64,000 bases of DNA from Desulfatiglandales bacterium (GTDB lineage Bacteria; Desulfobacterota; DSM-4660; Desulfatiglandales; HGW-15). The DNA lies in assembly GCA_963667015.2 (NCBI GenBank), contig CAXXJJ010000001.1:1312001-1376000 (forward strand), read 5' to 3'. Both the position numbers and the translations under genes were made by a program. The notes under the pieces are model-generated. The model was not told where the DNA came from. It ran no database searches and saw only the letters and a list, made by a program, of their open reading frames with translations. Below, one piece after another: positions 1-64,000 of the stretch. How positions within the stretch are numbered: position 1 is the first letter of the stretch; the number at the start of each line of letters is the position of its first letter.

Positions 1-738
1 TTGATTTGTCTTTGATATCCTGTCCTGGTAGGCCTCCAGGTTCATCTGACACATGGGGCATACAGTTACTATAGCATCTGCTCCATAGGCGCCTTTGAGT
101 ATTGCCCCTGTAAGTTCAAGGCCAACCTCTGTCTTGGTGTTCATATGGGAAGCTCCGCAGCACTTTCCTCCCATTTTCCAGGAATGAATATCCGCCCCGG
201 TTGCCCTGATAAGCGGCTCCATTGAAACGGGCGCCTCGGGATCATCAAAGATTGCATAAGGACGAAGGCACTGGCATCCGTAGTAGGGCGCGATACGAAG
301 ACCGGAGAGGGATTTTTTTAGCCGGTTTTGAATGATTTTGGGACCCAGATCCTTTGACATTATATCCAGAAGGTGACGCACATGTACCTTTCCCCTCAGC
401 TCGAGCTGATTTTCCTTCAATACCTCGTTAAGTTTGATTTTTAGTTCCGGATCATTTTTGGCCTTTATTTCCACCTTCTTCAGGTTCAGGTAACAGGCGC
501 TGCATGGCACGAGAATGTCTTTATCTCCATCCATTTTTTCCGCCAGAGCGATATTTCTTGCGGGAAGAGCAAGAGAAAGCAATGCACTTACCGATTCCGC
601 GGCAGTGGCTCCGCAGCAGGTCCAGTCATCCAGTTCTGTTAAATTAACATCAATTTCCTTAAAGAAATTTTTTGTGGATGTATTGTATTCCAATGCTGTC
701 CCTTCAAGTGAGCAGCCGGGATAATAGAAATAATTCAT
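1..738 (-). CDS. hdrB: Heterodisulfide reductase subunit B-like (CCG domains), 3' end runs off the window
   Basis: Not in the ORF track because its stop lies outside the window. Manual translation from ATG 738 gives MNYFYYPGCSLEGTALEY...WTCCGA...VPCSACY...PYYGCQ. The start overlaps the hdrC stop (ATGA). Confidence 0.9.
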   Translation of the reverse strand, partial: MNYFYYPGCSLEGTALEYNTSTKNFFKEIDVNLTELDDWTCCGATAAESVSALLSLALPARNIALAEKMDGDKDILVPCSACYLNLKKVEIKAKNDPELKIKLNEVLKENQLELRGKVHVRHLLDIMSKDLGPKIIQNRLKKSLSGLRIAPYYGCQCLRPYAIFDDPEAPVSMEPLIRATGADIHSWKMGGKCCGASHMNTKTEVGLELTGAILKGAYGADAIVTVCPMCQMNLEAYQDRISKTNQ

Positions 739-1307
739 GATCTTTCCTCCAACTCCTCGACCTTTTTGAATATTGCTTCAAGCGGATTAGGATTTCTGGA
801 TGGAATTTCTATTGATACCTTCCCTTTACGAAACAGGTTAATACCTAATGGTGTGAATTTAAGCGGTAGAAAGGGATTTTTCATGGACAGAAAATAAAGG
901 GACATGAACTCCATTTCATGAACCCTGCCATGTCGGCGAACACTGTCCATGAAGCTTTTATAAAATCGAACACTTTTTTTGTATGGCTTCATGTTTTTCT
1001 TGGAAGCAATCTGTTTGAGGGCACTCATTGCTTCTGTAATGGGTAATCCCCGAGGACATCTCAGGGTACAATAGTAACAGGCTGAACAGAGAGTAAATGT
1101 TCTGCTCTTAAAAATCTCTTCTTTTTGATCTGCCAGAACCATACGCCATAACTTTCGTGGAGTAATATCCATGGCAAAGGAGTTGGGGCATGAACCTGTA
1201 CATGTCCCGCATTGAATGCAGGGCCGGATCATTTCTCTGACAGGCCCCAATACACTGGATGAAGAACCGGTCTGATTTTCGTCTACTTTTTCTGCACGTG
1301 GACTCAT
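735..1307 (-). CDS. hdrC: Heterodisulfide reductase subunit C-like 2x[4Fe-4S] protein
   Basis: CIQCGTCTGSCP and CSACYYCTLRCPRG motifs; lies directly upstream of hdrB. Confidence 0.9.
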   Translation of the reverse strand: MSPRAEKVDENQTGSSSSVLGPVREMIRPCIQCGTCTGSCPNSFAMDITPRKLWRMVLADQKEEIFKSRTFTLCSACYYCTLRCPRGLPITEAMSALKQIASKKNMKPYKKSVRFYKSFMDSVRRHGRVHEMEFMSLYFLSMKNPFLPLKFTPLGINLFRKGKVSIEIPSRNPNPLEAIFKKVEELEERS

Positions 1308-1327
1308 ATTTTATCCTCTTTAAAAAA

Positions 1328-4300
1328 TTAACTTAGAGCCGCATCAATAATATCAAACATCTGCTCTTCCAGAAAGCCTTCCACGACAGACGCGCTGTTT
1401 GGACAGACTGCAGCGCAGGATCCGCATCCCTGACACATCACGGGATTTATTACGATCTTTTCAAGGTCATGGTCCAGTCTGCGCGCTCCGTATGGACATG
1501 CATCAATACATCGTTCACACATGCTGCACAGGCTGTGGCGGACGGTTGCAACAATCTTCCCCGACGGCAGATACTCCTGTGTGAGTATCCTTAATGATTT
1601 TTGAGCAGCTGCCTCTGCCATGGCAACGGTTTCGTCAATTGAGCCAGGGGAAAGGGTGAGACCGCAGGCAAAAACACCCTCTTTGATTGAATCGACCGGT
1701 CTCCATTTGGTCTCAGCCTCCCTAAAAAAACCATCCTGGTCGACTGAGGCGCCAAAATATTCAGCCAGGTCCTTATCCAGGGTTGGCAAAATTCCCGTTG
1801 AGAGCACTACAAGGTCTGCGTCGATCCGTATATTTTGCCCCAGAATAGGATCATACCCGTTAACCTGAAGATTTTTTTCATCTGTTCCCACACCATCAGC
1901 TATTACAACCTCGGGTTTGCCATCCACATTGTACTGTATAAAAATAATACCGGCCTTACGGGCTCTGGTATAATAGGTCTCCATAAATCCATAGGACATC
2001 ATATCTCGATACAGGATATAGATCGCTATATCCGGATTTTTGTCCTTTAATTCCAGTGCATGTTTCAGTGCGGAGCTGCAGCAAACCCTGCTGCAGTAAT
2101 TCCTTGGCCCCTCCCTTGAATCTACACATTGTATCATTACAACGGAATCGAGTTTGTCGATATCAATACTGTTGTTATCTATTCCCTGTGCCAGTTCTTT
2201 CTGGGAGATAATTGCTTCACTCTTATCATAGTCATAGGAAGAGGTGGATGCCTCCATTCCTCCGGTCGCAAGTATTACCACACCATGCTCCAGGGATCTT
2301 AATTCTCCCTCTTTATCCTCTATAGTAGTGTAAAAATGTCCTACTTCCCCATGAGATGCCACGATCCTCGATGAAAGAGAAACCTGAATCAAAGGGTTCT
2401 TTTCTATCTTCGACACGGTATCATCCAGAAAGATTTTAACAGAATGACCTTCAAGCGTGTTTTTCAGCCATGATAGATTTCCCCCGAGTTTATCCTCCTT
2501 TTCGATCAGGGTTACCTCAAACCCGTGTTCTGCTATTCCAAGTGCCGCAGCCATTCCGGCTATACCGCCTCCTACCACCAGTGCTTTCTGATCTATTTTA
2601 ACAGCAGGTGCCTGGGACGGGTTAACACGTTTTATTCTGGCGATACCTGTTAAAAGGGCATTTTCCACATCGCCTATATATCTCTCAGGGTCTGTTTCCA
2701 TTTCTGTCCTGATCACGGGGTACAGGGATGACCAGATATCAACAACATCCATACAGTATGGATTAATACCGGATTCCTGACATAGTTCCTTTATCTTGCG
2801 GTTGTATACATATGGCAGACACGCCCCTATCAAAACCCTGTTGGGTTTATGACTTTCTACAAGTTCTTTTAGTCTATTAATACCCGTAGCAGTGCATGTT
2901 CTATCGATATATTCAATTGTGTCGACCGATGGATCACTTTTAAGGCGGGAGATGAGGTCGTCACTTTGTTTAAGGAGATCAGAAAAGATATGGCCGCAGG
3001 TACAAATCGCGATCATAATTCTGGGTAATTCCCGGCTGACATCTGTTTGTTCAGGAACCTTTGCCCGGACAGGGGCCAGGCTGCCGCCTGCAGAATGAAT
3101 AACCCGGGAAGCGGACAGGGCCGCGGCTGATGCCTGTATGACTGACTCATGAATATCTTTCAGCCCGGAATAGGATCCTCCGATTATGATACCTTCATGA
3201 CTGGTTCTGGTCATTGAAAAGGGCTCTGTCTGGAAGTATCCCCATGGATTAAGAGGGATATCAAGATTTTTTGATAAATCTCTGGTCCCTGGCGCAGGCC
3301 GCTGTCCTACAGCCAGGACAGCCATATCAAAATATTCCTCATTGAGTGCGCCTGACAAATCAAAGTAACACAGGTTTAGATTCCCATTTTCTTCATCCGG
3401 ATCTGCGGATACAATCGAATGAACCCGGCCTCTTTCAAAACGTACTCCATGGGTTTTTTCAGCCTCATCACGGTAACGTTGATAGGACTTTCCAAATGTA
3501 CGCATGTCCATATAAAAAATAGCTGTTTCTATTAGGCCACCGGACTTTTTCTTTGCCATAAGTGCCTCCTTTATGGAGTACATACAGCATATGTTTGAGC
3601 AAAAGTCCGAGTCAGTCTGTAAGTCACGTGAGCCCACACACTGGATCCATGCGATCTTATTAATCGGCCTGCCGGTGTGAGGATGTATCAGCTTTCCTTC
3701 AACAGGTCCGGTCCCGCTCAAAATTCTTTCAAACTCAAGGCTTGTAACAACATTGGGAAGATTTTTATAGCCAAAGGGGTTTTTCCCATCAGTTGGATCA
3801 AAATAAGAGGTGCCCCCGCAGAATATCACGGATCCGAACTCCATTTGAGGTCCTTTGGATGCCTCGACATCCTCATATATTTTTAGAATTTTAGGTATGA
3901 GTATCGCAGTGTCAAAGGGCTTGATCAGGTAGTCCAGGGCACCCGTTTTCATTGCCTCCACTGCGGTTTCTACTGTGGCGTATGCGGTCATCATAACCAC
4001 CTGCAGGTCCGGCAGCATCTCTTTTGCCTTCTGGAGTACCTCGACACCATCCATTCCAGGCATTTTTATATCCAGAAGCATTAACTGGAAGGGCTGTTGT
4101 ACTAGTTTTTCCAGGGCCTCAGAGCCTGAGCCAGCGGTATCAACTGCGAAACCTGTTTCATCATCAAGCCATGCCTTGAGGGAATCCCGGATAATGGACT
4201 CATCATCCACTACAAGAATCCTGAAATTTTTTCTTTCCTGTTCTGACAGTCGAACAGCACCTGTAGGACAGACCTCTTCGCAGGCACCGCAGCGGGTACA

Positions 4301-4792
4301 GGCAGATACGTCGATCTGATATGGATTGGGAATTGCATGGGGAACCGGCAGATAGATCGCCTTTCTGGATGTGAGTCCGGCATTGAATACGTCCTCCACA
4401 TCAACAGGACAGACTTCGGTGCACCTGCCGCATCCAATGCACAAGCCTGGATCTACCCAGTGCGGTTTCTGTTTCAGCCTTACCTGGAAATGGCCCGGTT
4501 CTCCCTCCAGGTCAGAGAGTTCAGTGGAGAGCAGGATCTCAATATTTTCATGAAAGAGCCCTTTTCGCAGACAATATTGAGATGAGGCATCCCTGTTAAC
4601 CAGGGGCAGCATTTTACACATGCCGCACTGATTTGTCGGAAACTGGTAGTCAAGCTGACTCAGGACTCCGCCCAGATGGGGTGATCGGTCAATCAAGGTT
4701 ACTCCATAGCCTGTTTCAGCCAGATCGAGAGCAGCACGTATACCGCTGATACCTGCGCCTACCACCAGGGCCTTACCGATCTTTTTTTTCAT
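1328..4792 (-). CDS. hdrA: Large tandem HdrA-like FAD/FeS flavoprotein with an inserted receiver (REC) domain
   Basis: Two GxGxxG FAD motifs, two QCV-x-SR...CSxxCC cluster motifs and ferredoxin motifs. Residues ~190-307 form a full REC domain. Confidence 0.9.
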   Translation of the reverse strand: MKKKIGKALVVGAGISGIRAALDLAETGYGVTLIDRSPHLGGVLSQLDYQFPTNQCGMCKMLPLVNRDASSQYCLRKGLFHENIEILLSTELSDLEGEPGHFQVRLKQKPHWVDPGLCIGCGRCTEVCPVDVEDVFNAGLTSRKAIYLPVPHAIPNPYQIDVSACTRCGACEEVCPTGAVRLSEQERKNFRILVVDDESIIRDSLKAWLDDETGFAVDTAGSGSEALEKLVQQPFQLMLLDIKMPGMDGVEVLQKAKEMLPDLQVVMMTAYATVETAVEAMKTGALDYLIKPFDTAILIPKILKIYEDVEASKGPQMEFGSVIFCGGTSYFDPTDGKNPFGYKNLPNVVTSLEFERILSGTGPVEGKLIHPHTGRPINKIAWIQCVGSRDLQTDSDFCSNICCMYSIKEALMAKKKSGGLIETAIFYMDMRTFGKSYQRYRDEAEKTHGVRFERGRVHSIVSADPDEENGNLNLCYFDLSGALNEEYFDMAVLAVGQRPAPGTRDLSKNLDIPLNPWGYFQTEPFSMTRTSHEGIIIGGSYSGLKDIHESVIQASAAALSASRVIHSAGGSLAPVRAKVPEQTDVSRELPRIMIAICTCGHIFSDLLKQSDDLISRLKSDPSVDTIEYIDRTCTATGINRLKELVESHKPNRVLIGACLPYVYNRKIKELCQESGINPYCMDVVDIWSSLYPVIRTEMETDPERYIGDVENALLTGIARIKRVNPSQAPAVKIDQKALVVGGGIAGMAAALGIAEHGFEVTLIEKEDKLGGNLSWLKNTLEGHSVKIFLDDTVSKIEKNPLIQVSLSSRIVASHGEVGHFYTTIEDKEGELRSLEHGVVILATGGMEASTSSYDYDKSEAIISQKELAQGIDNNSIDIDKLDSVVMIQCVDSREGPRNYCSRVCCSSALKHALELKDKNPDIAIYILYRDMMSYGFMETYYTRARKAGIIFIQYNVDGKPEVVIADGVGTDEKNLQVNGYDPILGQNIRIDADLVVLSTGILPTLDKDLAEYFGASVDQDGFFREAETKWRPVDSIKEGVFACGLTLSPGSIDETVAMAEAAAQKSLRILTQEYLPSGKIVATVRHSLCSMCERCIDACPYGARRLDHDLEKIVINPVMCQGCGSCAAVCPNSASVVEGFLEEQMFDIIDAALS

Positions 4793-4809
4793 AAGAATAC
4801 CTCTTTTAT

Positions 4810-6117
4810 TTAGACTCCATAAATTGCAACATCCGCCAGGTCAGGCCCCAGGTACTCGCGTTCATTTTCTCCGAGTATACCCAGAGAAAGACAGATCAAT
4901 GTCCATAGATGTACTGTATGGTATTTTGCTTCATAATGTTCAGCAAGGTCATGGATCTGTGCATGACAATTATGGCACGCTGCAATACAGTAATCGGCCT
5001 TTGTTGCCAGAATCTGTTTCAGTTTTATCTCTCCATATTTTCTACGGGCATCAACAAAACCAGATTGCAGAAATCCTCCTCCACCTCCACAGCAGTAATT
5101 ATTTGATTTGTTAGGAGTCATATCAACAAAATTCTCTTCGCCGACAACCGATTTAACAACAAACCGCAGATCATCGGCAATGGGGTCTCCATAACTTTTA
5201 CGCACGATCTGGCATGGGTCCTGTACCGTGAACTTGATCTTCAGGTCTTTGTTCCAGTCAGAGTTGACCTTGAGTTTGCCTTCGCGGATCCATTTTGCGT
5301 AATATTCATAGATATTTTTTACGACAAAGTTGTGTTTGATGTTGAATTTTTTCAGTCCTGCCAGGACTGAGTAGGTGACATGGCCTCATTCGGTATTGAG
5401 GAAGACCTTGCATCCGAGTTCATCGGCCTTGTTTGCCGAGGTCTGAGTAATGTGTTTCCATGCCTCATCGTCCGAAAGAAACATGCAGTAGTTTTCACCG
5501 GCCCAACCCTTGCTTCCATAGGTCCAGTCAGCACCAACCAGATGAAGAATCTTCCAGAGCGGGACCATTTCATCCGGTTCAGTAACGGGTTCCCTTGAAT
5601 TCTGGTTTACAAAGAAATAGGCACCTTTCTTATCAATGGGGGCCTCCATGTCTTTAAATTCAGGCTGGGCCTCCCTGTATTCCTCCAGCACATCTTCAAC
5701 AACAAAGGTAAAATCTTCGGGCGCTGTGCCCATGGCGCTGCAGCTGTCATTTCTCAGGGCCATATCACAGGAGCCCAAGATACCTTTTGGTCTTTCTTCC
5801 CGGGGCCAGGTGGCCCTGGCATTATAAACAAGCTGCGGGATATCTATTCGCATGGGGCAGACATAGATACAACGCTGGCACATGGAGCACATCCAGACCC
5901 ATGGTGTGCTTGTAATCACATCATCCATCCCAAGGGCAGCCATACGAAGAAATTTTCTGGGGTCCATTCCTTCCAGACCCGACGCAGGACAACCCGAAGA
6001 GCAGGCACCGCATGTCAGGCACAGGTTAAGATTGCCCCCTTCAGGCAGGAGATCTTTCACCTTATCCATAAAAATGCCTTGTTTCTTTTTCCCAAGTTTG
6101 ACTACATCCGCTGACAT
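4810..6117 (-). CDS. HdrD/GlpC-like Fe-S oxidoreductase (2x[4Fe-4S] plus CCG domains), selenocysteine-containing, 435 aa
   Basis: ORFs 5386..6117 and 4810..5205 are one reading frame through TGA at 5386-5388: NTE-U-GHVTYSVLAG...VQDPCQIVRKS. The TGA occupies the Cys position of the ECGH motif. Confidence 0.88.
5352..5370 (-). promoter_or_regulatory. Bacterial SECIS-like hairpin
   Basis: Perfect stem TCAGTCCT/AGGACTGA with a GGC loop, starting 15 nt 3' of the in-frame UGA. Confidence 0.8.
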
Positions 6118-6140
6118 AACTTTTACCTCTTATTTGTTTA

Positions 6141-7283
6141 TCAGGAGATCCCTACAACCTCGTCAAATTCGTCTTCACGAAATTCAGATAAGGGTGGCAT
6201 ATCATCAAGGCTTTTACCTGCCTCATATCCAAATCCCTTTTGGGTTTTAAAGGCTATGGTACGAAAGAGTTCCATAACCGGTATATCGTTAGGGCAGGCA
6301 TTAGAGCATTGGCCGCAGCCTATACAGGCAGTGCTCATGTGAGCCAGCCTGGTGATATGGTAAAATGTAGTATCTGTGGGCATCTTGATCTGGCCCTTTC
6401 TTGCTGCCCATCTAAGATATTGTGAAGGTTCGTGGTTAAAGACATCGGTTACGAACACACACTCTTTGCAGTAACAGACAGGGCAGGCAACCCGGCAGTT
6501 ATAGCAGTTTACACAGTTGGCGAGATACCCTGTAAGTTTTCCAAGGTTGTTTGTTGCCTCGCTGGTTTCAGCAAACATATTATCCCGGTGGCTTATTCGC
6601 TCTGAAATCAGGGTATCTATGGCCTCTTTGCGTCCTGAAGGTTCAGCCGCTTCGGAAAGATTGAGTTTGCCCAATATAGCTTCACCCGCAGGTGTTTCTG
6701 GCTGAATCAGGATATGATCCTTTATATCCATCCCGTAAAGCCCTATGAGGATATCGGCACTGTTCGGCACGGGATATTCACAGGACATGCATGCCGTTGC
6801 AAGTTTTATGTCACCAAATGATGCACCCTTGCCCGAAAGGACGCTTTCATAAAAGCGTTGTGTGGAGCCCTTTTCATCCTCGGATACAAACCGGAAAAAA
6901 TCCGTGTTTTTATATGCCCCCAGACAATCGATCCCTACTATTATAATCTCATCCGTACGGCCCTGTTTAAGCTTTACAAGCTCTATAAAGGCCCTTATCT
7001 CACATGGACGTAAAACTACCGCTATCCTGCCGCCCGCGGGTTTGCGGGTAAGCCTGGATACAATCTTGGCTGCGTTCATGGGGAAGGCAGGAGACAGGGG
7101 ATCAACACCATCCAGTTGTTCCGGATCGCTGATCAGAACCGGCATTACCATATTCTTCATCGGAAGAAGTTTGGGAACCAGGATCGCGCTGATCTCATCC
7201 AGCTCCAGGATAGATCTAAAAAAACTCTGAAGAGATTCTAAAAGTTCCGTGTCTTTTGTATCAACTTTTAATGCGTTTAACAT
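6141..7283 (-). CDS. FdhB/FrhB-like Fe-S protein (F420-hydrogenase/dehydrogenase beta family)
   Basis: LRPCE, GIDC, CVNCYNCRVACPVCYCKEC and CIGCGQCSNACP motifs. Confidence 0.75.
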   Translation of the reverse strand: MLNALKVDTKDTELLESLQSFFRSILELDEISAILVPKLLPMKNMVMPVLISDPEQLDGVDPLSPAFPMNAAKIVSRLTRKPAGGRIAVVLRPCEIRAFIELVKLKQGRTDEIIIVGIDCLGAYKNTDFFRFVSEDEKGSTQRFYESVLSGKGASFGDIKLATACMSCEYPVPNSADILIGLYGMDIKDHILIQPETPAGEAILGKLNLSEAAEPSGRKEAIDTLISERISHRDNMFAETSEATNNLGKLTGYLANCVNCYNCRVACPVCYCKECVFVTDVFNHEPSQYLRWAARKGQIKMPTDTTFYHITRLAHMSTACIGCGQCSNACPNDIPVMELFRTIAFKTQKGFGYEAGKSLDDMPPLSEFREDEFDEVVGIS

Positions 7284-7320
7284 CAGTTCCTCCGAATTTC
7301 CATATAAGCATTACCAGCCT

Positions 7321-7743
7321 CTATATAACCATCTTCAGTTTGGCGGCGTTTGGTCCCAGGGCCTTTACCTGTGTGACCAGTTCCCGCATAATCTCGGCAA
7401 ACTGGATCCCGTCACTGGCACCGATCCATGTGAGCCTGAGCCGCTCCGGTTCAAAGCCAAACTGGGGAAGGATCTCTTTTAAAAGCTTTATCCTCCTGCG
7501 GGCCTTGTAGTTGCCATTTATGTAATGACAGTCACCCGGGTGGCACCCACTGACCAAAACGCCGTCAGCTCCTTCCAGAAATGCCTTGATTACATATTGC
7601 GGATCAACCATCCCCGTGCACATGACCCGAATCAGCCTTATGTTTTTGGGATAGGTCAATCTGGATGTCCCGGCCAGATCAGCCGCGGTGTACGTACACC
7701 AGTTGCAGACAAAGGCGACAATACTCGGTTCAAAATTTTCCAT
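7321..7743 (-). CDS. mvhD: MvhD/FlpD [2Fe-2S] subunit (Cys form)
   Basis: FVCNWCTYTAAD, MCTGMVDP and GCHPGDCHY motifs. Confidence 0.92.
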   Translation of the reverse strand: MENFEPSIVAFVCNWCTYTAADLAGTSRLTYPKNIRLIRVMCTGMVDPQYVIKAFLEGADGVLVSGCHPGDCHYINGNYKARRRIKLLKEILPQFGFEPERLRLTWIGASDGIQFAEIMRELVTQVKALGPNAAKLKMVI

Positions 7744-7804
7744 AGCTTTCTCCAGATTATTTCAAATCAATCAGTATAGTCAGAAATACGGAATCCGGGT
7801 TTGT

Positions 7805-9607
7805 TTATATACCCACAGAATTCAATGCATCCATGATCCCTTCAAACTCTGCGAAAACCTGTTTCTTATTAAAGTGTTTAACCTGTGCGGCACCGCTCGG
7901 GCAAAAACCCGAACAGCTTCCACACCCTTTGCATACAGCCTCATTGATTACCGATACACCCCTGAATTCATCAAATTCAATTGCAGAATAGGGGCACAGG
8001 CCGATACATACCTGACATCCGGAGCAGATATCAGGATCAATATATGAAATTGTGGACGGGACCTGTACAATTCCCCGTGTGGCAAGGGAAAGGGCCTTTG
8101 ATGCGGCCCCTGATGCCTGGGCCACGGTGTCCGGTATATCTTTGGGGGACTGACAGGCACCTGCTAGAAATACGCCGTCTGTAGCCGTATTCAGGGGCCC
8201 CAGCTTGGGATGTTCTTCAAGGAAAAACCCGTCTGCACCGATATTTACGCCAAAGACTCTGCCTACATCAACTGCATTCTCCCTGGCCTCCATGGCAACA
8301 CAGAGGATCACCATATCGACCGGCACACGTAAAGGGGCACCAAGCAGCGTATCCTCCGCAATGGCAATAAGCTTACCCTCCTCTTCAGGCACCACCGCCT
8401 GATCGGTAATTTCCGCCACCTTTCCTCTTATAAAATTAGTCCCTTCCTTCTGACACCTCTCGTAAAACTCTTCATAGCCCTTGCCGAAACAGCGCATATC
8501 AATATAAAAATCAAAAACCTCTGTGTCGTGCCCGATTTTTTCTTTTATAAGATGGGTATATTTCAGGGCATACATGCAGCAGACCCTCGAACAGTATTCA
8601 TGATAGTTCTTGTCACGGCTCCCAATACAGTGAAGGAGGGCGACACTTTTCGGTTTCCGGTTAAATTCACCGTTTTCATCCCTGATAAGAATCTGCCCGC
8701 CTGTGGGGCCGGTGGCATTACTTAATCGTTCAAATTCGAGGCTGGTATAAACATTTGGATATTCCCCATACCCGAATTGCTTTATGGGTGTGGGGTCCAG
8801 GACATCGTAACCTGTTGCCAGGATAATAGAACCGACCTTTACCTCAATAATCTCTTCTTCCTGATCAAAATCTATTGCGCCTGCCTCGCAGACATCCCGG
8901 CATATGCCGCAGTTTCCGGTATTAACATGGACACACGCCTCGGAATCGATCACCGCGGCAAGGGGAACTGCCTGGGGAAAGGGTATGTATATGGGTTTTC
9001 TCTCTTTAAGCTCCTCATCCCATTCCGAAAGAAGAGGCCTGGGTTCTCGTTTTGCTATCGCCAGGATATCGATGCATCCTGTAGGACAAACCGACTCACA
9101 TGCACCGCAGACCTGGCATACATCAGTGTTTATCTGGAAAGGGGTTTCAACCCTCATATCCGCCCCTCTACCGGCCAGGCTTATGGCGCTTACGCCCATT
9201 CTCTCTTCACACATACGGACACACAGGCCGCAGAGGATACAGGCACTGTCCCCGGGTCTGAATCTGGGTGTTTCAATGCCATATTTTTCGGCAAGCCCTT
9301 TTACAACAGGCACATCCGGACATCTGGCGAGAAGCAGTTCAACAATCAGTTTTCGTCCTTCGTGCACTGTGTCACTGTCAGTAGTTACCTCCATCCCTTC
9401 CCATATGGGGTAGTTGCATGCAGTAACAAAACGGATTTTGCGGCCATCGAAAAGTTCAACAGTACAAAGACGGCACATGCCTGCCGGTTCCAGCGCTTTA
9501 TGGTGACACAGGGTCGGGATCTGCACGCCGTATTTTTCCGCGACCTGAAGGATAGTCTGTCCTTCTTCTCCCTGGACTTCCTGGCCGTTAAGTTTGAAAT
9601 TGATCAT
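7805..9607 (-). CDS. Fusion of a NuoG/HydA-like N-terminal [2Fe-2S]/[4Fe-4S] region with the C-terminal part of HdrA
   Basis: IPTLC...CRLC...TAC at the N-terminus, then PFPQAVP, ILATGY, HCIGSRD, CSRVCCMY and LAGACQSPKDI HdrA motifs. Confidence 0.85.
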   Translation of the reverse strand: MINFKLNGQEVQGEEGQTILQVAEKYGVQIPTLCHHKALEPAGMCRLCTVELFDGRKIRFVTACNYPIWEGMEVTTDSDTVHEGRKLIVELLLARCPDVPVVKGLAEKYGIETPRFRPGDSACILCGLCVRMCEERMGVSAISLAGRGADMRVETPFQINTDVCQVCGACESVCPTGCIDILAIAKREPRPLLSEWDEELKERKPIYIPFPQAVPLAAVIDSEACVHVNTGNCGICRDVCEAGAIDFDQEEEIIEVKVGSIILATGYDVLDPTPIKQFGYGEYPNVYTSLEFERLSNATGPTGGQILIRDENGEFNRKPKSVALLHCIGSRDKNYHEYCSRVCCMYALKYTHLIKEKIGHDTEVFDFYIDMRCFGKGYEEFYERCQKEGTNFIRGKVAEITDQAVVPEEEGKLIAIAEDTLLGAPLRVPVDMVILCVAMEARENAVDVGRVFGVNIGADGFFLEEHPKLGPLNTATDGVFLAGACQSPKDIPDTVAQASGAASKALSLATRGIVQVPSTISYIDPDICSGCQVCIGLCPYSAIEFDEFRGVSVINEAVCKGCGSCSGFCPSGAAQVKHFNKKQVFAEFEGIMDALNSVGI

Positions 9608-9619
9608 GGGCTATACCTT

Positions 9620-11473
9620 TTATTTGATAACAATTGCGTTAAACCTGCAGTTTTCGTAACAGATGCCGCACTTAATACATTTGCTCTGATCCAGTTTATG
9701 GGGATTTTTCTTTTCACCTGTAATTGCTCCCTGTGGACATTGTTTTGCGCATAATGAACATCCTGTGCATGCCTTTTCATCAATCTTGTAATGGAAAAGG
9801 TTTTTACAGACACCGGCAGGACACTTTTTGTCCCTGATGTGTGCTTCATACTCATCACGGAAATACTTTATGGTCGTCAACACCGGATTGGGTGCAGAGG
9901 TTCCCAGTCCGCACAGGGAAAATTTCCTGATCATGCCGGCCAGCTCTTCAAGGAGTTCAATATCCCCTTCCTTGCCGTTGCCTTCACAGATGTTATTGAG
10001 TATCTCCAGCGATCTCTTGATGCCCTCCCTGCAGGGGTTGCACTGACCACAGGATTCATCCTTCAGGAAATCCAGAAAATAGCGGGCCACATCAACCATG
10101 CAGGTGTCCTGGTCCATGACGATCATACCGCCGGAACCCATAATGGACCCCACCTTTGCCAGCTCATCAAAGTCCACGCCAAGGTCCAGGTACTCCTCCG
10201 GGATGCAGCCACCTGAAGGTCCCCCCGTCTGAACCGCCTTAAATCTCTTTTTTTTGGGGATGCCTCCTCCAATATCATAGATAATTGTTCGGAGGGTTGT
10301 GCCCATTGGGACTTCCACAAGACCTGTATTGACAACCTTTCCCACGAGGGAGAAAATCTTGGTGCCCTTACTGTTTTCCGTGCCTGTGGAAGCGAACCAG
10401 TCTGCTCCTTTGTTGATAATGATTGGAACATTGGCCCAGGTTTCCACATTGTTCAGATTGGAAGGGCCCTGCCGGAACCCTTTTTCAACCGTGTGGATGT
10501 ATTTTGCCCTGGGTCTGCCCGGTTGTCCCTCCAGAGAGGCCATCAGGGCTGTTGATTCGCCGCATACAAAGGCCCCGCCTCCGCGGCTGATACGGATATC
10601 AAAATCAAAACCCGAGCCTAGGATATTCTTTCCCAGGAGGCCCAGTTCATTTGCTTTCCGGAGGGCAATGTTCAGGTTTTTTACTGCCAGAGGATATTCA
10701 TGCCGCACGTATACATATCCCTCGTGGGAACCTATGGCTATGGCGCCTATGATCATGCCCTCGATGATACTGTGAGGATTTCCCTCCAGAAGACTTCGGT
10801 CCATGTAGGCGCCCGGATCTCCTTCGTCAGCATTACAGATCACGTATCTGTTTCCTTTATGACTGCGGCATGACTCCCACTTGATACCTGTGGGAAATCC
10901 TCCGCCGCCGCGCCCCCTCAACCCGGATTTTTTTACCTGGTCGATGATATCCCCGGGTGTCATATCCAGCAGTGCTTTTTCAAGTGCCCTGTAACCGCCT
11001 GCCCCGATATAGTCCTCTATGCTGGTGGGGTCTATCATTCCGTTGTTTCCGAAAACCATCCTCTGCTGCAGTTTATAAAAGGGGATATCCCGCTCCCGGG
11101 TGATCTTCTCTTTAGTAGCCGGATCTTTGAAAACAAGGCTCTCGACCAGCTTCCCGTTTTTAATTGTTTTTTCAACGATGTCGGGGATGTGTTTCTCCTG
11201 GAGCTGCGGATAAAAAATGCCTTCAGGGTGGATGACCATGATCGGCCCTTTTTCGCAGAAACCGTGGCAACCGGTCAGCTTGACTTCTACCCTGTCCTGG
11301 AGACCTTGCCTGCCAAGTTCTTCCATGAGTGCCTTATGAACCTTTGATGTACCGTAAGCCGCACAGCCGGAACCGGCACAGAGTGAAACAAGCTTTTTAC
11401 TGCTATCAGGACTCTTTTTTTGAAACGATTTTCTCAGTTCCGAAAGCGCTTCTCGATTGTCCAGTCGTATCAT
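9620..11473 (-). CDS. nuoF: NuoF/HydB-like NADH-binding FMN subunit
   Basis: [38 protein letters not shown] and a C-terminal 2x[4Fe-4S] region. Confidence 0.9.
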
Positions 11474-11505
11474 GTAATTATAAAACCTCCGTTGCCCCCG
11501 GTCAG

Positions 11506-12033
11506 TTAAGGGATATCTTTCTCGTGATCTTCAATAACTTTTAGAGCCCTGGAACGGTCGAGACCGCCGTAAGTTTCCTGATTTACCGTAATAACAGGTC
11601 CGGAGGCGCAGCACCCGACACAACGAACCGCCTCCAGGGAAAAGAGACTATCGTTGGTTGTTTGCCCCTCTCTGATCTTCAACTTTTCCCGGAGCGCGTC
11701 CATGATCCTGTCCGCGCCTCTAACATGGCAGGCGGTTCCTGTACATACGTTGATAATGTATTTTCCCCGCGGCTCCAGGCTGATGGTTTTATAAAATGTC
11801 GCCACACTGTAGATCAGGCTTTTTTTGATACCTAACCTGTCTTCCAGAACAGGAATAACCTCGGGGGGGACATAGTTATATATATCGCTGATGTCCTGCA
11901 TGATCATAAGCAGTGACTCATGATCCGCGTTATACCTGTCAATAATTGCATCTATCTTCTGCAGATCAATGTGAACCTTTTGTTTTGCTGCATTTACTTC
12001 CTTATTAACTGTATTATCCTGTGCCTCAACCAT
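11506..12033 (-). CDS. nuoE: NuoE/HydC-like [2Fe-2S] subunit
   Basis: [15 protein letters not shown] and RCVGCC motifs. Confidence 0.9.
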
Positions 12034-12034
12034 T

Positions 12035-12868
12035 TTATTCTCCTTTACCGATCCCGGTCTGTTCCATCGCCTTCTCTTCAGGAGTATAGAGCCTGTACCG
12101 GACAGGGCAGGCCTTTGTGCACTCTCCGCAACCCGTGCACTTGTTCACATCCACATAACGCTTCTTTTTTTTGATCTTTACAGTGTAGTTTCCTATGTAC
12201 CCTGAGACCTCAACAACTTCGCAGTAGGTCATAAGCTTAATGTTGGGATGCTGACCCACGTCAACCATTTTGGGTGTTCCGATACAGGCCGCACAATCAA
12301 GCGTGGGAAAGGTTTTATCAAACTGAAGCATATGACCGCCAATTGTAGGGTCCTTTTCAACCAGGTACACCTTGTGGCCTGAACTGCCGATATCCAGTGC
12401 CGCCTGCATGCCTGCGATGCCTCCTCCCACCACCAGGACATCGGGATGAACATTCACTTCACGGGTTTCAAGGCTGTGATGGTAATTGACACGATTTATG
12501 GCCCCGGCCGCCAGGGTCTTGGCCTTCCGGGTTGCTTCATCCTCATCCTCGGTTACCCATGAAACCTGTTCACGTACAGAGGCCATCTGGAACATATAGG
12601 GGTTAAGTCCGGCACGTTCACATGCGCCCCGGAATGTCTTTTCGTGCAGTCTCGGAGAACAGGATGCCACCACCACCCGGTTTAAACCGTACTCCTTTAT
12701 ATCCTTTTCTATCATTTCCTGTCCTGGATCCGAACACATGAACCGGTAATCTCTGCTTACCACGACATTTGGAAGTTTTCGGGCAAAGTCTGCGACTTCT
12801 TTTACCCTCACCTTATAAGAGATATTTATTCCACAGTGGCAAATATAGAAGCCTATTTTGATCGTCAT
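12035..12868 (-). CDS. N-terminal half of HdrA as a separate gene
   Basis: YICHCGINI, ASCSPRLHE, GGGIAG and KTFPTLDCAAC motifs. Ends at a TAA just after the first ferredoxin motif. Confidence 0.88.
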   Translation of the reverse strand: MTIKIGFYICHCGINISYKVRVKEVADFARKLPNVVVSRDYRFMCSDPGQEMIEKDIKEYGLNRVVVASCSPRLHEKTFRGACERAGLNPYMFQMASVREQVSWVTEDEDEATRKAKTLAAGAINRVNYHHSLETREVNVHPDVLVVGGGIAGMQAALDIGSSGHKVYLVEKDPTIGGHMLQFDKTFPTLDCAACIGTPKMVDVGQHPNIKLMTYCEVVEVSGYIGNYTVKIKKKKRYVDVNKCTGCGECTKACPVRYRLYTPEEKAMEQTGIGKGE

Positions 12869-12898
12869 GAATTCTCTCCCGCCTGGAGCTATATATTA

Positions 12899-13150
12899 TT
12901 AGATGTCCTTCTTTTTTTTCATTCGAACTCTGAACAGGGAATCTTCCTCTTCCAGTTCTTCGACCAGGACCAGTTCATATGAGAGTGGTGGCAGTACCTT
13001 AAAAAGATCAGTTCGGGTTTCAATGTCTCCGCACAGTATTTCAATTGTTTCTTTTTTTTTCATTGCCCGGAAGGCCTGGCTCACCTTTAGCAGGCTGATT
13101 GGTGGAATAGAGCTCCTTATATCAAGAATATGATCCGGCTTTTTGTCCAA
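12899..13150 (-). CDS. TusA/SirA-fold small protein lacking the CPxP cysteine
   Basis: Size and the LDIRSSIPPISLLKV...IEIL pattern match TusA. TTG start; first gene of the operon. Confidence 0.65.
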   Translation of the reverse strand: MDKKPDHILDIRSSIPPISLLKVSQAFRAMKKKETIEILCGDIETRTDLFKVLPPLSYELVLVEELEEEDSLFRVRMKKKKDI

Positions 13151-13289
13151 ATCGTTTTTCCCTTTCTATGTGGGCCAGGTGAACAGGGCCTTGTTTTCTG
13201 AATCCTGCAGTACCTGATATTCTTATTCTTAATACTTCGAAGTTTGTCTCGAGGTCATTTGTGTTAAATGCTATTACCAAGACTTATAA

Positions 13290-13305
13290 AGCAAATTAAA
13301 TGCCA
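13290..13305 (-). promoter_or_regulatory. sigma54 (-24/-12) promoter of the hdr/nuo operon
   Basis: TGGCATTTAATTTGCT has exact GG-N10-GC spacing; a divergent sigma54 activator is adjacent. Confidence 0.8.
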
Positions 13306-13535
13306 GTTTAACGGTCCATCACCCGAAAATGATTATGGGTTTATCTGATTTTTTATTTTATCCGAATTTATGAGGCCTGTTTTCTGTTGCTTCTTACAGT
13401 TGACATATCTTTAAGTATTTGAAAATATCAGTTAAATAAATATTGTCCTGTAGAATTGCGGATAAGATATTTATATTCTGCATGCCGGATAAATTGATTT
13501 ATTAATTGCCTGCGAACGGCGGTTAATTTCTTGAT

Positions 13536-13616
13536 TGTTAAAAGTGTTAAACTTTAGCTTGATTAATCACTTAACAGTGTTAAAATTTTAATTTAACAAG
13601 TGTTTAATTTTAACAG
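13536..13616. promoter_or_regulatory. Cluster of TGTTAA/TTAACA half-sites, candidate activator UAS
   Basis: Several inverted TGTT(A/T)A...TTAACA pairs lie about 230-310 bp upstream of the sigma54 promoter. Confidence 0.45.
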
Positions 13617-13627
13617 GGGTATACCTG

Positions 13628-15016
13628 ATGATTGATCAGGAATTAAGCAGTTACTGGAAAAAGGTAGTCGATACCATAAAAGATGGAGTGATGATTGTAG
13701 ATAAAGGCGGAATCATCGTTTCCGTTAACAAGGCTATGGAAGAAATCACCGGTTATTCCAAAGACGAGATGTTAGGTAAATCCTGTGACATATTGAAGTG
13801 TAATATCTTTGAACATGCCCGTTTAAATAAGGGTGATCACTGGTGTGTTTTATTTAAAACCGGGGTCATGAATATGAGAAGGTGCACCTTTATTAACAGG
13901 GATGGTGAGTTCATACATGTTTTAAAAAACGCAACCCTTCTCCATGATTCGGAAGGTCAGGTTATTGGAGCAGTCGAAACAGTTACCGACATCAGTGAGA
14001 TTCTGGAAAAAGATTCCCAGATAGCCGCATTCCGCCAGGAGTTGCGGGCAGAAAACGGCTTTCATGGGATTTTGGGTGTTTCAGGGGCCATGCTGAGGGT
14101 ATTTGATTTGATTACGAATGCAGCAGAATCACAGGCACCCGTAATCATTTTCGGTGAGAGTGGAACAGGCAAGGACCTTGTTGCCAGGGCAATACATGAA
14201 ACGGGCTTACGCAAAACAAAACCCTATATAAAGGTAAATTGTGCAGCCTTAAACGAAGCCCTTCTGGAAAGTGAGATTTTCGGACATGTTAAAGGTGCAT
14301 TTACTGGGGCATATAAGGACAGGATAGGCAGGTTTGAGGCAGCCCAGAGCGGCAGTATTTTCCTTGACGAGATTGGTGACCTGCCTGTTTCAACACAGGT
14401 TAAACTGCTTCGGGTTTTAGAGGATAAGGTGATTGAGCGTGTTGGTGATAACGCCCCTGTTCATATTGATGTAAGGTTGATATCAGCTACCAACAGAGAT
14501 CTGAAAAGGCTTGTAGACGATGGTTATTTCCGCGAAGACCTCTTCTATAGAATAAATGTTATACCAATTAATATACCCCCCCTTAGAGATCGTGTCGATG
14601 ATATTCCTATTCTGGCAGAATCTTTCTTCAGAAGAATACAGCTTAAAACAGAAAAAAAGATCCAGGGTATCAGTGATGATGCCATGAGACTGTTAATGGA
14701 ATATTCATGGCCGGGGAATGTAAGAGAGCTTAGAAACGCCTTTGAGTTCGCCTTTGTAACCTGCCAGGATGCCTTAATCCAGCCTTACCATTTCCCCCTC
14801 AATATCTACAGTCCGAAAAAGAGATTTTATAAGGCATCTCCTGGTAATTCTGTTGATAAAAAAGATTTAAAAAAACGGGAGCTTATTAAAGCCCTTGTAG
14901 ACTCGGAAGGCAATCAGTCAAAGGCGGCAGAGCTTCTAGGTGTTACCAGGGTAACGATCTGGAATAGAATGAAAAAATATAATATTAAGTTTAACCGGGG
15001 ACGGTTGGAATATTGA
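13628..15016 (+). CDS. PAS-domain sigma54-dependent enhancer-binding protein (Fis-type HTH)
   Basis: Cys-containing PAS domain, GESGTGKD, GAFTGA, WPGNVREL and a C-terminal HTH. Confidence 0.93.
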   Translation: MIDQELSSYWKKVVDTIKDGVMIVDKGGIIVSVNKAMEEITGYSKDEMLGKSCDILKCNIFEHARLNKGDHWCVLFKTGVMNMRRCTFINRDGEFIHVLKNATLLHDSEGQVIGAVETVTDISEILEKDSQIAAFRQELRAENGFHGILGVSGAMLRVFDLITNAAESQAPVIIFGESGTGKDLVARAIHETGLRKTKPYIKVNCAALNEALLESEIFGHVKGAFTGAYKDRIGRFEAAQSGSIFLDEIGDLPVSTQVKLLRVLEDKVIERVGDNAPVHIDVRLISATNRDLKRLVDDGYFREDLFYRINVIPINIPPLRDRVDDIPILAESFFRRIQLKTEKKIQGISDDAMRLLMEYSWPGNVRELRNAFEFAFVTCQDALIQPYHFPLNIYSPKKRFYKASPGNSVDKKDLKKRELIKALVDSEGNQSKAAELLGVTRVTIWNRMKKYNIKFNRGRLEY

Positions 15017-15017
15017 T

Positions 15018-16589
15018 CTAAGCCTGTGTTATTGGCAACATTATTTTAAAAACAGTTCCTCCATTCAGGGGGCTTTCAGCCTTTATCATTCCTTTATGAC
15101 GTTCTAAAATACCATAAACGGTCGACAGGCCAAGGCCAACCCCATAGCCTTCTTCCTTGGTGGTAAAAAAGGGTTCAAAGATATAGGGAAGGTCTTCTTC
15201 AGAGATTCCATTCCCGGTATCTCTAACAATGATCCTGATTGATTTTTCGGATGGATCGTGTTCCGCAGAAAGAGTGAGGGTTCCTCCATCAGGCATTGCA
15301 TCAATTGCATTGAAAATAAGGTTGATGATACATTGCTCCAACTGGTTAAAGTCGCCTTCGATTGAGGGAATGGCCGGCTGAATATCGGTCTCAAGCTTAA
15401 TATTTTGCAGCACAAGCTTATGATGGCTCAGGACAACACATTTATTAATTAGATCTCCTACAGATATTTCTTCAAAGGCGATCGGTGATTTACGGGAAAA
15501 GGTAAGCAGGTTTGAAACAATTTTTGAACAGCGGTCTGTTTCATTTTCAACAACCTCCAGGTACTCACTGAATTTTTCTCTTTGATCTTCTGCGATCGGC
15601 CCGCGGTTAACAATGCGTATCATCAGCCGGAGATAATTAAGAATACCTGAAAGTGGATTGTTAATTTCATGAACAACACTGGCCGCCAGTCTCCCCATGG
15701 ACATCATCTTATCCTGATGAAGGATGCGGGCCTGGTTGGAGAGGTCATACTCAAGTTTGCGGAGTTCCCTGAGATCCCTGAAGAAAAAGACAGAACCTTC
15801 GATTTTATCATGATCAAAAAAACTGGTCCCTGACACCTGCACCGGGATTTTTCTGCCGGAACTGTCCAGAAGAGACGTCTCATAAAAATTAAGACGATTG
15901 GCGCCGCCGAACTTTTCACCTTCAAGAGCGGCTTTGAGCGAGATTTCATCGTCCCGGGTCAGGAATTGGGAAAGCGTCATTTTATGCAGGACATCCTCTT
16001 TGGTGCAGGAGAGCATATGTTCCATGCTTTTATTAAAGGTCGCTATTTCACCTTTCTCATTGTGGGCGAGAATTCCATCCATGGAGCTTTCTATAAGGTT
16101 CTTTTGAAAGGCAAATGTTTTTATAAGTTCCTGATGGGTCTCGGCCTTTTCTTTTTCCAGGAGCGCAGTATATTCTGCGAGCTGTTTCCTGGCCAGGTAG
16201 CGTTCTTTAGCCCTGTTTACAGCAAGATGTAATTCTTTCGTATTGATGGGCTTGGTGATAAAATCCGAGGCATCAAGTTGAAGGGCGCGTATGGCTATAT
16301 CGATTTCGCCGAAGGCGGTCGCCACAATAACTTCGATCTCCGGAGAGTTCTTTTTTAAGGATTCTAAAACCTGAAGCCCGTCCATAACGGGCATTCGAAT
16401 GTCTGTAATGACAATCTGGGGAGATTTTTCTACGCAAACCCTTAAGCCGCTCGCACCATCTCGAGCAACAGAGATATGATGGGAGAGGTCCTTCAATGCC
16501 AGGGAAAGGATATCCAGTATATCCTCCTCATCATCTATGATTACAATTTCCCATTCAGTGACTGCAGTCATACCGGATTGCCCGAACAT
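15018..16589 (-). CDS. Hybrid histidine kinase (REC-PAS-HisKA-HATPase)
   Basis: IIDDE/ITDIRMP receiver, HEINNPL H-box, FEPFFTTK and GVGLGL motifs. Confidence 0.93.
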   Translation of the reverse strand: MFGQSGMTAVTEWEIVIIDDEEDILDILSLALKDLSHHISVARDGASGLRVCVEKSPQIVITDIRMPVMDGLQVLESLKKNSPEIEVIVATAFGEIDIAIRALQLDASDFITKPINTKELHLAVNRAKERYLARKQLAEYTALLEKEKAETHQELIKTFAFQKNLIESSMDGILAHNEKGEIATFNKSMEHMLSCTKEDVLHKMTLSQFLTRDDEISLKAALEGEKFGGANRLNFYETSLLDSSGRKIPVQVSGTSFFDHDKIEGSVFFFRDLRELRKLEYDLSNQARILHQDKMMSMGRLAASVVHEINNPLSGILNYLRLMIRIVNRGPIAEDQREKFSEYLEVVENETDRCSKIVSNLLTFSRKSPIAFEEISVGDLINKCVVLSHHKLVLQNIKLETDIQPAIPSIEGDFNQLEQCIINLIFNAIDAMPDGGTLTLSAEHDPSEKSIRIIVRDTGNGISEEDLPYIFEPFFTTKEEGYGVGLGLSTVYGILERHKGMIKAESPLNGGTVFKIMLPITQA

Positions 16590-16638
16590 TTAAGAAGGTT
16601 TTTTATGGGACTTTTAAGTGATTTACAAAAAGGTGTTA

Positions 16639-16989
16639 CTATCCGATTGCATCTTTTACTATTCCAAGAAGCTTTTCAGGATCAAAGGGCTTGTTAACAT
16701 AGCCAACGGCGTTCCTGATGGCGTGATCGCCATCGATCCCCGTCACAACAATCACAGGAGTATCTTTTACTTCCTCATGCTTTCTGAGCTTCCGGTAGAA
16801 TCTTGGCCCCCACTCTTCAGGCATTTCAAGATCGAGTGTTATCAAGTCAGGTTTTTCCCTGAGAAGAATCTCTAATCCTTTAACACCGTTTTCAGCGGAG
16901 CAGGTCTCATAACCGTTTTCCTGAAAGAGATCTGTGAGATAGTCTACAATAATGGGATCATCATCAATAACCAAGATTTTTTTAGCCAT
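16639..16989 (-). CDS. Single-domain response regulator (resembles the DVU0259 type)
   Basis: VIDDD, TLDLEMP, VVTG and KPF motifs; no output domain. Confidence 0.88.
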   Translation of the reverse strand: MAKKILVIDDDPIIVDYLTDLFQENGYETCSAENGVKGLEILLREKPDLITLDLEMPEEWGPRFYRKLRKHEEVKDTPVIVVTGIDGDHAIRNAVGYVNKPFDPEKLLGIVKDAIG

Positions 16990-17449
16990 AATAATATCTC
17001 TCTTTTATGGTTGGTGGTGGACACTGGTAAAAGACATTATTTTTATTCGAGAGAGCTTCTTTGCTATGTTATTAAAGTAGTTACGAAAAAACAATAGAGA
17101 AATACAGGAAGTGAGTCAAGTAGAAATAAGGAACTCCCTGTCATCACTGTCCCTTCTTGACTGAGGAGTAACATGTATCCCCAGTATATAAATATTTCTT
17201 TTTTAACCGCAACATATAGTTGTATTGTTGACAATACCCCAATATTTTGATATTTTTGCCAAAATTTTCGTTAATAACTTAAAGGCATTATTATAGAAAT
17301 ATCCGGATAAAAATCAGACTTTCCCCCTTTTCAACATCGCTTGAGCATTGTGTGAGGTAATTTCGATTTTAAATACATGAAGGCGGCTTGTCACCGAATT
17401 AAAGCGTTGTTTAAGTAAATCCTTAATTTCATAAATATACGATAAAAAT

Positions 17450-18103
17450 ATGAATAACATATCCAGAAGAAATATATTCACTGCAAATCAAATGCAAATC
17501 CTGGTATTACTGGGCATGCTCCAGTTCATGTTTATAACCCAGATTAATATTTCCAGTAATTTCTGTGTGCAGAAAAAATCCAAACCGAACAATACTCCTG
17601 TATCGCTTCAGTCGAAACCGGCGCCACCGGAAGTGGAAGAAGAATTAAATGTGTTTCCCTATCAAATTAAAAAAGCTGAACCTCAATACAACCAGATAAT
17701 ACTTGAAGCTGCCAATACTCATAATGTTGATTTAAATATGATAAAGGCTATTATCATGGCTGAGTCAGGTTATAACGGGATATCAGTTTCTAAGAAAGGC
17801 GCTGGAGGGCTAATGCAGCTTATGCCTGAGACTGCAAAATCATTGGGAGTGGAAAATCTTTTAAATCCCGAGGAAAATATCCATGCAGGGGTCAGGTATT
17901 ATAAATCGCTGTTGAATCGATTAAATGGTGATGAAAAGCTGGCACTCGCAGCCTATAACGCGGGAATAACAAATGTAAGAAGGTATGAAGGTGTTCCGCC
18001 TTTTAAGGAGACCCGGCGATATATCGAGAAAGTTTTGGAATACCAGCGTTTCTATAGATATGGCCCTGCATCGAAAAAGAATATTGTCCTGTTATGTCAA
18101 TAA
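17450..18103 (+). CDS. Lytic transglycosylase (SLT domain)
   Basis: AES, GAGGLMQLMP and ALAAYNAG motifs. Confidence 0.9.
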   Translation: MNNISRRNIFTANQMQILVLLGMLQFMFITQINISSNFCVQKKSKPNNTPVSLQSKPAPPEVEEELNVFPYQIKKAEPQYNQIILEAANTHNVDLNMIKAIIMAESGYNGISVSKKGAGGLMQLMPETAKSLGVENLLNPEENIHAGVRYYKSLLNRLNGDEKLALAAYNAGITNVRRYEGVPPFKETRRYIEKVLEYQRFYRYGPASKKNIVLLCQ

Positions 18104-18226
18104 GTATCAAATATTCACCCCATTTTGTCATCCCAAACTGCCCGTCATTTCTCCGAATATTAATATAGCTGAAAGCCTTGAGTCTTTCGAACTACCTCGA
18201 TAGCCTGAGTATATCGTTGGGCAAAT

Positions 18227-18265
18227 AAAAAGGGTATTCTCTCAATAAAGAGAATACCCTTTTTT
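18227..18265. terminator. Bidirectional intrinsic terminator
   Basis: AAAAAGGGTATTCTCT-caataa-AGAGAATACCCTTTTT lies between the convergent slt gene and tRNA-Asn. Confidence 0.8.
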
Positions 18266-18273
18266 GTATCGAA

Positions 18274-18349
18274 TGGCTCCCCGGGACGGACTCGAACCGC
18301 CGACAGGGTGGTTAACAGCCACCTGCTCTACCTGCTGAGCTACCGGGGA
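18274..18349 (-). tRNA. tRNA-Asn (GTT)
   Basis: 76-nt cloverleaf TCCCCGG...GTGGCTGTTAACCAC...GTTCGAG...CCGGGGAGCCA. Confidence 0.97.
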
Positions 18350-18550
18350 ATATATCTACATAAAATTTAAAAAAGCAATTTCTAGCAAAATCATTAATAC
18401 AGGTCAAGCAAAAATATTAAAATTATTGGTGTATTTTTTATGTAATTTAATCTTGCTGTCCGAATGTTACGGGATGCTTAAGGGAAGCATTGGCCAGTTC
18501 ATCCAGTTTGAAGGAATTCAGTTTGTTGAACATGGCCTCTTTTTCAATAA

Positions 18551-18602
18551 TCAGGCATCAATAGAGTTTTCTATAATATTAACAAGAGCTGAAGATACAG
18601 CT
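18551..18602 (-). pseudogene. Possible short remnant of a histidine kinase N-box
   Basis: Translates as AVSSALVNIIENSIDA followed by a stop; no start context. Confidence 0.3.
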
Positions 18603-18665
18603 TCAGTAAAAGAAATCCGGTCTGTAAACAGACTGTTAAGCTGGATTTCAAAATGATTTTAATAT

Positions 18666-18797
18666 TTAATCATCATCTCTTCCTGTTAGAAAGTTCCAGA
18701 ATCCCAGCATCCCCAAAAGAATCAGGACTATGAGGATATAGACAATTCCTTTCGTGTGAGTAAGAAAATCCTGAAGCGTATAAAATATGTTATCCAT
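18666..18797 (-). CDS. hmcD: HmcD small membrane subunit (43 aa, below the ORF-track cutoff)
   Basis: MDNIFYTLQDFLTHTKGIVYILIVLILLGMLGFWNFLTGRDDD, immediately after hmcC. Confidence 0.8.
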   Translation of the reverse strand: MDNIFYTLQDFLTHTKGIVYILIVLILLGMLGFWNFLTGRDDD

Positions 18798-18823
18798 TCA
18801 ACCTTTTTCCCCCGATGGTAAAA

Positions 18824-19996
18824 TTAATGTGACTCTTTATAGTCCGGATGTTCATAGAAAATCGGCATCCAGCTGACAATGAATTTAAAAACAAGCAGGC
18901 CGCATGTGAGAAGAAAAATGGAAATTCCAATCTCCATCCAGTGCGGGAAATATCTTTCGCTTGAAGGAAGGTGCCAGTTAAAGGCGATCAGGCATATATT
19001 GAGTCTGTTGACCATAATACCCAGCACGGTCCAGCCGGAAGTTAATCTTATCAGTTTAAGGTTCTTAGCCCTTACTCCAACCGCATAGAGAAAGCATGGT
19101 AATGCTACGAATCCCAGAAGTTCCACCAGGTACCACATTCCATAGGAAGTTGCGAGGTAATGCCAGTTATTGTCCGCGGCAATACCAATAACTTTAACAG
19201 CAAAATAGCCCGCCAGCACCCATGATGCAGCCTTGCCGAATCCAAGCGCAACCTGGTCTTTTTCCTTCATATGAGCTTCATCCATTTTATGGGAATAATA
19301 GTGATGGGACAGAGTGCCTTCGAATATTACCATTGATAGACCGGCGATTATGGCTGTAACAAAGAAATATACCGGCAGATATGAAGAATACCAAAGGGGA
19401 TGAAGCTTGGAAGGTGCGATTAAAAACAGTGCCCCGAGTGAAGACTGATGCAGGGTTGAAAGTATAACACCCAAAATTGTCAGGACCAGCGTAAGTTTAT
19501 GTATCAGGTTTCTTAATTTTTTCAGGCCAAGCCACTCAAGAGCCGCAGGTGAAAATTCAAGAAACAAAACAGTCAGGTAGAGAGCCACACATATTGCCAC
19601 TTCAAAAAGCACAGAGGTAGTTCCCTGCTGTACTACAAGCGGATAAGGCAGTCTCCATGGTCGGCCGACATCGTAGTTCAGGGCGACCACAACAAGTGCA
19701 TAACCTAAAAACCCGGTAAGGATAGCCGGTCTGACCGCAGAATGGTATTTTTTCATTCCGAAGATATAGACTGCCGCAGAGGTTACAAAGCCTCCGGCAG
19801 CAAGAGCGACGCCAGAGAGCAGATCGAAGCCTATCCATATTCCCCAGGGATTATAATCCGAGAGATTCGATACAGCACCCAGTCCCCCCATGAAGCGGAG
19901 TCCGGTCAGTACAAGGCCAATAAGGACAATAAATCCTGCAATGACATTAAATGGCGTCATTAATGATTTAACGGTGAAAGTACCGCTTTTTGACAT
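18824..19996 (-). CDS. hmcC: HmcC, NrfD/PsrC-family membrane subunit
   Basis: PWGIWIGFD, DVGRPWR and STLHQSSLG motifs; many TM segments. Confidence 0.88.
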   Translation of the reverse strand: MSKSGTFTVKSLMTPFNVIAGFIVLIGLVLTGLRFMGGLGAVSNLSDYNPWGIWIGFDLLSGVALAAGGFVTSAAVYIFGMKKYHSAVRPAILTGFLGYALVVVALNYDVGRPWRLPYPLVVQQGTTSVLFEVAICVALYLTVLFLEFSPAALEWLGLKKLRNLIHKLTLVLTILGVILSTLHQSSLGALFLIAPSKLHPLWYSSYLPVYFFVTAIIAGLSMVIFEGTLSHHYYSHKMDEAHMKEKDQVALGFGKAASWVLAGYFAVKVIGIAADNNWHYLATSYGMWYLVELLGFVALPCFLYAVGVRAKNLKLIRLTSGWTVLGIMVNRLNICLIAFNWHLPSSERYFPHWMEIGISIFLLTCGLLVFKFIVSWMPIFYEHPDYKESH

Positions 19997-20041
19997 AAGA
20001 GGTCCTCCTAAAGAATGTTGCTATTCGTCTTTGCCTGACTC

Positions 20042-21010
20042 TTAATTTGAAGATTCATTTTCCCGGGCGGCTTTAGCTGCTTCTTCCAGGGCTTTTTTCA
20101 CTTCTTTTTGTATTGCTGTTTCTTTTTCTTTTTCAGCTATTTTATCCTTACGTTTGTTTATGGCATATATTCCTGTAAGTAATACCGGCCAGAGAGATAC
20201 TACAATGGGTACAGCGCTCAGCGCTCCGTATGTCAGCTCAGGAGCAGGTGTTATGCCAAGGTCCTCTCTCATGCCTGTTTCCTTAAAAGGAACTCCTGAC
20301 AGATAAAGCCAGCTTGTTCCACCCATCTCATGTTCACCGTAAATATGGTCCTGGTACCGATCGGGATATTTCTCTATCCTTTTACGGGCAATTTTGATGA
20401 GATCATCACGCTTTCCGAACTTCAAAGCACCTGTAGGGCATGATTCAACACAGCCCGGAAGTTTATTCTCTTTTATCCTGTCATGGCACATCGTACATTT
20501 TCTGACCCTGGGAGTAAGCGGTTCATTATATTCATATGTAGGAATTTCAAAGGGACATGCAATAATACAGTACCTGCAGCCGACGCACACGGACGGATCA
20601 TATGTAACTGCACCCTCTTTGGTCTTTTTAAACGCCTTTACGAAGCATACTGATGCGCATGCTGGTTCAAGACAGTGGTTGCACTGGTTTTTTCTAAAAA
20701 TTGGAGAGCCATCGTTTTTTTTGCCGTCATACCTGTTAACAACGGTAAATGCCTCAGTTGTAGTTCTTCTTTTCTTATCCAGTACAGTAAGATCATTAAA
20801 GGGTTTTTCAGGCTTTGGCAATTCATTGACGATGTTGCAGCCTTCTTCGCAACTCCTGCACCCTATACAAAGCACTGTATCATGTAAAACGCCATAGCTT
20901 TCGGGATAACCTTTAAAATGTTTTTTTGCAGCATGGGCAGACTTACTTATTGCAGTAGAACTCCCTGCAGCGCCAATCCAACCTAGAAATTTCCTGCGTG
21001 ATATGGACAT
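20042..21010 (-). CDS. hmcB: HmcB periplasmic 4x[4Fe-4S] protein
   Basis: Tat signal SRRKFL, four Cys clusters and a C-terminal TM anchor. Confidence 0.88.
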
Positions 21011-21018
21011 AAATTACC

Positions 21019-22572
21019 TCAAAAATCGTTTAGTTTGTTTAGGCCGATAACCTTGTGACAATCAGTGCAACTGGTTGATTCCGGCTTTTCAATACCCATT
21101 CTATCATGACAGCCCATACATTGTTGATGGTAAGCCACTTTCAGATCTGGTTTTAACAGTTCCGAATCAATTGATGACTTGCTGTGGCAAGCGGCACATT
21201 TGGGCGGAGTTATGCTGGCCGGGCTGTTGTGGTGGCAGCCGATGCAGAGAGTCTCTTTCCCGTTATGAAAGAAACCGGCCAGATTATTGTCTTTTATATT
21301 GAGCATAAGAGAATCAACATGTTTCCGGTGACGGAACTCAACTGCTCCATACTGGAAAGATAATCCATCAATGGTTACTGCTTCAGGAATTTCTTTATTT
21401 TCAATTGCATCTGAATCAGTTTTTTCGGCTTTAAGAAGCATTGCCGCGATTGATTCCGGTTTCCGGTTTTCTGTTATACCGGTTTCAGGCATATCCATGT
21501 GGCATTTCAGGCAGGTATCATATAAATTGTTTCCCTTTGTCATTTGTCCGTGACAACCGGCACATTCTTTCTGGTTTTTGTTGATTTCATGGCAGCCAAT
21601 ACAGCTTTGTTTGCTGTCAACCTGATGCATCGCCCGCTCAGCGGTGATCATATTTCCCTGTTTTGAGCCCTCTATAGTATGACATGATTTAGAGCAGGAA
21701 TCGATGGCAGCATGGTGACAGATACGGCATGTATCCTGGGATTCCTCATGTGTCTTGTGATTGAATGGTACGGGGTTCATTCTATAGGAGAGGTTGCCCG
21801 TATTTTTATCCCGGGTTTTAGTGCCTATGAGCGCAAAGTCAGGCTGTCCTCCTGTCAGTCTGGGAACGTCTTCAAATCTGTCAATTTTCTGTTGTTCATC
21901 AATATCGTGGCATGCTCTGCATTTAACCGGGCCGGATAATTCTCTATGGCAGCCGATACAGGAAAGATGAGATGCTGCCTTTATGGAAACAGTATTTTCA
22001 GTATCTTCATTCTTGTGGCAATAGCTGCATGATCCTTCTTTTTGATCATCATGGTGACAACCGCTGCAGTTCTCGTCATTCATTTCTATGTGCTGGAAGT
22101 GCAGCGATTTATCAAAAGCTAATGGCTGCCATGAAGAAACGACCTCAGGTTCTTTATGGCATTCACCACATAATTCAATAGGGCCTGTTTTCTTACCTGT
22201 ATCGGACATTTCTTTATGACAGGTAATGCAGTTGTTATGATAGATATCCATTACCTCCTGCTTGTTTGTATCATCGATTCTTTTGAATTTAAGGGAAAAA
22301 TTTTCGCTGCCTCGGGTCTCGTCGATTAAATGGCAGGTTTCACAACCCTTATTTTCTTTTTCGAGTGCGCCTGTATGGGCATCATGGGAGAATGGAACTT
22401 CTTTTCTTTCAAGGGCACCAAAGGATTTCAATGTGTTGATATTGATGATATCAGCCCTTTTTTCTCCATTTGCATCATTCTTCGTTACATTTGCTTCAAT
22501 TGATAGGGCGAAGCTGAATACGGCAAAGGCCATAATGGCAATTAATTGATACAAATACCTTCGTTTTTTCAT
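21019..22572 (-). CDS. hmcA: High-molecular-weight cytochrome c (16 heme motifs)
   Basis: Signal peptide; 15 CxxCH motifs plus one CxxxCH (CSKSCH). Confidence 0.88.
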   Translation of the reverse strand: MKKRRYLYQLIAIMAFAVFSFALSIEANVTKNDANGEKRADIININTLKSFGALERKEVPFSHDAHTGALEKENKGCETCHLIDETRGSENFSLKFKRIDDTNKQEVMDIYHNNCITCHKEMSDTGKKTGPIELCGECHKEPEVVSSWQPLAFDKSLHFQHIEMNDENCSGCHHDDQKEGSCSYCHKNEDTENTVSIKAASHLSCIGCHRELSGPVKCRACHDIDEQQKIDRFEDVPRLTGGQPDFALIGTKTRDKNTGNLSYRMNPVPFNHKTHEESQDTCRICHHAAIDSCSKSCHTIEGSKQGNMITAERAMHQVDSKQSCIGCHEINKNQKECAGCHGQMTKGNNLYDTCLKCHMDMPETGITENRKPESIAAMLLKAEKTDSDAIENKEIPEAVTIDGLSFQYGAVEFRHRKHVDSLMLNIKDNNLAGFFHNGKETLCIGCHHNSPASITPPKCAACHSKSSIDSELLKPDLKVAYHQQCMGCHDRMGIEKPESTSCTDCHKVIGLNKLNDF

Positions 22573-23052
22573 TTTTCAGTCCTTGATTAGTAAATAAACT
22601 ACCTTGCGATGTGCTTAAAATAACAGACCCTCTGGGCCTGGATTTTTTAAGTCGAAAAACAGGTCCACCAATAAAACCGAATTATTTAGGTCTAAACAAT
22701 ACTTAATTTGGCAAACACCTACTAATTTAGTGGGGAATGACTATAAAAATATAAAACTGAATTCACAAGAGAAAAATTAAAAAAATGGGTATCCTTCTGA
22801 TATAGAGGCTTAGATATTTGATTTTGCTGGTTTACTATGATTAAGAAATTTCATGCCGGAATGACATACTTCTAATTTGCAGTGAAGTATAAATACATAC
22901 TGTTACAGTGGCAATGATTGATTCGGGATTATTTATATTTCAACCTGAACCTCCCACCGGGCTAATGACAGGATTAAAATATAGATTATATCCAGAAATG
23001 GAATGGGCGCTTAATTTAAATATCTTAAAGCGCCCGTTTTATGCGGATCAGG

Positions 23053-23253
23053 TTAAATCGTTTTTACATTTTTTGCAGACGGACCTTTGGGGCCATCTTC
23101 GATTTCAAAGGTTACCTGGTCGCCCTCAGTAAGGCTTTTAAATCCGTCAGCAAGTATCCCTGAATGATGAACAAAAACATCGGGACCATTATCCTGCTCG
23201 ATAAAACCAAAACCTTTACGATCGTTAAACCACTTTACTGTGCCATTAGCCAT
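23053..23253 (-). CDS. csp: Cold-shock protein, 66 aa
   Basis: [16 protein letters not shown] and VFVH motifs. A GGAGGA RBS supports the start at 23253. Confidence 0.95.
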
Positions 23254-23848
23254 GGTGACATCCTCCTTCCAAATTAGTTTACAAGTTTCAATACACAAAG
23301 GATGCCACTTTAAAAGTTGTTTCCTTTTGAAAGAAACAGGCCTGAAATTGATCAGGCAACATTAACAAAAAAACATAGCTTATAATAAACCATATTTCAA
23401 GATAAATTTATTTATATAATGAACAAAAATAAGATAAAATAAAAATATTAAATAAAATAGATTGAAAATTAAGTATAAAAAATAATAGCTTGACCTATAA
23501 AAATTAAAAAGTTAAAGTTAGGCATATCATTAAAAAAAATCTATATTAATGTATATATTGGTAGTTTAAAATTTATTTAATACGATTAAAAATCGTATTG
23601 TTTATTGTTAGGCAGTCTGCAAGTTTCAGGAGTTGGAACTAAAGAGATAATATTAAAGTGCAGCCAGACCCATGCCAGCCCATTTTTACCAGTACCCTAC
23701 TCTTTAAAAATGGCTCCATTTCTTTCGGATGAACTTCACATTATCTTAAAAACCGCATTTCTTAAAATGATGACAGTTTTTTTAACAGCAGAGTTTTCCA
23801 TTTTTGCTATTTACGTTAACAACAAACAGATATCAGGGGGATAATCAA

Positions 23849-24166
23849 ATGAATATTTATGTGGGAAATTTGTCTTATGAGGTTACGGAAGAAGACCTGA
23901 ACAGTGCCTTTGCAGCTTTTGGAGAAGTTGTTTCAGCCAAGGTAATAAAAGACCAGTACAGCGGCAGGTCCAAGGGCTTCGGTTTTGTTGAAATGTCAAA
24001 TAATTCTGAGGCTGAAGCAGCGATCAACGGGCTCAATGGTTCGGAGATAAAGGGGCGTGCTGTAAAGGTAAACCAGGCCAGTCCGAGACGTGAGGGACGA
24101 AGCGGCGGTGGCGGCGGTGGTGGTCGTGGACGACAGGGTAATTTCAACAGCAGAAAACGTTATTAA
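23849..24166 (+). CDS. RRM RNA-binding protein with Gly-rich tail
   Basis: IYVGNL (RNP2) and KGFGFVEM (RNP1). Start moved to ATG 23849. Confidence 0.93.
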   Translation: MNIYVGNLSYEVTEEDLNSAFAAFGEVVSAKVIKDQYSGRSKGFGFVEMSNNSEAEAAINGLNGSEIKGRAVKVNQASPRREGRSGGGGGGGRGRQGNFNSRKRY

Positions 24167-24224
24167 AGATACATATAGTCCTCAGGCTGAACCGAATGAG
24201 CCCGGAAAAGATGCATATAACTCA

Positions 24225-24839
24225 ATGTTTAAAAGTAGAAAAAAAGATTTTATCCATAACGGTATAAAAGTGCTTCGTTCCAACCATAAGGCTATCCGTC
24301 GACTGAAACATATTCATAAACCGTCTCTGCATGGTTTCAGGGTATGGCCGTCGAGCTGGCTATTACTGGATTATTTTAAGAGAAGCGGATTTATTCATAA
24401 TTCACATATTCTCGATATCGGCTGCGGATGGGGGATTGCAGGTATATATTGTGTTAAAAATTTTAATTCTGTTGTAACCTGCGTGGACAGTGATTCTGCT
24501 GTTTTTCCCTATGTGCATTTGCATGCTGAGATTAATGATGTTTCAGTTAATACCCTTGAAGCGGACTTTGACGATTTGCCTGCAAAATATTTCAAAAATA
24601 TAGATACCATGATCGGAGCAGATATATGTTTCTGGGACAATCTGGTGGAAACCCTGATAAAAATGATCCTGAGGGCACTTGAATATGGTGTCAGGAATAT
24701 AATATTTGCTGATCCGGGAAGGCCTACCTTTGAAAAACTTGGAAAATACTTTCAGAGCAAAGGTCTGGGAGAGATCATAAACTGGGATGTCAACCGCCCG
24801 TACTCCATTCAGGGGCGTATTCTCAGAGTGGGCATATAA
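24225..24839 (+). CDS. Class I SAM-dependent methyltransferase
   Basis: GFRVWPSS, LDIGCGWG and IGADI motifs. Start uncertain. Confidence 0.8.
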   Translation: MFKSRKKDFIHNGIKVLRSNHKAIRRLKHIHKPSLHGFRVWPSSWLLLDYFKRSGFIHNSHILDIGCGWGIAGIYCVKNFNSVVTCVDSDSAVFPYVHLHAEINDVSVNTLEADFDDLPAKYFKNIDTMIGADICFWDNLVETLIKMILRALEYGVRNIIFADPGRPTFEKLGKYFQSKGLGEIINWDVNRPYSIQGRILRVGI

Positions 24840-24853
24840 TTCGGGATAAAAAG

Positions 24854-25351
24854 ATGGAAGCGAAAAAAGCCAGTGAATCTTTTGTAACCAAAACCACACT
24901 TATTCTGCCTCCTGATACCAATAACCACGGTACTATATTCGGCGGAAAAACCATGTCTCATATTGATGAAGTTGCAGCACTGTCAGCAATGAGGCATGCG
25001 CGCATGAGTGTTGTAACTGCCTCAACAGACTCTGTAGATTTTCTGCATCCAATAAAGAGCGGGCAGGCAATCTGCGTGGAGGCCTTTGTTACATGGACAA
25101 GGCATACGTCCATGGAGGTATTTGTAAAAGTGCTGGGGGAAAATCTTTTTACAGGTGAGCGGATTACATGCACCACTGCCTTTTTGACCTTTGTTGCCAT
25201 AGGGAGTGACGGTAAACCTCACACTGTTCCTCCGGTCATTCCTGAAAGCGATATTGAAAAAAGTCTCTTTGACTCTGCCCCTGAACGGGCAAGACTCAGG
25301 CGGGAAAGAAGAGAACATTCAAAAATATTTGCCGAGGAATTCGGTATTTAA
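24854..25351 (+). CDS. Acyl-CoA thioesterase (hotdog fold, YciA-like)
   Basis: PPDTNNHGTIFGG, VVTAS and TSMEV motifs. Confidence 0.9.
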   Translation: MEAKKASESFVTKTTLILPPDTNNHGTIFGGKTMSHIDEVAALSAMRHARMSVVTASTDSVDFLHPIKSGQAICVEAFVTWTRHTSMEVFVKVLGENLFTGERITCTTAFLTFVAIGSDGKPHTVPPVIPESDIEKSLFDSAPERARLRRERREHSKIFAEEFGI

Positions 25352-25465
25352 TACACTGTAGAATTAATTCTCTCTTTAATCATACTGTAGTTGTAAAAAA
25401 CTATATGACCGAAGCTTCAATTAAGTTGATATTTCAAAATATTTAAAGTAAGAAATTTTAAAAAT

Positions 25466-25505
25466 AAAAAAGAGCAAACCCAAAAGACTTACTGGATTTG
25501 CTCTT
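25466..25505 (-). terminator. Intrinsic terminator after tRNA-Pro
   Basis: On the minus strand AAGAGCAAATCCA pairs with TGGGTTTGCTCTT and is followed by a T-run. Confidence 0.65.
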
Positions 25506-25560
25506 CCATGTTTGTTTGTGGCTTATTTTGCTAAAACTTTGGCAAATAATTGCAAAATAA

Positions 25561-25637
25561 TGGTCGGGACGAGAGGATTTGAACCTCCGGCCCCCTGAAC
25601 CCCATTCAGGTGCGCTACCAGACTGCGCCACGTCCCG
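25561..25637 (-). tRNA. tRNA-Pro (GGG)
   Basis: 77 nt: CGGGACG...CCTGAATGGGGTTCAGG...GTTCAAA...CGTCCCGACCA. Confidence 0.97.
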
Positions 25638-25804
25638 GTCGACTGCAACAATTAATCAAAAATCATAAAACTGTCAACTATAATAATTTTGATTATGAAA
25701 AAAAATTCCCTGTTTGCACATTTTTATGTGCGCAGATGCAATAAAAAATGTGCACATCTGGTTGGCATTTATTAAAAAAGCTTTAATAACAAAGTGTTAT
25801 GTCT

Positions 25805-25820
25805 TGGCATATTGGTTGCA
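25805..25820 (+). promoter_or_regulatory. sigma54 promoter upstream of the cyclase
   Basis: TGGCATATTGGTTGCA (GG-N10-GC), with TGCA-rich palindromes at 25715-25754. Confidence 0.7.
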
Positions 25821-25860
25821 AACTATAATATCTTACATCTTTCTTCGGCAGGCAATAAAT

Positions 25861-27702
25861 ATGAGCAGAACAGACTGCATAAGCAACAGAAATATAAGTA
25901 TTGTATCTTCCTATCTCCTGAAAAAAAGAGGGACTTATTCATCACTGTTTCATGATCTTCCGTTTCCGTCTGACAGGTATGAATCAGCAGAAGCCTTTTT
26001 TTTAAATGAAGATGAGTGGACAACCTATGACAATTTTCATGAAATATTGAGACGGGCAAAAGAATTCTCAGAAGAACCATATTTTTATTTCAATTGCGGT
26101 TCTTCTTCTGCAATGCTCAGATCCTGGGGCCGGTTCGGTTATCTTGTCAGGTTTTTTGCCGGACCGGACGACGGTTTTAAAAGGCTTTCCTTTTTTAACA
26201 GTAATATCAATGATACAAAAGATATTGAGGTAGTCAAACCGCCATCCTATGACAGGACCCTGAAAAGAGTAAGAGTAATATTCAAGGTCACATACCATGA
26301 TGATATTGATGTCAATAATGATTATATCGTGGATGCATACAGGCGGGGAATTATATCCTCCATCCCGACACTGTGGGGCCTTTCGTCAGCAAAAATAATA
26401 CAGCCGCTGAATGCCTATGATCCGGTAATCCTCCTGAACAATGAGCCTGAATTTGCCGATTTTAACTTTGAGGCGAAGATGGAAAAAGAGTACCTGGTAA
26501 TAACTGATCCCATTGAAAAAGTGAGAAGACAGGTAGGGAAAAGTATCAGCCTGATACCGGACAGAGTTAATGATAAGGAAGTGTTTCTGGGAAGATACTC
26601 TGAGCAGAATACTGGCAGTGAAAATGCAATGAGGCCGGATGCCATTCTTATTACAGAAACAGTCCATGCTGATGACCGCATTATACTGAGAAAAGGCGAA
26701 ATCTATCGTGCTCCATATTTTATTCTTGATGTTACATACAACAGGTTTTCATGGTTAAAACGTTGTATGAAGGTACTTAAAGGAAAAACAAATTCATCGG
26801 ATTCCGAGATGCATCTTGTAGATACCATAAACAACCTGCGCATCAATATAAAGGCAAGGAATAAGGCCTATGAAAGCCTAAAGACTGTAAATGAAGAGCT
26901 GGCGAATGCAAAGGCCATACTTGAGAATTACAATGAAACGCTTGAACAGAAGGTTGACGAGCGTACAATAGAGTTGAAAAAGGCACGTGAAGAACTTCTT
27001 CTCCTTAATGAAGGGCTTGAGGAAAAGGTGAATAGGCAGATAGATGAACTGAATAAATACAACAATCTCAGGCGTTACCTTTCACCCAAGGTGGCTGAAA
27101 AAATATTGTCGAATGGAAATTCCCAGTGGGCCGTACCAAGAAGAAAAATGATGACAGTCATGTTTACTGACATCAGAAATTTTTCCACATTTACCGATAA
27201 TCTTGAACCCGAAGAATTATTTAACCTTCTCCATAGTTATATCTCCGAGATGACAAAGATCGTTTACAAATACGAGGGTACACTCAACAAGATAATAGGT
27301 GACGGGCTTCTGATTTTTCTGGGTGATCCCGTCCCTATGGATGATCATGCCCAGAGGGCCGTAATGATGGGCATTGAGATGCAGAAGAAGACAGAAGAAT
27401 TAAAAGCGGACTGGAGATATTACGGGTATGAATTCGGGATGGGCATAGGTATTAACACCGGGTATATGACGGTCGGGAATATCGGTTCTGAAATGCAGCT
27501 TGACTATACTGTTATAGGAAATCAGGTTAATGTTGCTTCACGCCTTGAATCAAACGCAAAGGCAGGCCAGATACTTATAAGTCAGAGAACATACAGCAGT
27601 GTATCTGATATGGTTGAGGCCGATAAGATTGGAGAAATTTCAGTTAAGGGAATACATAATCCGGTTCTAACTTACAATGTCAGGTGTTTAAAGACTTCCT
27701 GA
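25861..27702 (+). CDS. Class III adenylate/guanylate cyclase with an unrecognised N-terminal region and a coiled coil
   Basis: MFTDIRNFS, KIIGDG and DYTVIGNQVNVASRLE motifs. Start set downstream of the sigma54 site. Confidence 0.88.
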   Translation: MSRTDCISNRNISIVSSYLLKKRGTYSSLFHDLPFPSDRYESAEAFFLNEDEWTTYDNFHEILRRAKEFSEEPYFYFNCGSSSAMLRSWGRFGYLVRFFAGPDDGFKRLSFFNSNINDTKDIEVVKPPSYDRTLKRVRVIFKVTYHDDIDVNNDYIVDAYRRGIISSIPTLWGLSSAKIIQPLNAYDPVILLNNEPEFADFNFEAKMEKEYLVITDPIEKVRRQVGKSISLIPDRVNDKEVFLGRYSEQNTGSENAMRPDAILITETVHADDRIILRKGEIYRAPYFILDVTYNRFSWLKRCMKVLKGKTNSSDSEMHLVDTINNLRINIKARNKAYESLKTVNEELANAKAILENYNETLEQKVDERTIELKKAREELLLLNEGLEEKVNRQIDELNKYNNLRRYLSPKVAEKILSNGNSQWAVPRRKMMTVMFTDIRNFSTFTDNLEPEELFNLLHSYISEMTKIVYKYEGTLNKIIGDGLLIFLGDPVPMDDHAQRAVMMGIEMQKKTEELKADWRYYGYEFGMGIGINTGYMTVGNIGSEMQLDYTVIGNQVNVASRLESNAKAGQILISQRTYSSVSDMVEADKIGEISVKGIHNPVLTYNVRCLKTS

Positions 27703-27836
27703 TTTTTATTCTGCAGTCTGTCTTTTGGAATTCCATTTTATGTCTTAGGAATTTTAACAGTCTTTTCTGATATTTACCTTGCATTTGCCTGACAAATATA
27801 GAAAAATAAGCTCTGTTAAGTAAGAAATCCATCGAT

Positions 27837-29306
27837 ATGAAGCCGAAGGAGCCAGGATATACTGTGGGCCATGATATTATTTTTGATGTGGTAGGTAATA
27901 CAAGCGCCTTCTCGATGATGGGAGAAAGCAGCGGCTATATGATAACTGTAAACGGGCATGTATACATGCTCGAATGCGGATCGCCTGTTTTTCCCTATCT
28001 TGGATATAAAGGCATTTCCGATCTTAGAGGTATCTTCGCAACCCATTCTCATGAGGACCACAAAAGATGGTTCACTGATATTGTCCTGTTTACCTATTAT
28101 AACCCCCTGTCAAAAAACAGGCTTAGATTAATATCATATGAGCCGGTTCTTGAGGAATATTACAAGAACTCCAAGGGAGCTCTTGAAAGATCCCTTTCCG
28201 ATGACTCAAAAAGAATAATTGATATCCCCTATGACTCGATGGTTGAAGAGTGTATTATCGGGCCAAGGGCCAGGTATGCCATAAGACTGAAAGACAGTAA
28301 GGACGGGACACTTCGTTACGGTGTTGAGGATCGCGAGGGAAATGCCATAGGGCCGGAACGGGCAAAGATTTTTATTAATGAAAAGGCCAATCGTCCGAGG
28401 CTCCTTTTCAAGGATGAAGAATCAGGTGAGTGGGTGGAACCTGCGAGCTATTATCCATTCAGTGCTGCCTCATTTTATGAAGAGGCAAGGAATGATTTCT
28501 ATGATGACGAAGCCGGGTTAACTGTGAGGGCGGTTAAATCATCGGTCTGGCACGGGCTTCCCTCCGTAGCATTCAAATTTATGACAGAGGACAGCAGTCT
28601 GTTTTACAGCGCTGATACTGTATGGAAACCCTCACTCTGGAAAGAACTGTATGAAACCCATCGTCCCCAGTACTTTGAAAACATCAGCCGGGATAAATTT
28701 GAAGAGTCTTCCGTTATTTATGGTGATATAAACCACTTTATTGAACGAACCTGGAGCAGAGAAAGATATGAAAGGGCCATGGCGGCCTATGAGGATTCGT
28801 CTATAATAATACATGATGTAGCACAGAAAGACAGTATTGTGCATACAGATTATTCCGATATTTCAAATACTGCATTCGATAACATGATTTATACACATAA
28901 TCCCGACAATCTTACATCCACCAGGCCAATTCTGAGTTCAGGTAAAAAACTTGTAATCAGAAACAGCAAGGTCTTTGAATCTGTAAGAGGAGAGCTGTTT
29001 CCCCTGGATGCGGATATCTATATTCGTCACTGGGCAAAAAATCTTATAGGATATAAATCCAAGGACGGACCATTTAAGGTGATAGAAAAAGACGGTCTGC
29101 TGGGGATTGTTGAAAAAGACAGTACTGAAAAAGGGATAATGAATGTTGATCTTTATGAAGAAATTAACGGTGAATATTTTCCTCTCCTTACCGAAGCAGA
29201 CGAATTTTATTCACAAAGGCCCGACGGCCAGATAGAAAAGATCAAAATTACAAAAGATAAGACCTTTGGGCAGGTTGTAGAAGGCCTCAGGGGAAAAATC
29301 AGCTAA
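27837..29306 (+). CDS. Metallo-beta-lactamase-fold hydrolase
   Basis: LECG, THSHEDH, WHG, SADT and IIHD motifs. Confidence 0.7.
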   Translation: MKPKEPGYTVGHDIIFDVVGNTSAFSMMGESSGYMITVNGHVYMLECGSPVFPYLGYKGISDLRGIFATHSHEDHKRWFTDIVLFTYYNPLSKNRLRLISYEPVLEEYYKNSKGALERSLSDDSKRIIDIPYDSMVEECIIGPRARYAIRLKDSKDGTLRYGVEDREGNAIGPERAKIFINEKANRPRLLFKDEESGEWVEPASYYPFSAASFYEEARNDFYDDEAGLTVRAVKSSVWHGLPSVAFKFMTEDSSLFYSADTVWKPSLWKELYETHRPQYFENISRDKFEESSVIYGDINHFIERTWSRERYERAMAAYEDSSIIIHDVAQKDSIVHTDYSDISNTAFDNMIYTHNPDNLTSTRPILSSGKKLVIRNSKVFESVRGELFPLDADIYIRHWAKNLIGYKSKDGPFKVIEKDGLLGIVEKDSTEKGIMNVDLYEEINGEYFPLLTEADEFYSQRPDGQIEKIKITKDKTFGQVVEGLRGKIS

Positions 29307-30093
29307 TCCTGTATAGCTCAGGCCTTCTGTCCATAAAACGATCATTCAGGGATGTGATGGATTTATCCCTGGCCTTTTCAATATCAATGTCAACTGCTGC
29401 GATTCCTTCTTTGCTGCTGTCCAGTGAAAGGATAACCTGTCCGTTTGGGTCAACAACCTGGCTCTTTCCTGTGAATTTCAACTCTTCTTTGCCTCCCCTT
29501 GACTCCGCACCGATCCGGTTTGATGTCATGGAATAAACCGCATTTTCAAGTGATCTTGTTTGCATTGCCTTGTGGCAGCCTGTGAGTACAAGGTTTGCAG
29601 GATGACATATGATGTCGGCACCCTTAAGGGCCAGGGTCCTCGCCGCCTCGGGGAACCACCAGTCATAGCATATCATCAGGCCAAGCCTGGCTATGCCAAT
29701 GTCGAACACATTAAATCCGGTATCTCCAGGGCTGAAGAATAATTTCTCCTCATAAAAAAGATGGCTTTTCCTGTATTTCCCGATAAAGCCGTCAGGTCCG
29801 ATCAGTGCTGCCGAATTGAAAAGTCGATCCCCCTGCTTTTCTGCAATACCGAAAGCCAGATATACATTTTTTGAATGTGCATATTTTATAAGCGTGTCGC
29901 AGGATGGGCCTGACGGGATTTCTTCCGCAAGTCCATTGACCTCTTCAATTGATGTAAACTGGTAGCCTGTTGTAAACAACTCCGGAAGTACAATGAGATC
30001 TGCCTTGATAGTGTCTATTTGACTGACAGCCTGTTCAAGATTTTTTTTAACCTCACCAAACTCCGGATTATTCTGATAAATTCCTATTTGCAT
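29299..30093 (-). CDS. Carbon-nitrogen hydrolase (nitrilase superfamily)
   Basis: LPE, YRKSHL and ICYDWWFPE catalytic triad motifs. Confidence 0.92.
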   Translation of the reverse strand: MQIGIYQNNPEFGEVKKNLEQAVSQIDTIKADLIVLPELFTTGYQFTSIEEVNGLAEEIPSGPSCDTLIKYAHSKNVYLAFGIAEKQGDRLFNSAALIGPDGFIGKYRKSHLFYEEKLFFSPGDTGFNVFDIGIARLGLMICYDWWFPEAARTLALKGADIICHPANLVLTGCHKAMQTRSLENAVYSMTSNRIGAESRGGKEELKFTGKSQVVDPNGQVILSLDSSKEGIAAVDIDIEKARDKSITSLNDRFMDRRPELYRIS

Positions 30094-30431
30094 GGTCCTC
30101 TTTTTTCCATCATTGGAGTCAAATATTTTATAGATACAGTTTTTTCTTTCATATTCCGGGACAATCCAATTCCTGCTAATTCAGGATAATTATCTTGAGA
30201 AAAATTTATTAATAGTCTAAAAGTTTTGTCACACGAAGTATTTTTTCATTATATTTTCCGCTTTTTCATTGTCAAGAAATGATAGTTTATTAAAAATTGC
30301 ATCCATTTTGTTCAAAGTATCTGATTACATCTTTAAACTGTGATCAGAAAACACCGGGCAAAGTATGAAATATGAAAGTAGTTGCAGAGTAAAATTAAAA
30401 CATTTCACACTTTTGGGGGAGATTATTTAAT

Positions 30432-31814
30432 ATGAATAAAAAAAGACTTCCTGCTCTTCTTACCCACAGCTACGGCTCAGCCACCCTGACATTCAACCTG
30501 ATGATGATGGTGGCCTTAAATTACTACACCTATTTTCTTACAGATGTGGTGATGATAGCTTCAATTCATCTGGCTATATTCATGCCGCTTACCCATGTAA
30601 TAGATGCAGTATCTATACCTATTGGCGGAGCCATAATCCAGAAGACTCAGTTCAGATGGGGGCAATTCCGGTCATGGCTCCTGTTTTTGCCTGTATCCAC
30701 CTTTATATTTTTTACCATTACATTTACCAATATTCCCTCTGCAAGTTATGGGGTTAAATTATTATATTTAGGACTGGCATATGTAATAGCTCATGTAAGC
30801 CTTAATTTTGCCTTCAATGCTCATCTCGGGCTTATATCGGTGATTTCAAACAATGTTGATGACAGGGCCTCCCTTTCAATATGGAATACCCGGTATACAT
30901 ACGGCGCACAGCTAATCTTCAGTCAGTTGGCGATCCCGGTACTTCTTATTTTCAGGGCTGATTACGGTGAATCTCTGGGCTTTTTCCTGACGGTCCTTAT
31001 ACTCGCCGGGCTTCAAATGTTTGGCTACTGGAACCTGTTCATAAGAACAAAGGAATATGACCGTTATGATCCTAATAAAAAATTAAAATCTGCAAATAAT
31101 TTAACGCTGCTTGAAATGGGGAAGCAGATAATCGGTAACAGACACCTGATGTTAATTATGATTGCCGACACCGTAAAAGACGTGGCAATATTCGGGCTTG
31201 TATCCATTGCAGTCTATTATTTTAAATATGTTACAGGTGATGATTCATGGATGAAGACCTATACATTATTATCAGCTGTTTCAATTCTTACTTCAACAGT
31301 GATAGCCCCGCATGTCATAAAAAAAATTGGAAGAAGAGGGACATGTATCTATTCGGCCTTTTTCGGTATCATAGGGTATTTAATCCTGCGTAAATATGGC
31401 ACAAGTGGTCCAATTACATACACGTTAATTATTGCCTGTACAAACCTTGTTGTCTATCTTCCTATGCCTATAAGGCAGGCAATGTATATGGATGCCTCCG
31501 AATACGGCTATTACAAGACCGGCAAAAACGCCAGCGCCTTTATAATGTCCATGTACACAATGCCGGTAAAAATCGGGATAGCCGGGGCCCTTTCAATAAT
31601 TCCTCTATTTTTGGCTTATATAGGATATGTTCCCAATATGGAGTCTACACCTGAATTTGTCACTAGTCTGATGAATCTGATTTCATTTTTACCCATCGTA
31701 TGCTACCTCATCGCAGGTTTTGTCTTTATTTTTTACGGCCTGACCGATGAAAAAGTAGCGTTCTACATGACAGAGAATCAGAAAAAAAGAGAGGAAGCGG
31801 AAGTAAAAATGTAA
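30432..31814 (+). CDS. MFS transporter, GPH (MelB-like) family
   Basis: About 12 TM segments; RWGQFRSW motif. Confidence 0.85.
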   Translation: MNKKRLPALLTHSYGSATLTFNLMMMVALNYYTYFLTDVVMIASIHLAIFMPLTHVIDAVSIPIGGAIIQKTQFRWGQFRSWLLFLPVSTFIFFTITFTNIPSASYGVKLLYLGLAYVIAHVSLNFAFNAHLGLISVISNNVDDRASLSIWNTRYTYGAQLIFSQLAIPVLLIFRADYGESLGFFLTVLILAGLQMFGYWNLFIRTKEYDRYDPNKKLKSANNLTLLEMGKQIIGNRHLMLIMIADTVKDVAIFGLVSIAVYYFKYVTGDDSWMKTYTLLSAVSILTSTVIAPHVIKKIGRRGTCIYSAFFGIIGYLILRKYGTSGPITYTLIIACTNLVVYLPMPIRQAMYMDASEYGYYKTGKNASAFIMSMYTMPVKIGIAGALSIIPLFLAYIGYVPNMESTPEFVTSLMNLISFLPIVCYLIAGFVFIFYGLTDEKVAFYMTENQKKREEAEVKM

Positions 31815-31933
31815 GCATCTCGTATTGTATGTACCATCCGTAAAACAGTCTCTACCAGTGGTATGGAAACAGGCCCGGTCCAGGCGGTGAAGTTTTTTCC
31901 GGATGAGAATTTATAATAAAGGAGAATTACAAA

Positions 31934-33313
31934 GTGGAAAAAGCAGAAAACAGACTTCCCGGTTTACTCGTCAACAGCTACGGTTTTGCATACATGACCT
32001 TCACATTGATGATGAGTCTGGCGCTCAACTATTATGCGATATTCCTTACCGATGTCGCGCTTATAACCGCCGCGCATATGGGTACAATTATGTTTATAAC
32101 CCATTTTGTGGATTTTGCATCAATCCCCTTCTCCGGCAGCATAATTCAAAAGACCCAGTTCCGCTGGGGACAGTTCAGGTCATGGTTGCTTATTCCACCG
32201 ATATTTACAGCCATTTTTTTCACCCTCACATTTACAAATCTACCTGTAGGTTATAGCACAAAAGTTATTTATTTAAGCCTTGCCTACATGATTGCCCATG
32301 TAAATCTAAACTTTGCTTTCAATGCACACCTGGGCCTGATTTCTGTAGTGGCAAACAATGTCAGGGAAAGACTCAGGATGTCAACAAGGAATATGCAGTG
32401 GGGCATGTTCAGCCAGATTGTCTTCAGCCTGGTTGTTGTTAAATACATGCTTTACTATTTCAGTGAGCAGAGTCCGACCTGGGGATATTTTTATACTGTC
32501 GGGATACTGGCTGTTGTTCAGGTTTTCGGATACTGGTTTCTTTTTTATCAGACGCGAAACTACGAAAAATATGATCCGGATAAAAAACTCAAGGCTGCTT
32601 TTGATTTAAATTTTAAAGAGATGGTAATGCAGGTTCTGGCAAACAAGCATCTGCGGCTTATCATGACAGCGGATGTTGCTGTTAATCTGGGAATCTTCAG
32701 CCTTTCCACATTCGCTCCCTACTATTTCAAGTATATAACCGGAAATGAGCAGTTCATGGTCCAGTACACGCTTTTATTAGGCATCGGTGTCTTTGCAAGC
32801 ACACTTATCGCACCCATGGTAGTAAAAATATTCGGAAAGAGAAATACATACCTGTTTGCAGGGCTCTGGGGTACAGTCGGGTACTGTTCTCTGAGGATGT
32901 TTGGCGCATCAGACCCATGGGTATATTCAGTAATTGTCCTGGTATCAGTGCTTGGGGCCGGTACAAGTTATCCCATACGTCAGGCAATGTATATGGATGC
33001 TGCAGAATACGGGTATTATAAAACAGGTAAAGATGCGAGCGCATTTATTATGTCAATGTATACCCTGCCGACCAAGATAGCGATCATGATAGCAACATCG
33101 GGTGCAGGTTATGGCCTTGCACTTATAGGATTTAAGGCGAATATTGCCCAGACCCCCGAGGTCTTAAACAACATGATGAATATCATCTGTTTCATTCCGG
33201 CAGGGAGCGGCTTTACTGCATTTCTGGTAATGCTTTTTTACTCACTTTCAGATGACAAACTCCATAAAATTATGGAGACGAACGCAGCTAAAAAGGCGGA
33301 AGCAAAGGCGTAA
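31934..33313 (+). CDS. MFS transporter, GPH family (tandem paralog)
   Basis: Shares blocks with the preceding gene (NFAFNAHLGLISV, IRQAMYMDA). Confidence 0.85.
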   Translation: MEKAENRLPGLLVNSYGFAYMTFTLMMSLALNYYAIFLTDVALITAAHMGTIMFITHFVDFASIPFSGSIIQKTQFRWGQFRSWLLIPPIFTAIFFTLTFTNLPVGYSTKVIYLSLAYMIAHVNLNFAFNAHLGLISVVANNVRERLRMSTRNMQWGMFSQIVFSLVVVKYMLYYFSEQSPTWGYFYTVGILAVVQVFGYWFLFYQTRNYEKYDPDKKLKAAFDLNFKEMVMQVLANKHLRLIMTADVAVNLGIFSLSTFAPYYFKYITGNEQFMVQYTLLLGIGVFASTLIAPMVVKIFGKRNTYLFAGLWGTVGYCSLRMFGASDPWVYSVIVLVSVLGAGTSYPIRQAMYMDAAEYGYYKTGKDASAFIMSMYTLPTKIAIMIATSGAGYGLALIGFKANIAQTPEVLNNMMNIICFIPAGSGFTAFLVMLFYSLSDDKLHKIMETNAAKKAEAKA

Positions 33314-33378
33314 AAAAAAACTTCATTCTATTTACACCTTAGCGAAGACTGGGCGAATATCCCGACGCTGTTTCGAGA

Positions 33379-33430
33379 ACCGGGGATGACTACTCAGCCT
33401 GTCATTCCCCGGCTCCGACCGGGGAATCCA
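33379..33430. repeat. REP-like palindromic element
   Basis: CGGGGATGAC...GTCATTCCCCGG-ctccga-CCGGGGAATCCA. Confidence 0.5.
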
Positions 33431-33515
33431 TGTTTTTATTTTCCAGCATTTAAATATACAAGAGCTAATCCGACATACTCCTTGATGACAAATTTAAAAT
33501 CCATATTTTCCTGAT

Positions 33516-35399
33516 CTATTCACCATATAAAATCTGCTTGCGCAGATCCTGCATAATTGTTTGCCCAAGCTCTCTAATATCCGGGTAAATATCAGGAGTG
33601 CACAGCCCACGTGGAGTCATGACTGTAAGTTTCCTTTCTCTCTTAAGCGTCTGTCCATCAAGTGTATAAGTTGCACTGTAACTTCCATATTTGTTGCTGT
33701 AATTTGTATTCTTTGGCATTAAAGTAATCTTAATTCCATCTGGTAAGGTCACGGATGTTGTTTCAATTTTTGTATATCCACTGCTGTACATTGGATGTTT
33801 CCTTTCAGGCAAGTCAGGCATGAAAGCCAGGATCCTGATCGGGGAGGGATTTGGAACTCCAGGGGGTATAGTAAGTGCTCCGGGTCCCGGGATCAACATG
33901 GTATCTTTCATTGTAAACTCTGTTTCTATTTTAAGTTCCCCTTTAAGGTCACGCGGATCTCCGCCTGTTATATTTCCTTCTCCCTGAAAACCTGATCTCG
34001 ATATTAGTACTCGTGCGGCCTGGTCTTCTCTCCCGGGTGGGATGGTGGCCTTAAAACTACGTAAAACATAGTCCATTCCGCCACTTGCTTCCATAACTGC
34101 TTTTCCATTTGCGTTTCCATCATTAGTAATGGTCATGGTAGTGACTGTTTTGAGTATTGATTCTTCCGGCGTATTTTCAGGTATCATCATTATGCCTGAA
34201 CTTTTTTTGACCCCGCGGGTAACTAAAACAAATTTGCCGCGTTCCTGATTTGGCAGTACGCCAAAAGGTGCGGTTTCGGCAGTTGGGTCAACAAAAATAT
34301 CAAATTCCGGCAGATATGTAATTGCATGGTTATAGATACTCGGGATTGCAACATCCGGCTGCCAGTAGAAGTCTGATGCATTGATAAGTACAGGTGCTGA
34401 TTTAATACCTTTTGCAGTGAGAAGCGAATTGAGAAGAACGACTTTATCTTTGCAGTCGCCATAACCTGTTTGCTTAATAGTAACAGCATCCCTGGGTACA
34501 ACACCTCCAAGGCCGAAATTTAAAGCAACATATCTGATGTTCTTAACCACCCATTGATAAAGCTCGGCTGCCTGATCGCGTTTATTCGCAATACCATCAG
34601 TAATTTCATCCGCAAGTTTTTGTATTTCATCCGTAACCATTTCCTTATCGGCTGCGCGTGCCAGATAGGCTTCAGCAACTTCATTAAAGTTGGCAAAGGT
34701 GGTGACTGCCAGGCGAGGACTGTAGTTTGCCTCGTCTATCGCTCCCTCCTCAGGTTTTTGACCTTTCTGGTCTTTAATAGTCCAAACCCATTTTGATTTT
34801 CCCGGGAGATCAGATTTAACCTGGCCGCCTTCAATATCAATAGCCTGAACATAGATTTTTAAATTTTTTGGAGTAATTATGGTAATTGTTGCGTTTTTAA
34901 TATCAACGCTTTGTGGAATCATCTCGAACATGGAGAATTGGTTTTCGAAAAGAGGCTTTATTTGTTTTTGTTTATAGTGATAGGTCTTGGCTGCACCAAC
35001 CGCAATCTGGGGAAATACGATAACTGTAATCTTAATATCACCAAATGCAGGCGCGGTTGTGCTTATTGGGCTCTGTTGTGTAATTATCTTATCGTCAGGT
35101 ACGACAATTTTTTCCCCGTCAGCCGTCTCGGTATAGGCTTCCAGTACTTCCAGATTTTGCATAGTTTCGCTATAGGAAAGATACGTCTGAGCTGAAGATT
35201 GTACAGCCTGATCAATATTTATTCGGATCTTTCCAAATGCATCCTGAGTGTAAGTGCCATCCTCATTGACAGTATAGGTTACATCCAATTGCTCAATTGT
35301 AAGAGGTGATTTGTATTCCGGAGCAGCAAGCTGTGCTGTGGCAGTTCCGGTACTGATAAGAATAAAAAAGAAAGCCGCAAAATATGAACAGAGTCTCAT
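33516..35399 (-). CDS. Secreted DUF3857 plus transglutaminase-like protein
   Basis: Signal peptide; NIRYV, GDCKD, NHAI and DPT (Cys-His-Asp triad). Confidence 0.85.
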   Translation of the reverse strand: MRLCSYFAAFFFILISTGTATAQLAAPEYKSPLTIEQLDVTYTVNEDGTYTQDAFGKIRINIDQAVQSSAQTYLSYSETMQNLEVLEAYTETADGEKIVVPDDKIITQQSPISTTAPAFGDIKITVIVFPQIAVGAAKTYHYKQKQIKPLFENQFSMFEMIPQSVDIKNATITIITPKNLKIYVQAIDIEGGQVKSDLPGKSKWVWTIKDQKGQKPEEGAIDEANYSPRLAVTTFANFNEVAEAYLARAADKEMVTDEIQKLADEITDGIANKRDQAAELYQWVVKNIRYVALNFGLGGVVPRDAVTIKQTGYGDCKDKVVLLNSLLTAKGIKSAPVLINASDFYWQPDVAIPSIYNHAITYLPEFDIFVDPTAETAPFGVLPNQERGKFVLVTRGVKKSSGIMMIPENTPEESILKTVTTMTITNDGNANGKAVMEASGGMDYVLRSFKATIPPGREDQAARVLISRSGFQGEGNITGGDPRDLKGELKIETEFTMKDTMLIPGPGALTIPPGVPNPSPIRILAFMPDLPERKHPMYSSGYTKIETTSVTLPDGIKITLMPKNTNYSNKYGSYSATYTLDGQTLKRERKLTVMTPRGLCTPDIYPDIRELGQTIMQDLRKQILYGE

Positions 35400-35493
35400 A
35401 ATATTTGTCTCCTTACTATTTTTAAATTAATAACATTGGTTTTATTGTTTAAAATTAAATTGTTTAGTAATAGTGTTAAAAGATAATCTTGAT

Positions 35494-36698
35494 TTATGGT
35501 TGCTGGCTTGCAAAAGCCGTCTTTGGAACATGCATTGATGAATGAGCTTTTTCGAGGCAATCAGGAATATAAATATGCTGGGGGCACTTTTCCAGACAAG
35601 TACCGCATTTATTACATTTGTCTGCCCTCTGTTCCTGATTAAAACCATATGGGCTGTTATACCAGATTATCCCATGTTTAGGATCTTCATACATGCAGGA
35701 ATCATTATACATGTTAAAAACACCCGGAATATCAACTCCATTAGGGCATGGCATGCAATATCGACAGGATGTACATGGTACAGGCCTTAAAGCTTTATAG
35801 TCTTTCCTGACCTGTTTGACTAAATTACGATCTGCATCAGTAAATTTCCCTGGCCCTGATCGTTCAGCTAGAGATATATTTTCAATTACCTGATCCATCG
35901 TACTCATACCACTCAGTACAACAGAGATTTCCTCCTGGTCCCAGAGCCACTGTAACCCCCACTCAGCAAGACTCCTTTTTTTATCAGCTGAATTCCAGAG
36001 TTCTGATATCTTTTGGGGTGGAGTTTTAGTCAACTGTCCACCTCTTAACGGTTCCATTATTACAATTCCCATGTCTTTCGAGGCTGCGTATTCAATTCCC
36101 CGTTTGCCGGCCTGGTCATTGATATCCATGTAGTTATATTGAAGCTGGCATATAGACCAGTTGTCATTTGAATCAGTTATTATCTTGAAGTTTTCAAAAT
36201 TATCATGAAAGGAAAATCCGGTATGTTCTATTTTCCCTTTAGCCATTAAACCATCCAGCCATGGAATTACCCCTAAATCACGTACTTTTGGCCAGTTAAG
36301 ACCGGAAAGTGCATGAAGGAGGTAAAAGTCTATTTTTTCAGTTTCAAGGCGTTCAAACTGCTCATTAAAAAAACGATCAAAATCATCTTTATGTTCAACC
36401 AGGTAAACTGGGAGTTTTGTAGCAATTTTAACTTTATCTCGATAACCATCTTTTAATGCCTTTGAAATAATTTTTCACTTTCACCGCCATGATAAAAATA
36501 ACCTGTATCTATATAATTTACGCCATGATCGATTGCATATCGAATCATTTTTATTGACTCGGTTTCATCGACTTTTGGAAATACCGGGTTTTTTGTAATT
36601 TTTCTAGGTATAGTCTCCGCTATCAGCGGTAAACGCATTGCACCAAAGCCCAACGCAGATACCTTATAGCCAGTTTTTCCGAGGTTCCTGAACTCCAT
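35494..36698 (-). pseudogene. Aldo/keto reductase with C-terminal 4Fe-4S domain, frameshifted
   Basis: ORFs 36453..36698 and 35494..36246 join if one A is added to the A5 run (plus-strand T5 at 36471-36475), giving [24 protein letters not shown]. Confidence 0.8.
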
Positions 36699-36741
36699 AT
36701 CCTTTCCTCATCATGTTAGTCGCTGTATATTTAAATACGCA

Positions 36742-37035
36742 TTAGTCATAATCAGGCACTTCAAACTCAAGTTTGGTTATGCAGTATTTTTCCCATTTGG
36801 GAGTCACATCATCAAAAAGAATGTTCTCTTCCTTGTAAACGTCATCTGTCACAACATAATTTTCCTGGAGATATACGATAGATTCATCGGTAAGTGTTCG
36901 TGGTTCTTCTACCTCTTTTCCATCAATTTCTAATTTTTCTTTCCGTGCATTTTGTGTATTCTCTTTCCATTTTCGATATTTTCTCATATCGCCTAAGTGA
37001 TATGCCTTGCAATATTTGCTCATAACTTTAATCAT
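36742..37035 (-). CDS. Small hypothetical protein coupled to the thioesterase gene
   Basis: RBS and overlap with the thioesterase stop; KYCKAY...YLQENYVVTD...ILFDDVTPKW. Confidence 0.75.
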   Translation of the reverse strand: MIKVMSKYCKAYHLGDMRKYRKWKENTQNARKEKLEIDGKEVEEPRTLTDESIVYLQENYVVTDDVYKEENILFDDVTPKWEKYCITKLEFEVPDYD

Positions 37036-37792
37036 GGTTTCTTCTCCTATATCCTGCCACTTCCTGATTAATAATATTAATAACTTCATCCAGGTTTGTA
37101 TTTATGAACAGATGTTTTCCCTGAATCATTTTCAAGTTAAAATCCTTACTTGTATGTGCATTCCACGCCTCTGCATCCTCGCGGCTGACCCGCTTGTCAG
37201 ACATTCCCCATAGCGAAGTAATACTGCAATCAAGTGGTTCGTCTTCAGTGTATTTCATTGTATTGAGCATCTCTATGTCCGCCCTTAAAACCGGAAGAAC
37301 CATGTCCAATAAATCCCTGTTATGCAGAACTTCATCCACCATACCTCCGAATTTTATCAATTTATCAATAAACTCTTTTTCTTCCATTGTATAATGAAGT
37401 GCATCCGGTTTTTCCGGAAGATGCGGAGCTCGAGCACCTGATATAAAAATATGTGTTGGAAGGGGCAAATTATATTTTCTTAAATAGCGCGACATATAAA
37501 AACTGATATGAGCGCCAAGGCTGTGACCAAAAAACATAAAAGGCATATTTAAAACAGGGAGGATCGCAGGAGTAAGGTCATTGATTAGATCAGAAATCCT
37601 TCTGTAAGGCTTCTCATTAAATCGATTTTCACGGCCCGGAAGCTTAACCATACATAGTTCAATTTCGTTTGATATATTTTCAATCCAATTAAAAAAAACA
37701 GATGCTCCGCCACCAGCATAGGGGAAGCAAAACAGCCGCACCCTTGCGTCAGGTTGTTCTTTTGGGCAAACAACCCATCTATTACTGTACAA
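37028..37792 (-). CDS. Type II thioesterase
   Basis: LFCFPYAGGGAS, GHSLG, LRAD and GKHLF motifs. Confidence 0.92.
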   Translation of the reverse strand: MYSNRWVVCPKEQPDARVRLFCFPYAGGGASVFFNWIENISNEIELCMVKLPGRENRFNEKPYRRISDLINDLTPAILPVLNMPFMFFGHSLGAHISFYMSRYLRKYNLPLPTHIFISGARAPHLPEKPDALHYTMEEKEFIDKLIKFGGMVDEVLHNRDLLDMVLPVLRADIEMLNTMKYTEDEPLDCSITSLWGMSDKRVSREDAEAWNAHTSKDFNLKMIQGKHLFINTNLDEVINIINQEVAGYRRRNHD

Positions 37793-37937
37793 AATTCAAC
37801 TCTCTATTAATATTATTATCAATAACGTCAGCTCATAAAAGCGGATTTTTCTGAAACTTTTAAGGAAAAGAATAATTTTCACAATCGAACCTATCACGCT
37901 TTTCATTCCCGCCGCTTTTCAGATATTTATTAGGAGA

Positions 37938-38903
37938 CTAAGTTCTGAAGGAGCCTGCTGAAACACTCCTTTCATTATTTTGGTCTTCAACAAAATAGTT
38001 GAATCCATTTTCACCAAAGAGCCAGTTTGCACATTCATCTCCCAATTCAGATATGGCTAACTCTTTGTATTCTAAAATATCATTAGTACTGAGATAGTCC
38101 TTCCATTGACTGTTTTTACCATTTAGGTAAAAAGTGCCGGCTCCGCCAACTAATGTATCGGATCCTTTAGGAGTAGTTTTTTCAGGATTTTTTTTCATCC
38201 ATTCATAAGAGCAATACTCCATAATTAGTTCCATTTGCTCGGAGGTAACCGGAATCTCGAGAAATTCTGCAACCCCTGATATTTCTCTTTCGAGGTCTTC
38301 TTTAAGAGAATTAAAATGTATGAGTTTAATAAAAGGTAGATTGCGAATATTCCACCAACTGCGGACGTTATTCCAAAAAGGCCACATTGGATAACCATCT
38401 TCATATAACCAGCTTTTCCAAAACTCATAAAAATTGCCAGTAGGGCGGTTTAGTGGCGGGCCAACTCGACCTTCTATTTTCGCTTTAAGGGCAAAGGATC
38501 CTTTACGAAATTTTTTCAGCCAATTATATAGACTCCAAACAATATCGGGTGCATTTCGTGCCACATATATATATTTTGCTTTTGAAGAAAAGACCAGAGT
38601 ATTTGCGGCTAAATGAGTTTTAATAAATCGTCTATGGGATTGATTATTTAAAATATTAAATTTTTCCTCTTTTGACAGATAAAGAAGATCTAGCCAAAAA
38701 GATAAGGTACTTGTAAGGAGATCGGGGTTGCCTCTAAAAATTAATTGCCCTACTATCTGCTGGACCCATGCAGTACCTGACCTTGCCCAGGATGCTATTA
38801 CGATGTCATCATCACGATATTTAAAATCATTCCATATAGTAGAATCAATGGTATGGTTTTGAAATTCATGTGTCTTTTTGGGCATAAAATCATTATTTAA
38901 CAT
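37938..38903 (-). CDS. PAPS-dependent sulfotransferase (Sulfotransfer_1-like)
   Basis: RDDDIVIASWARSGTAW (variant 5'-PSB loop), RFIKTHL and YVARNxxDxxxS motifs. Confidence 0.85.
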   Translation of the reverse strand: MLNNDFMPKKTHEFQNHTIDSTIWNDFKYRDDDIVIASWARSGTAWVQQIVGQLIFRGNPDLLTSTLSFWLDLLYLSKEEKFNILNNQSHRRFIKTHLAANTLVFSSKAKYIYVARNAPDIVWSLYNWLKKFRKGSFALKAKIEGRVGPPLNRPTGNFYEFWKSWLYEDGYPMWPFWNNVRSWWNIRNLPFIKLIHFNSLKEDLEREISGVAEFLEIPVTSEQMELIMEYCSYEWMKKNPEKTTPKGSDTLVGGAGTFYLNGKNSQWKDYLSTNDILEYKELAISELGDECANWLFGENGFNYFVEDQNNERSVSAGSFRT

Positions 38904-39063
38904 TTTTTTACCTCCTGATTGGTAATATTAAATTATATAAACAGAAGACACTTTAGTAGGATACTTTATCTAATGGTGGAATAGGAGCATCATCGGTTGT
39001 AATGATTGTAGTTGTTACATCTAAAAAACCAATAGATGTTTTGTGCAGATGACTGTAATACTA

Positions 39064-39762
39064 TTAATTTCTTTTTGAATAATATGAGACTCTAATAGAT
39101 TGTTCATAATCGCCAACCTCTCTCAAATCCTTTAATTTTTCGCTGCTCCAATGGAGTTCTTTAAAATTGAAACCATATGTTTTTAATATCAATTCAATAT
39201 AGTTTTTTGTTGGCCAGGCAACTAAATCTATTGGGTCAATTGTCGACCCTTCTATCTCATGGCTTTCCGGCATAAACACCAGGCACGGCTTCTCATCAGT
39301 ATCTTTGCTAATAAGTGTGTCGAGTAAAAAATGTTCAGGCTGAATACGTCTTATCTCACTAATTAACTCACTTTGCCGTATTGTATGATAAAAAAAACCA
39401 AAGCAAAGGACTGTATCAAATTCTTTCGGTTTCACTCTGTGGAGGTAGTCGAAAATATCACCTTGAACAAAACTAAAATTCTTTGGTTCGTATCCCATGT
39501 CTATTAAATTTTTCTTAGCTGACTTAACAAGATGATGTCTACCTTCAACACCCGTAACATGTCTTGCGCCTAATTCTAAACATGCATATGAAAACCTCCC
39601 ATCATGGCTTGCCAGATCAAGAATTCGTTTATCTTTTATTGCTTCCTGATTACTGGCGAGAAGGATTTCACATCGAAAGTTTAACCGGTCCAGGGATGCG
39701 CCGGTTTGACTGCTTTGAAGGAAAGGGGTATTCTCATAATTTATTCTAAAATTGCTCGTCAT
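39064..39762 (-). CDS. Class I SAM-dependent methyltransferase
   Basis: ILDLASHDG, VTGVEGR and CFGFFYH motifs. Confidence 0.8.
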   Translation of the reverse strand: MTSNFRINYENTPFLQSSQTGASLDRLNFRCEILLASNQEAIKDKRILDLASHDGRFSYACLELGARHVTGVEGRHHLVKSAKKNLIDMGYEPKNFSFVQGDIFDYLHRVKPKEFDTVLCFGFFYHTIRQSELISEIRRIQPEHFLLDTLISKDTDEKPCLVFMPESHEIEGSTIDPIDLVAWPTKNYIELILKTYGFNFKELHWSSEKLKDLREVGDYEQSIRVSYYSKRN

Positions 39763-39880
39763 ATCATCCTACCTTTCTAATATAAAATATTGGCTCTGAG
39801 ACATGCATGTTATCCCGGCCTAAAGTTCATTTAATTCCATTTTATTAGGAAAATTTCATTGTGTTATGTACATGATGGGG

Positions 39881-39928
39881 TAAAGATTTTTCACCACGGA
39901 GAGCATCCGCCTTCGCTGAAGCTATGGC
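39881..39928. repeat. Palindromic repeat; inverted partner at 41715-41761
   Basis: TAAAGATTTTTCACCACGGAGAGCATCCGCCTTCGCTGAAGCTATGGC closely matches the reverse complement of 41715-41761. Confidence 0.75.
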
Positions 39929-40001
39929 GGGACAGGCAGAGGAAACGGAGATATTTATAAAACAAATCTTTTTATTCCGTGGATAGCACAAGTATATTCA
40001 T

Positions 40002-41525
40002 CTAGTTTGCACCATCAATCACACTCGTATGTGGTTTCATTTTCATTTCCGACATTCGTATTTCAGGGTTTTTAATAATCTGGTTAAGAAGCAGCACATA
40101 GTCATTTGAAAGATTTACAATTGTTGATCTGTCATAAAATGAATCTTTATATGTGAAAGTTCCATTTATGGTTTCTCCTGCCTCCCTTAATACTGTCTCA
40201 ATTGGAAATAGAGCAAATGTTGGCTGTTCTACTTTCAGGGGTATAAACATCATAGGTTGAGGCATATTCTGGGATCTCGCACTATCAGCCTCTCTTTCTG
40301 TTTTGGGTTGAATTTCCTGTTTTTCAGATGCGGTCTCCGAAGACTTGGCAGATTTCCCCCCAAAACTTTGTAGCTGAAAGTTAACGAGCGGGCTCTGGGG
40401 CGGGATTATTTTTCTGACAAGGCAAAAGGGTATATAATTGTCATATACTTTTAAAAGTGTTTTATTTGTTCTATCAAGAACTTCAAGGAAAGTTAAATCC
40501 CTGTCCAGTTCTATATAATAAAATTGCCAATCCATAAAACATCCCATTAAAGGTTCTGTTTCCTTTTGAGTGCGATTTGCAACAACAAAAGTGAAATAAT
40601 TATATTTATATCCGCTGAAAATATGAATCAGCTCTATAAATGCAGCATATAAAATTGTGAACAGAGTAACACCATTTTCCTTGCATATTTTTTTTAGTTC
40701 CCTGGTCATTTGTGGCAATAATACTACCGGAACAATACCACCACCATAAGATAACTTATCTGGTTCATGGTCAACAGGTAAAAAAGAGTTTATTTTTCCA
40801 GTGAACTGCTTCCAGTATTCAAGTTTTTCTTCAAGATATTCCCCGGAAAACCGCTCCCGTTCCCATATTGCAAAGTCAGCATATTGTAGTGATAACTCTG
40901 GAAAAGATATCGGTATGTTTAATGAGTAAGATTGATAGCGAGTCAATAATTCAAATTGTAACACTCCCATAGATAGGCCATCTGTAGCAATATGGTTAGT
41001 AAAAATATACAGGGCATGTTCGTCTTTAGCCGTTATTATGGTAAATGATATCATTAACTGGTCTTTAAAAAATGAAAATGATTCCGATGCCCTGCTCAAT
41101 GCTATTCTATTAAGTTCATCTTTTCTTTCATCTTCAGTTAAATTATCTAAGTCTATCACTTTAAGAATATTATCTGGCACTTCATTTATAACCTGGTATG
41201 ACTGTTTCTCAACTACTTCATAACTAGTACGTAGAATTTTATGCCGTTTTACTATTTCCTGGATCGCTTTATGAAAAGCTGATAGATTAACTCGTCCTTT
41301 TATTAGATACCCTAGCGCGGGACCTGGAGCTCTATCTTTTTCAGGGTCATGAACCCCATTAATTACGGGCATTAATATTCCTTCCTGAATATATGAAACA
41401 GGTATTCTACCTTTTTTATCCTGGGGGATAATTCTTTCATTATTTTCTATTTCTTTCTGTTTTTTTAACTTCAAAAACATTTCTCTTTTTTCTGCTAAAG
41501 AAGACGGAATTGCGTGTTCAGGCAT
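40002..41525 (-). CDS. Stand-alone NRPS condensation-domain protein (variant NHIATDG motif)
   Basis: PVSYIQE, RHKILRT, NHIATDG, LQYADFAIWE, TLF and ANR motifs. Confidence 0.85.
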   Translation of the reverse strand: MPEHAIPSSLAEKREMFLKLKKQKEIENNERIIPQDKKGRIPVSYIQEGILMPVINGVHDPEKDRAPGPALGYLIKGRVNLSAFHKAIQEIVKRHKILRTSYEVVEKQSYQVINEVPDNILKVIDLDNLTEDERKDELNRIALSRASESFSFFKDQLMISFTIITAKDEHALYIFTNHIATDGLSMGVLQFELLTRYQSYSLNIPISFPELSLQYADFAIWERERFSGEYLEEKLEYWKQFTGKINSFLPVDHEPDKLSYGGGIVPVVLLPQMTRELKKICKENGVTLFTILYAAFIELIHIFSGYKYNYFTFVVANRTQKETEPLMGCFMDWQFYYIELDRDLTFLEVLDRTNKTLLKVYDNYIPFCLVRKIIPPQSPLVNFQLQSFGGKSAKSSETASEKQEIQPKTEREADSARSQNMPQPMMFIPLKVEQPTFALFPIETVLREAGETINGTFTYKDSFYDRSTIVNLSNDYVLLLNQIIKNPEIRMSEMKMKPHTSVIDGAN

Positions 41526-41687
41526 TTTATTGACTCCTTAATTCTTTTTTTAAAATCATTATTTTACTTGTATAGCTTAGCGTGCACAATCAGCTTACCT
41601 GGTGGTTTAATAGATTAATTGAATAATTAAACATCATGCCCACTGAAAATCCAATTTGCGCATTTGTCTCCCAATTCATCATTTGGT

Positions 41688-41761
41688 TAAAGATTTTTCA
41701 CCACAAGAGCATCAGCCACAGCTCCAGCGAAGGCGGATGTACTCCGTGGTGAAAATCTTTA
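41688..41761. repeat. Hairpin-forming palindromic repeat
   Basis: TAAAGATTTTTCACCAC...GTGGTGAAAATCTTTA. Confidence 0.75.
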
Positions 41762-41821
41762 AGTATTTTGTTTTTAGGGTTTGTAATTGACGATTACACC
41801 GTGTTTCATCATAGATATATT

Positions 41822-42169
41822 TTATATAACACCCTCATCCATCTCTTCTTCACCAAGCACTTCATTGTATGTATCTTCAATTTTCTGAGCTATTGCTTTT
41901 ACGGTCTGAAGTTCAAAGATTGTTCGAACAGGCAGTTCCATACCAAAAACTTCATATATTAGGTTTATTATACGGCTTGCCATTAATGAATTGCCGCCCA
42001 GTTCAAAAAAGTTATCATGTCTGCCGATTTTCTCTATCTTGAGGACACTAGACCATATCCGGGTAAGCTCTTCCTCTATTTCACCCACCGGGATCTCATA
42101 AGGAGGAGGGGCTTCTAGATCAAGAGAATCGAAGTGTAGATCTTGATTGTTTTGTTTAAGCGGTTCCAT
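41822..42169 (-). CDS. Stand-alone peptidyl carrier protein with acidic C-terminal tail
   Basis: IW...DNFFELGGNSL phosphopantetheine site; ends in EEEMDEGVI. Confidence 0.9.
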   Translation of the reverse strand: MEPLKQNNQDLHFDSLDLEAPPPYEIPVGEIEEELTRIWSSVLKIEKIGRHDNFFELGGNSLMASRIINLIYEVFGMELPVRTIFELQTVKAIAQKIEDTYNEVLGEEEMDEGVI

Positions 42170-42534
42170 AGAGTTACCTTTCATTTGAAACTTGATACTT
42201 GGTCCTTGATACTGGATATTGGTTTAATTATTGATACTTGGTGCACCGAAAAATTCATAGAGATCTTCGTATGGTTACTGGATAGTGGCTTTTCGATACC
42301 AGATTAAAAATATATCTTACCTTACTATCAAGCGTTTCATTATTTTATTTAAATATGTGTAATCATGTTCAGAAAACAAAATGAGAGATAATAATTATAC
42401 TGGTCTTTATCGGCAAGCGTATGGTGAAAAAGCTAAGTAGCCAGATGAGTAATTTGATGATGAGTTATACAGTACTTTTATTAAGCCAAAAGCCCAAATT
42501 TAAGGAGTTGTTAATTGAACTAAAGAGAATTTAA

Positions 42535-42735
42535 TTAAAGCTTAAAAGGGTTCACAATGGTGTCTCTAAGGCTTGATCTTGATGTTAGTTGCATAAACAT
42601 GAGATGTACAAATTGATTCCAACGATCAAATGATCTTGCCTTTCGGCCAGTTCCATGTCGTTTTTCAAGGGTTGAAAAATCATGTCTCGGAATAATTTTA
42701 AGCATGCTATTAAAAAGTGTGTTACTATGTGCCAT
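42535..42735 (-). mobile_element. IS4-family transposase N-terminal remnant (DUF4372-like)
   Basis: MAHSNTLF...IPRHDF...WNQFVHLMFMQLT...SLRD, truncated. Confidence 0.65.
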
Positions 42736-42874
42736 GGTTCGGAATTTCCTTTCTGTTCAATGCGTTATGGATAAACACATTATAGCAGATCATAGGAAAT
42801 TTCGGACCGTTTTTTATTTCTTAACCGAACAGAAATGATCTAGTAACCAAATACAAGAATCCAGCGTCCAGTAT

Positions 42875-44398
42875 CTAGCAAAACTCATCCAGCTTTTTAT
42901 TTGGGTCTCCTATGACATCAATTACAATTTCCTTAAAATACCCCAGAAATCTTTTAATAGTCATTTCATCATATACATCAGCTCTATATATCATTGAACC
43001 AACTATTTTATTGGGGCTTTCATGGAATTCAATAGCACATGAGGTTAGATAACCTTGACAACCATGGCGTACACCCGGAGGCTCAACGGGTGTTTTTTTG
43101 ATGTTTGAATTTTCCAGAGACGTATCATCACTTACAGTTAAGATACTAATACCCGGGGCATTAAACTTAACACCTTTATCCAGTAACGCATCGCGTACCC
43201 AGTCAAGCGGTATGGGCTGATGAGTCTGAGCATTATTCATAGTATTCGAAACACGTTCAGTTATTTCCTGAAAATCAGGATTGCCTGAAAGGTCTGTTTT
43301 ATAGGCAATCTCCGACGCAAAATCACCAATCACATTCATTAAACCAGAATTCAAACGCCCTGTCTGAAGAGACACTACTACCGGATCTTCCTGTCCGGTC
43401 ATTCTCCAGATTGCTATTTTATATGCTGAGAGCAAGATGCAAAAAAGCGTTTTTCTAAAATCCGCTGCTAGTTTATTAATGGCTTGAGTTGTATCCGAAT
43501 CAAGTTCAATTATCTCCTCAGCGCTTTCTCCAACAGGTGCTCTATTCGCTAATGGACTATTATCAGACAACAGACCTGTAAAAGGCGTTGAGCGGAGTAA
43601 CTCTTTCCAGTAATTTAAATATTCAACTCCTCCTGGGCTATTTTTCCATGTCTCAAGGGATGACAAATAATCTAAGTATCGATACTTGAGCGGGCGTACT
43701 CTTGGGGGCGTACTTGTTAGAACAGCATTATAATATGCTAAAATCTCCTGAAAAAAAATACCAGTAGAAATCATATCACCAATAGCATGGTGCAGAGATA
43801 CTCCCAATATATACTCATCATAAGAAATTCTGATAAGGAACACTCGATATAATGGGCCTTTAAGATCATATTTTTCCCAGATCAATTCATTTGCTATGTT
43901 GCTTACTTCCTTTTCTCTTTGTTCCGGTGTTTTACCTTTAACTGTGATTTCCTTAAATGCGGGTGACTGTTTTGGCTGCTTTACCAGGTATAAATCATCA
44001 GTGTTCTTTTCAATCGAATAGTTCAATACCTCATGGCGGTTAAGCAATGCCGAAATAGCTTTTTCAAGAGCATCAGCATAGAACTCACCTTTCTGCCTTA
44101 TAACTGAATAGGTAACATTCGCAGTTGTAATCTCCATAATACCATTTGAGTAATCTTTCCACAGGAATTGATTGGGCAGTAATGCTTTTCCATCTGAAGT
44201 GGAAATCATTTTAAATTGCAGGCGGGAAGGATCGGTGAGTTTTAAATGGTGCAATATTTCTAACTTTTTTTCCTTAATAGATGAGAGGATATCCTGAGTC
44301 ATTGCCCCTTTCTGAGCTCGATACCCCAACTCCCCATCTTTGAGGTACAAATGGACACCTCTAGCAATGCAGTCTTCAAGAAATGCTTCTATTTTCAT
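42875..44398 (-). CDS. Stand-alone condensation-domain protein with an N-terminal TubC-type (beta-hairpin) docking domain
   Basis: N-terminus GVHLYLKDGELGYRAQKGAMT...KLEILHHL; RHEVL, GPLYRV, HHAIGD and YW motifs. Confidence 0.85.
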   Translation of the reverse strand: MKIEAFLEDCIARGVHLYLKDGELGYRAQKGAMTQDILSSIKEKKLEILHHLKLTDPSRLQFKMISTSDGKALLPNQFLWKDYSNGIMEITTANVTYSVIRQKGEFYADALEKAISALLNRHEVLNYSIEKNTDDLYLVKQPKQSPAFKEITVKGKTPEQREKEVSNIANELIWEKYDLKGPLYRVFLIRISYDEYILGVSLHHAIGDMISTGIFFQEILAYYNAVLTSTPPRVRPLKYRYLDYLSSLETWKNSPGGVEYLNYWKELLRSTPFTGLLSDNSPLANRAPVGESAEEIIELDSDTTQAINKLAADFRKTLFCILLSAYKIAIWRMTGQEDPVVVSLQTGRLNSGLMNVIGDFASEIAYKTDLSGNPDFQEITERVSNTMNNAQTHQPIPLDWVRDALLDKGVKFNAPGISILTVSDDTSLENSNIKKTPVEPPGVRHGCQGYLTSCAIEFHESPNKIVGSMIYRADVYDEMTIKRFLGYFKEIVIDVIGDPNKKLDEFC

Positions 44399-44500
44399 TT
44401 AAAAATATCTCTTATCGTTGTTTAGGATTTTTAAGATTATTTGTTACTTAGTGTTGTATTACAAATGTTAAGCGACATTTGAAAAAAGTCGTTATGACCA

Positions 44501-44578
44501 ACCACGGAGAACACGGAGTACTCAGAGATTTTATCTTCTAAGTTTTTACTCCGTGCTCCCTGCGATCTCTGCGGTGAT
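44501..44578. repeat. 9-mer-based inverted repeat (CACGGAG/CTCCGTG family)
   Basis: ACCACGGAGAACACGGAGTACTCAGAG...CTCCGTGCTCCCTGCGATCTCTGCGGT. Confidence 0.6.
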
Positions 44579-44673
44579 AAAAAATGCTATTGTATTCCTA
44601 ATATAATCAGGGGCATACTAAACGGCGAACTACGTTAAATTTGTTATGAATTAAAGCAAGTGATATGCAAATG

Positions 44674-44973
44674 CTATATCTGAATTCCATTTTTTAATAT
44701 TTCTTTTAAAAACCCGCTTTCATCATGGCTTTTATCTAATATAATGGGTTCGATTCTGTCGTCAACTTCTCTTCTTAATTTCCATAACAAAGGTCTGGTT
44801 GAAAAGTAATCTCCTTCTATTTTATCAACTATGATTGCAACATCTATATCGCTGTCTTCTCTATTATTCCCTTTTGCATAGGAACCGAACAGAACCATCT
44901 GATCAAACAGCATGTTTTTTAAAAGCAGTTTTTTATATATTTTAAGTTTTTTTATAGCCTCTGTTTTATCCAT
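44674..44973 (-). CDS. Minimal nucleotidyltransferase (MNT) antitoxin
   Basis: LFGSYAKG...SDIDV motif. Confidence 0.9.
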   Translation of the reverse strand: MDKTEAIKKLKIYKKLLLKNMLFDQMVLFGSYAKGNNREDSDIDVAIIVDKIEGDYFSTRPLLWKLRREVDDRIEPIILDKSHDESGFLKEILKNGIQI

Positions 44974-45338
44974 ATCTGAAGATCCCTGGTTTTATTTAAA
45001 ATATCTATACATTTTTCATCGGTTAAGGTTTTCAGCAGTTCTTCTCTATGAACCGGATACCTGCATTCGATATTCAGCGGTTCGAGCAGGTCCAGGAATT
45101 CTTTTTGATTTTCTGAAAAATGTTCATAAACTTCTGCTTTTTTTGCGATATGTGAAAGGCTGTGGGAGTATGGTGGTGTGTCAGCATGTATTTTTACAAA
45201 ATAGGCTTTAAGGATTTTTTCGATTGCCTGATGTGCCATGAAACCGACATAAAGATATCGTTTGCTTTTCAGCATTGCTTCAGCAGTTTCCAGGTCATAC
45301 TCTGACAATTCTTTCCAATAATTTACTTGGCTTGACAT
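44952..45338 (-). CDS. HEPN-domain protein (HEPN/MNT pair)
   Basis: HQAIEKILKA, HSL and RYP motifs; overlaps the MNT gene. Confidence 0.88.
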   Translation of the reverse strand: MSSQVNYWKELSEYDLETAEAMLKSKRYLYVGFMAHQAIEKILKAYFVKIHADTPPYSHSLSHIAKKAEVYEHFSENQKEFLDLLEPLNIECRYPVHREELLKTLTDEKCIDILNKTRDLQIWIKQRL

Positions 45339-45554
45339 TTCTCCTCGCGATGCATCATTCTAAAGCAAACAAATATCATTTTAAAAGGCTTAAATCCATT
45401 ATTCCAATTTATTTGAGCAATGAGGATATAATATAGTTAAATTAGACGAATTTCTCAAATTATTCTTTGAGATAATGGTTAAATATATTTTAAAACTTGC
45501 ATGCCAGCTTAACTGTTTCTTTTAAGTTGTTTTACAAGCTTTTAGCAGCAATGC

Positions 45555-45974
45555 CTAAAGTAGCTTGGAGGCTATTCCAAGTTTGCGTGCTGCTCTGGAA
45601 AGTTGCTTGTCAGCAGTTATTATCTCAAGATTATTAATAGATGCTGCTGCAAGGTGAAGCGAATCCAGTGTTGCAAGCGGAATATCCTTACCTGATAACC
45701 AACTAAATGCAAGGTTATAGCAGTCAGTATCTATAACCACTTTTTTATAAAGTAACTGATGTAAATGATATTTAAATTCAGTGAGTATCTTATTTGATGA
45801 ATCAATTGAAAGTTGCCCTTCTCTTACTTTTCTGGCTAATGCAGAAGCAAGTTCCACTTCTGTGAGAGGTGATATTACTGGTGTACCAGCCTGAATTATC
45901 ATTTTTTCAGCCTTTGTGCTTATTGGTTCAGGACAATAATAGGCAACAAGAACACTTGTATCAATGTATGGCAT
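45555..45974 (-). CDS. vapC: VapC/PIN toxin
   Basis: YIDTSVL, EVE, LDSLHLA and TAD motifs. Confidence 0.9.
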   Translation of the reverse strand: MPYIDTSVLVAYYCPEPISTKAEKMIIQAGTPVISPLTEVELASALARKVREGQLSIDSSNKILTEFKYHLHQLLYKKVVIDTDCYNLAFSWLSGKDIPLATLDSLHLAAASINNLEIITADKQLSRAARKLGIASKLL

Positions 45975-46207
45975 TAAAAGCGTTCTTCTTTCCTGGCATC
46001 AATAACCGATTGACTTATTGGTTTTCCATGGATCTTAATTGATGATCGAAATTCTTTAAGGTTCGGGAGCTTATTATCATTATGATGAGAAATAATTTTG
46101 GCGATAGATTTGCCTCGTCGTTTTATAATTATTTCTTCACCTGCCTCAACTTTATCCAGCAGAGAGCTTAGATTGGATCTTGCGTCCCTCACATTTATCT
46201 CCAGCAT
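45974..46207 (-). CDS. Phd/YefM antitoxin
   Basis: INVRDARSNLSSLLDKVEAGEEIII. Confidence 0.9.
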   Translation of the reverse strand: MLEINVRDARSNLSSLLDKVEAGEEIIIKRRGKSIAKIISHHNDNKLPNLKEFRSSIKIHGKPISQSVIDARKEERF

Positions 46208-46452
46208 ATTGACACCTCTTTCTTTATTTTTGTGTACATGAGTAGGGTACGCTTCAATGTGGGAAATGTCAAATATTATTATGCCCTCCGCGTTCTCAGT
46301 GGTGATATTAAAAGCTAATCAATATATACTTAGGATATCGACAAATTTGTTGATGGTCTGAAGGAAGTCTTCGAAGATATGAAACCATGATATCTCCCTC
46401 AATCTGAAGGTCTACCTGTTGCCTGCCCCTATTGTGGAAGCACAAGCAAAAG

Positions 46453-46545
46453 AAGGCAAATGGGTGTCAGGTCTTCACAATTCAAGGCAAAAGGCAAATG
46501 GGTGTCAGGTCTTCAAGGCAAATGGGTGTCAGGTCTTCACAATTC
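46453..46545 (+). repeat. Three direct copies of AAGGCAAATGGGTGTCAGGTCTTCA flanking the RAYT gene
   Basis: Copies start at about 46453, 46491 and 46515. Confidence 0.85.
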
Positions 46546-47482
46546 ACGCATTTAATCTTTTTACAATCTTTTTTAATTTTTTTCCAAGTTTTTTATCATT
46601 TTCAATCCGCTGCAATATGCGCCTGCATGACTGTGAAACACCAGTTCCCCCAATTCCAAATTGATCACCTATTTCCTTTAATCTCTTTCCAGTATATCTC
46701 TTTATCAAATAAATTTTAATTTTTCGCGCTAATACCGGATCGCCACTGAAGTTATTTACAACTTCTTTATCTATTTCATCTGGCGATACTTTTTTTGCCA
46801 GTTCTCTTAATGCCGGAATTTCTCTATCTACCTTTTTCCCTGAAAGATATTTATCTCTTATTTTATTTATAAATTCAGCCTGTCCTAGGATGGCTGACCC
46901 TGTTACTTCTTCCAATGGACTGCTATATTCAGTATTAAGCAACGAGTTAACAAATTTCTGATATAACCTCTCAGCCGATGATTTTGTTTTACCGAAATAT
47001 CCATGTATAAATTCAGTATGAAGCCATTCAGTTTTTTTCTTCGCTCCAATATAATATGGATAACTTGACCATTCATACTTTTCCGGTAGTTCAACTATTC
47101 CTGCTCTTATAGGATTTAAATGGATATAGCGGGATAATTCTTTTGCATATTCATCCTTTTCAACAAGTATTGCTTTATAACGCCCCTGAAAAAGGTGGCC
47201 GGCTCTACCACGTTTTTTATTAAAATAGTTGGTATAGGCTCCATTGATATGAAGCATAATTTGTGGAAGATTACCTGAAGGTGTTTCCATTAAAAGATGA
47301 TAATGATTATCCATTAGACAGTATAGATGTATAATAGCATTATATCTTTCTGTGGCCGATTCAAGGTATTCAAGAAACTTCTCTCTATCCCTTTTACTTT
47401 TAAAAACTGGTTTTTGTTCATTACCACGTGAAGTAATGTGATAGAAGGCACCTGGATAAGTAATTCGTAAAGGACGGGCCAT
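46544..47482 (-). mobile_element. REP-associated tyrosine (HUH/Y1) transposase with C-terminal HTH
   Basis: MARPLR, YHITSRGN, LMDNHYHL, GHLFQGRY, YIHLNP and WSSY motifs. Confidence 0.9.
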
Positions 47483-47543
47483 ATTTTCCTCAATTTAATT
47501 TGCAATTGAGGAAGGTTAACTCATTACTGATGGCATGTCAATA

Positions 47544-47584
47544 GTGAAGGCCTGACACCGTTTGACACCGTTTGACACCGTTTG
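47544..47584. repeat. Inverted partner of the RAYT repeat plus tandem TGACACCGTT x3
   Basis: GTGAAGGCCTGACACC is the reverse complement of GGTGTCAGGTCTTCAC with one mismatch. Confidence 0.8.
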
Positions 47585-47589
47585 AGACA

Positions 47590-47721
47590 GGTCCATTCTT
47601 TAGATAACTCTATAGATAATCGTCTCCGGCTCCAGGATGGGTGAGCCTTGATAAATCGTTGGATAAAGCTTATATCCTCTAAAGTAAGCTTTCTGCCTTG
47701 GACTGTTATGGTATTTCCCAT
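47590..47721 (-). pseudogene. N-terminal fragment of a DUF4338-like IS-associated protein, truncated at the RAYT repeats
   Basis: QGRKLTLEDISFI...HPSWSRRRLSIELSKEW; the rest of the ORF is repeat-derived. Confidence 0.5.
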
Positions 47722-47811
47722 GACTAAAAAATATCAGGGAAATAGACTGGAGTCCAGTGCTTTTTCATTTTTTATAAAAAAAACTTCTTAAGACAGCTTA
47801 ACTGTTTCTCA

Positions 47812-49188
47812 TTATTGTTTTCGAAACGCCAGAGTCCCAAGCATCAAACCCCTAAAACCTGTTCCAGGCTCTTGAAAAAAACCAATTGAATAATGCTGTG
47901 TATCAGAACATACACGAAGAACTCCTTTTTCATCTTTTTGCATCACGATGTCCATCGGCGGCATGTTTTTCATTTGATAAGTGCAAATAACCGGTTCACC
48001 TTCACATGCGACAATAATTTTCTGATCATGAGGACCGATATAGACACCGACTAAATCATCAAATGATGTTTCAAATGGCACTTCCGGTGCTGTTGGCATT
48101 GGTTGCCCCCTCAACATCCCAAAGATATGGTTGATAATTGAATCGCGAATGAACGGTATCCAAGTATTAATAGCGATTACCAGTGCTATATTACTACGCG
48201 GATCAAAACGCAGACCGCAGGTCTGTCCTCGTGCCGAACCATTGTGCCCCAAAAGCCAGCCGCGGTAAAAGGCACAACCAACACCAAAGGCTACTGGGAG
48301 TTGTTCATGCTTTAAGCTCCCATATGTTTGTGGTATTTTTATAACCTGTTTTTGGACAAACTCTATGGCCGTCTCTGATATTTCTGATGGAGGTTTGACG
48401 ATACCACAGATAGTGGAAGCTAATGTCAATAGATCCCTAATATTCAAAGTAAGGCTGTTCAATGATGGGTTCCAGAATTCCGAAAAAGGGATAGGCCTCA
48501 AGGGCTCAAACTGCATTATTTCAGGATTAAATTTATGATCGATTGCGTAAGCTTCGTCACCTCTCTGATCCATTTTAATGGACCCGGTTATAAGTTTTAA
48601 GGGCCTTATAATCATTTCATTATATAGATCAATAATATTACTACCTGTTATACGTTGAATAATTTCACCCAATATGGCATATTCAGAGTGTTCATAGCTG
48701 AACACGGTTCCAGGCTTAAAAAGTTGAGGTGTTGAGTTAAAAAACTCCAAAAAATTATCCCATGTATAGTAATAAGCCACACTTGGATCCATTATATTTA
48801 ATCCCTGGTAACCGCTTGTATGTGAGAGCAGGTGCCATATTTCAATTTTTTTACCTCTTTCTGTGCCGCGTAATTCTTCAAGATACTTTTCTATTGGATC
48901 ATCCGGATCAAGCTTACCGGCTTCAATCAATTCCGCGGCAACCATTGCTGTCAGCAATTTGGAGATGCAGCCCAATTGAAAATGTGTTTCTTCATTCATG
49001 GGTATCTGGCTGTCAATTGATAATGTGCCGACGTTGGCAGCCAACTTATTCTTTCCGATGCTCAACGCGAGAGAAATACCTGGAACGCCTGTTTGTTCTT
49101 TTATTGTTTCCAAAAGATTACGCAACTGTTTTCGCAAACTATTCATTACAGTATTAAGATCTTGTGGCTTTTGATGTGGAGTATTCAT
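47812..49188 (-). CDS. Beta-lactamase-fold (serine hydrolase/PBP-like) protein with CxxK in place of SxxK
   Basis: FQLGCISK, LLSHTSG, FSYEHSEY and GHNG motifs; no signal peptide. Confidence 0.85.
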   Translation of the reverse strand: MNTPHQKPQDLNTVMNSLRKQLRNLLETIKEQTGVPGISLALSIGKNKLAANVGTLSIDSQIPMNEETHFQLGCISKLLTAMVAAELIEAGKLDPDDPIEKYLEELRGTERGKKIEIWHLLSHTSGYQGLNIMDPSVAYYYTWDNFLEFFNSTPQLFKPGTVFSYEHSEYAILGEIIQRITGSNIIDLYNEMIIRPLKLITGSIKMDQRGDEAYAIDHKFNPEIMQFEPLRPIPFSEFWNPSLNSLTLNIRDLLTLASTICGIVKPPSEISETAIEFVQKQVIKIPQTYGSLKHEQLPVAFGVGCAFYRGWLLGHNGSARGQTCGLRFDPRSNIALVIAINTWIPFIRDSIINHIFGMLRGQPMPTAPEVPFETSFDDLVGVYIGPHDQKIIVACEGEPVICTYQMKNMPPMDIVMQKDEKGVLRVCSDTQHYSIGFFQEPGTGFRGLMLGTLAFRKQ

Positions 49189-49656
49189 GACATATCTCCT
49201 GATTTTTTCTTAATTTATACGAATGTTGAGAAGCGATGGTTGGTGCTATAAATGTTTATCTATCAAGAAGTGAGCTGATACTGGTTAATAGATAGAACAA
49301 ATGGTAAATATCTGATTAGCATGTAGTCGTTTGCATGGAATTACATCCAGCGCGGCATCGTTTTTGGCGTTACCAAAAATTGCCTCCTGAGAGCCCCGTC
49401 CATTGTGGAAAAGGACTACGTTTTTGGGTGATTTTGTCTTGTTTGTGACGATGACTTTGTAATCGAAATTGTAATCACGCGGCTCAAATAGATGTAATTG
49501 CAGGGGGCCTTTGTATTGCTTTTTGATTTTTCTCCTTATGAAGATTAATCGGTACTTACTGTCCTATGATGCTGGTTTCCAGTTGGTTTCAAAATAAGAC
49601 CATCCTTTTTCAATAGTACGCCAGCGTTTTCTGATTTCAACCATGCTTTTCAATTT

Positions 49657-51216
49657 GAGCCTGTTCAACACTTATATGATTAATAATAACAGCTTGTTAC
49701 ATGGCTAAGATAATAAAGTTAACCCAAAAATATAGCATTCTAGCGTGTTAACTTCATCAAAAGCCACTTTTTAAGAAAAGTTAACCCAAAAAAGTGGTGT
49801 TTCACGGCTTAAGTTAACCCAAAGAATAATGATCTCCAGCTCTTTGAAAACATGGATAAATTAAAGATACTCCTTTGATTACAATAGGTTCATACTCTTT
49901 TTCAATATTGAACACCAGTATTGAACAGAAGGAGTATGATTATGGTTCATTTTCAGCTATCTCTACCCGGTCTAGCCAGGGATTTTAATGAACTAACCGA
50001 GCAAGAGAAGGAGTTTGTAGAGTACTTTATCACTATCGACCTTGAATGTATCACTCCGGTTTTAAACTGTTACGAAGGCATAGGTCCCAAAGGTTATGGC
50101 ACAGCTTTAATACTGGCCCGTATTATTAAAGTCAAAGAACGTATTCTCTCAGATCGGCAGTTAGCAGCGGCATTAAAGAAGAATGACTTATACCGTTTTA
50201 TTACTGGGAATACGCAACCTTCTCATAATACATTTAATACCTTAAGGAGGAGAATCGGTCCGGCAGGTTTCATTGAAATACATAAACGTTTTGTTAAAAA
50301 GGCTAACAGTCTGACCCTGCTTGAACCTGAAATCAAGGGGCTTCCTAAAAATAGAAAGCAGGGAATCATTCTTGTAGCAGACTCGACTTTCCTGATCACT
50401 GCAGGATCAACTAGAGGAGAAAAGGATGAACAGGGGCGGTGGCTATTTAAAGATCCAACTGTTGCCTTTTCAGGAAAAGGGCATCATAAACATAAATACC
50501 CTGTGGGACATAAAGCCCATAGTCTCCGGACTGTAAGCGGTGTACCTCTTGTAACCCTTCTATCACCAGCTAACGAATCGGATCAGGATTATACTATCCC
50601 TTTGATCGAAGAATTTAAAACTCGCTATCCTTATCTTCAAGCCTCCTATATCATCTTGGATAGAGGATATGATGCTGAAGAAATCCATCATGATATTTAT
50701 GAGTTCTTTGATATTATCCCCGTCATTATAAGAAAGAAGATGGTCTATCCGAAAGGTTTTACCAGTGAGGGGTATCCTGTATGCCCCTTTGGACTGCCAA
50801 TGAAAAGACGAGGGATTGAATACAAACAAAAAAGAACGAAATATGCCTGTTTTAAATCATGTCAGAAAAATGGACAGCTTTTAATGTTTCAGTGTGAATA
50901 TATCAAAGAGCAATACAAGCACGGTTATACTTGTCGAACCTATTTTACTGATGGGTATAGAAAATATGGACCTGCATTACCTTACAGTTTGATTTATAAA
51001 AAGTTAAAACCTTTAAGAACCGGCATTGAGAGATCCTTTGCCATCATCAAGGAAAACAGATATCGCATGGAAACAAGCAATTTCTTTAAAGGTATTGATA
51101 ATGTAACTATCCATGCCATAGAACATGACATCGCTCTGACACAAGATATCATTTTTGATAACATCAAAACCGGAAAAATTAGCCCAGTTTTAAATTTGAA
51201 TTATTGAACAGGCTCT
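49657..51216 (+). mobile_element. Apparently intact IS (IS1182/IS5-like) with 12-bp terminal inverted repeats
   Basis: GAGCCTGTTCAA at 49657 and TTGAACAGGCTC at 51204-51215; ATTT duplicated at 49653-49656 and 51217-51220. Confidence 0.85.
49921..51207 (+). CDS. DDE transposase
   Basis: SDRQL...PSHNTF, ADST, LDRGYD and RTGIERSF motifs. Confidence 0.88.
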   Translation: MNRRSMIMVHFQLSLPGLARDFNELTEQEKEFVEYFITIDLECITPVLNCYEGIGPKGYGTALILARIIKVKERILSDRQLAAALKKNDLYRFITGNTQPSHNTFNTLRRRIGPAGFIEIHKRFVKKANSLTLLEPEIKGLPKNRKQGIILVADSTFLITAGSTRGEKDEQGRWLFKDPTVAFSGKGHHKHKYPVGHKAHSLRTVSGVPLVTLLSPANESDQDYTIPLIEEFKTRYPYLQASYIILDRGYDAEEIHHDIYEFFDIIPVIIRKKMVYPKGFTSEGYPVCPFGLPMKRRGIEYKQKRTKYACFKSCQKNGQLLMFQCEYIKEQYKHGYTCRTYFTDGYRKYGPALPYSLIYKKLKPLRTGIERSFAIIKENRYRMETSNFFKGIDNVTIHAIEHDIALTQDIIFDNIKTGKISPVLNLNY

Positions 51217-51727
51217 ATTTAGGAAACCTTTGAAATGGGACGGATGTGGTAAATTCTATGTGGTTGGCCCCATAATATTCAGTGTTTTATCGCTGAAAAA
51301 TGCTGAGTCCATGTGTGATTCGAACACAACGTTCTTGAGTTCTTGTTTTGCTTGTCTGAAGCAGTCTAGCATAAACTGGTCGGTGCCATTGGAGTCATGG
51401 ACATTTCCGGGACGATGATATCCATCGAAGAATTGATTTGTTTGAGCCACAGTACAAAACAAAGGATAATAGCTTCTCGCACCCTTTTTCTTCTTGTTGA
51501 AACCAACAGCGGTGCCTTCGGTATGTCTCTTGGTGGATTGAACTGAACTATCAAAGTCAAAGGTTAAACGACCTAGAGATTCTTCCTTAAGTCCTTCTAT
51601 GACCATGGCACGTGATAGCTTTCGAACCTTTTTAACACTGTCAGCTTCGACCTGGGAAAGGGGACGGGAAATGGTAGAGACATCGGGTAACGAGAGTAAG
51701 ATGAATATACCTAAGATTCGAGTATAT

Positions 51728-51922
51728 CTACAAATCATCTTGTCTGCTTTTGAACCAGTGTCGTATTGAATTAACCACATATATTATCGCAAAAAAAATC
51801 GCCCCAGTTCCTAGAAGGCGAACAGTATTCATATTCTCTGAGCCTCTCGCTATATTTATCAGCACTATAGTGCAGAAAAATATAGCGGCACTAATGATAG
51901 TTTTTTTAAAGATTGTGTTCAT
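51728..51922 (-). CDS. Small basic two-TM protein, candidate bacteriocin immunity protein
   Basis: 64 aa with two hydrophobic segments, directly downstream of the precursor gene. Confidence 0.55.
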   Translation of the reverse strand: MNTIFKKTIISAAIFFCTIVLINIARGSENMNTVRLLGTGAIFFAIIYVVNSIRHWFKSRQDDL

Positions 51923-51994
51923 TTTTTTTACTCTTTTTTTTTGATAGCGTAGAGAGATGTTTTTCTTCCCTACGCTATCACATTCAGGTTAATA

Positions 51995-52234
51995 TTAACA
52001 CATCCACCAATTATATTCCCAAGACGTTAGAAAGCCCGTAAGGGCACCTCCGATTGCTCCTAAGCCACCGGCTACAATGGCACCCATGACACAACCAATT
52101 AGAGCATCAGTCATAGCGTCATCCCAATCGCCCTTAATATCGACTCCCACCGTAAATACGCCTTCAATTCCAAAAGTAATCGTCGCATCTGCACCAGCAA
52201 CGGCTCCCATTTCTTCCATAGTTAGTTCACGCAT
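51995..52234 (-). CDS. Double-glycine-leader bacteriocin/microcin-like precursor peptide
   Basis: 15-aa leader MRELTMEEMGAVAGA, Gly/Ala-rich hydrophobic 64-aa core, AAGGAG RBS, and a C39 transporter in the same locus. Confidence 0.85.
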   Translation of the reverse strand: MRELTMEEMGAVAGADATITFGIEGVFTVGVDIKGDWDDAMTDALIGCVMGAIVAGGLGAIGGALTGFLTSWEYNWWMC

Positions 52235-52747
52235 TTAAATAGTCTCCTTATAAAAAATGAAAGGTGTTTCGCACTATCGCGAAGAAAGATCACATATCGA
52301 TTATTTAAAAATAGGATCGAATGTAATCCGCCAAAAACTCTTTTATTTTTCTACACAATCATAATATCACCCCCCTTCTGAAGCTATGAAATCAATACCC
52401 TTTAAGGCATTATTAATACACCTATCCTGCTTCATTCAGAACCTGAAAAGGGCGATACTAATCCTTTAGTTCTTTGACTTGAATTTATGGAGACATTTTA
52501 CTAACTAAAGTCCCTCCAGGTTGAATGATTAAGGTAAATAATGTTGGCATGTCAGAAAATTGAAATGAAGTATTCTGTTTTAGGTGAAAGGATATTGAAG
52601 AAAAATACATTAACCCTTTATAGGGCTAATTGTGTGTAATTGATATATGGCAAATGAATACTGTATATTAAATACTATATGACACTGTTTTAATCGGAAA
52701 AGTATTATTTAAATATATGATATTGAACTTATGGTTTTGCATTGACT

Positions 52748-53134
52748 CTAAAGAAAGTTTGTTTCCAGAGGCATTACACCCCAGATTTTCCAGATATTTT
52801 CATCTTGTTTCATAACAACAATTGTACCGGTCATATTATTTCTAAAATCCGGTCCTTCTAGTTTAGTGGTTTTTTGGTTAATTCTGATATAAATATAATC
52901 ATTATCAGTTCCGATATATTTTAAGTCCATAAACTCATAAATTAACTTGAATTTATTCATCAACGGGCCAAGCATTTGCCTGGTTGGCATTTGAGCTGGT
53001 GAACTACTGTGTATCATGCTCAATACACCTTCCAGGTCTTTATCATTCATGGCTCTATAGTATTTTTTAAAAGTGCTTAACAGCATTTCTAAAAAATCAT
53101 TTTCATTATTTTGCTTCACTGCATGATCAGCCAT
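52748..53134 (-). CDS. Hypothetical protein, possibly NTF2/SnoaL-like fold
   Basis: YYRAMNDKDLEGVLSMI...KQDENIWKI pattern. Confidence 0.6.
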   Translation of the reverse strand: MADHAVKQNNENDFLEMLLSTFKKYYRAMNDKDLEGVLSMIHSSSPAQMPTRQMLGPLMNKFKLIYEFMDLKYIGTDNDYIYIRINQKTTKLEGPDFRNNMTGTIVVMKQDENIWKIWGVMPLETNFL

Positions 53135-54539
53135 TATATCCTCCCATATGGTTCATTTAATTGTGATTGTTTCCGAAATGCCAACAGCCCCAGCATTAAT
53201 TCATCAAAACCAGATTCAGGCTCGTGAAAGAAACCAAGAGAATAATGCTGTGTATCTGATTGCACACGAAGAATGCCTTTACCATCCTTTTGCATCACGA
53301 TGTTCATATGTGGTGAGTTTTTATTTTGCAGCGCACAGATAAGATGATCCTTTTCACATGTGACTACGATTTTATAGTCGTGCCATCCAATATAGGTTCC
53401 AAGCAAATCATTTAATGAAGATTCAAAGGGCTCTTCGGGAAAAGGTAGTATTGGTTGACCTCGCAATGTCCCAAAGATATGATTTATGATCGAGTCACGT
53501 ATAAATGGCTGCCAGACATTAATGCCGATCACCAAAGCTATGTTGGTGCGGGGATCAAAACGCAAGCCGCAGGCCTGTCCGAGTGCCGAACCATTGTGCC
53601 CAAAAGCCACCCGCGATAAAACGCACAACCAACACCAAATGCTACTGGGAGTTGTTCATGCTTTAAGCTCCCATATGTTTGTGGTATTTTTATTACCTGC
53701 TTTTTGACAAACTCTATAGCTTTTCCTGATATGCCTGACGATGGTTTAGTGATCCCACAGATAGTTGAAGATAAGGTCAATAGATCATCTGTATTCATAG
53801 TAAGGCTGTTAAGTGAAGCGTTCCAAAAACTGGAAAATGGAATTGGTCTTAAAGGTTCAAACTTCATGGCTCCAGGTTCAAATTTATGATCAACTGCATA
53901 GGGCTCATTACCCCGCTGGTCTATTCTTATAGAACCAGTTGTGAGTTTTAAAGGCCTTATGATCATTTCATTATATAGATCAATGATATCACTCCCAGTA
54001 ATTCTTTTAATTATTTCCCCAAGGATGGTATATTCAGAATGTTCGTAGCTAAATACAGTTCCTAGCTTAAAGTGTTGTTGCGCTGTTTAAAAATACTCTA
54101 AAAACTTCTCCCAAGTATAAAAATATGAAACACCGGGATCCATAATGTTTAATCCCCTGTATCCGCTTGTATGTGAAAGTAGGTGCCATATTTGGATATT
54201 TTTGCCTCTTTCTGTTCCACGCAATTCGTTAAGGTATTTTTCTATTGGATCATCAGGGTCAAGTTTACCTGAGGTGATCAATTCAGCAGTAACTATTGCG
54301 GTCATCAATTTAGAGATACAACCCAATTGAAAATGTGTATTTTCACTTATGAGTTCTTGGCTTTCGATTGAAAGTGTACCAACGTTGACAGAAATATTAT
54401 GTGTTCCTATATTCAAAGCAAGAGAGATACCTGGAATACCAGTTTGTTCTTTTATTGTTACCAGAAATTTCTGTAGTTGATCCTGCAATGTATTTATAAT
54501 TGATTATGGATTTGGTGCTTGCTGAGCAGTTGATTCCAT
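53134..54539 (-). pseudogene. Pseudogenised paralog of the CxxK beta-lactamase-fold gene
   Basis: Colinear with 47812..49188. In-frame TAA at 54504-54506 and 54087-54089, and a 1-nt deletion near 53600. Confidence 0.88.
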
Positions 54540-54920
54540 ATCTATTCTCCTGGTGCCTTTGAGATTAGTAGTTTATTGATGCATTCATGAGTAGTTTGTT
54601 AAAAACTGATACTGGATTCTAGATTCTTGATGCTGGATGTGAATATAAGAAACTAATAAAGATGAACCGCGAAGACGCTAAGAGCGCAAAGGTTTTATCT
54701 TTTTACTGATCCTTTAAGAAAGATAAGGATCAGTAAAGGAATTATTCCTTTGATCATTTATATCTTATTTAACCCTGCTGCTGGTAGGATGAGCTTTCTT
54801 TGGTTTTTTACCTTTGGGAAATTATGATAAAAATAATCTCTTCGGTACCTTCTTGACGCGGCATAATCTTTAGCGAAGACGGTTGCGCCTTATCGGTTTA
54901 TTTTTTATCCTTTAAAGCAA

Positions 54921-55262
54921 TCAAATTACACCACTTTCGACTTCCTGAGTGTCAAAATCTTCGCCATCGAATGAGCTTTCTGATTCAATTGCAGCCAATT
55001 GTTCATTTACCTTCTCACAAAATTCCCGCAGAGAAGGAGATTGGCTTATGGTATATGGCGGCATATCAACATTTAGTTTATCTTTCACCTGAAACATTAC
55101 CATCATTGTCATTAAGGAATCTCCACCCAGCTCAAAAAAATTATTTTCAGGCTTAATTGTTTCCTGCTGAAGTACTTCTGACCATATCTGGCTGACAATG
55201 TTTTCGGTTTCACTTAGTTGTGGGGTTATTTTTGTGCTGACCTGCATTTCCTGGTTTTGCAT
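54921..55262 (-). CDS. Stand-alone carrier protein (PCP/ACP) with acidic C-terminal tail
   Basis: IWSEVL...NFFELGGDSL; ends in QEVESGVI; AAAGGAG RBS before ATG 55262. Confidence 0.9.
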   Translation of the reverse strand: MQNQEMQVSTKITPQLSETENIVSQIWSEVLQQETIKPENNFFELGGDSLMTMMVMFQVKDKLNVDMPPYTISQSPSLREFCEKVNEQLAAIESESSFDGEDFDTQEVESGVI

Positions 55263-55573
55263 AAAAACTCCTTTCTCTATATTATTATGAACCGCTAAGT
55301 TCGCGAAGACCGCGAAGTAAAGATATTTCATTTGTCGGGTAGTCCGCCAAAAGCGATACGGACATACGACAAATGAAATGATTCACTTTTATTAAGATAG
55401 ATTTCGATATGCTGAGGCAGTAATCATGGAATAAGGTGTAAAGCACACATCGAATAATAAAGAAAAATACAACCTTTGGCCGTATCGTAAAGCGGCGGGT
55501 TATTGCCGATTACTCGATAGGGACAAAACTTGGCGTCCTTTGCGACTTGAGCGAAGTGGGCGAATTGTATTTA

Positions 55574-55957
55574 CTATTTATTTATTGTCTTGATTGGGAA
55601 ATTGCACATAGCCGAATCGATGCTTGCCAAAGGAATTTTTTCCAGCTTGGCCTGCGCGGCAAGCATACGATCAAAGGGATCACGATGAGGTACATTCCAT
55701 CTTCCGGCAAGTTGGGCATGCTCCAGAGTTACATCCAATCCCTGAAACCCTGCCTGCAAAACCCATTTAGAGGCATCTTTTGCTACTTCTGAGGCTTCAG
55801 GAAGCTTCCCCAGACGATATTTTGTAGATATCTCCCATACAGAAGCTGCACTGACATATATTACATTATCAATATCCTGAATATGTTCTCTGATATTAAC
55901 TGGCAATCGGGAATCATCAAAAAGCCACCATAAAAAAATATGGGTATCCAGAAGCAT
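55574..55957 (-). CDS. vapC: VapC/PIN toxin
   Basis: LLDTHIFLW, SVWEI and HRDPFDRMLAAQA motifs. Confidence 0.92.
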   Translation of the reverse strand: MLLDTHIFLWWLFDDSRLPVNIREHIQDIDNVIYVSAASVWEISTKYRLGKLPEASEVAKDASKWVLQAGFQGLDVTLEHAQLAGRWNVPHRDPFDRMLAAQAKLEKIPLASIDSAMCNFPIKTINK

Positions 55958-55968
55958 TTTGTCTTATC

Positions 55969-56202
55969 CTATTCCCACCTGGCCAGTTCTTCATCAGAAA
56001 GTGGTTCAAAAAAAGCATCTGTTACTTTTCCTTTGGCAATACCGGGAATTCTTTTATTTTCTTTTCTAAATGGAACCAGGCGAGCACAGGGCTCACCTGA
56101 TCGTGCTATAATTATTTCTTCTCCGGAATTTACGCGAGCCAGTAATTTTGAAAAATTTGTCTTTGCTTCATGAATATTAACAATTTCCATTTTTGCCTCC
56201 AA
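55969..56202 (-). CDS. Phd/YefM antitoxin
   Basis: VNIHEAKTNFSKLL...GEEIIIAR. Confidence 0.92.
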   Translation of the reverse strand: MEAKMEIVNIHEAKTNFSKLLARVNSGEEIIIARSGEPCARLVPFRKENKRIPGIAKGKVTDAFFEPLSDEELARWE

Positions 56203-56296
56203 TAAAACTTAGTCTAGGCGCTTAGTCTACACAAAATAAAAGGCAAAATCAATTAGTATGTACTTTGAGTTAATGATATCGATCATTTAATCATGT

Positions 56297-58069
56297 TTAC
56301 ATCAGAGTTGATAAATTTTCCTCATCAAAAAGCTTAAAATATGCAGCGGAAGTAATTCGCTTCTTTAATTCATTCCGACTGACTTTTCCTGATGCTGTTC
56401 TGGGCAGAGAATCAACTATGATAAATTTTATTTTCTCCAAATAGTTATAAGTTATATGGTACAGCTCCTGCTTTAGACTTTGCTCATCAATATTCTCAGT
56501 CTTCTTTGGTAATACTGCTAATACGATATTTTCACATTTATCCGAACTGGGAAACGCCAATGCAACCACTTCATCTACCTGTGGATTGTTATATGCTGCC
56601 AATTCCAATTCCCTGGCTGAAACAGTGTGAATGCCACAATTGATAATATCCTTTATTCGCTCTTTTACATACAGGGTTCTTTCAGAGTTCAGATATCCCA
56701 AATCACCTGTTCTCAACCATCCACGATCGAGCGAATTGCCTGTTTCATTAGTGTCAGAACAGTACCCCATCATGACCATGGCTCCACGTATACATATTTC
56801 GCCAGTTTCTTCGGGTAAAAGGGTCTGGCCGGTATCATTAATAATTTTTATATCAACGCTTGGGAGAACAGTTCCTGCGGAATCAGGATTTTTCAGTAAT
56901 TCATACCCTGAGACATTACTAATTGACCCACAGGTTTCTGTCATGCCGTAACTTGTCCCAATACTTATTGAAGGAAAACTATTACCAATCTCTTTTAAAA
57001 AATTCTGGTTTAATGCAGTTCCATGTATGTTAAGATTTGTTAAAGTTTTTAACCTGCATATGGCATTGTCTGATCTCAATAATTCTCTTATCATATCTAC
57101 TGAAGCGCCATTTATTGACCTTACTTTCTCTTTCTCGATAAGTGTGGCTGCTTTATTTGATTCCCACTCATTCATTAAGACGATTTTACCACCAAGGTAA
57201 CACATCAGCAGTATCTGGGAGTACCCGCCAATATGGGATAAAGGGGATAACAGCAATGAACACGGCTGGTTATTTGATCCATTAGAATGCCGGTCTGTTT
57301 TTGGTGTGCGATAGTTCATCATAAAACCGCCAAGCATCATGTTCATTATTCCTGTTGTCATATTACGATGACTGAGTACGACCCTTTTGGGAGTGCCTGT
57401 AGTCCCTGAAGTAAAAGAAATGAGGGCTTCATCGTCCGGATCTGATTTTGAGAATTTGAAGATTTGTGAAGCATCTTCATTGGATGCAACATCTGGCAAA
57501 ACAAAGCAGGATATGTTTTTATCTCCACTTGCCACATTCTGAGGATATTCACTTTTATTTGAAATCAGGATAATAGAATAATCTGAGTCAACAGTATTCA
57601 ATTTTTTAATATTATCTTGATCAGTTATTATAAGTCTACAGCTTGTTAATTCGATCGCATTAGTGACAGTAGCTTTTTCTGTATCTGCATGCATGATAAC
57701 TGATACAGCCCCTGCCATTTGAATTGCTATAAAAGCAATGACCCATTCATAGCTATTTTGCATTAAAAGAGTAATTCGATCGCCTTTTTGGATTCTGTAT
57801 TGCTGCTGTATACTGCTAGCGAAATATTTTGCATGTTCAATGACCTGAGAAAATGTAAACCGTGAATCACCATGTACAATAAATTCGTTTTGCCTAAAGG
57901 ATGCAGCTTTTATGAAAACCTCCTGCAAGGTTTTAGGGCCATGCGGAAATATTTTGCATGGTATACCCTTGATAACCGTATCTTGAAGTTCGAAAGGGGA
58001 GCCCTTTTGTGTAAGACGATTAATAATATTATTCATTTTATTCTCACTAATCAAACAACTTACCTTCAT
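56297..58069 (-). CDS. Adenylate-forming enzyme (acyl-CoA/acyl-AMP ligase-like)
   Basis: FTSGTTGTPK, YGMTE, GEICIRG, WLRTGDLG and PRTASGKV motifs. Confidence 0.9.
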   Translation of the reverse strand: MKVSCLISENKMNNIINRLTQKGSPFELQDTVIKGIPCKIFPHGPKTLQEVFIKAASFRQNEFIVHGDSRFTFSQVIEHAKYFASSIQQQYRIQKGDRITLLMQNSYEWVIAFIAIQMAGAVSVIMHADTEKATVTNAIELTSCRLIITDQDNIKKLNTVDSDYSIILISNKSEYPQNVASGDKNISCFVLPDVASNEDASQIFKFSKSDPDDEALISFTSGTTGTPKRVVLSHRNMTTGIMNMMLGGFMMNYRTPKTDRHSNGSNNQPCSLLLSPLSHIGGYSQILLMCYLGGKIVLMNEWESNKAATLIEKEKVRSINGASVDMIRELLRSDNAICRLKTLTNLNIHGTALNQNFLKEIGNSFPSISIGTSYGMTETCGSISNVSGYELLKNPDSAGTVLPSVDIKIINDTGQTLLPEETGEICIRGAMVMMGYCSDTNETGNSLDRGWLRTGDLGYLNSERTLYVKERIKDIINCGIHTVSARELELAAYNNPQVDEVVALAFPSSDKCENIVLAVLPKKTENIDEQSLKQELYHITYNYLEKIKFIIVDSLPRTASGKVSRNELKKRITSAAYFKLFDEENLSTLM

Positions 58070-60188
58070 AAAAATCCAGTTGCTCTGCGATAACCGGTAT
58101 CAAACCATGTGGTGTCATCTGGAATATTCGATCTGCAAGTTTAATAGTTTCCGGTCGATGAGCTACTATTATGCGGCTCATCTTCAATTCTTTAATGGCA
58201 GTATTAACGAGTTTTTCGTTATCAACATCAAGGTGGCTGGTGGCTTCATCAAGAAACATCAGTAAAGGATTCTTATATATTGCCCTGGCAAGTAATATCC
58301 TCTGAATCTGCCCACCCGACAGGGCCACCCCCAGATTTCCTACCAGGGTGTTATACTGCATAGGCATGGCCATGATATTTTTATGGATCGCGGCAAGATC
58401 AGCGGCATGCTCTATAGCCTCCTTGTCAGGGGTTAAATCAAAAAAACAGATATTATCAGAAATAGAGCCTGTTAACAGGCGGTCATCCTGCATTACTACG
58501 CTGACTTTGTTCCTGTAGTTCTGAAATCCTATCTTTTTAATATCCATATCATACATCGTTATTTCGCCATGAGAGGGCTGATAAAGACTTGACAGGAGTT
58601 TTATCAACGTGGATTTTCCACATCCTGACGGGCCGATAATCGCAACTGTCTCTTCGTTTTCAAGCGAAAAATTTATATTGCTGAATATGAACGGGTGATC
58701 TTCCGAATACCTGAATGCCAGATCCCTGACTTCGAGAATCGGTTTGGATGATATATTGATGGATGGTATCCCCGATCCTTCCATTTTCTGTTCCGGCTCT
58801 GTATAAACAATATCAGCGAGCCTTGTTAAGTGGACATCCAGTAACCGGTATTGAATAGCCATATCTAAAAGGCTGAGCGCTCTTCCCATAAATGATCCGC
58901 CCCAGGAGGTAAAGGCCATCAGCATACCGATTGACATTTCATTGCCAAGAACCGCCTTTGCACCGATATAGAGTATAAGTACTGATCTCAGACTGGATGC
59001 AAATCCGTTCACAACCCCTATCCATATGCCGAATTTCTGGACCCTGAGGCCTGTATTTATGACATCCACAAAATAATTCTGCCACAGGGAGAGCCTGTCT
59101 GTCTCCTTGCCAAAGAGTTTGATGCCCTGCATGGCTGTGATATTTTCCATGAAATTTGTGTTTTCTTTTGCTGCAGCCACAATCTGTTCTTCGGTCCTGT
59201 TTCTGATCCATCTGTATGTTGAAAGGCGGATTATCGCATAAAAAACAACCGCTCCAAAAACAATAAAAGAAAGTATTCTGCTGTAAATAAGCATCATTAT
59301 AAGGGTTATTATGACCATAAGTCCGTCGAGGATGACCGAAATGATACTGGATGTTAAAAAATTCTGGATATTTTTCTGTGAACCGAATCTTGAAACAATA
59401 TCGCCTATGTGACGTTTTGCAAAATACTCAAGCGGCAGTTTTAATAGATGCCTGGAAATATTGATGGCAAACTGGAAACCAAGTTTGGTTGTAAAATGCA
59501 TGACAACATAAGAACGAAGAATGCTTGTGGCGGTCTGGATAATTACAAGTAAAAAATAACCGATTATCAGTATCTTTAATAATTCAATGTCCCGCGCCAC
59601 AAGAACATCATCAATGACAAGCTGGGTAAAAAAAGGGGACACAACTGCAAACAATTCCAACAGCAGAGACAGTATAAGTACCTGAATTATACCCCTTTTG
59701 AGCCCTGACGCCCTTGTCCACAACTGTGAGATCTTAAGTTTTTTTACCTCGTTCTCTTCCTTGAAATCCTTTGTGGGAGTCAGCTCAAGTGCAACACCCG
59801 TAAAATGTTTGCCTAATTCCTTAAATGTAATCTCTTTAATTCCAACAGCAGGGTCATGAATAACTATTTTATTTTTTGAAACCTTTTTAAGTACTACAAA
59901 ATGATTCATGTCCCAGTGCAGGATTGCAGGCATTTTGAGTTTGCTTATTTCATCAATCTCAACCCTTACAGCCCTGGATGACATATTCATCTTTTCTGCA
60001 ATTTTGATGACATCTTTGAGCGTCACACCATGCTGTGAAACAGAATACTTATTCCTCAGAGTGATAATATCGATCTTATGCCCAAAATACCCTGACATCA
60101 TGGCAAGACACGCCAGGGCGCACTCGGAATGTTCCGTTTGAAGTATGGTCGGTAAATGGCGTCCGGATTTAAAGATAATTCCATCCAT
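58047..60188 (-). CDS. C39 peptidase-containing ABC exporter (PCAT; CvaB/MchF/RaxB-like)
   Basis: QTEHSECALACL, HWDMNHFVVL, GPSGCGKST and LSGGQ motifs. Confidence 0.95.
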   Translation of the reverse strand: MDGIIFKSGRHLPTILQTEHSECALACLAMMSGYFGHKIDIITLRNKYSVSQHGVTLKDVIKIAEKMNMSSRAVRVEIDEISKLKMPAILHWDMNHFVVLKKVSKNKIVIHDPAVGIKEITFKELGKHFTGVALELTPTKDFKEENEVKKLKISQLWTRASGLKRGIIQVLILSLLLELFAVVSPFFTQLVIDDVLVARDIELLKILIIGYFLLVIIQTATSILRSYVVMHFTTKLGFQFAINISRHLLKLPLEYFAKRHIGDIVSRFGSQKNIQNFLTSSIISVILDGLMVIITLIMMLIYSRILSFIVFGAVVFYAIIRLSTYRWIRNRTEEQIVAAAKENTNFMENITAMQGIKLFGKETDRLSLWQNYFVDVINTGLRVQKFGIWIGVVNGFASSLRSVLILYIGAKAVLGNEMSIGMLMAFTSWGGSFMGRALSLLDMAIQYRLLDVHLTRLADIVYTEPEQKMEGSGIPSINISSKPILEVRDLAFRYSEDHPFIFSNINFSLENEETVAIIGPSGCGKSTLIKLLSSLYQPSHGEITMYDMDIKKIGFQNYRNKVSVVMQDDRLLTGSISDNICFFDLTPDKEAIEHAADLAAIHKNIMAMPMQYNTLVGNLGVALSGGQIQRILLARAIYKNPLLMFLDEATSHLDVDNEKLVNTAIKELKMSRIIVAHRPETIKLADRIFQMTPHGLIPVIAEQLDFYEGKLFD

Positions 60189-61436
60189 CTAGATTTTTCC
60201 TCTCAGGCTGTAGAGCGGCTCAAGGAGCCATTCAAACAGGGTGCGCTTATCAAGAACAACATCAGCGGAAAGCATCATCCCGGGTTTTAAAGGCAGCTCT
60301 TTTCCATAGGCTAAAATATTCTGTTTTTCCAGTTCCGCTACGACTTTATAAACCGGTTCCTGAAATGATAATCCCGAAGTGGGTTCCCCGGGCATAATAA
60401 CGCTTTTGGCAATCTGGTGTATTTTCCCTGTATAGGTGCCGAATTTTTGGTAAGGGAATGCTTCATAGCTTATATTTACCTCCTGGCCCATATCCATGAA
60501 ACCTATCGAACGAGTCGGGAGATACAGATTGGCCTGAAGCTGCGACCCTTCAGGTATTATGGAAAACATGGGTGCAGATGGATTCATCCTTTGTCCCACA
60601 TTTGCCACAACCGATGTAATTCTGCCGGAAACAGGCGCTGTAAAAATAATTTCTCTTTGGCCTTCTACCTGCGCCCTCTGTTTTGTGATTTCAGATACCT
60701 GGCTTTCTATACTTACGATCTCACGCTCGCTGTTGATTTTTAATGCCTTTATATGAAGGGGTATATTCTCAAGGCTTGAGGCGGCCTCTTCCAATCTCAT
60801 CGAAAGCGACTGATATTGCTGTTTTTGTTCAAGATATTTTCTGTAGAAAGTTTCAACATCCATGCTGGAAATAAACTCTTCCGAAAGCATTGTTTTTGCC
60901 TTTTCATAATTACGCTTTTCCATTCTCAGGGTCTCAGACTGGATATCTATTAATTCTTTCAGCCGTCCAATCTCGGTTTTTAATCGTCTGGCCTCGGCTT
61001 CCTGCGCCTGTATCTCTGTAACGACTCTTTCATTCTCGAATCTGAGTCTTTTTTTCAGGTTCGCCTCCTGGATCTTCAGCTCATCAATAATTTTTACCCC
61101 GGTATATTCACCGCCATTTGCCCGTTGATCGATCATTACGCTGAATAATTCATCATTCTGCTTCACAAACATCCCTTCTGTAACCTTGAGCTCAGACAGT
61201 ATCCCCGCCTGAGGCGGAAAGACCGACACCATGCCCTGCTGTGGAACGATAATTCCTGCGACCTTTTCTTTCCGGGCATAGCTGTGTGTTACTAAAAAGA
61301 AAATTACTATTATTGTAATTCCAACCAGAAAGGTTGCCAGCACATAGTAGGAGATTGGTTGTGTCAGGATGATATCACCGTATAATTTTTCCCGCTGGTG
61401 ATCTACTGCCTGTTTTCTGAATAATGGTAGTGTCAT
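60189..61436 (-). CDS. Membrane fusion protein (HlyD; CvaA/MchE/RaxA-like)
   Basis: LFRKQAV N-terminus, one TM segment, coiled coil, AFPYQKFG and LKPGM motifs. Confidence 0.93.
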   Translation of the reverse strand: MTLPLFRKQAVDHQREKLYGDIILTQPISYYVLATFLVGITIIVIFFLVTHSYARKEKVAGIIVPQQGMVSVFPPQAGILSELKVTEGMFVKQNDELFSVMIDQRANGGEYTGVKIIDELKIQEANLKKRLRFENERVVTEIQAQEAEARRLKTEIGRLKELIDIQSETLRMEKRNYEKAKTMLSEEFISSMDVETFYRKYLEQKQQYQSLSMRLEEAASSLENIPLHIKALKINSEREIVSIESQVSEITKQRAQVEGQREIIFTAPVSGRITSVVANVGQRMNPSAPMFSIIPEGSQLQANLYLPTRSIGFMDMGQEVNISYEAFPYQKFGTYTGKIHQIAKSVIMPGEPTSGLSFQEPVYKVVAELEKQNILAYGKELPLKPGMMLSADVVLDKRTLFEWLLEPLYSLRGKI

Positions 61437-61505
61437 TGGTTAATCCTTTTTAAAAAAATCTTGATACTTGATACTGGATCCTGGTTACTGGTGTATTTGA
61501 TTTTA

Positions 61506-61604
61506 ACCACGGAGTTCACGGAGAACGTCAAAAGCCTAAAACATATCTCTCGCTGAGCTCACAAAGAACACAGAGAAAGACAAAGGCTTTTTACAATTTA
61601 TTTT
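61506..61604. repeat. About 100-bp repeat; inverted partner at 63620-63729
   Basis: Its reverse complement aligns with 63620-63729 with scattered mismatches. Confidence 0.75.
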
Positions 61605-61736
61605 ATTTCTATTTAGCCAACAAGAGCGCGGAGTGCAAAACTTATAATAATTAAATCTCGGTGCCTTCTATATCCCTGGCTAGATTAGATAAGCAGAAAG
61701 TTTTACTGGTAACCAGTATCTGGTATCCTGCATCAC

Positions 61737-63374
61737 TCACTCATTCGGGACTATAGGTTCCAGCTCTACCTTTGCTGCCCCGAGTAATGTCCCGGTAGCA
61801 TAGGCTAGATCAACCATAGCTATCTGATATTCGGTAATAGCTACTATCTCCATTATCTGTGCTTCAGAAAGTTTTGTCTGAGCATCAAGAACATCTGTTG
61901 ATGAGGAGAAACCGAGCTCATACTGTTTTTTTTCTGTTTTATACTGCTGGTCTGCAAGGATGGTTGTCTGCATGGTAGCCTGTATTCTCTGCCAGTTGGC
62001 TTCCAGTTTATCAATCTGGTTCAGGACCTCATTTTCGATTTCTGTTTCTTTATTTTCTTTAGTTGCCAACCTTTGTGATCGTTCATATATTGCTCTTCTA
62101 TAAGTGCTCTTTGCAGCCTCATTAAACAACGGTATTGAAAACTGAAGACTGAAATTGTTATCATTATAGTCATTATCCAGTAACATATCATATAAGTTGT
62201 GTCTGTTATCTCCCAGTGCGTTAATTCTATAGTTATACCCTATGGTTAAGAGAGGGAGTTTTTGGTTTTTAAGGTAATCGATTGTGCTGCTGTCCTGGGC
62301 GAGTTGAAGTTCCAGTTCAAGGAGTTCCATACGGTTTTCAATAGCATTCTGTACCATCAGATCATTATTAAATTCATAGTGGATTGGTTCTGGTAGAGTT
62401 GAAGGTATTACAACTGTTTTTGTTCTCATGCCCAGGCCTTTTTTGTTCAGCACCCGTTTGAGAGATCTTTCGGTATCCCTGACATCATTCTCCGCCCTGA
62501 TTATGGCTTCAAGTTTTTCTGCCATACTTGTTTCTGTCCTTATAACCTCCACTTTGGACTTCAGGCCCAGTTCAACAAAACGTTTAGTCTGCTCAAATAA
62601 GGCTTTTGAAAGATCATACTGCTGCTTTCGGACTTTCAGTAATTCCCTGACAGCGAAGAGTTTCCAGTAGGCAATATCAACATTTGCAATAATACGTATG
62701 GCCTGAAGTTTTGTTCTTGTATCTATTATTTTACTGTTATATTGAGCCATGCGTATTCTATAGGTGTTTACATTTTTGCCAGCGTTTCTTAATAACGGCT
62801 GGCTGATCGATATACTGGTGGCACTAGAATATGATGGGTTTAATATTGACCACTCAGAATTAGATTTACTGCGGGAGTCAGCAATATTAAAATTGAGGGT
62901 TCCGCCTGTTCTCAGAGGCATATCAACGCCTATATTGGCTGTGTGCCGGTTAATGCTCGACCCATCAAGAAGTGAAGCCTGTGGTGTGTCAGTGTTATTG
63001 TATTCAATTCTACCTGAATAGATTGCTTCAAACTTTGCCTCTTCCTGATTTACTGCCTCTTTCGCAATTGAAGGATTAATTAATTGGACTCTAAGGTCCA
63101 GATTGTTTTCAAGGGTATATGCGCGACACTCTTCTAATGAAAGTGTAATCTCTTTAAGCGCAGATTCGGTTGTTTCAGCTTTGTCTTCCTTTTTTTGCTG
63201 AACTTTATTCAAATCTAATACATCAATCTGTCTGACAGTTACTTCCGGTACATTTAAAACAGGTGGAGCTTCGTAAAACTCTATTACTTTATGTATATAG
63301 GAACAACTGCTGCAAATGAATAATATAATTATCAAGAGTGGTAATAGATAACTTTTTACTGGTGACCTTAGCAA
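61737..63374 (-). CDS. TolC-family outer membrane efflux lipoprotein
   Basis: Lipobox-like signal, ISQPLL motif and two OEP helical repeats. Confidence 0.88.
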   Translation of the reverse strand: MLRSPVKSYLLPLLIIILFICSSCSYIHKVIEFYEAPPVLNVPEVTVRQIDVLDLNKVQQKKEDKAETTESALKEITLSLEECRAYTLENNLDLRVQLINPSIAKEAVNQEEAKFEAIYSGRIEYNNTDTPQASLLDGSSINRHTANIGVDMPLRTGGTLNFNIADSRSKSNSEWSILNPSYSSATSISISQPLLRNAGKNVNTYRIRMAQYNSKIIDTRTKLQAIRIIANVDIAYWKLFAVRELLKVRKQQYDLSKALFEQTKRFVELGLKSKVEVIRTETSMAEKLEAIIRAENDVRDTERSLKRVLNKKGLGMRTKTVVIPSTLPEPIHYEFNNDLMVQNAIENRMELLELELQLAQDSSTIDYLKNQKLPLLTIGYNYRINALGDNRHNLYDMLLDNDYNDNNFSLQFSIPLFNEAAKSTYRRAIYERSQRLATKENKETEIENEVLNQIDKLEANWQRIQATMQTTILADQQYKTEKKQYELGFSSSTDVLDAQTKLSEAQIMEIVAITEYQIAMVDLAYATGTLLGAAKVELEPIVPNE

Positions 63375-63619
63375 TTTGTGTTTCCTCTTATTCTAATAGG
63401 AGATGACAATGAAGAATAAAATCGTTTTATAAACCACTGAGAAAAATTGAACCGCAAAGACGCAAAGGACGCTAAGAAAACAATAAAATTGATTTGTTAA
63501 AATCAGAAAAAGTAAAAATTGGATTGCTGTATAATCTTTGTTGTTAAGTGATAGGAAAACAAAAATATTTATATTGCAAACTCCGTGGACTCAGTGTGTT
63601 CTTGTATGGTTAAAGTGAA

Positions 63620-63729
63620 AAAATAAATTGTAAAAAAGTCTTTGTCTTTCTCTGCGCTCTTTGCGGACTCTGCGAGAGACATGTTTTTAGGTTTTTGATT
63701 TTCTCCGTGTTCCCCGTGTACTCCGTGGT
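63620..63729. repeat. Inverted partner of 61506-61604
   Basis: AAAATAAATTGTAAAAAAGTCTTTGTCTTTCTCTG...CTCCGTGGT. Confidence 0.75.
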
Positions 63730-64000
63730 GAAAATACGCTTCTTGTCTGAAGGATTGCTAACCGCCGCGCATACTACCGCCATTTGGGTGAAAATAGCTT
63801 TTTTTCAAAAACTCTAACGACCCATTAAATAAAAAACACATTTTACCGGAGATTAGAAGGCTCAGATTCCTTGTTAAAAGGAGTTCCTTACCTGCTAGCA
63901 ATAGGACAGGGCTGATAGTGGTACTATGGTTTTAGCCTGTTCCTGCAGAATGTCGAGCAGAATTAATGCTCTTTCATTCCCTTTTAATTCTTTAAAGATA

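Follow-up and report, generated by a model that had tools for sequence, protein, structure and literature searches.

A receiver domain inside a fused double HdrA suggests an Hdr enzyme switched directly by phosphorylation in Desulfatiglandales

Introduction

The closest sequence and fold matches to the protein described here are the HdrA subunits of methanogens, from the HdrABC-MvhAGD, Elp-Hdr and Fdh-Hdr-Fmd complexes (PDB 5ODC, 8RVY, 8RWN and 7BKD), which are single-module homodimers with a linker of 6 residues at the site where our protein carries a receiver domain. In solved HdrA complexes the inserted ferredoxin domain is described as the low-potential electron exit, at which FmdF, MvhB, BamC or ferredoxin dock, and conformational gating is assigned to a mobile arm made up of MvhD together with HdrA's N-terminal and C-terminal domains (PMC12350162; 10.64898/2026.04.10.717634). 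A GltD insert near the inserted ferredoxin domain of type III HdrA has been proposed to block the access of ferredoxin (PMC12054007). Switching of electron-bifurcating complexes on a short time scale is little studied in anaerobes, and in the literature that we searched we met no description of such a complex under direct two-component control.

Response regulators with an enzymatic output include CheB and PleD. Receiver-enzyme fusions are a known class and are taken to put enzyme activity under environmental control (PMC5847659). A fusion with HdrA is already visible in database names, as Sfum_0821 of Syntrophobacter fumaroxidans is called a receiver-modulated FAD-dependent oxidoreductase in the supplement of a study that gives its mean log iBAQ as 6.6 with sulfate, 5.2 with fumarate and 4.5-4.7 with methanogens (PMC5947623); the receiver goes unmentioned in the main text of that paper. 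In the literature searched we found no publication describing HdrA::REC; Appel et al. 2021 and the censuses of bacterial regulators by Galperin may mention it.

The sequence analysed here suggests an Hdr enzyme that is switched directly by phosphorylation. An initial annotation of this DNA had arrived at the same interpretation, which is partly supported by the architecture, conservation, co-occurrence and co-loss described below.

The fused HdrA and its receiver domain

The gene hdrA::REC lies near the start of the window, by which we mean the whole 64,000-nucleotide stretch of DNA that was analysed, and its parts are as follows.

1328..4792, minus strand: hdrA::REC, a fused double HdrA (type II, BamE-like); unbroken open reading frame, 1154 amino acids
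4463..4792, minus strand: N-terminal part of the first flavin (TrxR-like) domain, residues 1-110; its alignment to 5ODC starts at residue 145 of the latter
4241..4462, minus strand: inserted 2x[4Fe-4S] ferredoxin domain, residues 111-184; Pfam, 5ODC alignment
3845..4240, minus strand: inserted segment with the receiver, residues 185-316; Pfam, 5ODC alignment, conservation, AlphaFold model
4070..4072, minus strand: codon of D241, the predicted phospho-acceptor; Asp in 116 of 116 aligned proteins
3083..3844, minus strand: first flavin domain, C-terminal part, residues 317-570; 5ODC alignment, conservation
2618..3031, minus strand: HdrA N-terminal-like domain, residues 588-725; aligns to 5ODC 2-140
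1568..2590, minus strand: second flavin domain, residues 735-1075; conservation of key sites
1331..1555, minus strand: C-terminal 2x[4Fe-4S] ferredoxin domain; Pfam, 5ODC alignment

The protein is confirmed as an HdrA, as the initial annotation had it, although its fused double form, like the second kinase pair of the locus, had gone unnoticed there. Its best sequence match is the HdrA of PDB 5ODC (E 3e-115), and by its domain order, drawn from Pfam and the 5ODC alignment (an FAD domain into which a ferredoxin domain is inserted, followed by an N-terminal-like cluster domain, a second FAD domain and a C-terminal ferredoxin domain), it is a type II or BamE-like fused HdrA. The AlphaFold model, built on an alignment of 116 rows (the query, 45 loci and 70 of the 119 best matches), has a mean pLDDT of 87.7 and a pTM of 0.89, and the HdrA core around the receiver compares with 8RWN at a TM-score of 0.93 on the target. 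In the first flavin domain both cysteines of C56-x-x-C59 are kept in 116 of 116 aligned proteins, as are E355 and K408, which are E356 and K409 of 5ODC as counted from the alignment, and the C-terminal part of this domain holds cluster cysteines 385, 398, 402 and 403. Four invariant cysteines (597, 599, 633 and 658) are found in the N-terminal-like domain. The second FAD domain retains K910, but the Glu seen in 101 of 116 relatives is replaced in the present protein by Ala868, which leaves the pair of Lys and Glu that is an archaeal type II trait incomplete. That the first flavin domain, which bears the insert, would be the bifurcating one is assumed only from E355 and K408.

The claim that a receiver domain is inserted within HdrA is borne out by a match to Pfam Response_reg (PF00072) at residues 192-299 (E 7e-29, with a score of 100.7 bits where the cut-off is 30.2), and the residues expected of a receiver are all at the positions first given for them, namely D196, D197, D241, T269 and K291. 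On this basis the receiver is confirmed as complete, with an acidic pocket, a phospho-acceptor Asp, Thr and Lys. The HdrA sequence does resume after it: 5ODC 145-312 aligns with residues 7-184 and 5ODC 319-469 with residues 317-472, and 132 residues (185-316) stand for the 6-residue linker of 5ODC, where the inserted ferredoxin domain ends on its C-terminal side. The receiver core at 190-311 is flanked by short linkers of nearly constant length, and AlphaFold predicts a receiver fold of five strands and five helices at 191-311, with block pLDDT values of 76-93. The ferredoxin domain and MvhD had both been seen as a gate in the initial annotation; this stands for MvhD, which is part of the published gating arm, but not for the inserted ferredoxin domain, which is described as the exit. 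Because that domain is the low-potential exit, we place the receiver at the exit and not at the gate, and since the insert lies at its end, the receiver would hang on the exit of a module able to bifurcate.

The remaining genes of the locus are listed here.

1..738, minus strand: hdrB-like gene, continuing past the window edge; Pfam/NCBIfam
735..1307, minus strand: hdrC-like gene; best NCBIfam match TIGR03290, below cut-off
4810..6117, minus strand: hdrD-like gene, 435 amino acids with the TGA at 5386-5388 as selenocysteine; open with TGA read as U
6141..7283, minus strand: FdhB/FlxB-like Fe-S protein; weak FrhB_FdhB_C and Fer4 matches, conserved upstream neighbour
7321..7743, minus strand: mvhD; FlpD, E 8e-56
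7805..12868, minus strand: second HdrA, split into two halves that enclose nuoE, nuoF and a NuoG-like N-terminus; Pfam/NCBIfam
13628..15016, plus strand: PAS-sigma54 activator without a receiver domain; Pfam
15018..16589, minus strand: REC-PAS-HisKA-HATPase hybrid kinase (RPHK-A); Pfam
16639..16989, minus strand: single-domain regulator of the DVU0259 (DivK-like) family; NF045717 above cut-off
G000 C1:1310208-1311842, outside the window: HK1, a HAMP-PAS-PAS-HisKA kinase, directly after hdrB
G000 C1:1309082-1310218, outside the window: RHK2, a REC-kinase hybrid, with HK1 after hdrB

Here mvhD, the FdhB-like gene, hdrA::REC, hdrC and hdrB all stand in one operon, and Pfam and NCBIfam uphold both earlier domain assignments for the hybrid kinase and the single-domain regulator. 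The second HdrA is split within its inserted ferredoxin domain, an arrangement with nuoEF and NuoG-like genes that also occurs in G130, G132 and L006. In most relatives (24 of the 33 loci that were counted) this place is taken by HdrL, which has a GltD insert; as NADH input HdrL is absent from the present locus, which has the split HdrA and nuoEFG instead. The inserted ferredoxin domain accommodates three different inserts in all: the GltD of HdrL, the NuoEFG split and the receiver. No BamB (tungsten AOR family) or BamC was found among the open reading frames of window 1-25 kb or of the 18 kb beyond hdrB. The hdrD-like gene at 4810..6117 probably encodes a selenoprotein; its orthologue in G134 has Cys at the TGA site, and a hairpin lies soon 3' of the TGA.

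Elsewhere in the window, hmcA/B/C-like genes (multiheme cytochrome, Fe-S protein and NrfD family) lie at 18824-22572, with no further hmc genes between this set and a lytic transglycosylase. A region of low GC at 37028-49188 and 56297-63374 contains fragments of a cluster for a peptide synthetase (two condensation domains, a TubC docking domain, a thioesterase, a sulfotransferase, a methyltransferase and an AMP-binding enzyme), together with transposases and an ABC exporter of the C39-peptidase kind that is accompanied by HlyD and TolC-like genes; its long stretches without open reading frames of 150 amino acids indicate that it may be decayed.

Conservation and spread of the fusion

An assembly chimera is ruled out, as 119 homologues cover the region, 39 of the 174 genomes of the order match the query across both junctions, and contigs span the junctions. 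This was one of the objections foreseen in the initial annotation; contigs from three studies, one of them possibly the source of the present assembly, cover both junctions in one piece. The best 120 matches to residues 100-400, which comprise the query and a further 119 proteins with identities of 66-90%, all have full coverage with PF00072, a protein of Desulfonema magnum among them. The fusion is present in 24 of 54 genomes of the family, in 2 of the genus's 10 other species and, with the best 8 candidates per genome scored, in at least 9 of 401 genomes of a phylum sample. In a search of genome contigs, 13 of 80 loci were fusions and the others mostly ordinary receivers. A recent foreign insertion was likewise rejected, given that the GC content of the insert (0.47) lies between those of its flanks (0.52 and 0.46) and that the HdrA receivers are one clade. 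At L003 9701-13500 the fusion gene and its neighbours are split into several frames, probably through assembly errors in that record.

D196, D197, D241, T269 and K291 are invariant in 116 of 116 aligned proteins, so that the conservation of D241 among homologous fusions, on which the earlier interpretation had been staked, is complete in this set. The five residues are intact in 56 of 58 loci, the remainder being one cut by a contig end and one decayed (L146, in G093), and the active site is kept in proteins down to 44% overall identity. Among 46 diverse rows, mean pairwise identity is 69% for the receiver, 56% for the adjoining FAD part and 55% for the second FAD part, and the alpha4-beta5 stretch (residues 270-293) is nearly invariant. 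As NtrC-type receivers are conserved in any case, high receiver identity is no proof of an interface with HdrA. The HdrA receivers form a single clade (FastTree support 0.95), the sister of which consists of sigma-54 regulators (support 0.91).

Related arrangements were met at other loci. Usp-REC-Usp proteins, encoded at L015 10775-12091 and L162 13891-15390, have a receiver that nests inside the HdrA receiver clade, and their genes adjoin hdrB and an RPHK-A kinase. At L002 3143-11403 an HdrL paralogue, the frame of which apparently begins past an upstream stop, sits in a metF-metV-mvhD cluster with single-domain receivers on its flanks, and in G132 (L183) metV-metF-hdrA-like genes lie between the kinase and the operon.

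Candidate kinases and natural losses of the receiver

The hybrid kinase RPHK-A, which the initial annotation had named as a possible conserved neighbour, is indeed a companion of the fusion. It occurs in 34 of the 39 fusion genomes but in just 2 of the 135 others, counts that come from related genomes and from score cut-offs which, for RPHK-A and HK1 alike, were set after the gaps were seen; for RPHK-A the gap lies between E 1e-81 and 1e-72. It is also found in 7 of 7 fusion genomes from outside the order. Among the 34 it lies on the same contig and within 20 kb in 14, at 47 kb in 1 and on other contigs in the rest. Fusion and RPHK-A are both present in 3 of the 11 species in this genus, in 2 of 9 in g79, in 1 of 3 in g65, in 1 of 3 in g28 and in 1 of 2 in g10, and the remaining species of all five genera have neither. 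RPHK-A was not found in four fusion genomes with an intact receiver (G046, G076, G150 and G158), which are fragmented (86-97% complete, in 220-790 contigs), and it occurs without the fusion in two (G075 and G120), a partial match in G146 being left uncounted.

The RPHK-A clade (FastTree support 0.99) nests with RPHK-B (0.98), and in 7 of 7 cases the sister sigma-54 regulators have an RPHK-B, the sister kinase, next to them; the kinase tree and the receiver tree mirror each other. These patterns make RPHK-A (15018-16589) the best candidate for the cognate kinase of D241, and we consider it likely that it phosphorylates this residue. A tie of RPHK-A to the hmc genes only was dropped given its co-occurrence with the fusion across genomes. 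The DVU0259-type regulator, a rival substrate of RPHK-A, is a poorer match than the fusion as the reason for its distribution, being present in at least 10 of 39 fusion genomes and at least 5 of 135 others among the best 26 candidates per genome at E 1e-36, a strict cut-off for a protein of 116 amino acids.

HK1 is present in 36 of 39 fusion genomes and 21 of 135 others. Where 6.5 kb or more of downstream sequence was available, in 32 distinct loci (the duplicate L160 having been dropped), HK1 lies downstream in 21 and RHK2 in 18. RHK2 and RPHK-A have receivers that group in a clade of their own (support 0.997), which fits both as substrates of HK1 and suggests that HK1 may act on the two of them. 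A CxxCH motif stands between two predicted membrane helices in 18 of 27 HK1 sequences. The HK1 of this genome (L001 16208-17842) is without this membrane and heme-c (CxxCH) sensor part, as is that of G132, and the missing part was found nowhere else in this genome.

RPHK-A follows the whole operon lineage, which leaves G134 and G093 as the only two genomes in which receiver and operon come apart. G134, of the same genus and 95% complete, has the same operon with an HdrA that is about 80% identical and from which residues 185-306 are cleanly missing, in frame. This HdrA nests among receiver-bearing proteins, and a tree grouping those without it is rejected (AU p 0.00016, with 17 chosen HdrA rows and a quick tree), which argues that the deletion is secondary. 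RPHK-A is absent from G134, where all 98 candidates were scored and the best reached 39%, and HK1 has no match there, the contig stopping just after hdrB. In G093 (97% complete, 9% contamination) the receiver has decayed, and RPHK-A and HK1 are both missing while an RPHK-B pair is retained. Loss or decay of the receiver thus coincides with absence of RPHK-A, in two cases, which are few.

Discussion

We propose that the operon product would be an NADH-fed complex of the HdrABC type, in which electrons would pass from NADH through the NuoEFG-split HdrA (HdrL in relatives), MvhD and the FdhB-like protein to the first flavin of HdrA::REC. This flavin would bifurcate them, to HdrCB and HdrD at high potential and to the inserted ferredoxin domain at low potential. 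The receiver would be a working phospho-switch anchored at the end of that ferredoxin domain, with D241 phosphorylated by RPHK-A, itself probably governed, by way of its own receiver, by the upstream sensor HK1. Phosphorylation may shift the receiver against the ferredoxin domain and so alter the access of ferredoxin or transfer from the shuttle cluster, and the output of the complex could be raised or lowered without new protein synthesis. Phosphotransfer, bifurcation and the regulatory effect with its direction are what we infer here rather than observe. We put the probability that phosphorylation of D241 controls the low-potential electron output of HdrA::REC at roughly 60%. Phosphorylation of CheB relieves a block, and by this analogy we lean slightly, at near even odds, towards a phosphorylation that releases one. 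The proposal made for the GltD insert provides a steric precedent for a receiver acting at the low-potential exit. A wider reading, to which we would give a little less than an even chance, is that the low-potential branch of a bifurcating enzyme is opened or shut by Asp phosphorylation through a dedicated cascade, from a heme-c sensor kinase to a hybrid kinase to the receiver inside HdrA, across Desulfobacterota including cultured species.

Several other readings have to be weighed against control of the electron exit. The receiver might be phosphorylated but signal outward, as a phosphate sink or redox reporter that feeds back on the kinases and on the sigma-54 regulators of the operon. Several of these loci do have sister sigma-54 regulators within them or next to them; RPHK-A and this genome's RPHK-B are mostly alike in the residues after the phospho-histidine, which makes cross-talk plausible; the HdrA receiver clade also occurs between two Usp domains, in L015 and L162; and the receiver-less enzyme of G134 appears functional. 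A sink, however, could do without a set place inside the protein, yet both the point of insertion and the lengths of the linkers are conserved, RPHK-B-like kinases are common in genomes lacking the fusion (112 of all 174 genomes at E 1e-55), and G093 keeps its RPHK-B pair although the receiver has decayed, so that we regard outward signalling as unlikely. We give a similarly low chance to HK1 or RHK2 being the kinase of a real switch, a reading compatible with the regulatory part of our own. The pair follows the operon in the 21 (HK1) and 18 (RHK2) of 32 loci given above, also where hdrCB are lacking, and the 36 fusion genomes with HK1 include G150 and G158, in which RPHK-A was not found. Yet HK1 also occurs in the 21 of 135 non-fusion genomes, the residues that follow its phospho-histidine are unlike those in the kinases that pair with the sister receivers, and the separate clade of the RHK2 and RPHK-A receivers fits these as its substrates.

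It is less likely still that phosphorylation controls assembly, partner choice or turnover, for example by dimerisation of the receiver, and not internal electron transfer. The alpha4-beta5 face is the usual dimer face of NtrC-type receivers, and it is this stretch, 270-293, that is nearly invariant here. The solved Hdr complexes are also dimers (PMC12350162; 10.64898/2026.04.10.717634). The stretch is, however, alike in the free sigma-54 regulators and the Usp fusions, and its near-invariance may therefore be inherited. Least probable, to the point of being hard to credit, is a tolerated passenger without current function at an insertion-prone loop: the same ferredoxin region accepts GltD (in HdrL) and the NuoEFG split in this operon, and two lineages have lost the receiver or let it decay, but the five active-site residues persist down to 44% overall identity and receiver decay goes with absence of the kinase.

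Should phosphorylation of D241 control the low-potential output, sulfate reducers and syntrophs would be able to reroute NADH and ferredoxin flux through phosphorylation, and the receiver, by way of BeF3- or D241 variants, would be a built-in handle for trapping states at the electron exit of HdrA. Cultured carriers are Desulfonema magnum, by sequence, and Syntrophobacter fumaroxidans, by annotation; together with a named kinase candidate and a receiver-less orthologue of about 80% identity, they make the idea directly testable.

Comparison with described systems places the enzyme between known electron-bifurcating complexes and known receiver fusions. BamE of the class II benzoyl-CoA reductase of Geobacter metallireducens is likewise described as a fused HdrA dimer with its bifurcating flavin in the first TrxR domain, with the Lys and Cys-x-x-Cys, an exit through the inserted ferredoxin domain, and partners of the MvhD, HdrD and NuoEFG kinds, a comparison made by description; unlike hdrA::REC, it has no receiver mentioned in what that description offers, and its second flavin site has Gln where hdrA::REC has Lys (10.64898/2026.04.10.717634). 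The tungsten AOR-type gene of the BamE system has no counterpart in window 1-25 kb. Type II HdrA of methane-metabolising archaea also has two thioredoxin-reductase domains per chain with the K409/E356 signature, and also clusters with HdrBC, MvhD and FdhB, but keeps Lys and Glu in its second FAD domain, where hdrA::REC has Ala at the Glu site; the words 'receiver' and 'regulator' are absent from the main text of this survey of 28 archaeal classes (PMC12054007). The HdrABC/HdrL complex of Syntrophobacter fumaroxidans (Sfum_0819-0824) has the same gene set as this operon, save that here the split HdrA and nuoEFG replace HdrL and an hdrD is added (PMC5947623), and judged by its name and gene set it very probably belongs to the same family. 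Lastly, in the enzymatic-output regulators, such as REC-thioredoxin reductase and REC-pyruvate phosphate dikinase, receiver and enzyme also share one chain, in a census that does not contain the word 'heterodisulfide' (PMC5847659); the receiver of hdrA::REC differs from these in being internal and in residing in a multi-cluster flavoprotein of the electron-bifurcation type.

Follow-up and report, generated by a model that had tools for sequence, protein, structure and literature searches.

The window, a 64,000-nt stretch of the 7.19-Mb genome of a sulfate-reducing bacterium, carries genes for an exporter, a double-glycine-type precursor and a set of free-standing NRPS-like enzymes. Open reading frame calls, Pfam and NCBIfam recovered all 17 items named in the original prediction, each on the minus strand and in the predicted order, including the ligase gene that overlaps the end of the PCAT gene (by 23 nt) and the hydrolase pseudogene (bla1). 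Two further genes extend the cluster beyond the window, a NusG/RfaH-like gene that crosses its end and then an Sfp/HetI-type PPTase gene, an order repeated in the same-genus genome G009. The features, with the intervening mobile DNA, are as follows.

64443-65246, outside the window: Sfp/HetI-type PPTase (Pfam ACPS 4e-19; NCBIfam HetI 4e-66, below cut-off)
63895-64440 (in the window 63895..64000, the 3' part), minus strand: NusG/RfaH-like antiterminator (Pfam NusG 4e-18; NCBIfam RfaH 2.5e-23, below cut-off)
61737..63374, minus strand: TolC-family outer-membrane channel (OEP PF02321 3e-41)
60189..61436, minus strand: HlyD-type membrane-fusion protein, MFP (HlyD_3 4e-18; NCBIfam type_I_hlyD 8e-36, below cut-off)
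58047..60188, minus strand: PCAT, a C39 peptidase fused to an ABC exporter (Peptidase_C39 5e-38, ABC_membrane 7e-38, ABC_tran 5e-30)
56297..58069, minus strand: AMP-binding ligase of the ANL superfamily (AMP-binding 9e-67)
55574..56202, minus strand: Phd/YefM-PIN pair between ligase and PCP1 (PF02604 2e-13, PF01850 4e-15)
54921..55331, minus strand: carrier protein PCP1 (PP-binding 2e-13; GGDS motif)
53167..54539, minus strand: bla1, pseudogene copy of bla2 (two in-frame stops and one frameshift)
52748..53134, minus strand: 128-aa protein, possibly NTF2-like
51995..52234, minus strand: 79-aa double-glycine-type precursor with a 14/15-residue leader (MRELTMEEMGAVAG-A) that ends in VAGA
51728..51922, minus strand: 64-aa hydrophobic protein (no Pfam or NCBIfam match)
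51256-51780, minus strand: DDE transposase fragment (DDE_Tnp_1_4 3e-10)
49921-51207, plus strand: IS4-like transposase (DDE_Tnp_1 8e-11, DUF772)
47812..49188, minus strand: bla2, intact Cys-nucleophile (CxxK) beta-lactamase-fold enzyme (PF00144 3e-43)
46544-47482, minus strand: IS200-like transposase, in one inserted block (44674..47482) with the next two pairs
45555-46207, minus strand: Phd/PIN pair (Pfam)
44674-45338, minus strand: HEPN/MNT pair (Pfam)
42875..44398, minus strand: C1, free-standing condensation enzyme (Condensation 5e-53; N-terminal TubC_N docking domain 2e-14; HHAIGD)
42535..42735, minus strand: IS4-family transposase N-terminal fragment between C1 and PCP2 (DUF4372 5e-21)
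41822..42184, minus strand: carrier protein PCP2 (PP-binding 9e-17)
40002..41525, minus strand: C2, second free-standing condensation enzyme (Condensation 3e-51; motif NHIATDG)
39064-39762, minus strand: SAM methyltransferase
37938-38903, minus strand: PAPS-type sulfotransferase (9e-41)
37028-37792, minus strand: type II thioesterase (1e-42)
36742..37089, minus strand: 115-aa ORF in the conserved flank, outside the cluster proper

Although the 17 items are indeed co-oriented, the gene run is not uninterrupted, because three toxin-antitoxin (TA) pairs and several transposase genes fill about 5 kb within it. The 115-aa ORF, originally counted as a member, belongs instead to a conserved flank: it is 73–85% identical and lies beside the same flank genes in G003, G006, G007 and G009, whatever stands upstream. 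The cluster found here is partly eroded: one gene copy is a pseudogene, IS and TA genes have inserted, and the Yej-like importer of its relatives is missing. This copy could be a decaying remnant that makes nothing, its operon broken by the insertions and its frames open since decay is recent. Such decay would fit the load of transposase and TA genes (one transposase, located between the precursor block and bla2, runs in the opposite direction), the loss of one bla copy and the lack of the importer present in G003, G004 and G009. However, the 13 core genes all retain full-length open frames and catalytic motifs, and TA pairs occupy the same two sites elsewhere in the genus. A PIN gene occupies the ligase-PCP1 site in G009 and G006 (with its Phd partner in G009), and HEPN/MNT is 88–92% identical upstream of C1 in G007, G009, L035 and G003 (MNT only; the contig starts there). 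The pairs have therefore long been resident and are not recent damage. Purifying selection acts on the whole family, and decay thus concerns this one copy only; we consider it distinctly unlikely.

The PCAT retains Q17, C23, H96 and D112, is the single C39 match in the genome, and is 84–91% identical in G004 and G009, where TolC is 73–79% identical at the same position. Only two Condensation matches, C1 and C2, occur in the entire genome, and tblastn found no further PCP or C there. The absence of a modular NRPS and of a canonical A domain thus holds as predicted; a modular NRPS just past the 64 kb, envisaged as an alternative source of the C/PCP genes, lies neither in the following 20 kb, which contains no large ORF, nor elsewhere in the genome.

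By sequence, the ligase is an acyl- or aryl-acid ligase of the CoA-ligase type: among solved structures its closest relatives are 4-coumarate:CoA ligases (E 4e-49), and its best NCBIfam match, below cut-off, is a long-chain-fatty-acid-CoA ligase. It does not count as an NRPS A domain. The GGxS serine is present in the PCPs. The acidic C-terminal tail of PCP1 ends in ESGVI and that of PCP2 in EEEMDEGVI, a motif conserved across the genus; in most of the distant loci the acidic tails are related. C1 belongs to a sharp family of about 44 proteins, with HHxxGD invariant in 18 of 18 members, and the xHxxxDG of C2 is kept in 11/11 aligned orthologues. PDB matches for both include SgcC5 (4znm), a free-standing C enzyme that uses a carrier-bound donor. 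Neither C enzyme has a visible signal peptide, consistent with a cytoplasmic location. The type II thioesterase is 67–70% identical in G003, G004 and G009, and the methyl- and sulfotransferases are non-orthologous across the genus (the G004 sulfotransferase is 26% identical; G009 has an O-methyltransferase).

The predicted CxxK character of the hydrolase is confirmed: the Cys of bla2 aligns with the SxxK serine of LACTB and IS11, and Cys replaces the serine nucleophile (GCxxK) in 107 of the 108 family members. The bla2 structure model (pLDDT 93.6) has a two-domain fold for which Foldseek returned IS11 and SurE (TM 0.75–0.78), so that in predicted fold the enzyme agrees with NRPS thioesterases of the PBP type, SurE for example. 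The bla1 pseudogene is 75% and 71% identical to bla2 by tblastn over residues 1–458 (about 74% overall). Downstream of bla1, the 128-aa ORF proposed to be NTF2-like is present, but its family assignment is tentative (Pfam DUF1824 E 0.002; Atlas leads 0.88–0.90); this gene follows the bla-fold gene in both the window and G011, on the evidence of a 53% identical ORF in that position in L052.

The precursor has a hydrophobic, Gly/Ala-rich core behind a leader common to at least 30 ORFs in related loci. In six frames of the 7.19-Mb genome the leader regex matches once, at the precursor ORF itself, so the leader is no chance match. Among 61 related genomes, six contain matches to the precursor profile, all of them within cluster loci; the profile was built partly from these loci. 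The adjacent 64-aa protein is putatively immunity-like, judging from its position.

Five other genomes of the genus hold together PCAT, ligase, carrier, Cys-type bla, double-Gly precursors and C domain(s), with same-leader precursors adjoining the C/PCP genes. The order PCAT-ligase-PCP1-bla-precursor(s)-C1-PCP2-C2 is kept in G004, G006, G008 and G009, and G011 carries a compact form, PCAT-precursor-rhomboid-ligase-PCP1-bla-NTF2-like-C. Beyond the genus, we evaluated 19 distant metagenome loci whose C1 is 43–48% identical to that of the window and 57–77% identical among themselves. In 16 of them, one or two ORFs with the 15-residue leader MRELTFEEMDEVAGG directly follow C1, and next comes a membrane protein of immunity-like type (Rce1/CPBP or about 110 aa); in eight of these loci PCP2 and then C2 follow. 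Genomic flanks vary between these loci, as do exporters (MacB-type, MFS transporter, or none within the contig). From the genus and these distant loci, the linkage of precursor and C/PCP genes is therefore old and specific. The expected co-occurrence of export, precursor and C/PCP genes thus stands for precursor and C/PCP genes, but the link to PCAT, MFP and TolC is seen within the genus only. We conclude that this is a real, conserved and so far undescribed cluster family with bacteriocin-type precursors among free-standing NRPS enzymes.

We tentatively favor, with slightly less than even confidence, a reading in which a dissociated ('type II') NRPS-like acyl-transfer set is genetically coupled to class-II-type double-glycine precursors and their immunity-like genes, and in which its C domains would acylate the peptide. 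The Sfp-type PPTase would prime both carrier proteins, and the 4-coumarate-CoA-ligase-like ANL enzyme would activate a carboxylic acid and load it on PCP1; this acid is probably either a fatty acid or an aromatic hydroxy acid. The free-standing C domains and/or the Cys-nucleophile bla could then move the carrier-bound acyl unit onto the leader-bearing ribosomal peptide. Methyl- and sulfotransferases may tailor the acyl unit, the type II thioesterase may clear misloaded carriers, and the PCAT would cut after the Gly-Gly/Gly-Ala motif and export the product via MFP and TolC. In favor of peptide acylation, the genome has no C domain besides these two and no second C39 peptidase, leaving no other NRPS source, and catalytic motifs are kept in C1, C2, the PCPs and bla. 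In the compact G011 form, with one ligase, one carrier and one C, the peptide is the only encoded candidate acceptor.

Several observations run against acylation of the peptide or suit a second explanation, in which two products share one regulon: starting from a free amine or amino acid, the ligase, carriers, C enzymes and bla would build a small molecule, N-acyl or aryl-capped, and the peptides would be unmodified class II bacteriocins, merely co-regulated and co-located. The core peptides, when compared, are hypervariable, with no conserved residue or C-terminus as a common acceptor; such a pattern is more usual for bacteriocin cargo that is polymorphic and unmodified. The 15-residue leader is minimal and fully explained by PCAT recognition, with no extra segment for a modifying enzyme. 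G007 (a MAG 89% complete) keeps open C1-PCP2-C2 frames, and searches of it found no PCAT, ligase or bla orthologue and no precursor. In favor of two products, exporters vary by lineage (PCAT, MacB-type or MFS). Against acylation, a radical-SAM/SPASM maturase lies beside one leader-bearing peptide in G004, and the locus may therefore just gather double-Gly peptides of various kinds that use one exporter. In G003, G004, G009 and five distant loci, C2 is followed by an SBP_bac_5/YejB/YejE/YejF-like importer; this YejABEF-type peptide importer has no role in the acylation scheme, whereas import suits a reusable small molecule such as a metallophore, signal or synergist. Nevertheless, precursor and immunity genes lie inside the C1...PCP2 operon in most evaluable distant loci, and both remain in the cluster after rearrangement within the genus, which is difficult to account for unless they are functionally tied to it. 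Moreover, a search of 61 related genomes turned up no member of the leader family outside these clusters, and G011 encodes no amine-forming enzyme. We regard two separate products as rather unlikely.

The importer also bears on a third explanation, self-protection or sensing, whereby a re-entering secreted peptide is inactivated by cytoplasmic acylation through the C/PCP set. Its permease, directly after C2, scores over the cut-off for YejB (microcin C transporter), and the apparently cytoplasmic C enzymes would be suitably placed. The most frequent architecture among the distant loci is C1-precursor-immunity-PCP2-C2-importer, with neither a ligase nor an A domain nor a PCAT found within up to 10 kb; this absence fits self-protection and leaves peptide acylation with no evident loader for PCP2. 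However, immunity-like membrane proteins already stand beside each precursor, the importer is absent from the window's own cluster, G006 and G007, and the PPTase, NusG-like antiterminator, type II thioesterase and tailoring enzymes are traits of a biosynthetic cluster. We find this role very unlikely.

The pairing of precursor and free-standing NRPS enzymes, not described so far, may yield a new kind of modified peptide. Inactivation of a re-entering peptide would resemble MccE or MccF, which detoxify processed microcin C. A separate small molecule would follow the VibE/VibB/VibH logic of vibriobactin, in which VibH, like SgcC5, is a free-standing C enzyme acting on free acceptors. In support of acylation of the peptide, the match to 4znm and the ligase-PCAT overlap are joined by bla2, whose predicted structure has the same two-domain fold as SurE and Ulm16, both of them carrier-offloading enzymes.

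Every gene named in the original prediction is present on the minus strand between 36742 and 63374, in the order that was claimed, as established from ORFs and from Pfam and NCBIfam matches:

minus strand: TolC
minus strand: MFP
58047-60188, minus strand: PCAT (C39 peptidase, ABC membrane and ATPase domains)
56297-58069, minus strand: AMP-binding ligase
54921-55331, minus strand: carrier protein PCP1
53167-54539, minus strand: bla1, a broken Cys-type (CxxK) beta-lactamase-fold gene
minus strand: 128-aa protein
51995-52234, minus strand: 79-aa double-Gly-type precursor
minus strand: 64-aa hydrophobic protein
47812-49188, minus strand: bla2, the intact bla gene
42875-44398, minus strand: C1, a free-standing condensation enzyme with a TubC-type N-terminal docking domain
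41822-42184, minus strand: carrier protein PCP2
40002-41525, minus strand: C2, a second free-standing condensation enzyme
minus strand: methyltransferase
minus strand: sulfotransferase
minus strand: type II thioesterase (TEII)
minus strand: 115-aa ORF

The ligase and PCAT genes overlap by 23 nt. Order and strand agree with the co-oriented run described originally, but the run is not uninterrupted: approximately 5 kb of TA and IS genes lie inside it (Pfam). The TA genes form two Phd/PIN pairs and one HEPN/MNT pair; the IS genes are an opposite-strand IS4-like transposase, an IS200-like gene, and two transposase fragments. Transposase genes and fragments within the cluster number four and belong to three IS families (49921-51207, plus strand; 51256-51780, 46544-47482, and 42535-42735, minus strand). 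Between the duplicated bla genes lie the precursor block and the IS4-like element, suggesting an IS-mediated duplication or the import of a second cluster segment. The pairing of a CxxK hydrolase pseudogene with an intact copy had been correctly recognized, and both copies carry Cys in place of the SxxK serine; bla1 spans the full length of the intact copy at ~74% identity and contains two in-frame stops and one frameshift. That the cluster copy in this genome is non-functional we consider improbable; this reading concerns the present copy alone and is compatible with the other readings weighed below.

Some of the interrupting genes recur at fixed positions. The PIN gene between the ligase and PCP1 (window 55574-56202; loci L021 743-1359 and L024 14245-14628) occupies the same site in the window and in G009 and G006, two other genomes of the genus, so it appears to be an old operon resident rather than a fresh insertion; its Phd partner is confirmed by Pfam in the window and in G009. 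The HEPN/MNT pair lies immediately upstream of C1 (window 44674-45338; loci L020 15172-15836, L002 9022-9686, L035 1439-2100, and L025 6-302) and is 88–92% identical across lineages, compared with only 58% for C1 itself. The pair would thus seem either to have evolved far more slowly than the biosynthetic genes or to have been exchanged recently, and its fixed position suggests a role in cluster stabilization.

The 115-aa ORF, proposed earlier as a cluster gene, was rejected as a member: it is a conserved flank element that stays beside its flank neighbors in G003, G006, G007, and G009, all further members of the genus. An aldo/keto reductase gene at 35494-36698 is apparently split: an 81-aa ORF (36453-36698) encodes the N-terminal part, and a 250-aa ORF (35494-36246) the remainder plus a 4Fe-4S domain. 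It may be a frameshifted gene at the cluster edge. Beyond the window's other end the cluster continues with a NusG/RfaH-like gene (63895-64440) and then an Sfp/HetI-type PPTase (64443-65246). Outside the cluster, the window holds two energy-metabolism gene sets typical of sulfate reducers (1-12868 and 18824-22572): a long Hdr/Flox-like set with CCG-domain proteins, an MvhD-like FlpD, a NuoF-like flavoprotein, and a 1154-aa receiver-ferredoxin-FAD fusion protein, and a multiheme cytochrome c3-family/NrfD/4Fe-4S membrane complex. The remaining window also encodes sigma-54 regulators. Together these genes mark the host as a deltaproteobacterium of the sulfate-reducer type and led us to reject a cyanobacterial origin, which the TA/IS load had at first suggested.

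The export half is an ordinary Gram-negative class II microcin system. By Pfam, the PCAT contains C39 (5e-38), ABC_membrane (7e-38), and ABC_tran (5e-30) domains; residues Q17, C23, H96, and D112 are present, which we take from the family to be catalytic, and genes for an HlyD-type MFP and an OEP-family (TolC) protein lie directly upstream.

The expectation that no modular NRPS accounts for the carrier and condensation genes held, as the 20 kb past the window contain no NRPS domain and a longest ORF of 797 aa. Across the whole genome (7.19 Mb, four contigs), the two Condensation matches and the one Peptidase_C39 match all fall inside this cluster, and tblastn with the cluster proteins as queries recovered no further C or PCP; AMP-binding relatives outside the cluster are 24–28% identical to the ligase by tblastn. 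A canonical A domain is likewise missing, as originally noted: the cluster's sole AMP-binding gene scores best to CoA ligases, and no amino-acid-activating A domain was found anywhere in the genome, leaving a CoA-ligase-type ANL enzyme as the only partner. Among solved structures, 4-coumarate:CoA ligases match it best (E 4e-49 to 5e-46), and its top NCBIfam models are fatty-acid-CoA ligases, every one below cut-off. The carriers match PP-binding with 2e-13 (PCP1) and 9e-17 (PCP2) and both hold the GGxS serine in GGDS/GGNS motifs, and the PPTase just outside the window is ACPS/HetI-like. C1 and C2 are of ordinary NRPS type, with Txo1/Txo2 and TycC as best PDB matches and 4znm (SgcC5) among those listed; for C2 the best PDB match is 8z0q. 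In C1 the motif reads HHAIGD, and all 18 of 18 sequences share the H, H, G, and D of HHxxGD. In C2 it reads NHIATDG, of which the second His and DG are retained in 11 of 11.

Both carriers have acidic C-termini (...QEVESGVI and ...EEEMDEGVI) that are conserved in the genus and have related forms in distant loci. The idea that these tails serve solely for docking on the TubC-type domain of C1 is weakened by G011, another genome of the genus, where PCP1 has a similar tail (ending EEDTDII) and no C1 was found in the 84%-complete assembly. The tails also resemble the mid-leader of the precursor (...EEMGAVAG; ...EEMDEVAGG in relatives). Carrier tails and leader might compete for one site, for example the C1 docking domain or the C39 domain, or the likeness could be a chance resemblance of acidic amphipathic stretches.

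The intact bla2 provides a further candidate for acyl transfer. Modeled by AlphaFold from 47 sequences (pLDDT 93.6, as against 37.8 from a 5-row alignment), it shows a beta-lactamase/PBP fold with a C-terminal beta-rich second domain. Full-length Foldseek matches include esterase IS11, the NRPS-offloading cyclase SurE (E 4e-27, TM 0.75–0.78 over the full length, ~20% sequence identity), the Pyrococcus PBP homologue Pab87, and the PBP cyclase Ulm16 (3e-22), and the bla Cys aligns to the SxxK Ser of LACTB and IS11. The family comprises 108 cluster representatives (proteins P0052–P0159; 32–81% identity), after which scores fall from E-62 to E-17. GCxxK is present in 107 of the 108, the remaining member being a fragment without that region, and Ser is found in the three nearest outgroup proteins with a recognizable motif. 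By source name, members come from Thermodesulfobacteriota, Desulfatiglans, Acidobacteriota, Bacteroidales, and Gammaproteobacteria MAGs. Equal contig sizes in the two match lists suggest that C1 and bla members share contigs in eight cases, and many bla members lie on long contigs without a C1-family member in the match list, so the bla family is wider than this cluster type. Within such clusters bla adjoins PCP1 in the window (there as pseudogene bla1), in five other genomes of the genus (G004, G006, G008, G009, and G011), and in the metagenome locus L031. By its predicted fold, bla thus resembles PBP-type thioesterases, is encoded beside PCP1, and would use a thiol nucleophile; transacylation via a thioester is its likely chemistry. 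We found no natural Cys variants of this fold in the literature searched, and the Cys-nucleophile SurE-fold family constitutes a new enzyme group, a new branch of the PBP/beta-lactamase fold.

In the scheme that we consider most likely, the PPTase would prime the carriers, the ligase would put a carboxylic acid onto PCP1, and the C domains and/or the Cys-PBP-type enzyme would hand the unit to the peptide, with the TEII editing the carriers; the PCAT would cut after the double-Gly motif and export the product via MFP and TolC. The NusG-like protein would keep the long operon transcribed, as LoaP/RfaH-type NusG paralogues act in long-operon transcription. An aromatic hydroxy acid would fit as the transferred unit, given the 4CL-like ligase, the family-2 O-methyltransferase encoded in G009, and the PAPS-type sulfotransferases. 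Modification of the peptide by the cluster enzymes is, on sequence grounds, a tentative reading to which we give slightly less than an even chance.

The leader match is confined to such clusters in the genomes searched. In six frames of the 7.19-Mb genome, the leader regex found one ORF, the cluster precursor. Of 61 related genomes, 6 contained the 10 matches to a 20-precursor profile, each of them within a cluster locus; the profile was built partly from four of the matched genomes, and the G011 peptide, which lies outside it, was still found (E 6e-4). The leader ends VAGA in the 79-aa ORF and GG in at least 30 related ORFs. Aligning the 20 precursors revealed a nearly invariant leader and no column common to the cores, which recur in two types, Gly/Ala-rich hydrophobic (as in the window) and aromatic-rich ending ...YDY..GS; their C-termini vary (GS, S, C, CP, SN, GF, QH, and others) with no conserved block. 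Cores without a common acceptor site and a leader without a spare recognition segment both count against peptide modification. A complex prediction for C1 (18-row alignment) with the precursor (20-row alignment), run without controls, scored 0.01 against a mark of 0.32 and weighs on neither side. The alternative, a co-regulated small molecule alongside an unmodified bacteriocin, we judge rather unlikely.

Among 61 related genomes, the window's own included, six of the ten others from the genus have C1 orthologues (58–80% identity), and the 50 from outside the genus have none; one further partial C1, from another genus of the same family, was found among 400 other sampled genomes of the phylum. 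G009 carries, in order, PPTase, NusG, TolC, MFP, PCAT, ligase, (Phd/PIN), PCP1, bla, double-Gly precursor(s), (HEPN/MNT), C1, PCP2, C2, (SBP, two permeases, and double ATPase), TE, (O-methyltransferase), and the flank, and G004, G006, and G008 follow this order with local differences; the G003 contig begins at MNT. In G004 (L018 15299-17474; L019 9093-11132) there are two extra cluster genes, a radical-SAM/SPASM-TPR maturase immediately upstream of a leader-bearing 59-aa peptide and a 679-aa protein whose single domain is an N-terminal C39, so this locus appears to collect several kinds of double-Gly peptide chemistry.

Two genomes of the genus carry reduced versions that bear in opposite directions on peptide modification. 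On one G011 contig is a compact form, PCAT, 80-aa precursor, rhomboid-TPR protein, ligase, PCP1, bla, 128-aa protein (53% identical to that of the window), and a single C2-like enzyme (39%), with TA genes next and ~9 kb from precursor to C. With one ligase, one carrier, one C, and the peptide as the sole encoded candidate acceptor, this locus offers the strongest argument for the peptide as acceptor. G007, an 89%-complete MAG, has only HEPN/MNT, C1, PCP2, and C2, set between unrelated genes; searches there for orthologues of PCAT, ligase, and bla (the best matches to the latter two being 29% and 31%) and for a leader-bearing ORF found none. Such retention of C-PCP-C alone speaks against peptide modification.

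Beyond the genus, C1 forms a sharp family in a 5.8-billion-protein collection: ~44 cluster representatives of ~500 aa, 41–81% identical and most with the docking domain, after which scores drop from E-111 to E-40. Scanning metagenome contigs with the C1 family alignment gave 24 loci, whose C1 is 43–48% identical to that of the window and 57–77% identical among the loci, with L031 apart at 45–50% to all. By source names, the cluster family occurs in several clades (Thermodesulfobacteriota, Acidobacteriota, and Bacteroidales MAGs). Nineteen loci have sequence beyond the C1 end and could be evaluated. In 16 of these the leader MRELTFEEMDEVAGG, or a close variant, opens one or two ORFs 80–250 bp past C1 on the same strand; the three others are L028 (a flank of just 231 bp), L033 (523 bp, genus-like), and L031 (a different architecture). 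Next to the precursor(s) is a membrane protein, either a Rce1/CPBP-type protease homologue or a ~110-aa hydrophobic protein, followed by PCP2 and C2 in all eight loci long enough to reveal them and by an SBP_bac_5 protein, two permeases, and a double ATPase in all five reaching further. DNA upstream of C1 varies by locus (RecG/PfkB, XdhC, a PTS gene, TatC/NikR, or a MacB-type exporter with a LolA-like protein). Apart from L031, none of the distant loci has a ligase, PCP1, bla, or PCAT on its contig, which in L030 extends up to 10 kb. In L031 the order is ligase, PCP1, bla (63% identical), MFS transporter, C1, zincin-like protein.

Precursor and C/PCP genes therefore co-occur both in the genus and in 16 of 19 evaluable distant loci, as the original prediction demanded of homologous loci, and the tie between leader peptide and C-PCP appears to have held across the architectures seen, L031 excepted, whereas exporter type and the ligase/PCP1/bla block vary between them. 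This pattern points to a strong and old genetic coupling, on the basis of which the proposed hybrid pathway is partly supported. Peptide modification leaves the loading of PCP2 unexplained at ligase-less loci and assigns no function to the Yej-like importer. One of its permeases scores above the NCBIfam cut-off for YejB, the microcin C importer permease. This YejABEF-like importer, made up of SBP_bac_5, two permeases, and a fused double ATPase, is encoded after C2 in most relatives (L042 9038-14740; L036 5444-10966; L020 4613-10438; L018 914-7782) and is absent from the window, where the methyltransferase and sulfotransferase occupy its place. An immunity or sensing role is a further alternative, which we regard as very unlikely.

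In another reading, the ribosomal peptide itself would enter thiotemplate chemistry. Either the ANL ligase or the Cys-nucleophile PBP-fold enzyme, the latter via a thioester acyl-enzyme, would activate its C-end or an internal bond, and the peptide would move to the phosphopantetheine arm of a carrier. The C domains and the SurE-like enzyme would then treat it as an NRPS intermediate and might, for instance, amidate its C-terminus, extend it, or cyclize it. Such chemistry would explain how enzymes 43–48% identical between lineages serve hypervariable cores, and why C-PCP-C is retained around the precursor at ligase-less loci. We nevertheless see it as a long shot; if true, ribosomal peptides would for the first time be seen to pass onto an NRPS carrier.

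Few ribosomal/thiotemplate hybrids are known to us: siderophore-microcins, and the lipolanthines, goadvionins, selidamides, and lipoavitides, which are GNAT-acylated. None of these is known to involve NRPS condensation domains. The present system is a variant joining bacteriocin export with dissociated NRPS parts, and the chance that its product represents a new class of modified peptide is realistic. By placing double-Gly peptides within a C-PCP-C operon, it provides a testable candidate for a new maturation route in a small, clonable gene set, and an unmodified bacteriocin with a separate small molecule would, if true, still be a new co-regulated pair in anaerobes.

On the export side, we take class II microcins, double-Gly bacteriocins, and the colicin V CvaAB/TolC type to be the appropriate comparison. 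Shared with these systems are the 15-residue leader, which has hydrophobic positions at -4, -7, and -12 and ends in a Gly-Gly/Gly-Ala cut site, the C39 Cys/His/Asp in the PCAT, the MFP and TolC, and a small membrane immunity-like gene after the precursor. Their loci, however, are not known to hold carriers, condensation enzymes, ligase, PPTase, or thioesterase, whereas here such genes are conserved precursor neighbors across wide divergence. Separate ligase, carrier, and condensation proteins with a PPTase and TEII recall type II NRPS systems with free-standing C enzymes, such as SgcC5 of C-1027 (PDB 4znm) and VibH/VibE/VibB of vibriobactin; the present system differs in lacking an A domain in the genome and in having ribosomal precursors embedded in the operon. 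Like the PBP-type thioesterases SurE, Ulm16, and PenA, which published abstracts describe as offloading PCP-bound peptides, bla stands alone as a two-domain protein of the beta-lactamase fold, and its gene neighbors that of a carrier; unlike the SurE family, its nucleophile is Cys rather than Ser (CxxK versus SxxK).

RiPP lipopeptides (selidamides, lipolanthines, goadvionins, and lipoavitides) are described in passages of a recent paper as receiving an acyl unit from fatty-acid or polyketide machinery, some with double-Gly leaders, and those covered there are all acylated by GNAT-superfamily enzymes (PMC13647313, October 2026). These passages, and the other literature searched, make no mention of a C-domain route for such peptides. 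No GNAT family match was obtained among the cluster ORFs or the related loci scanned, and nowhere in the freely accessible full-text literature searched were condensation domains reported to act on double-Gly peptides or to cluster with them.

Siderophore-microcins (class IIb: MccE492, H47, and M) combine a ribosomal double-Gly peptide with a nonribosomal moiety and PCAT export; the moiety comes from an enterobactin NRPS encoded elsewhere and is attached by MceC/D/I/J-type enzymes to a conserved Ser-rich C-terminus. No such Ser-rich attachment region is conserved in the 20-sequence alignment, and no Pfam match to an MceC/MceD-type glycosyltransferase or esterase occurs among the 30 ORFs of the window cluster. 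In place of MceC/D/I/J, the candidate transferases here are the C domains and the Cys-type PBP-fold enzyme, and siderophore-microcins represent the nearest known precedent for the logic proposed.
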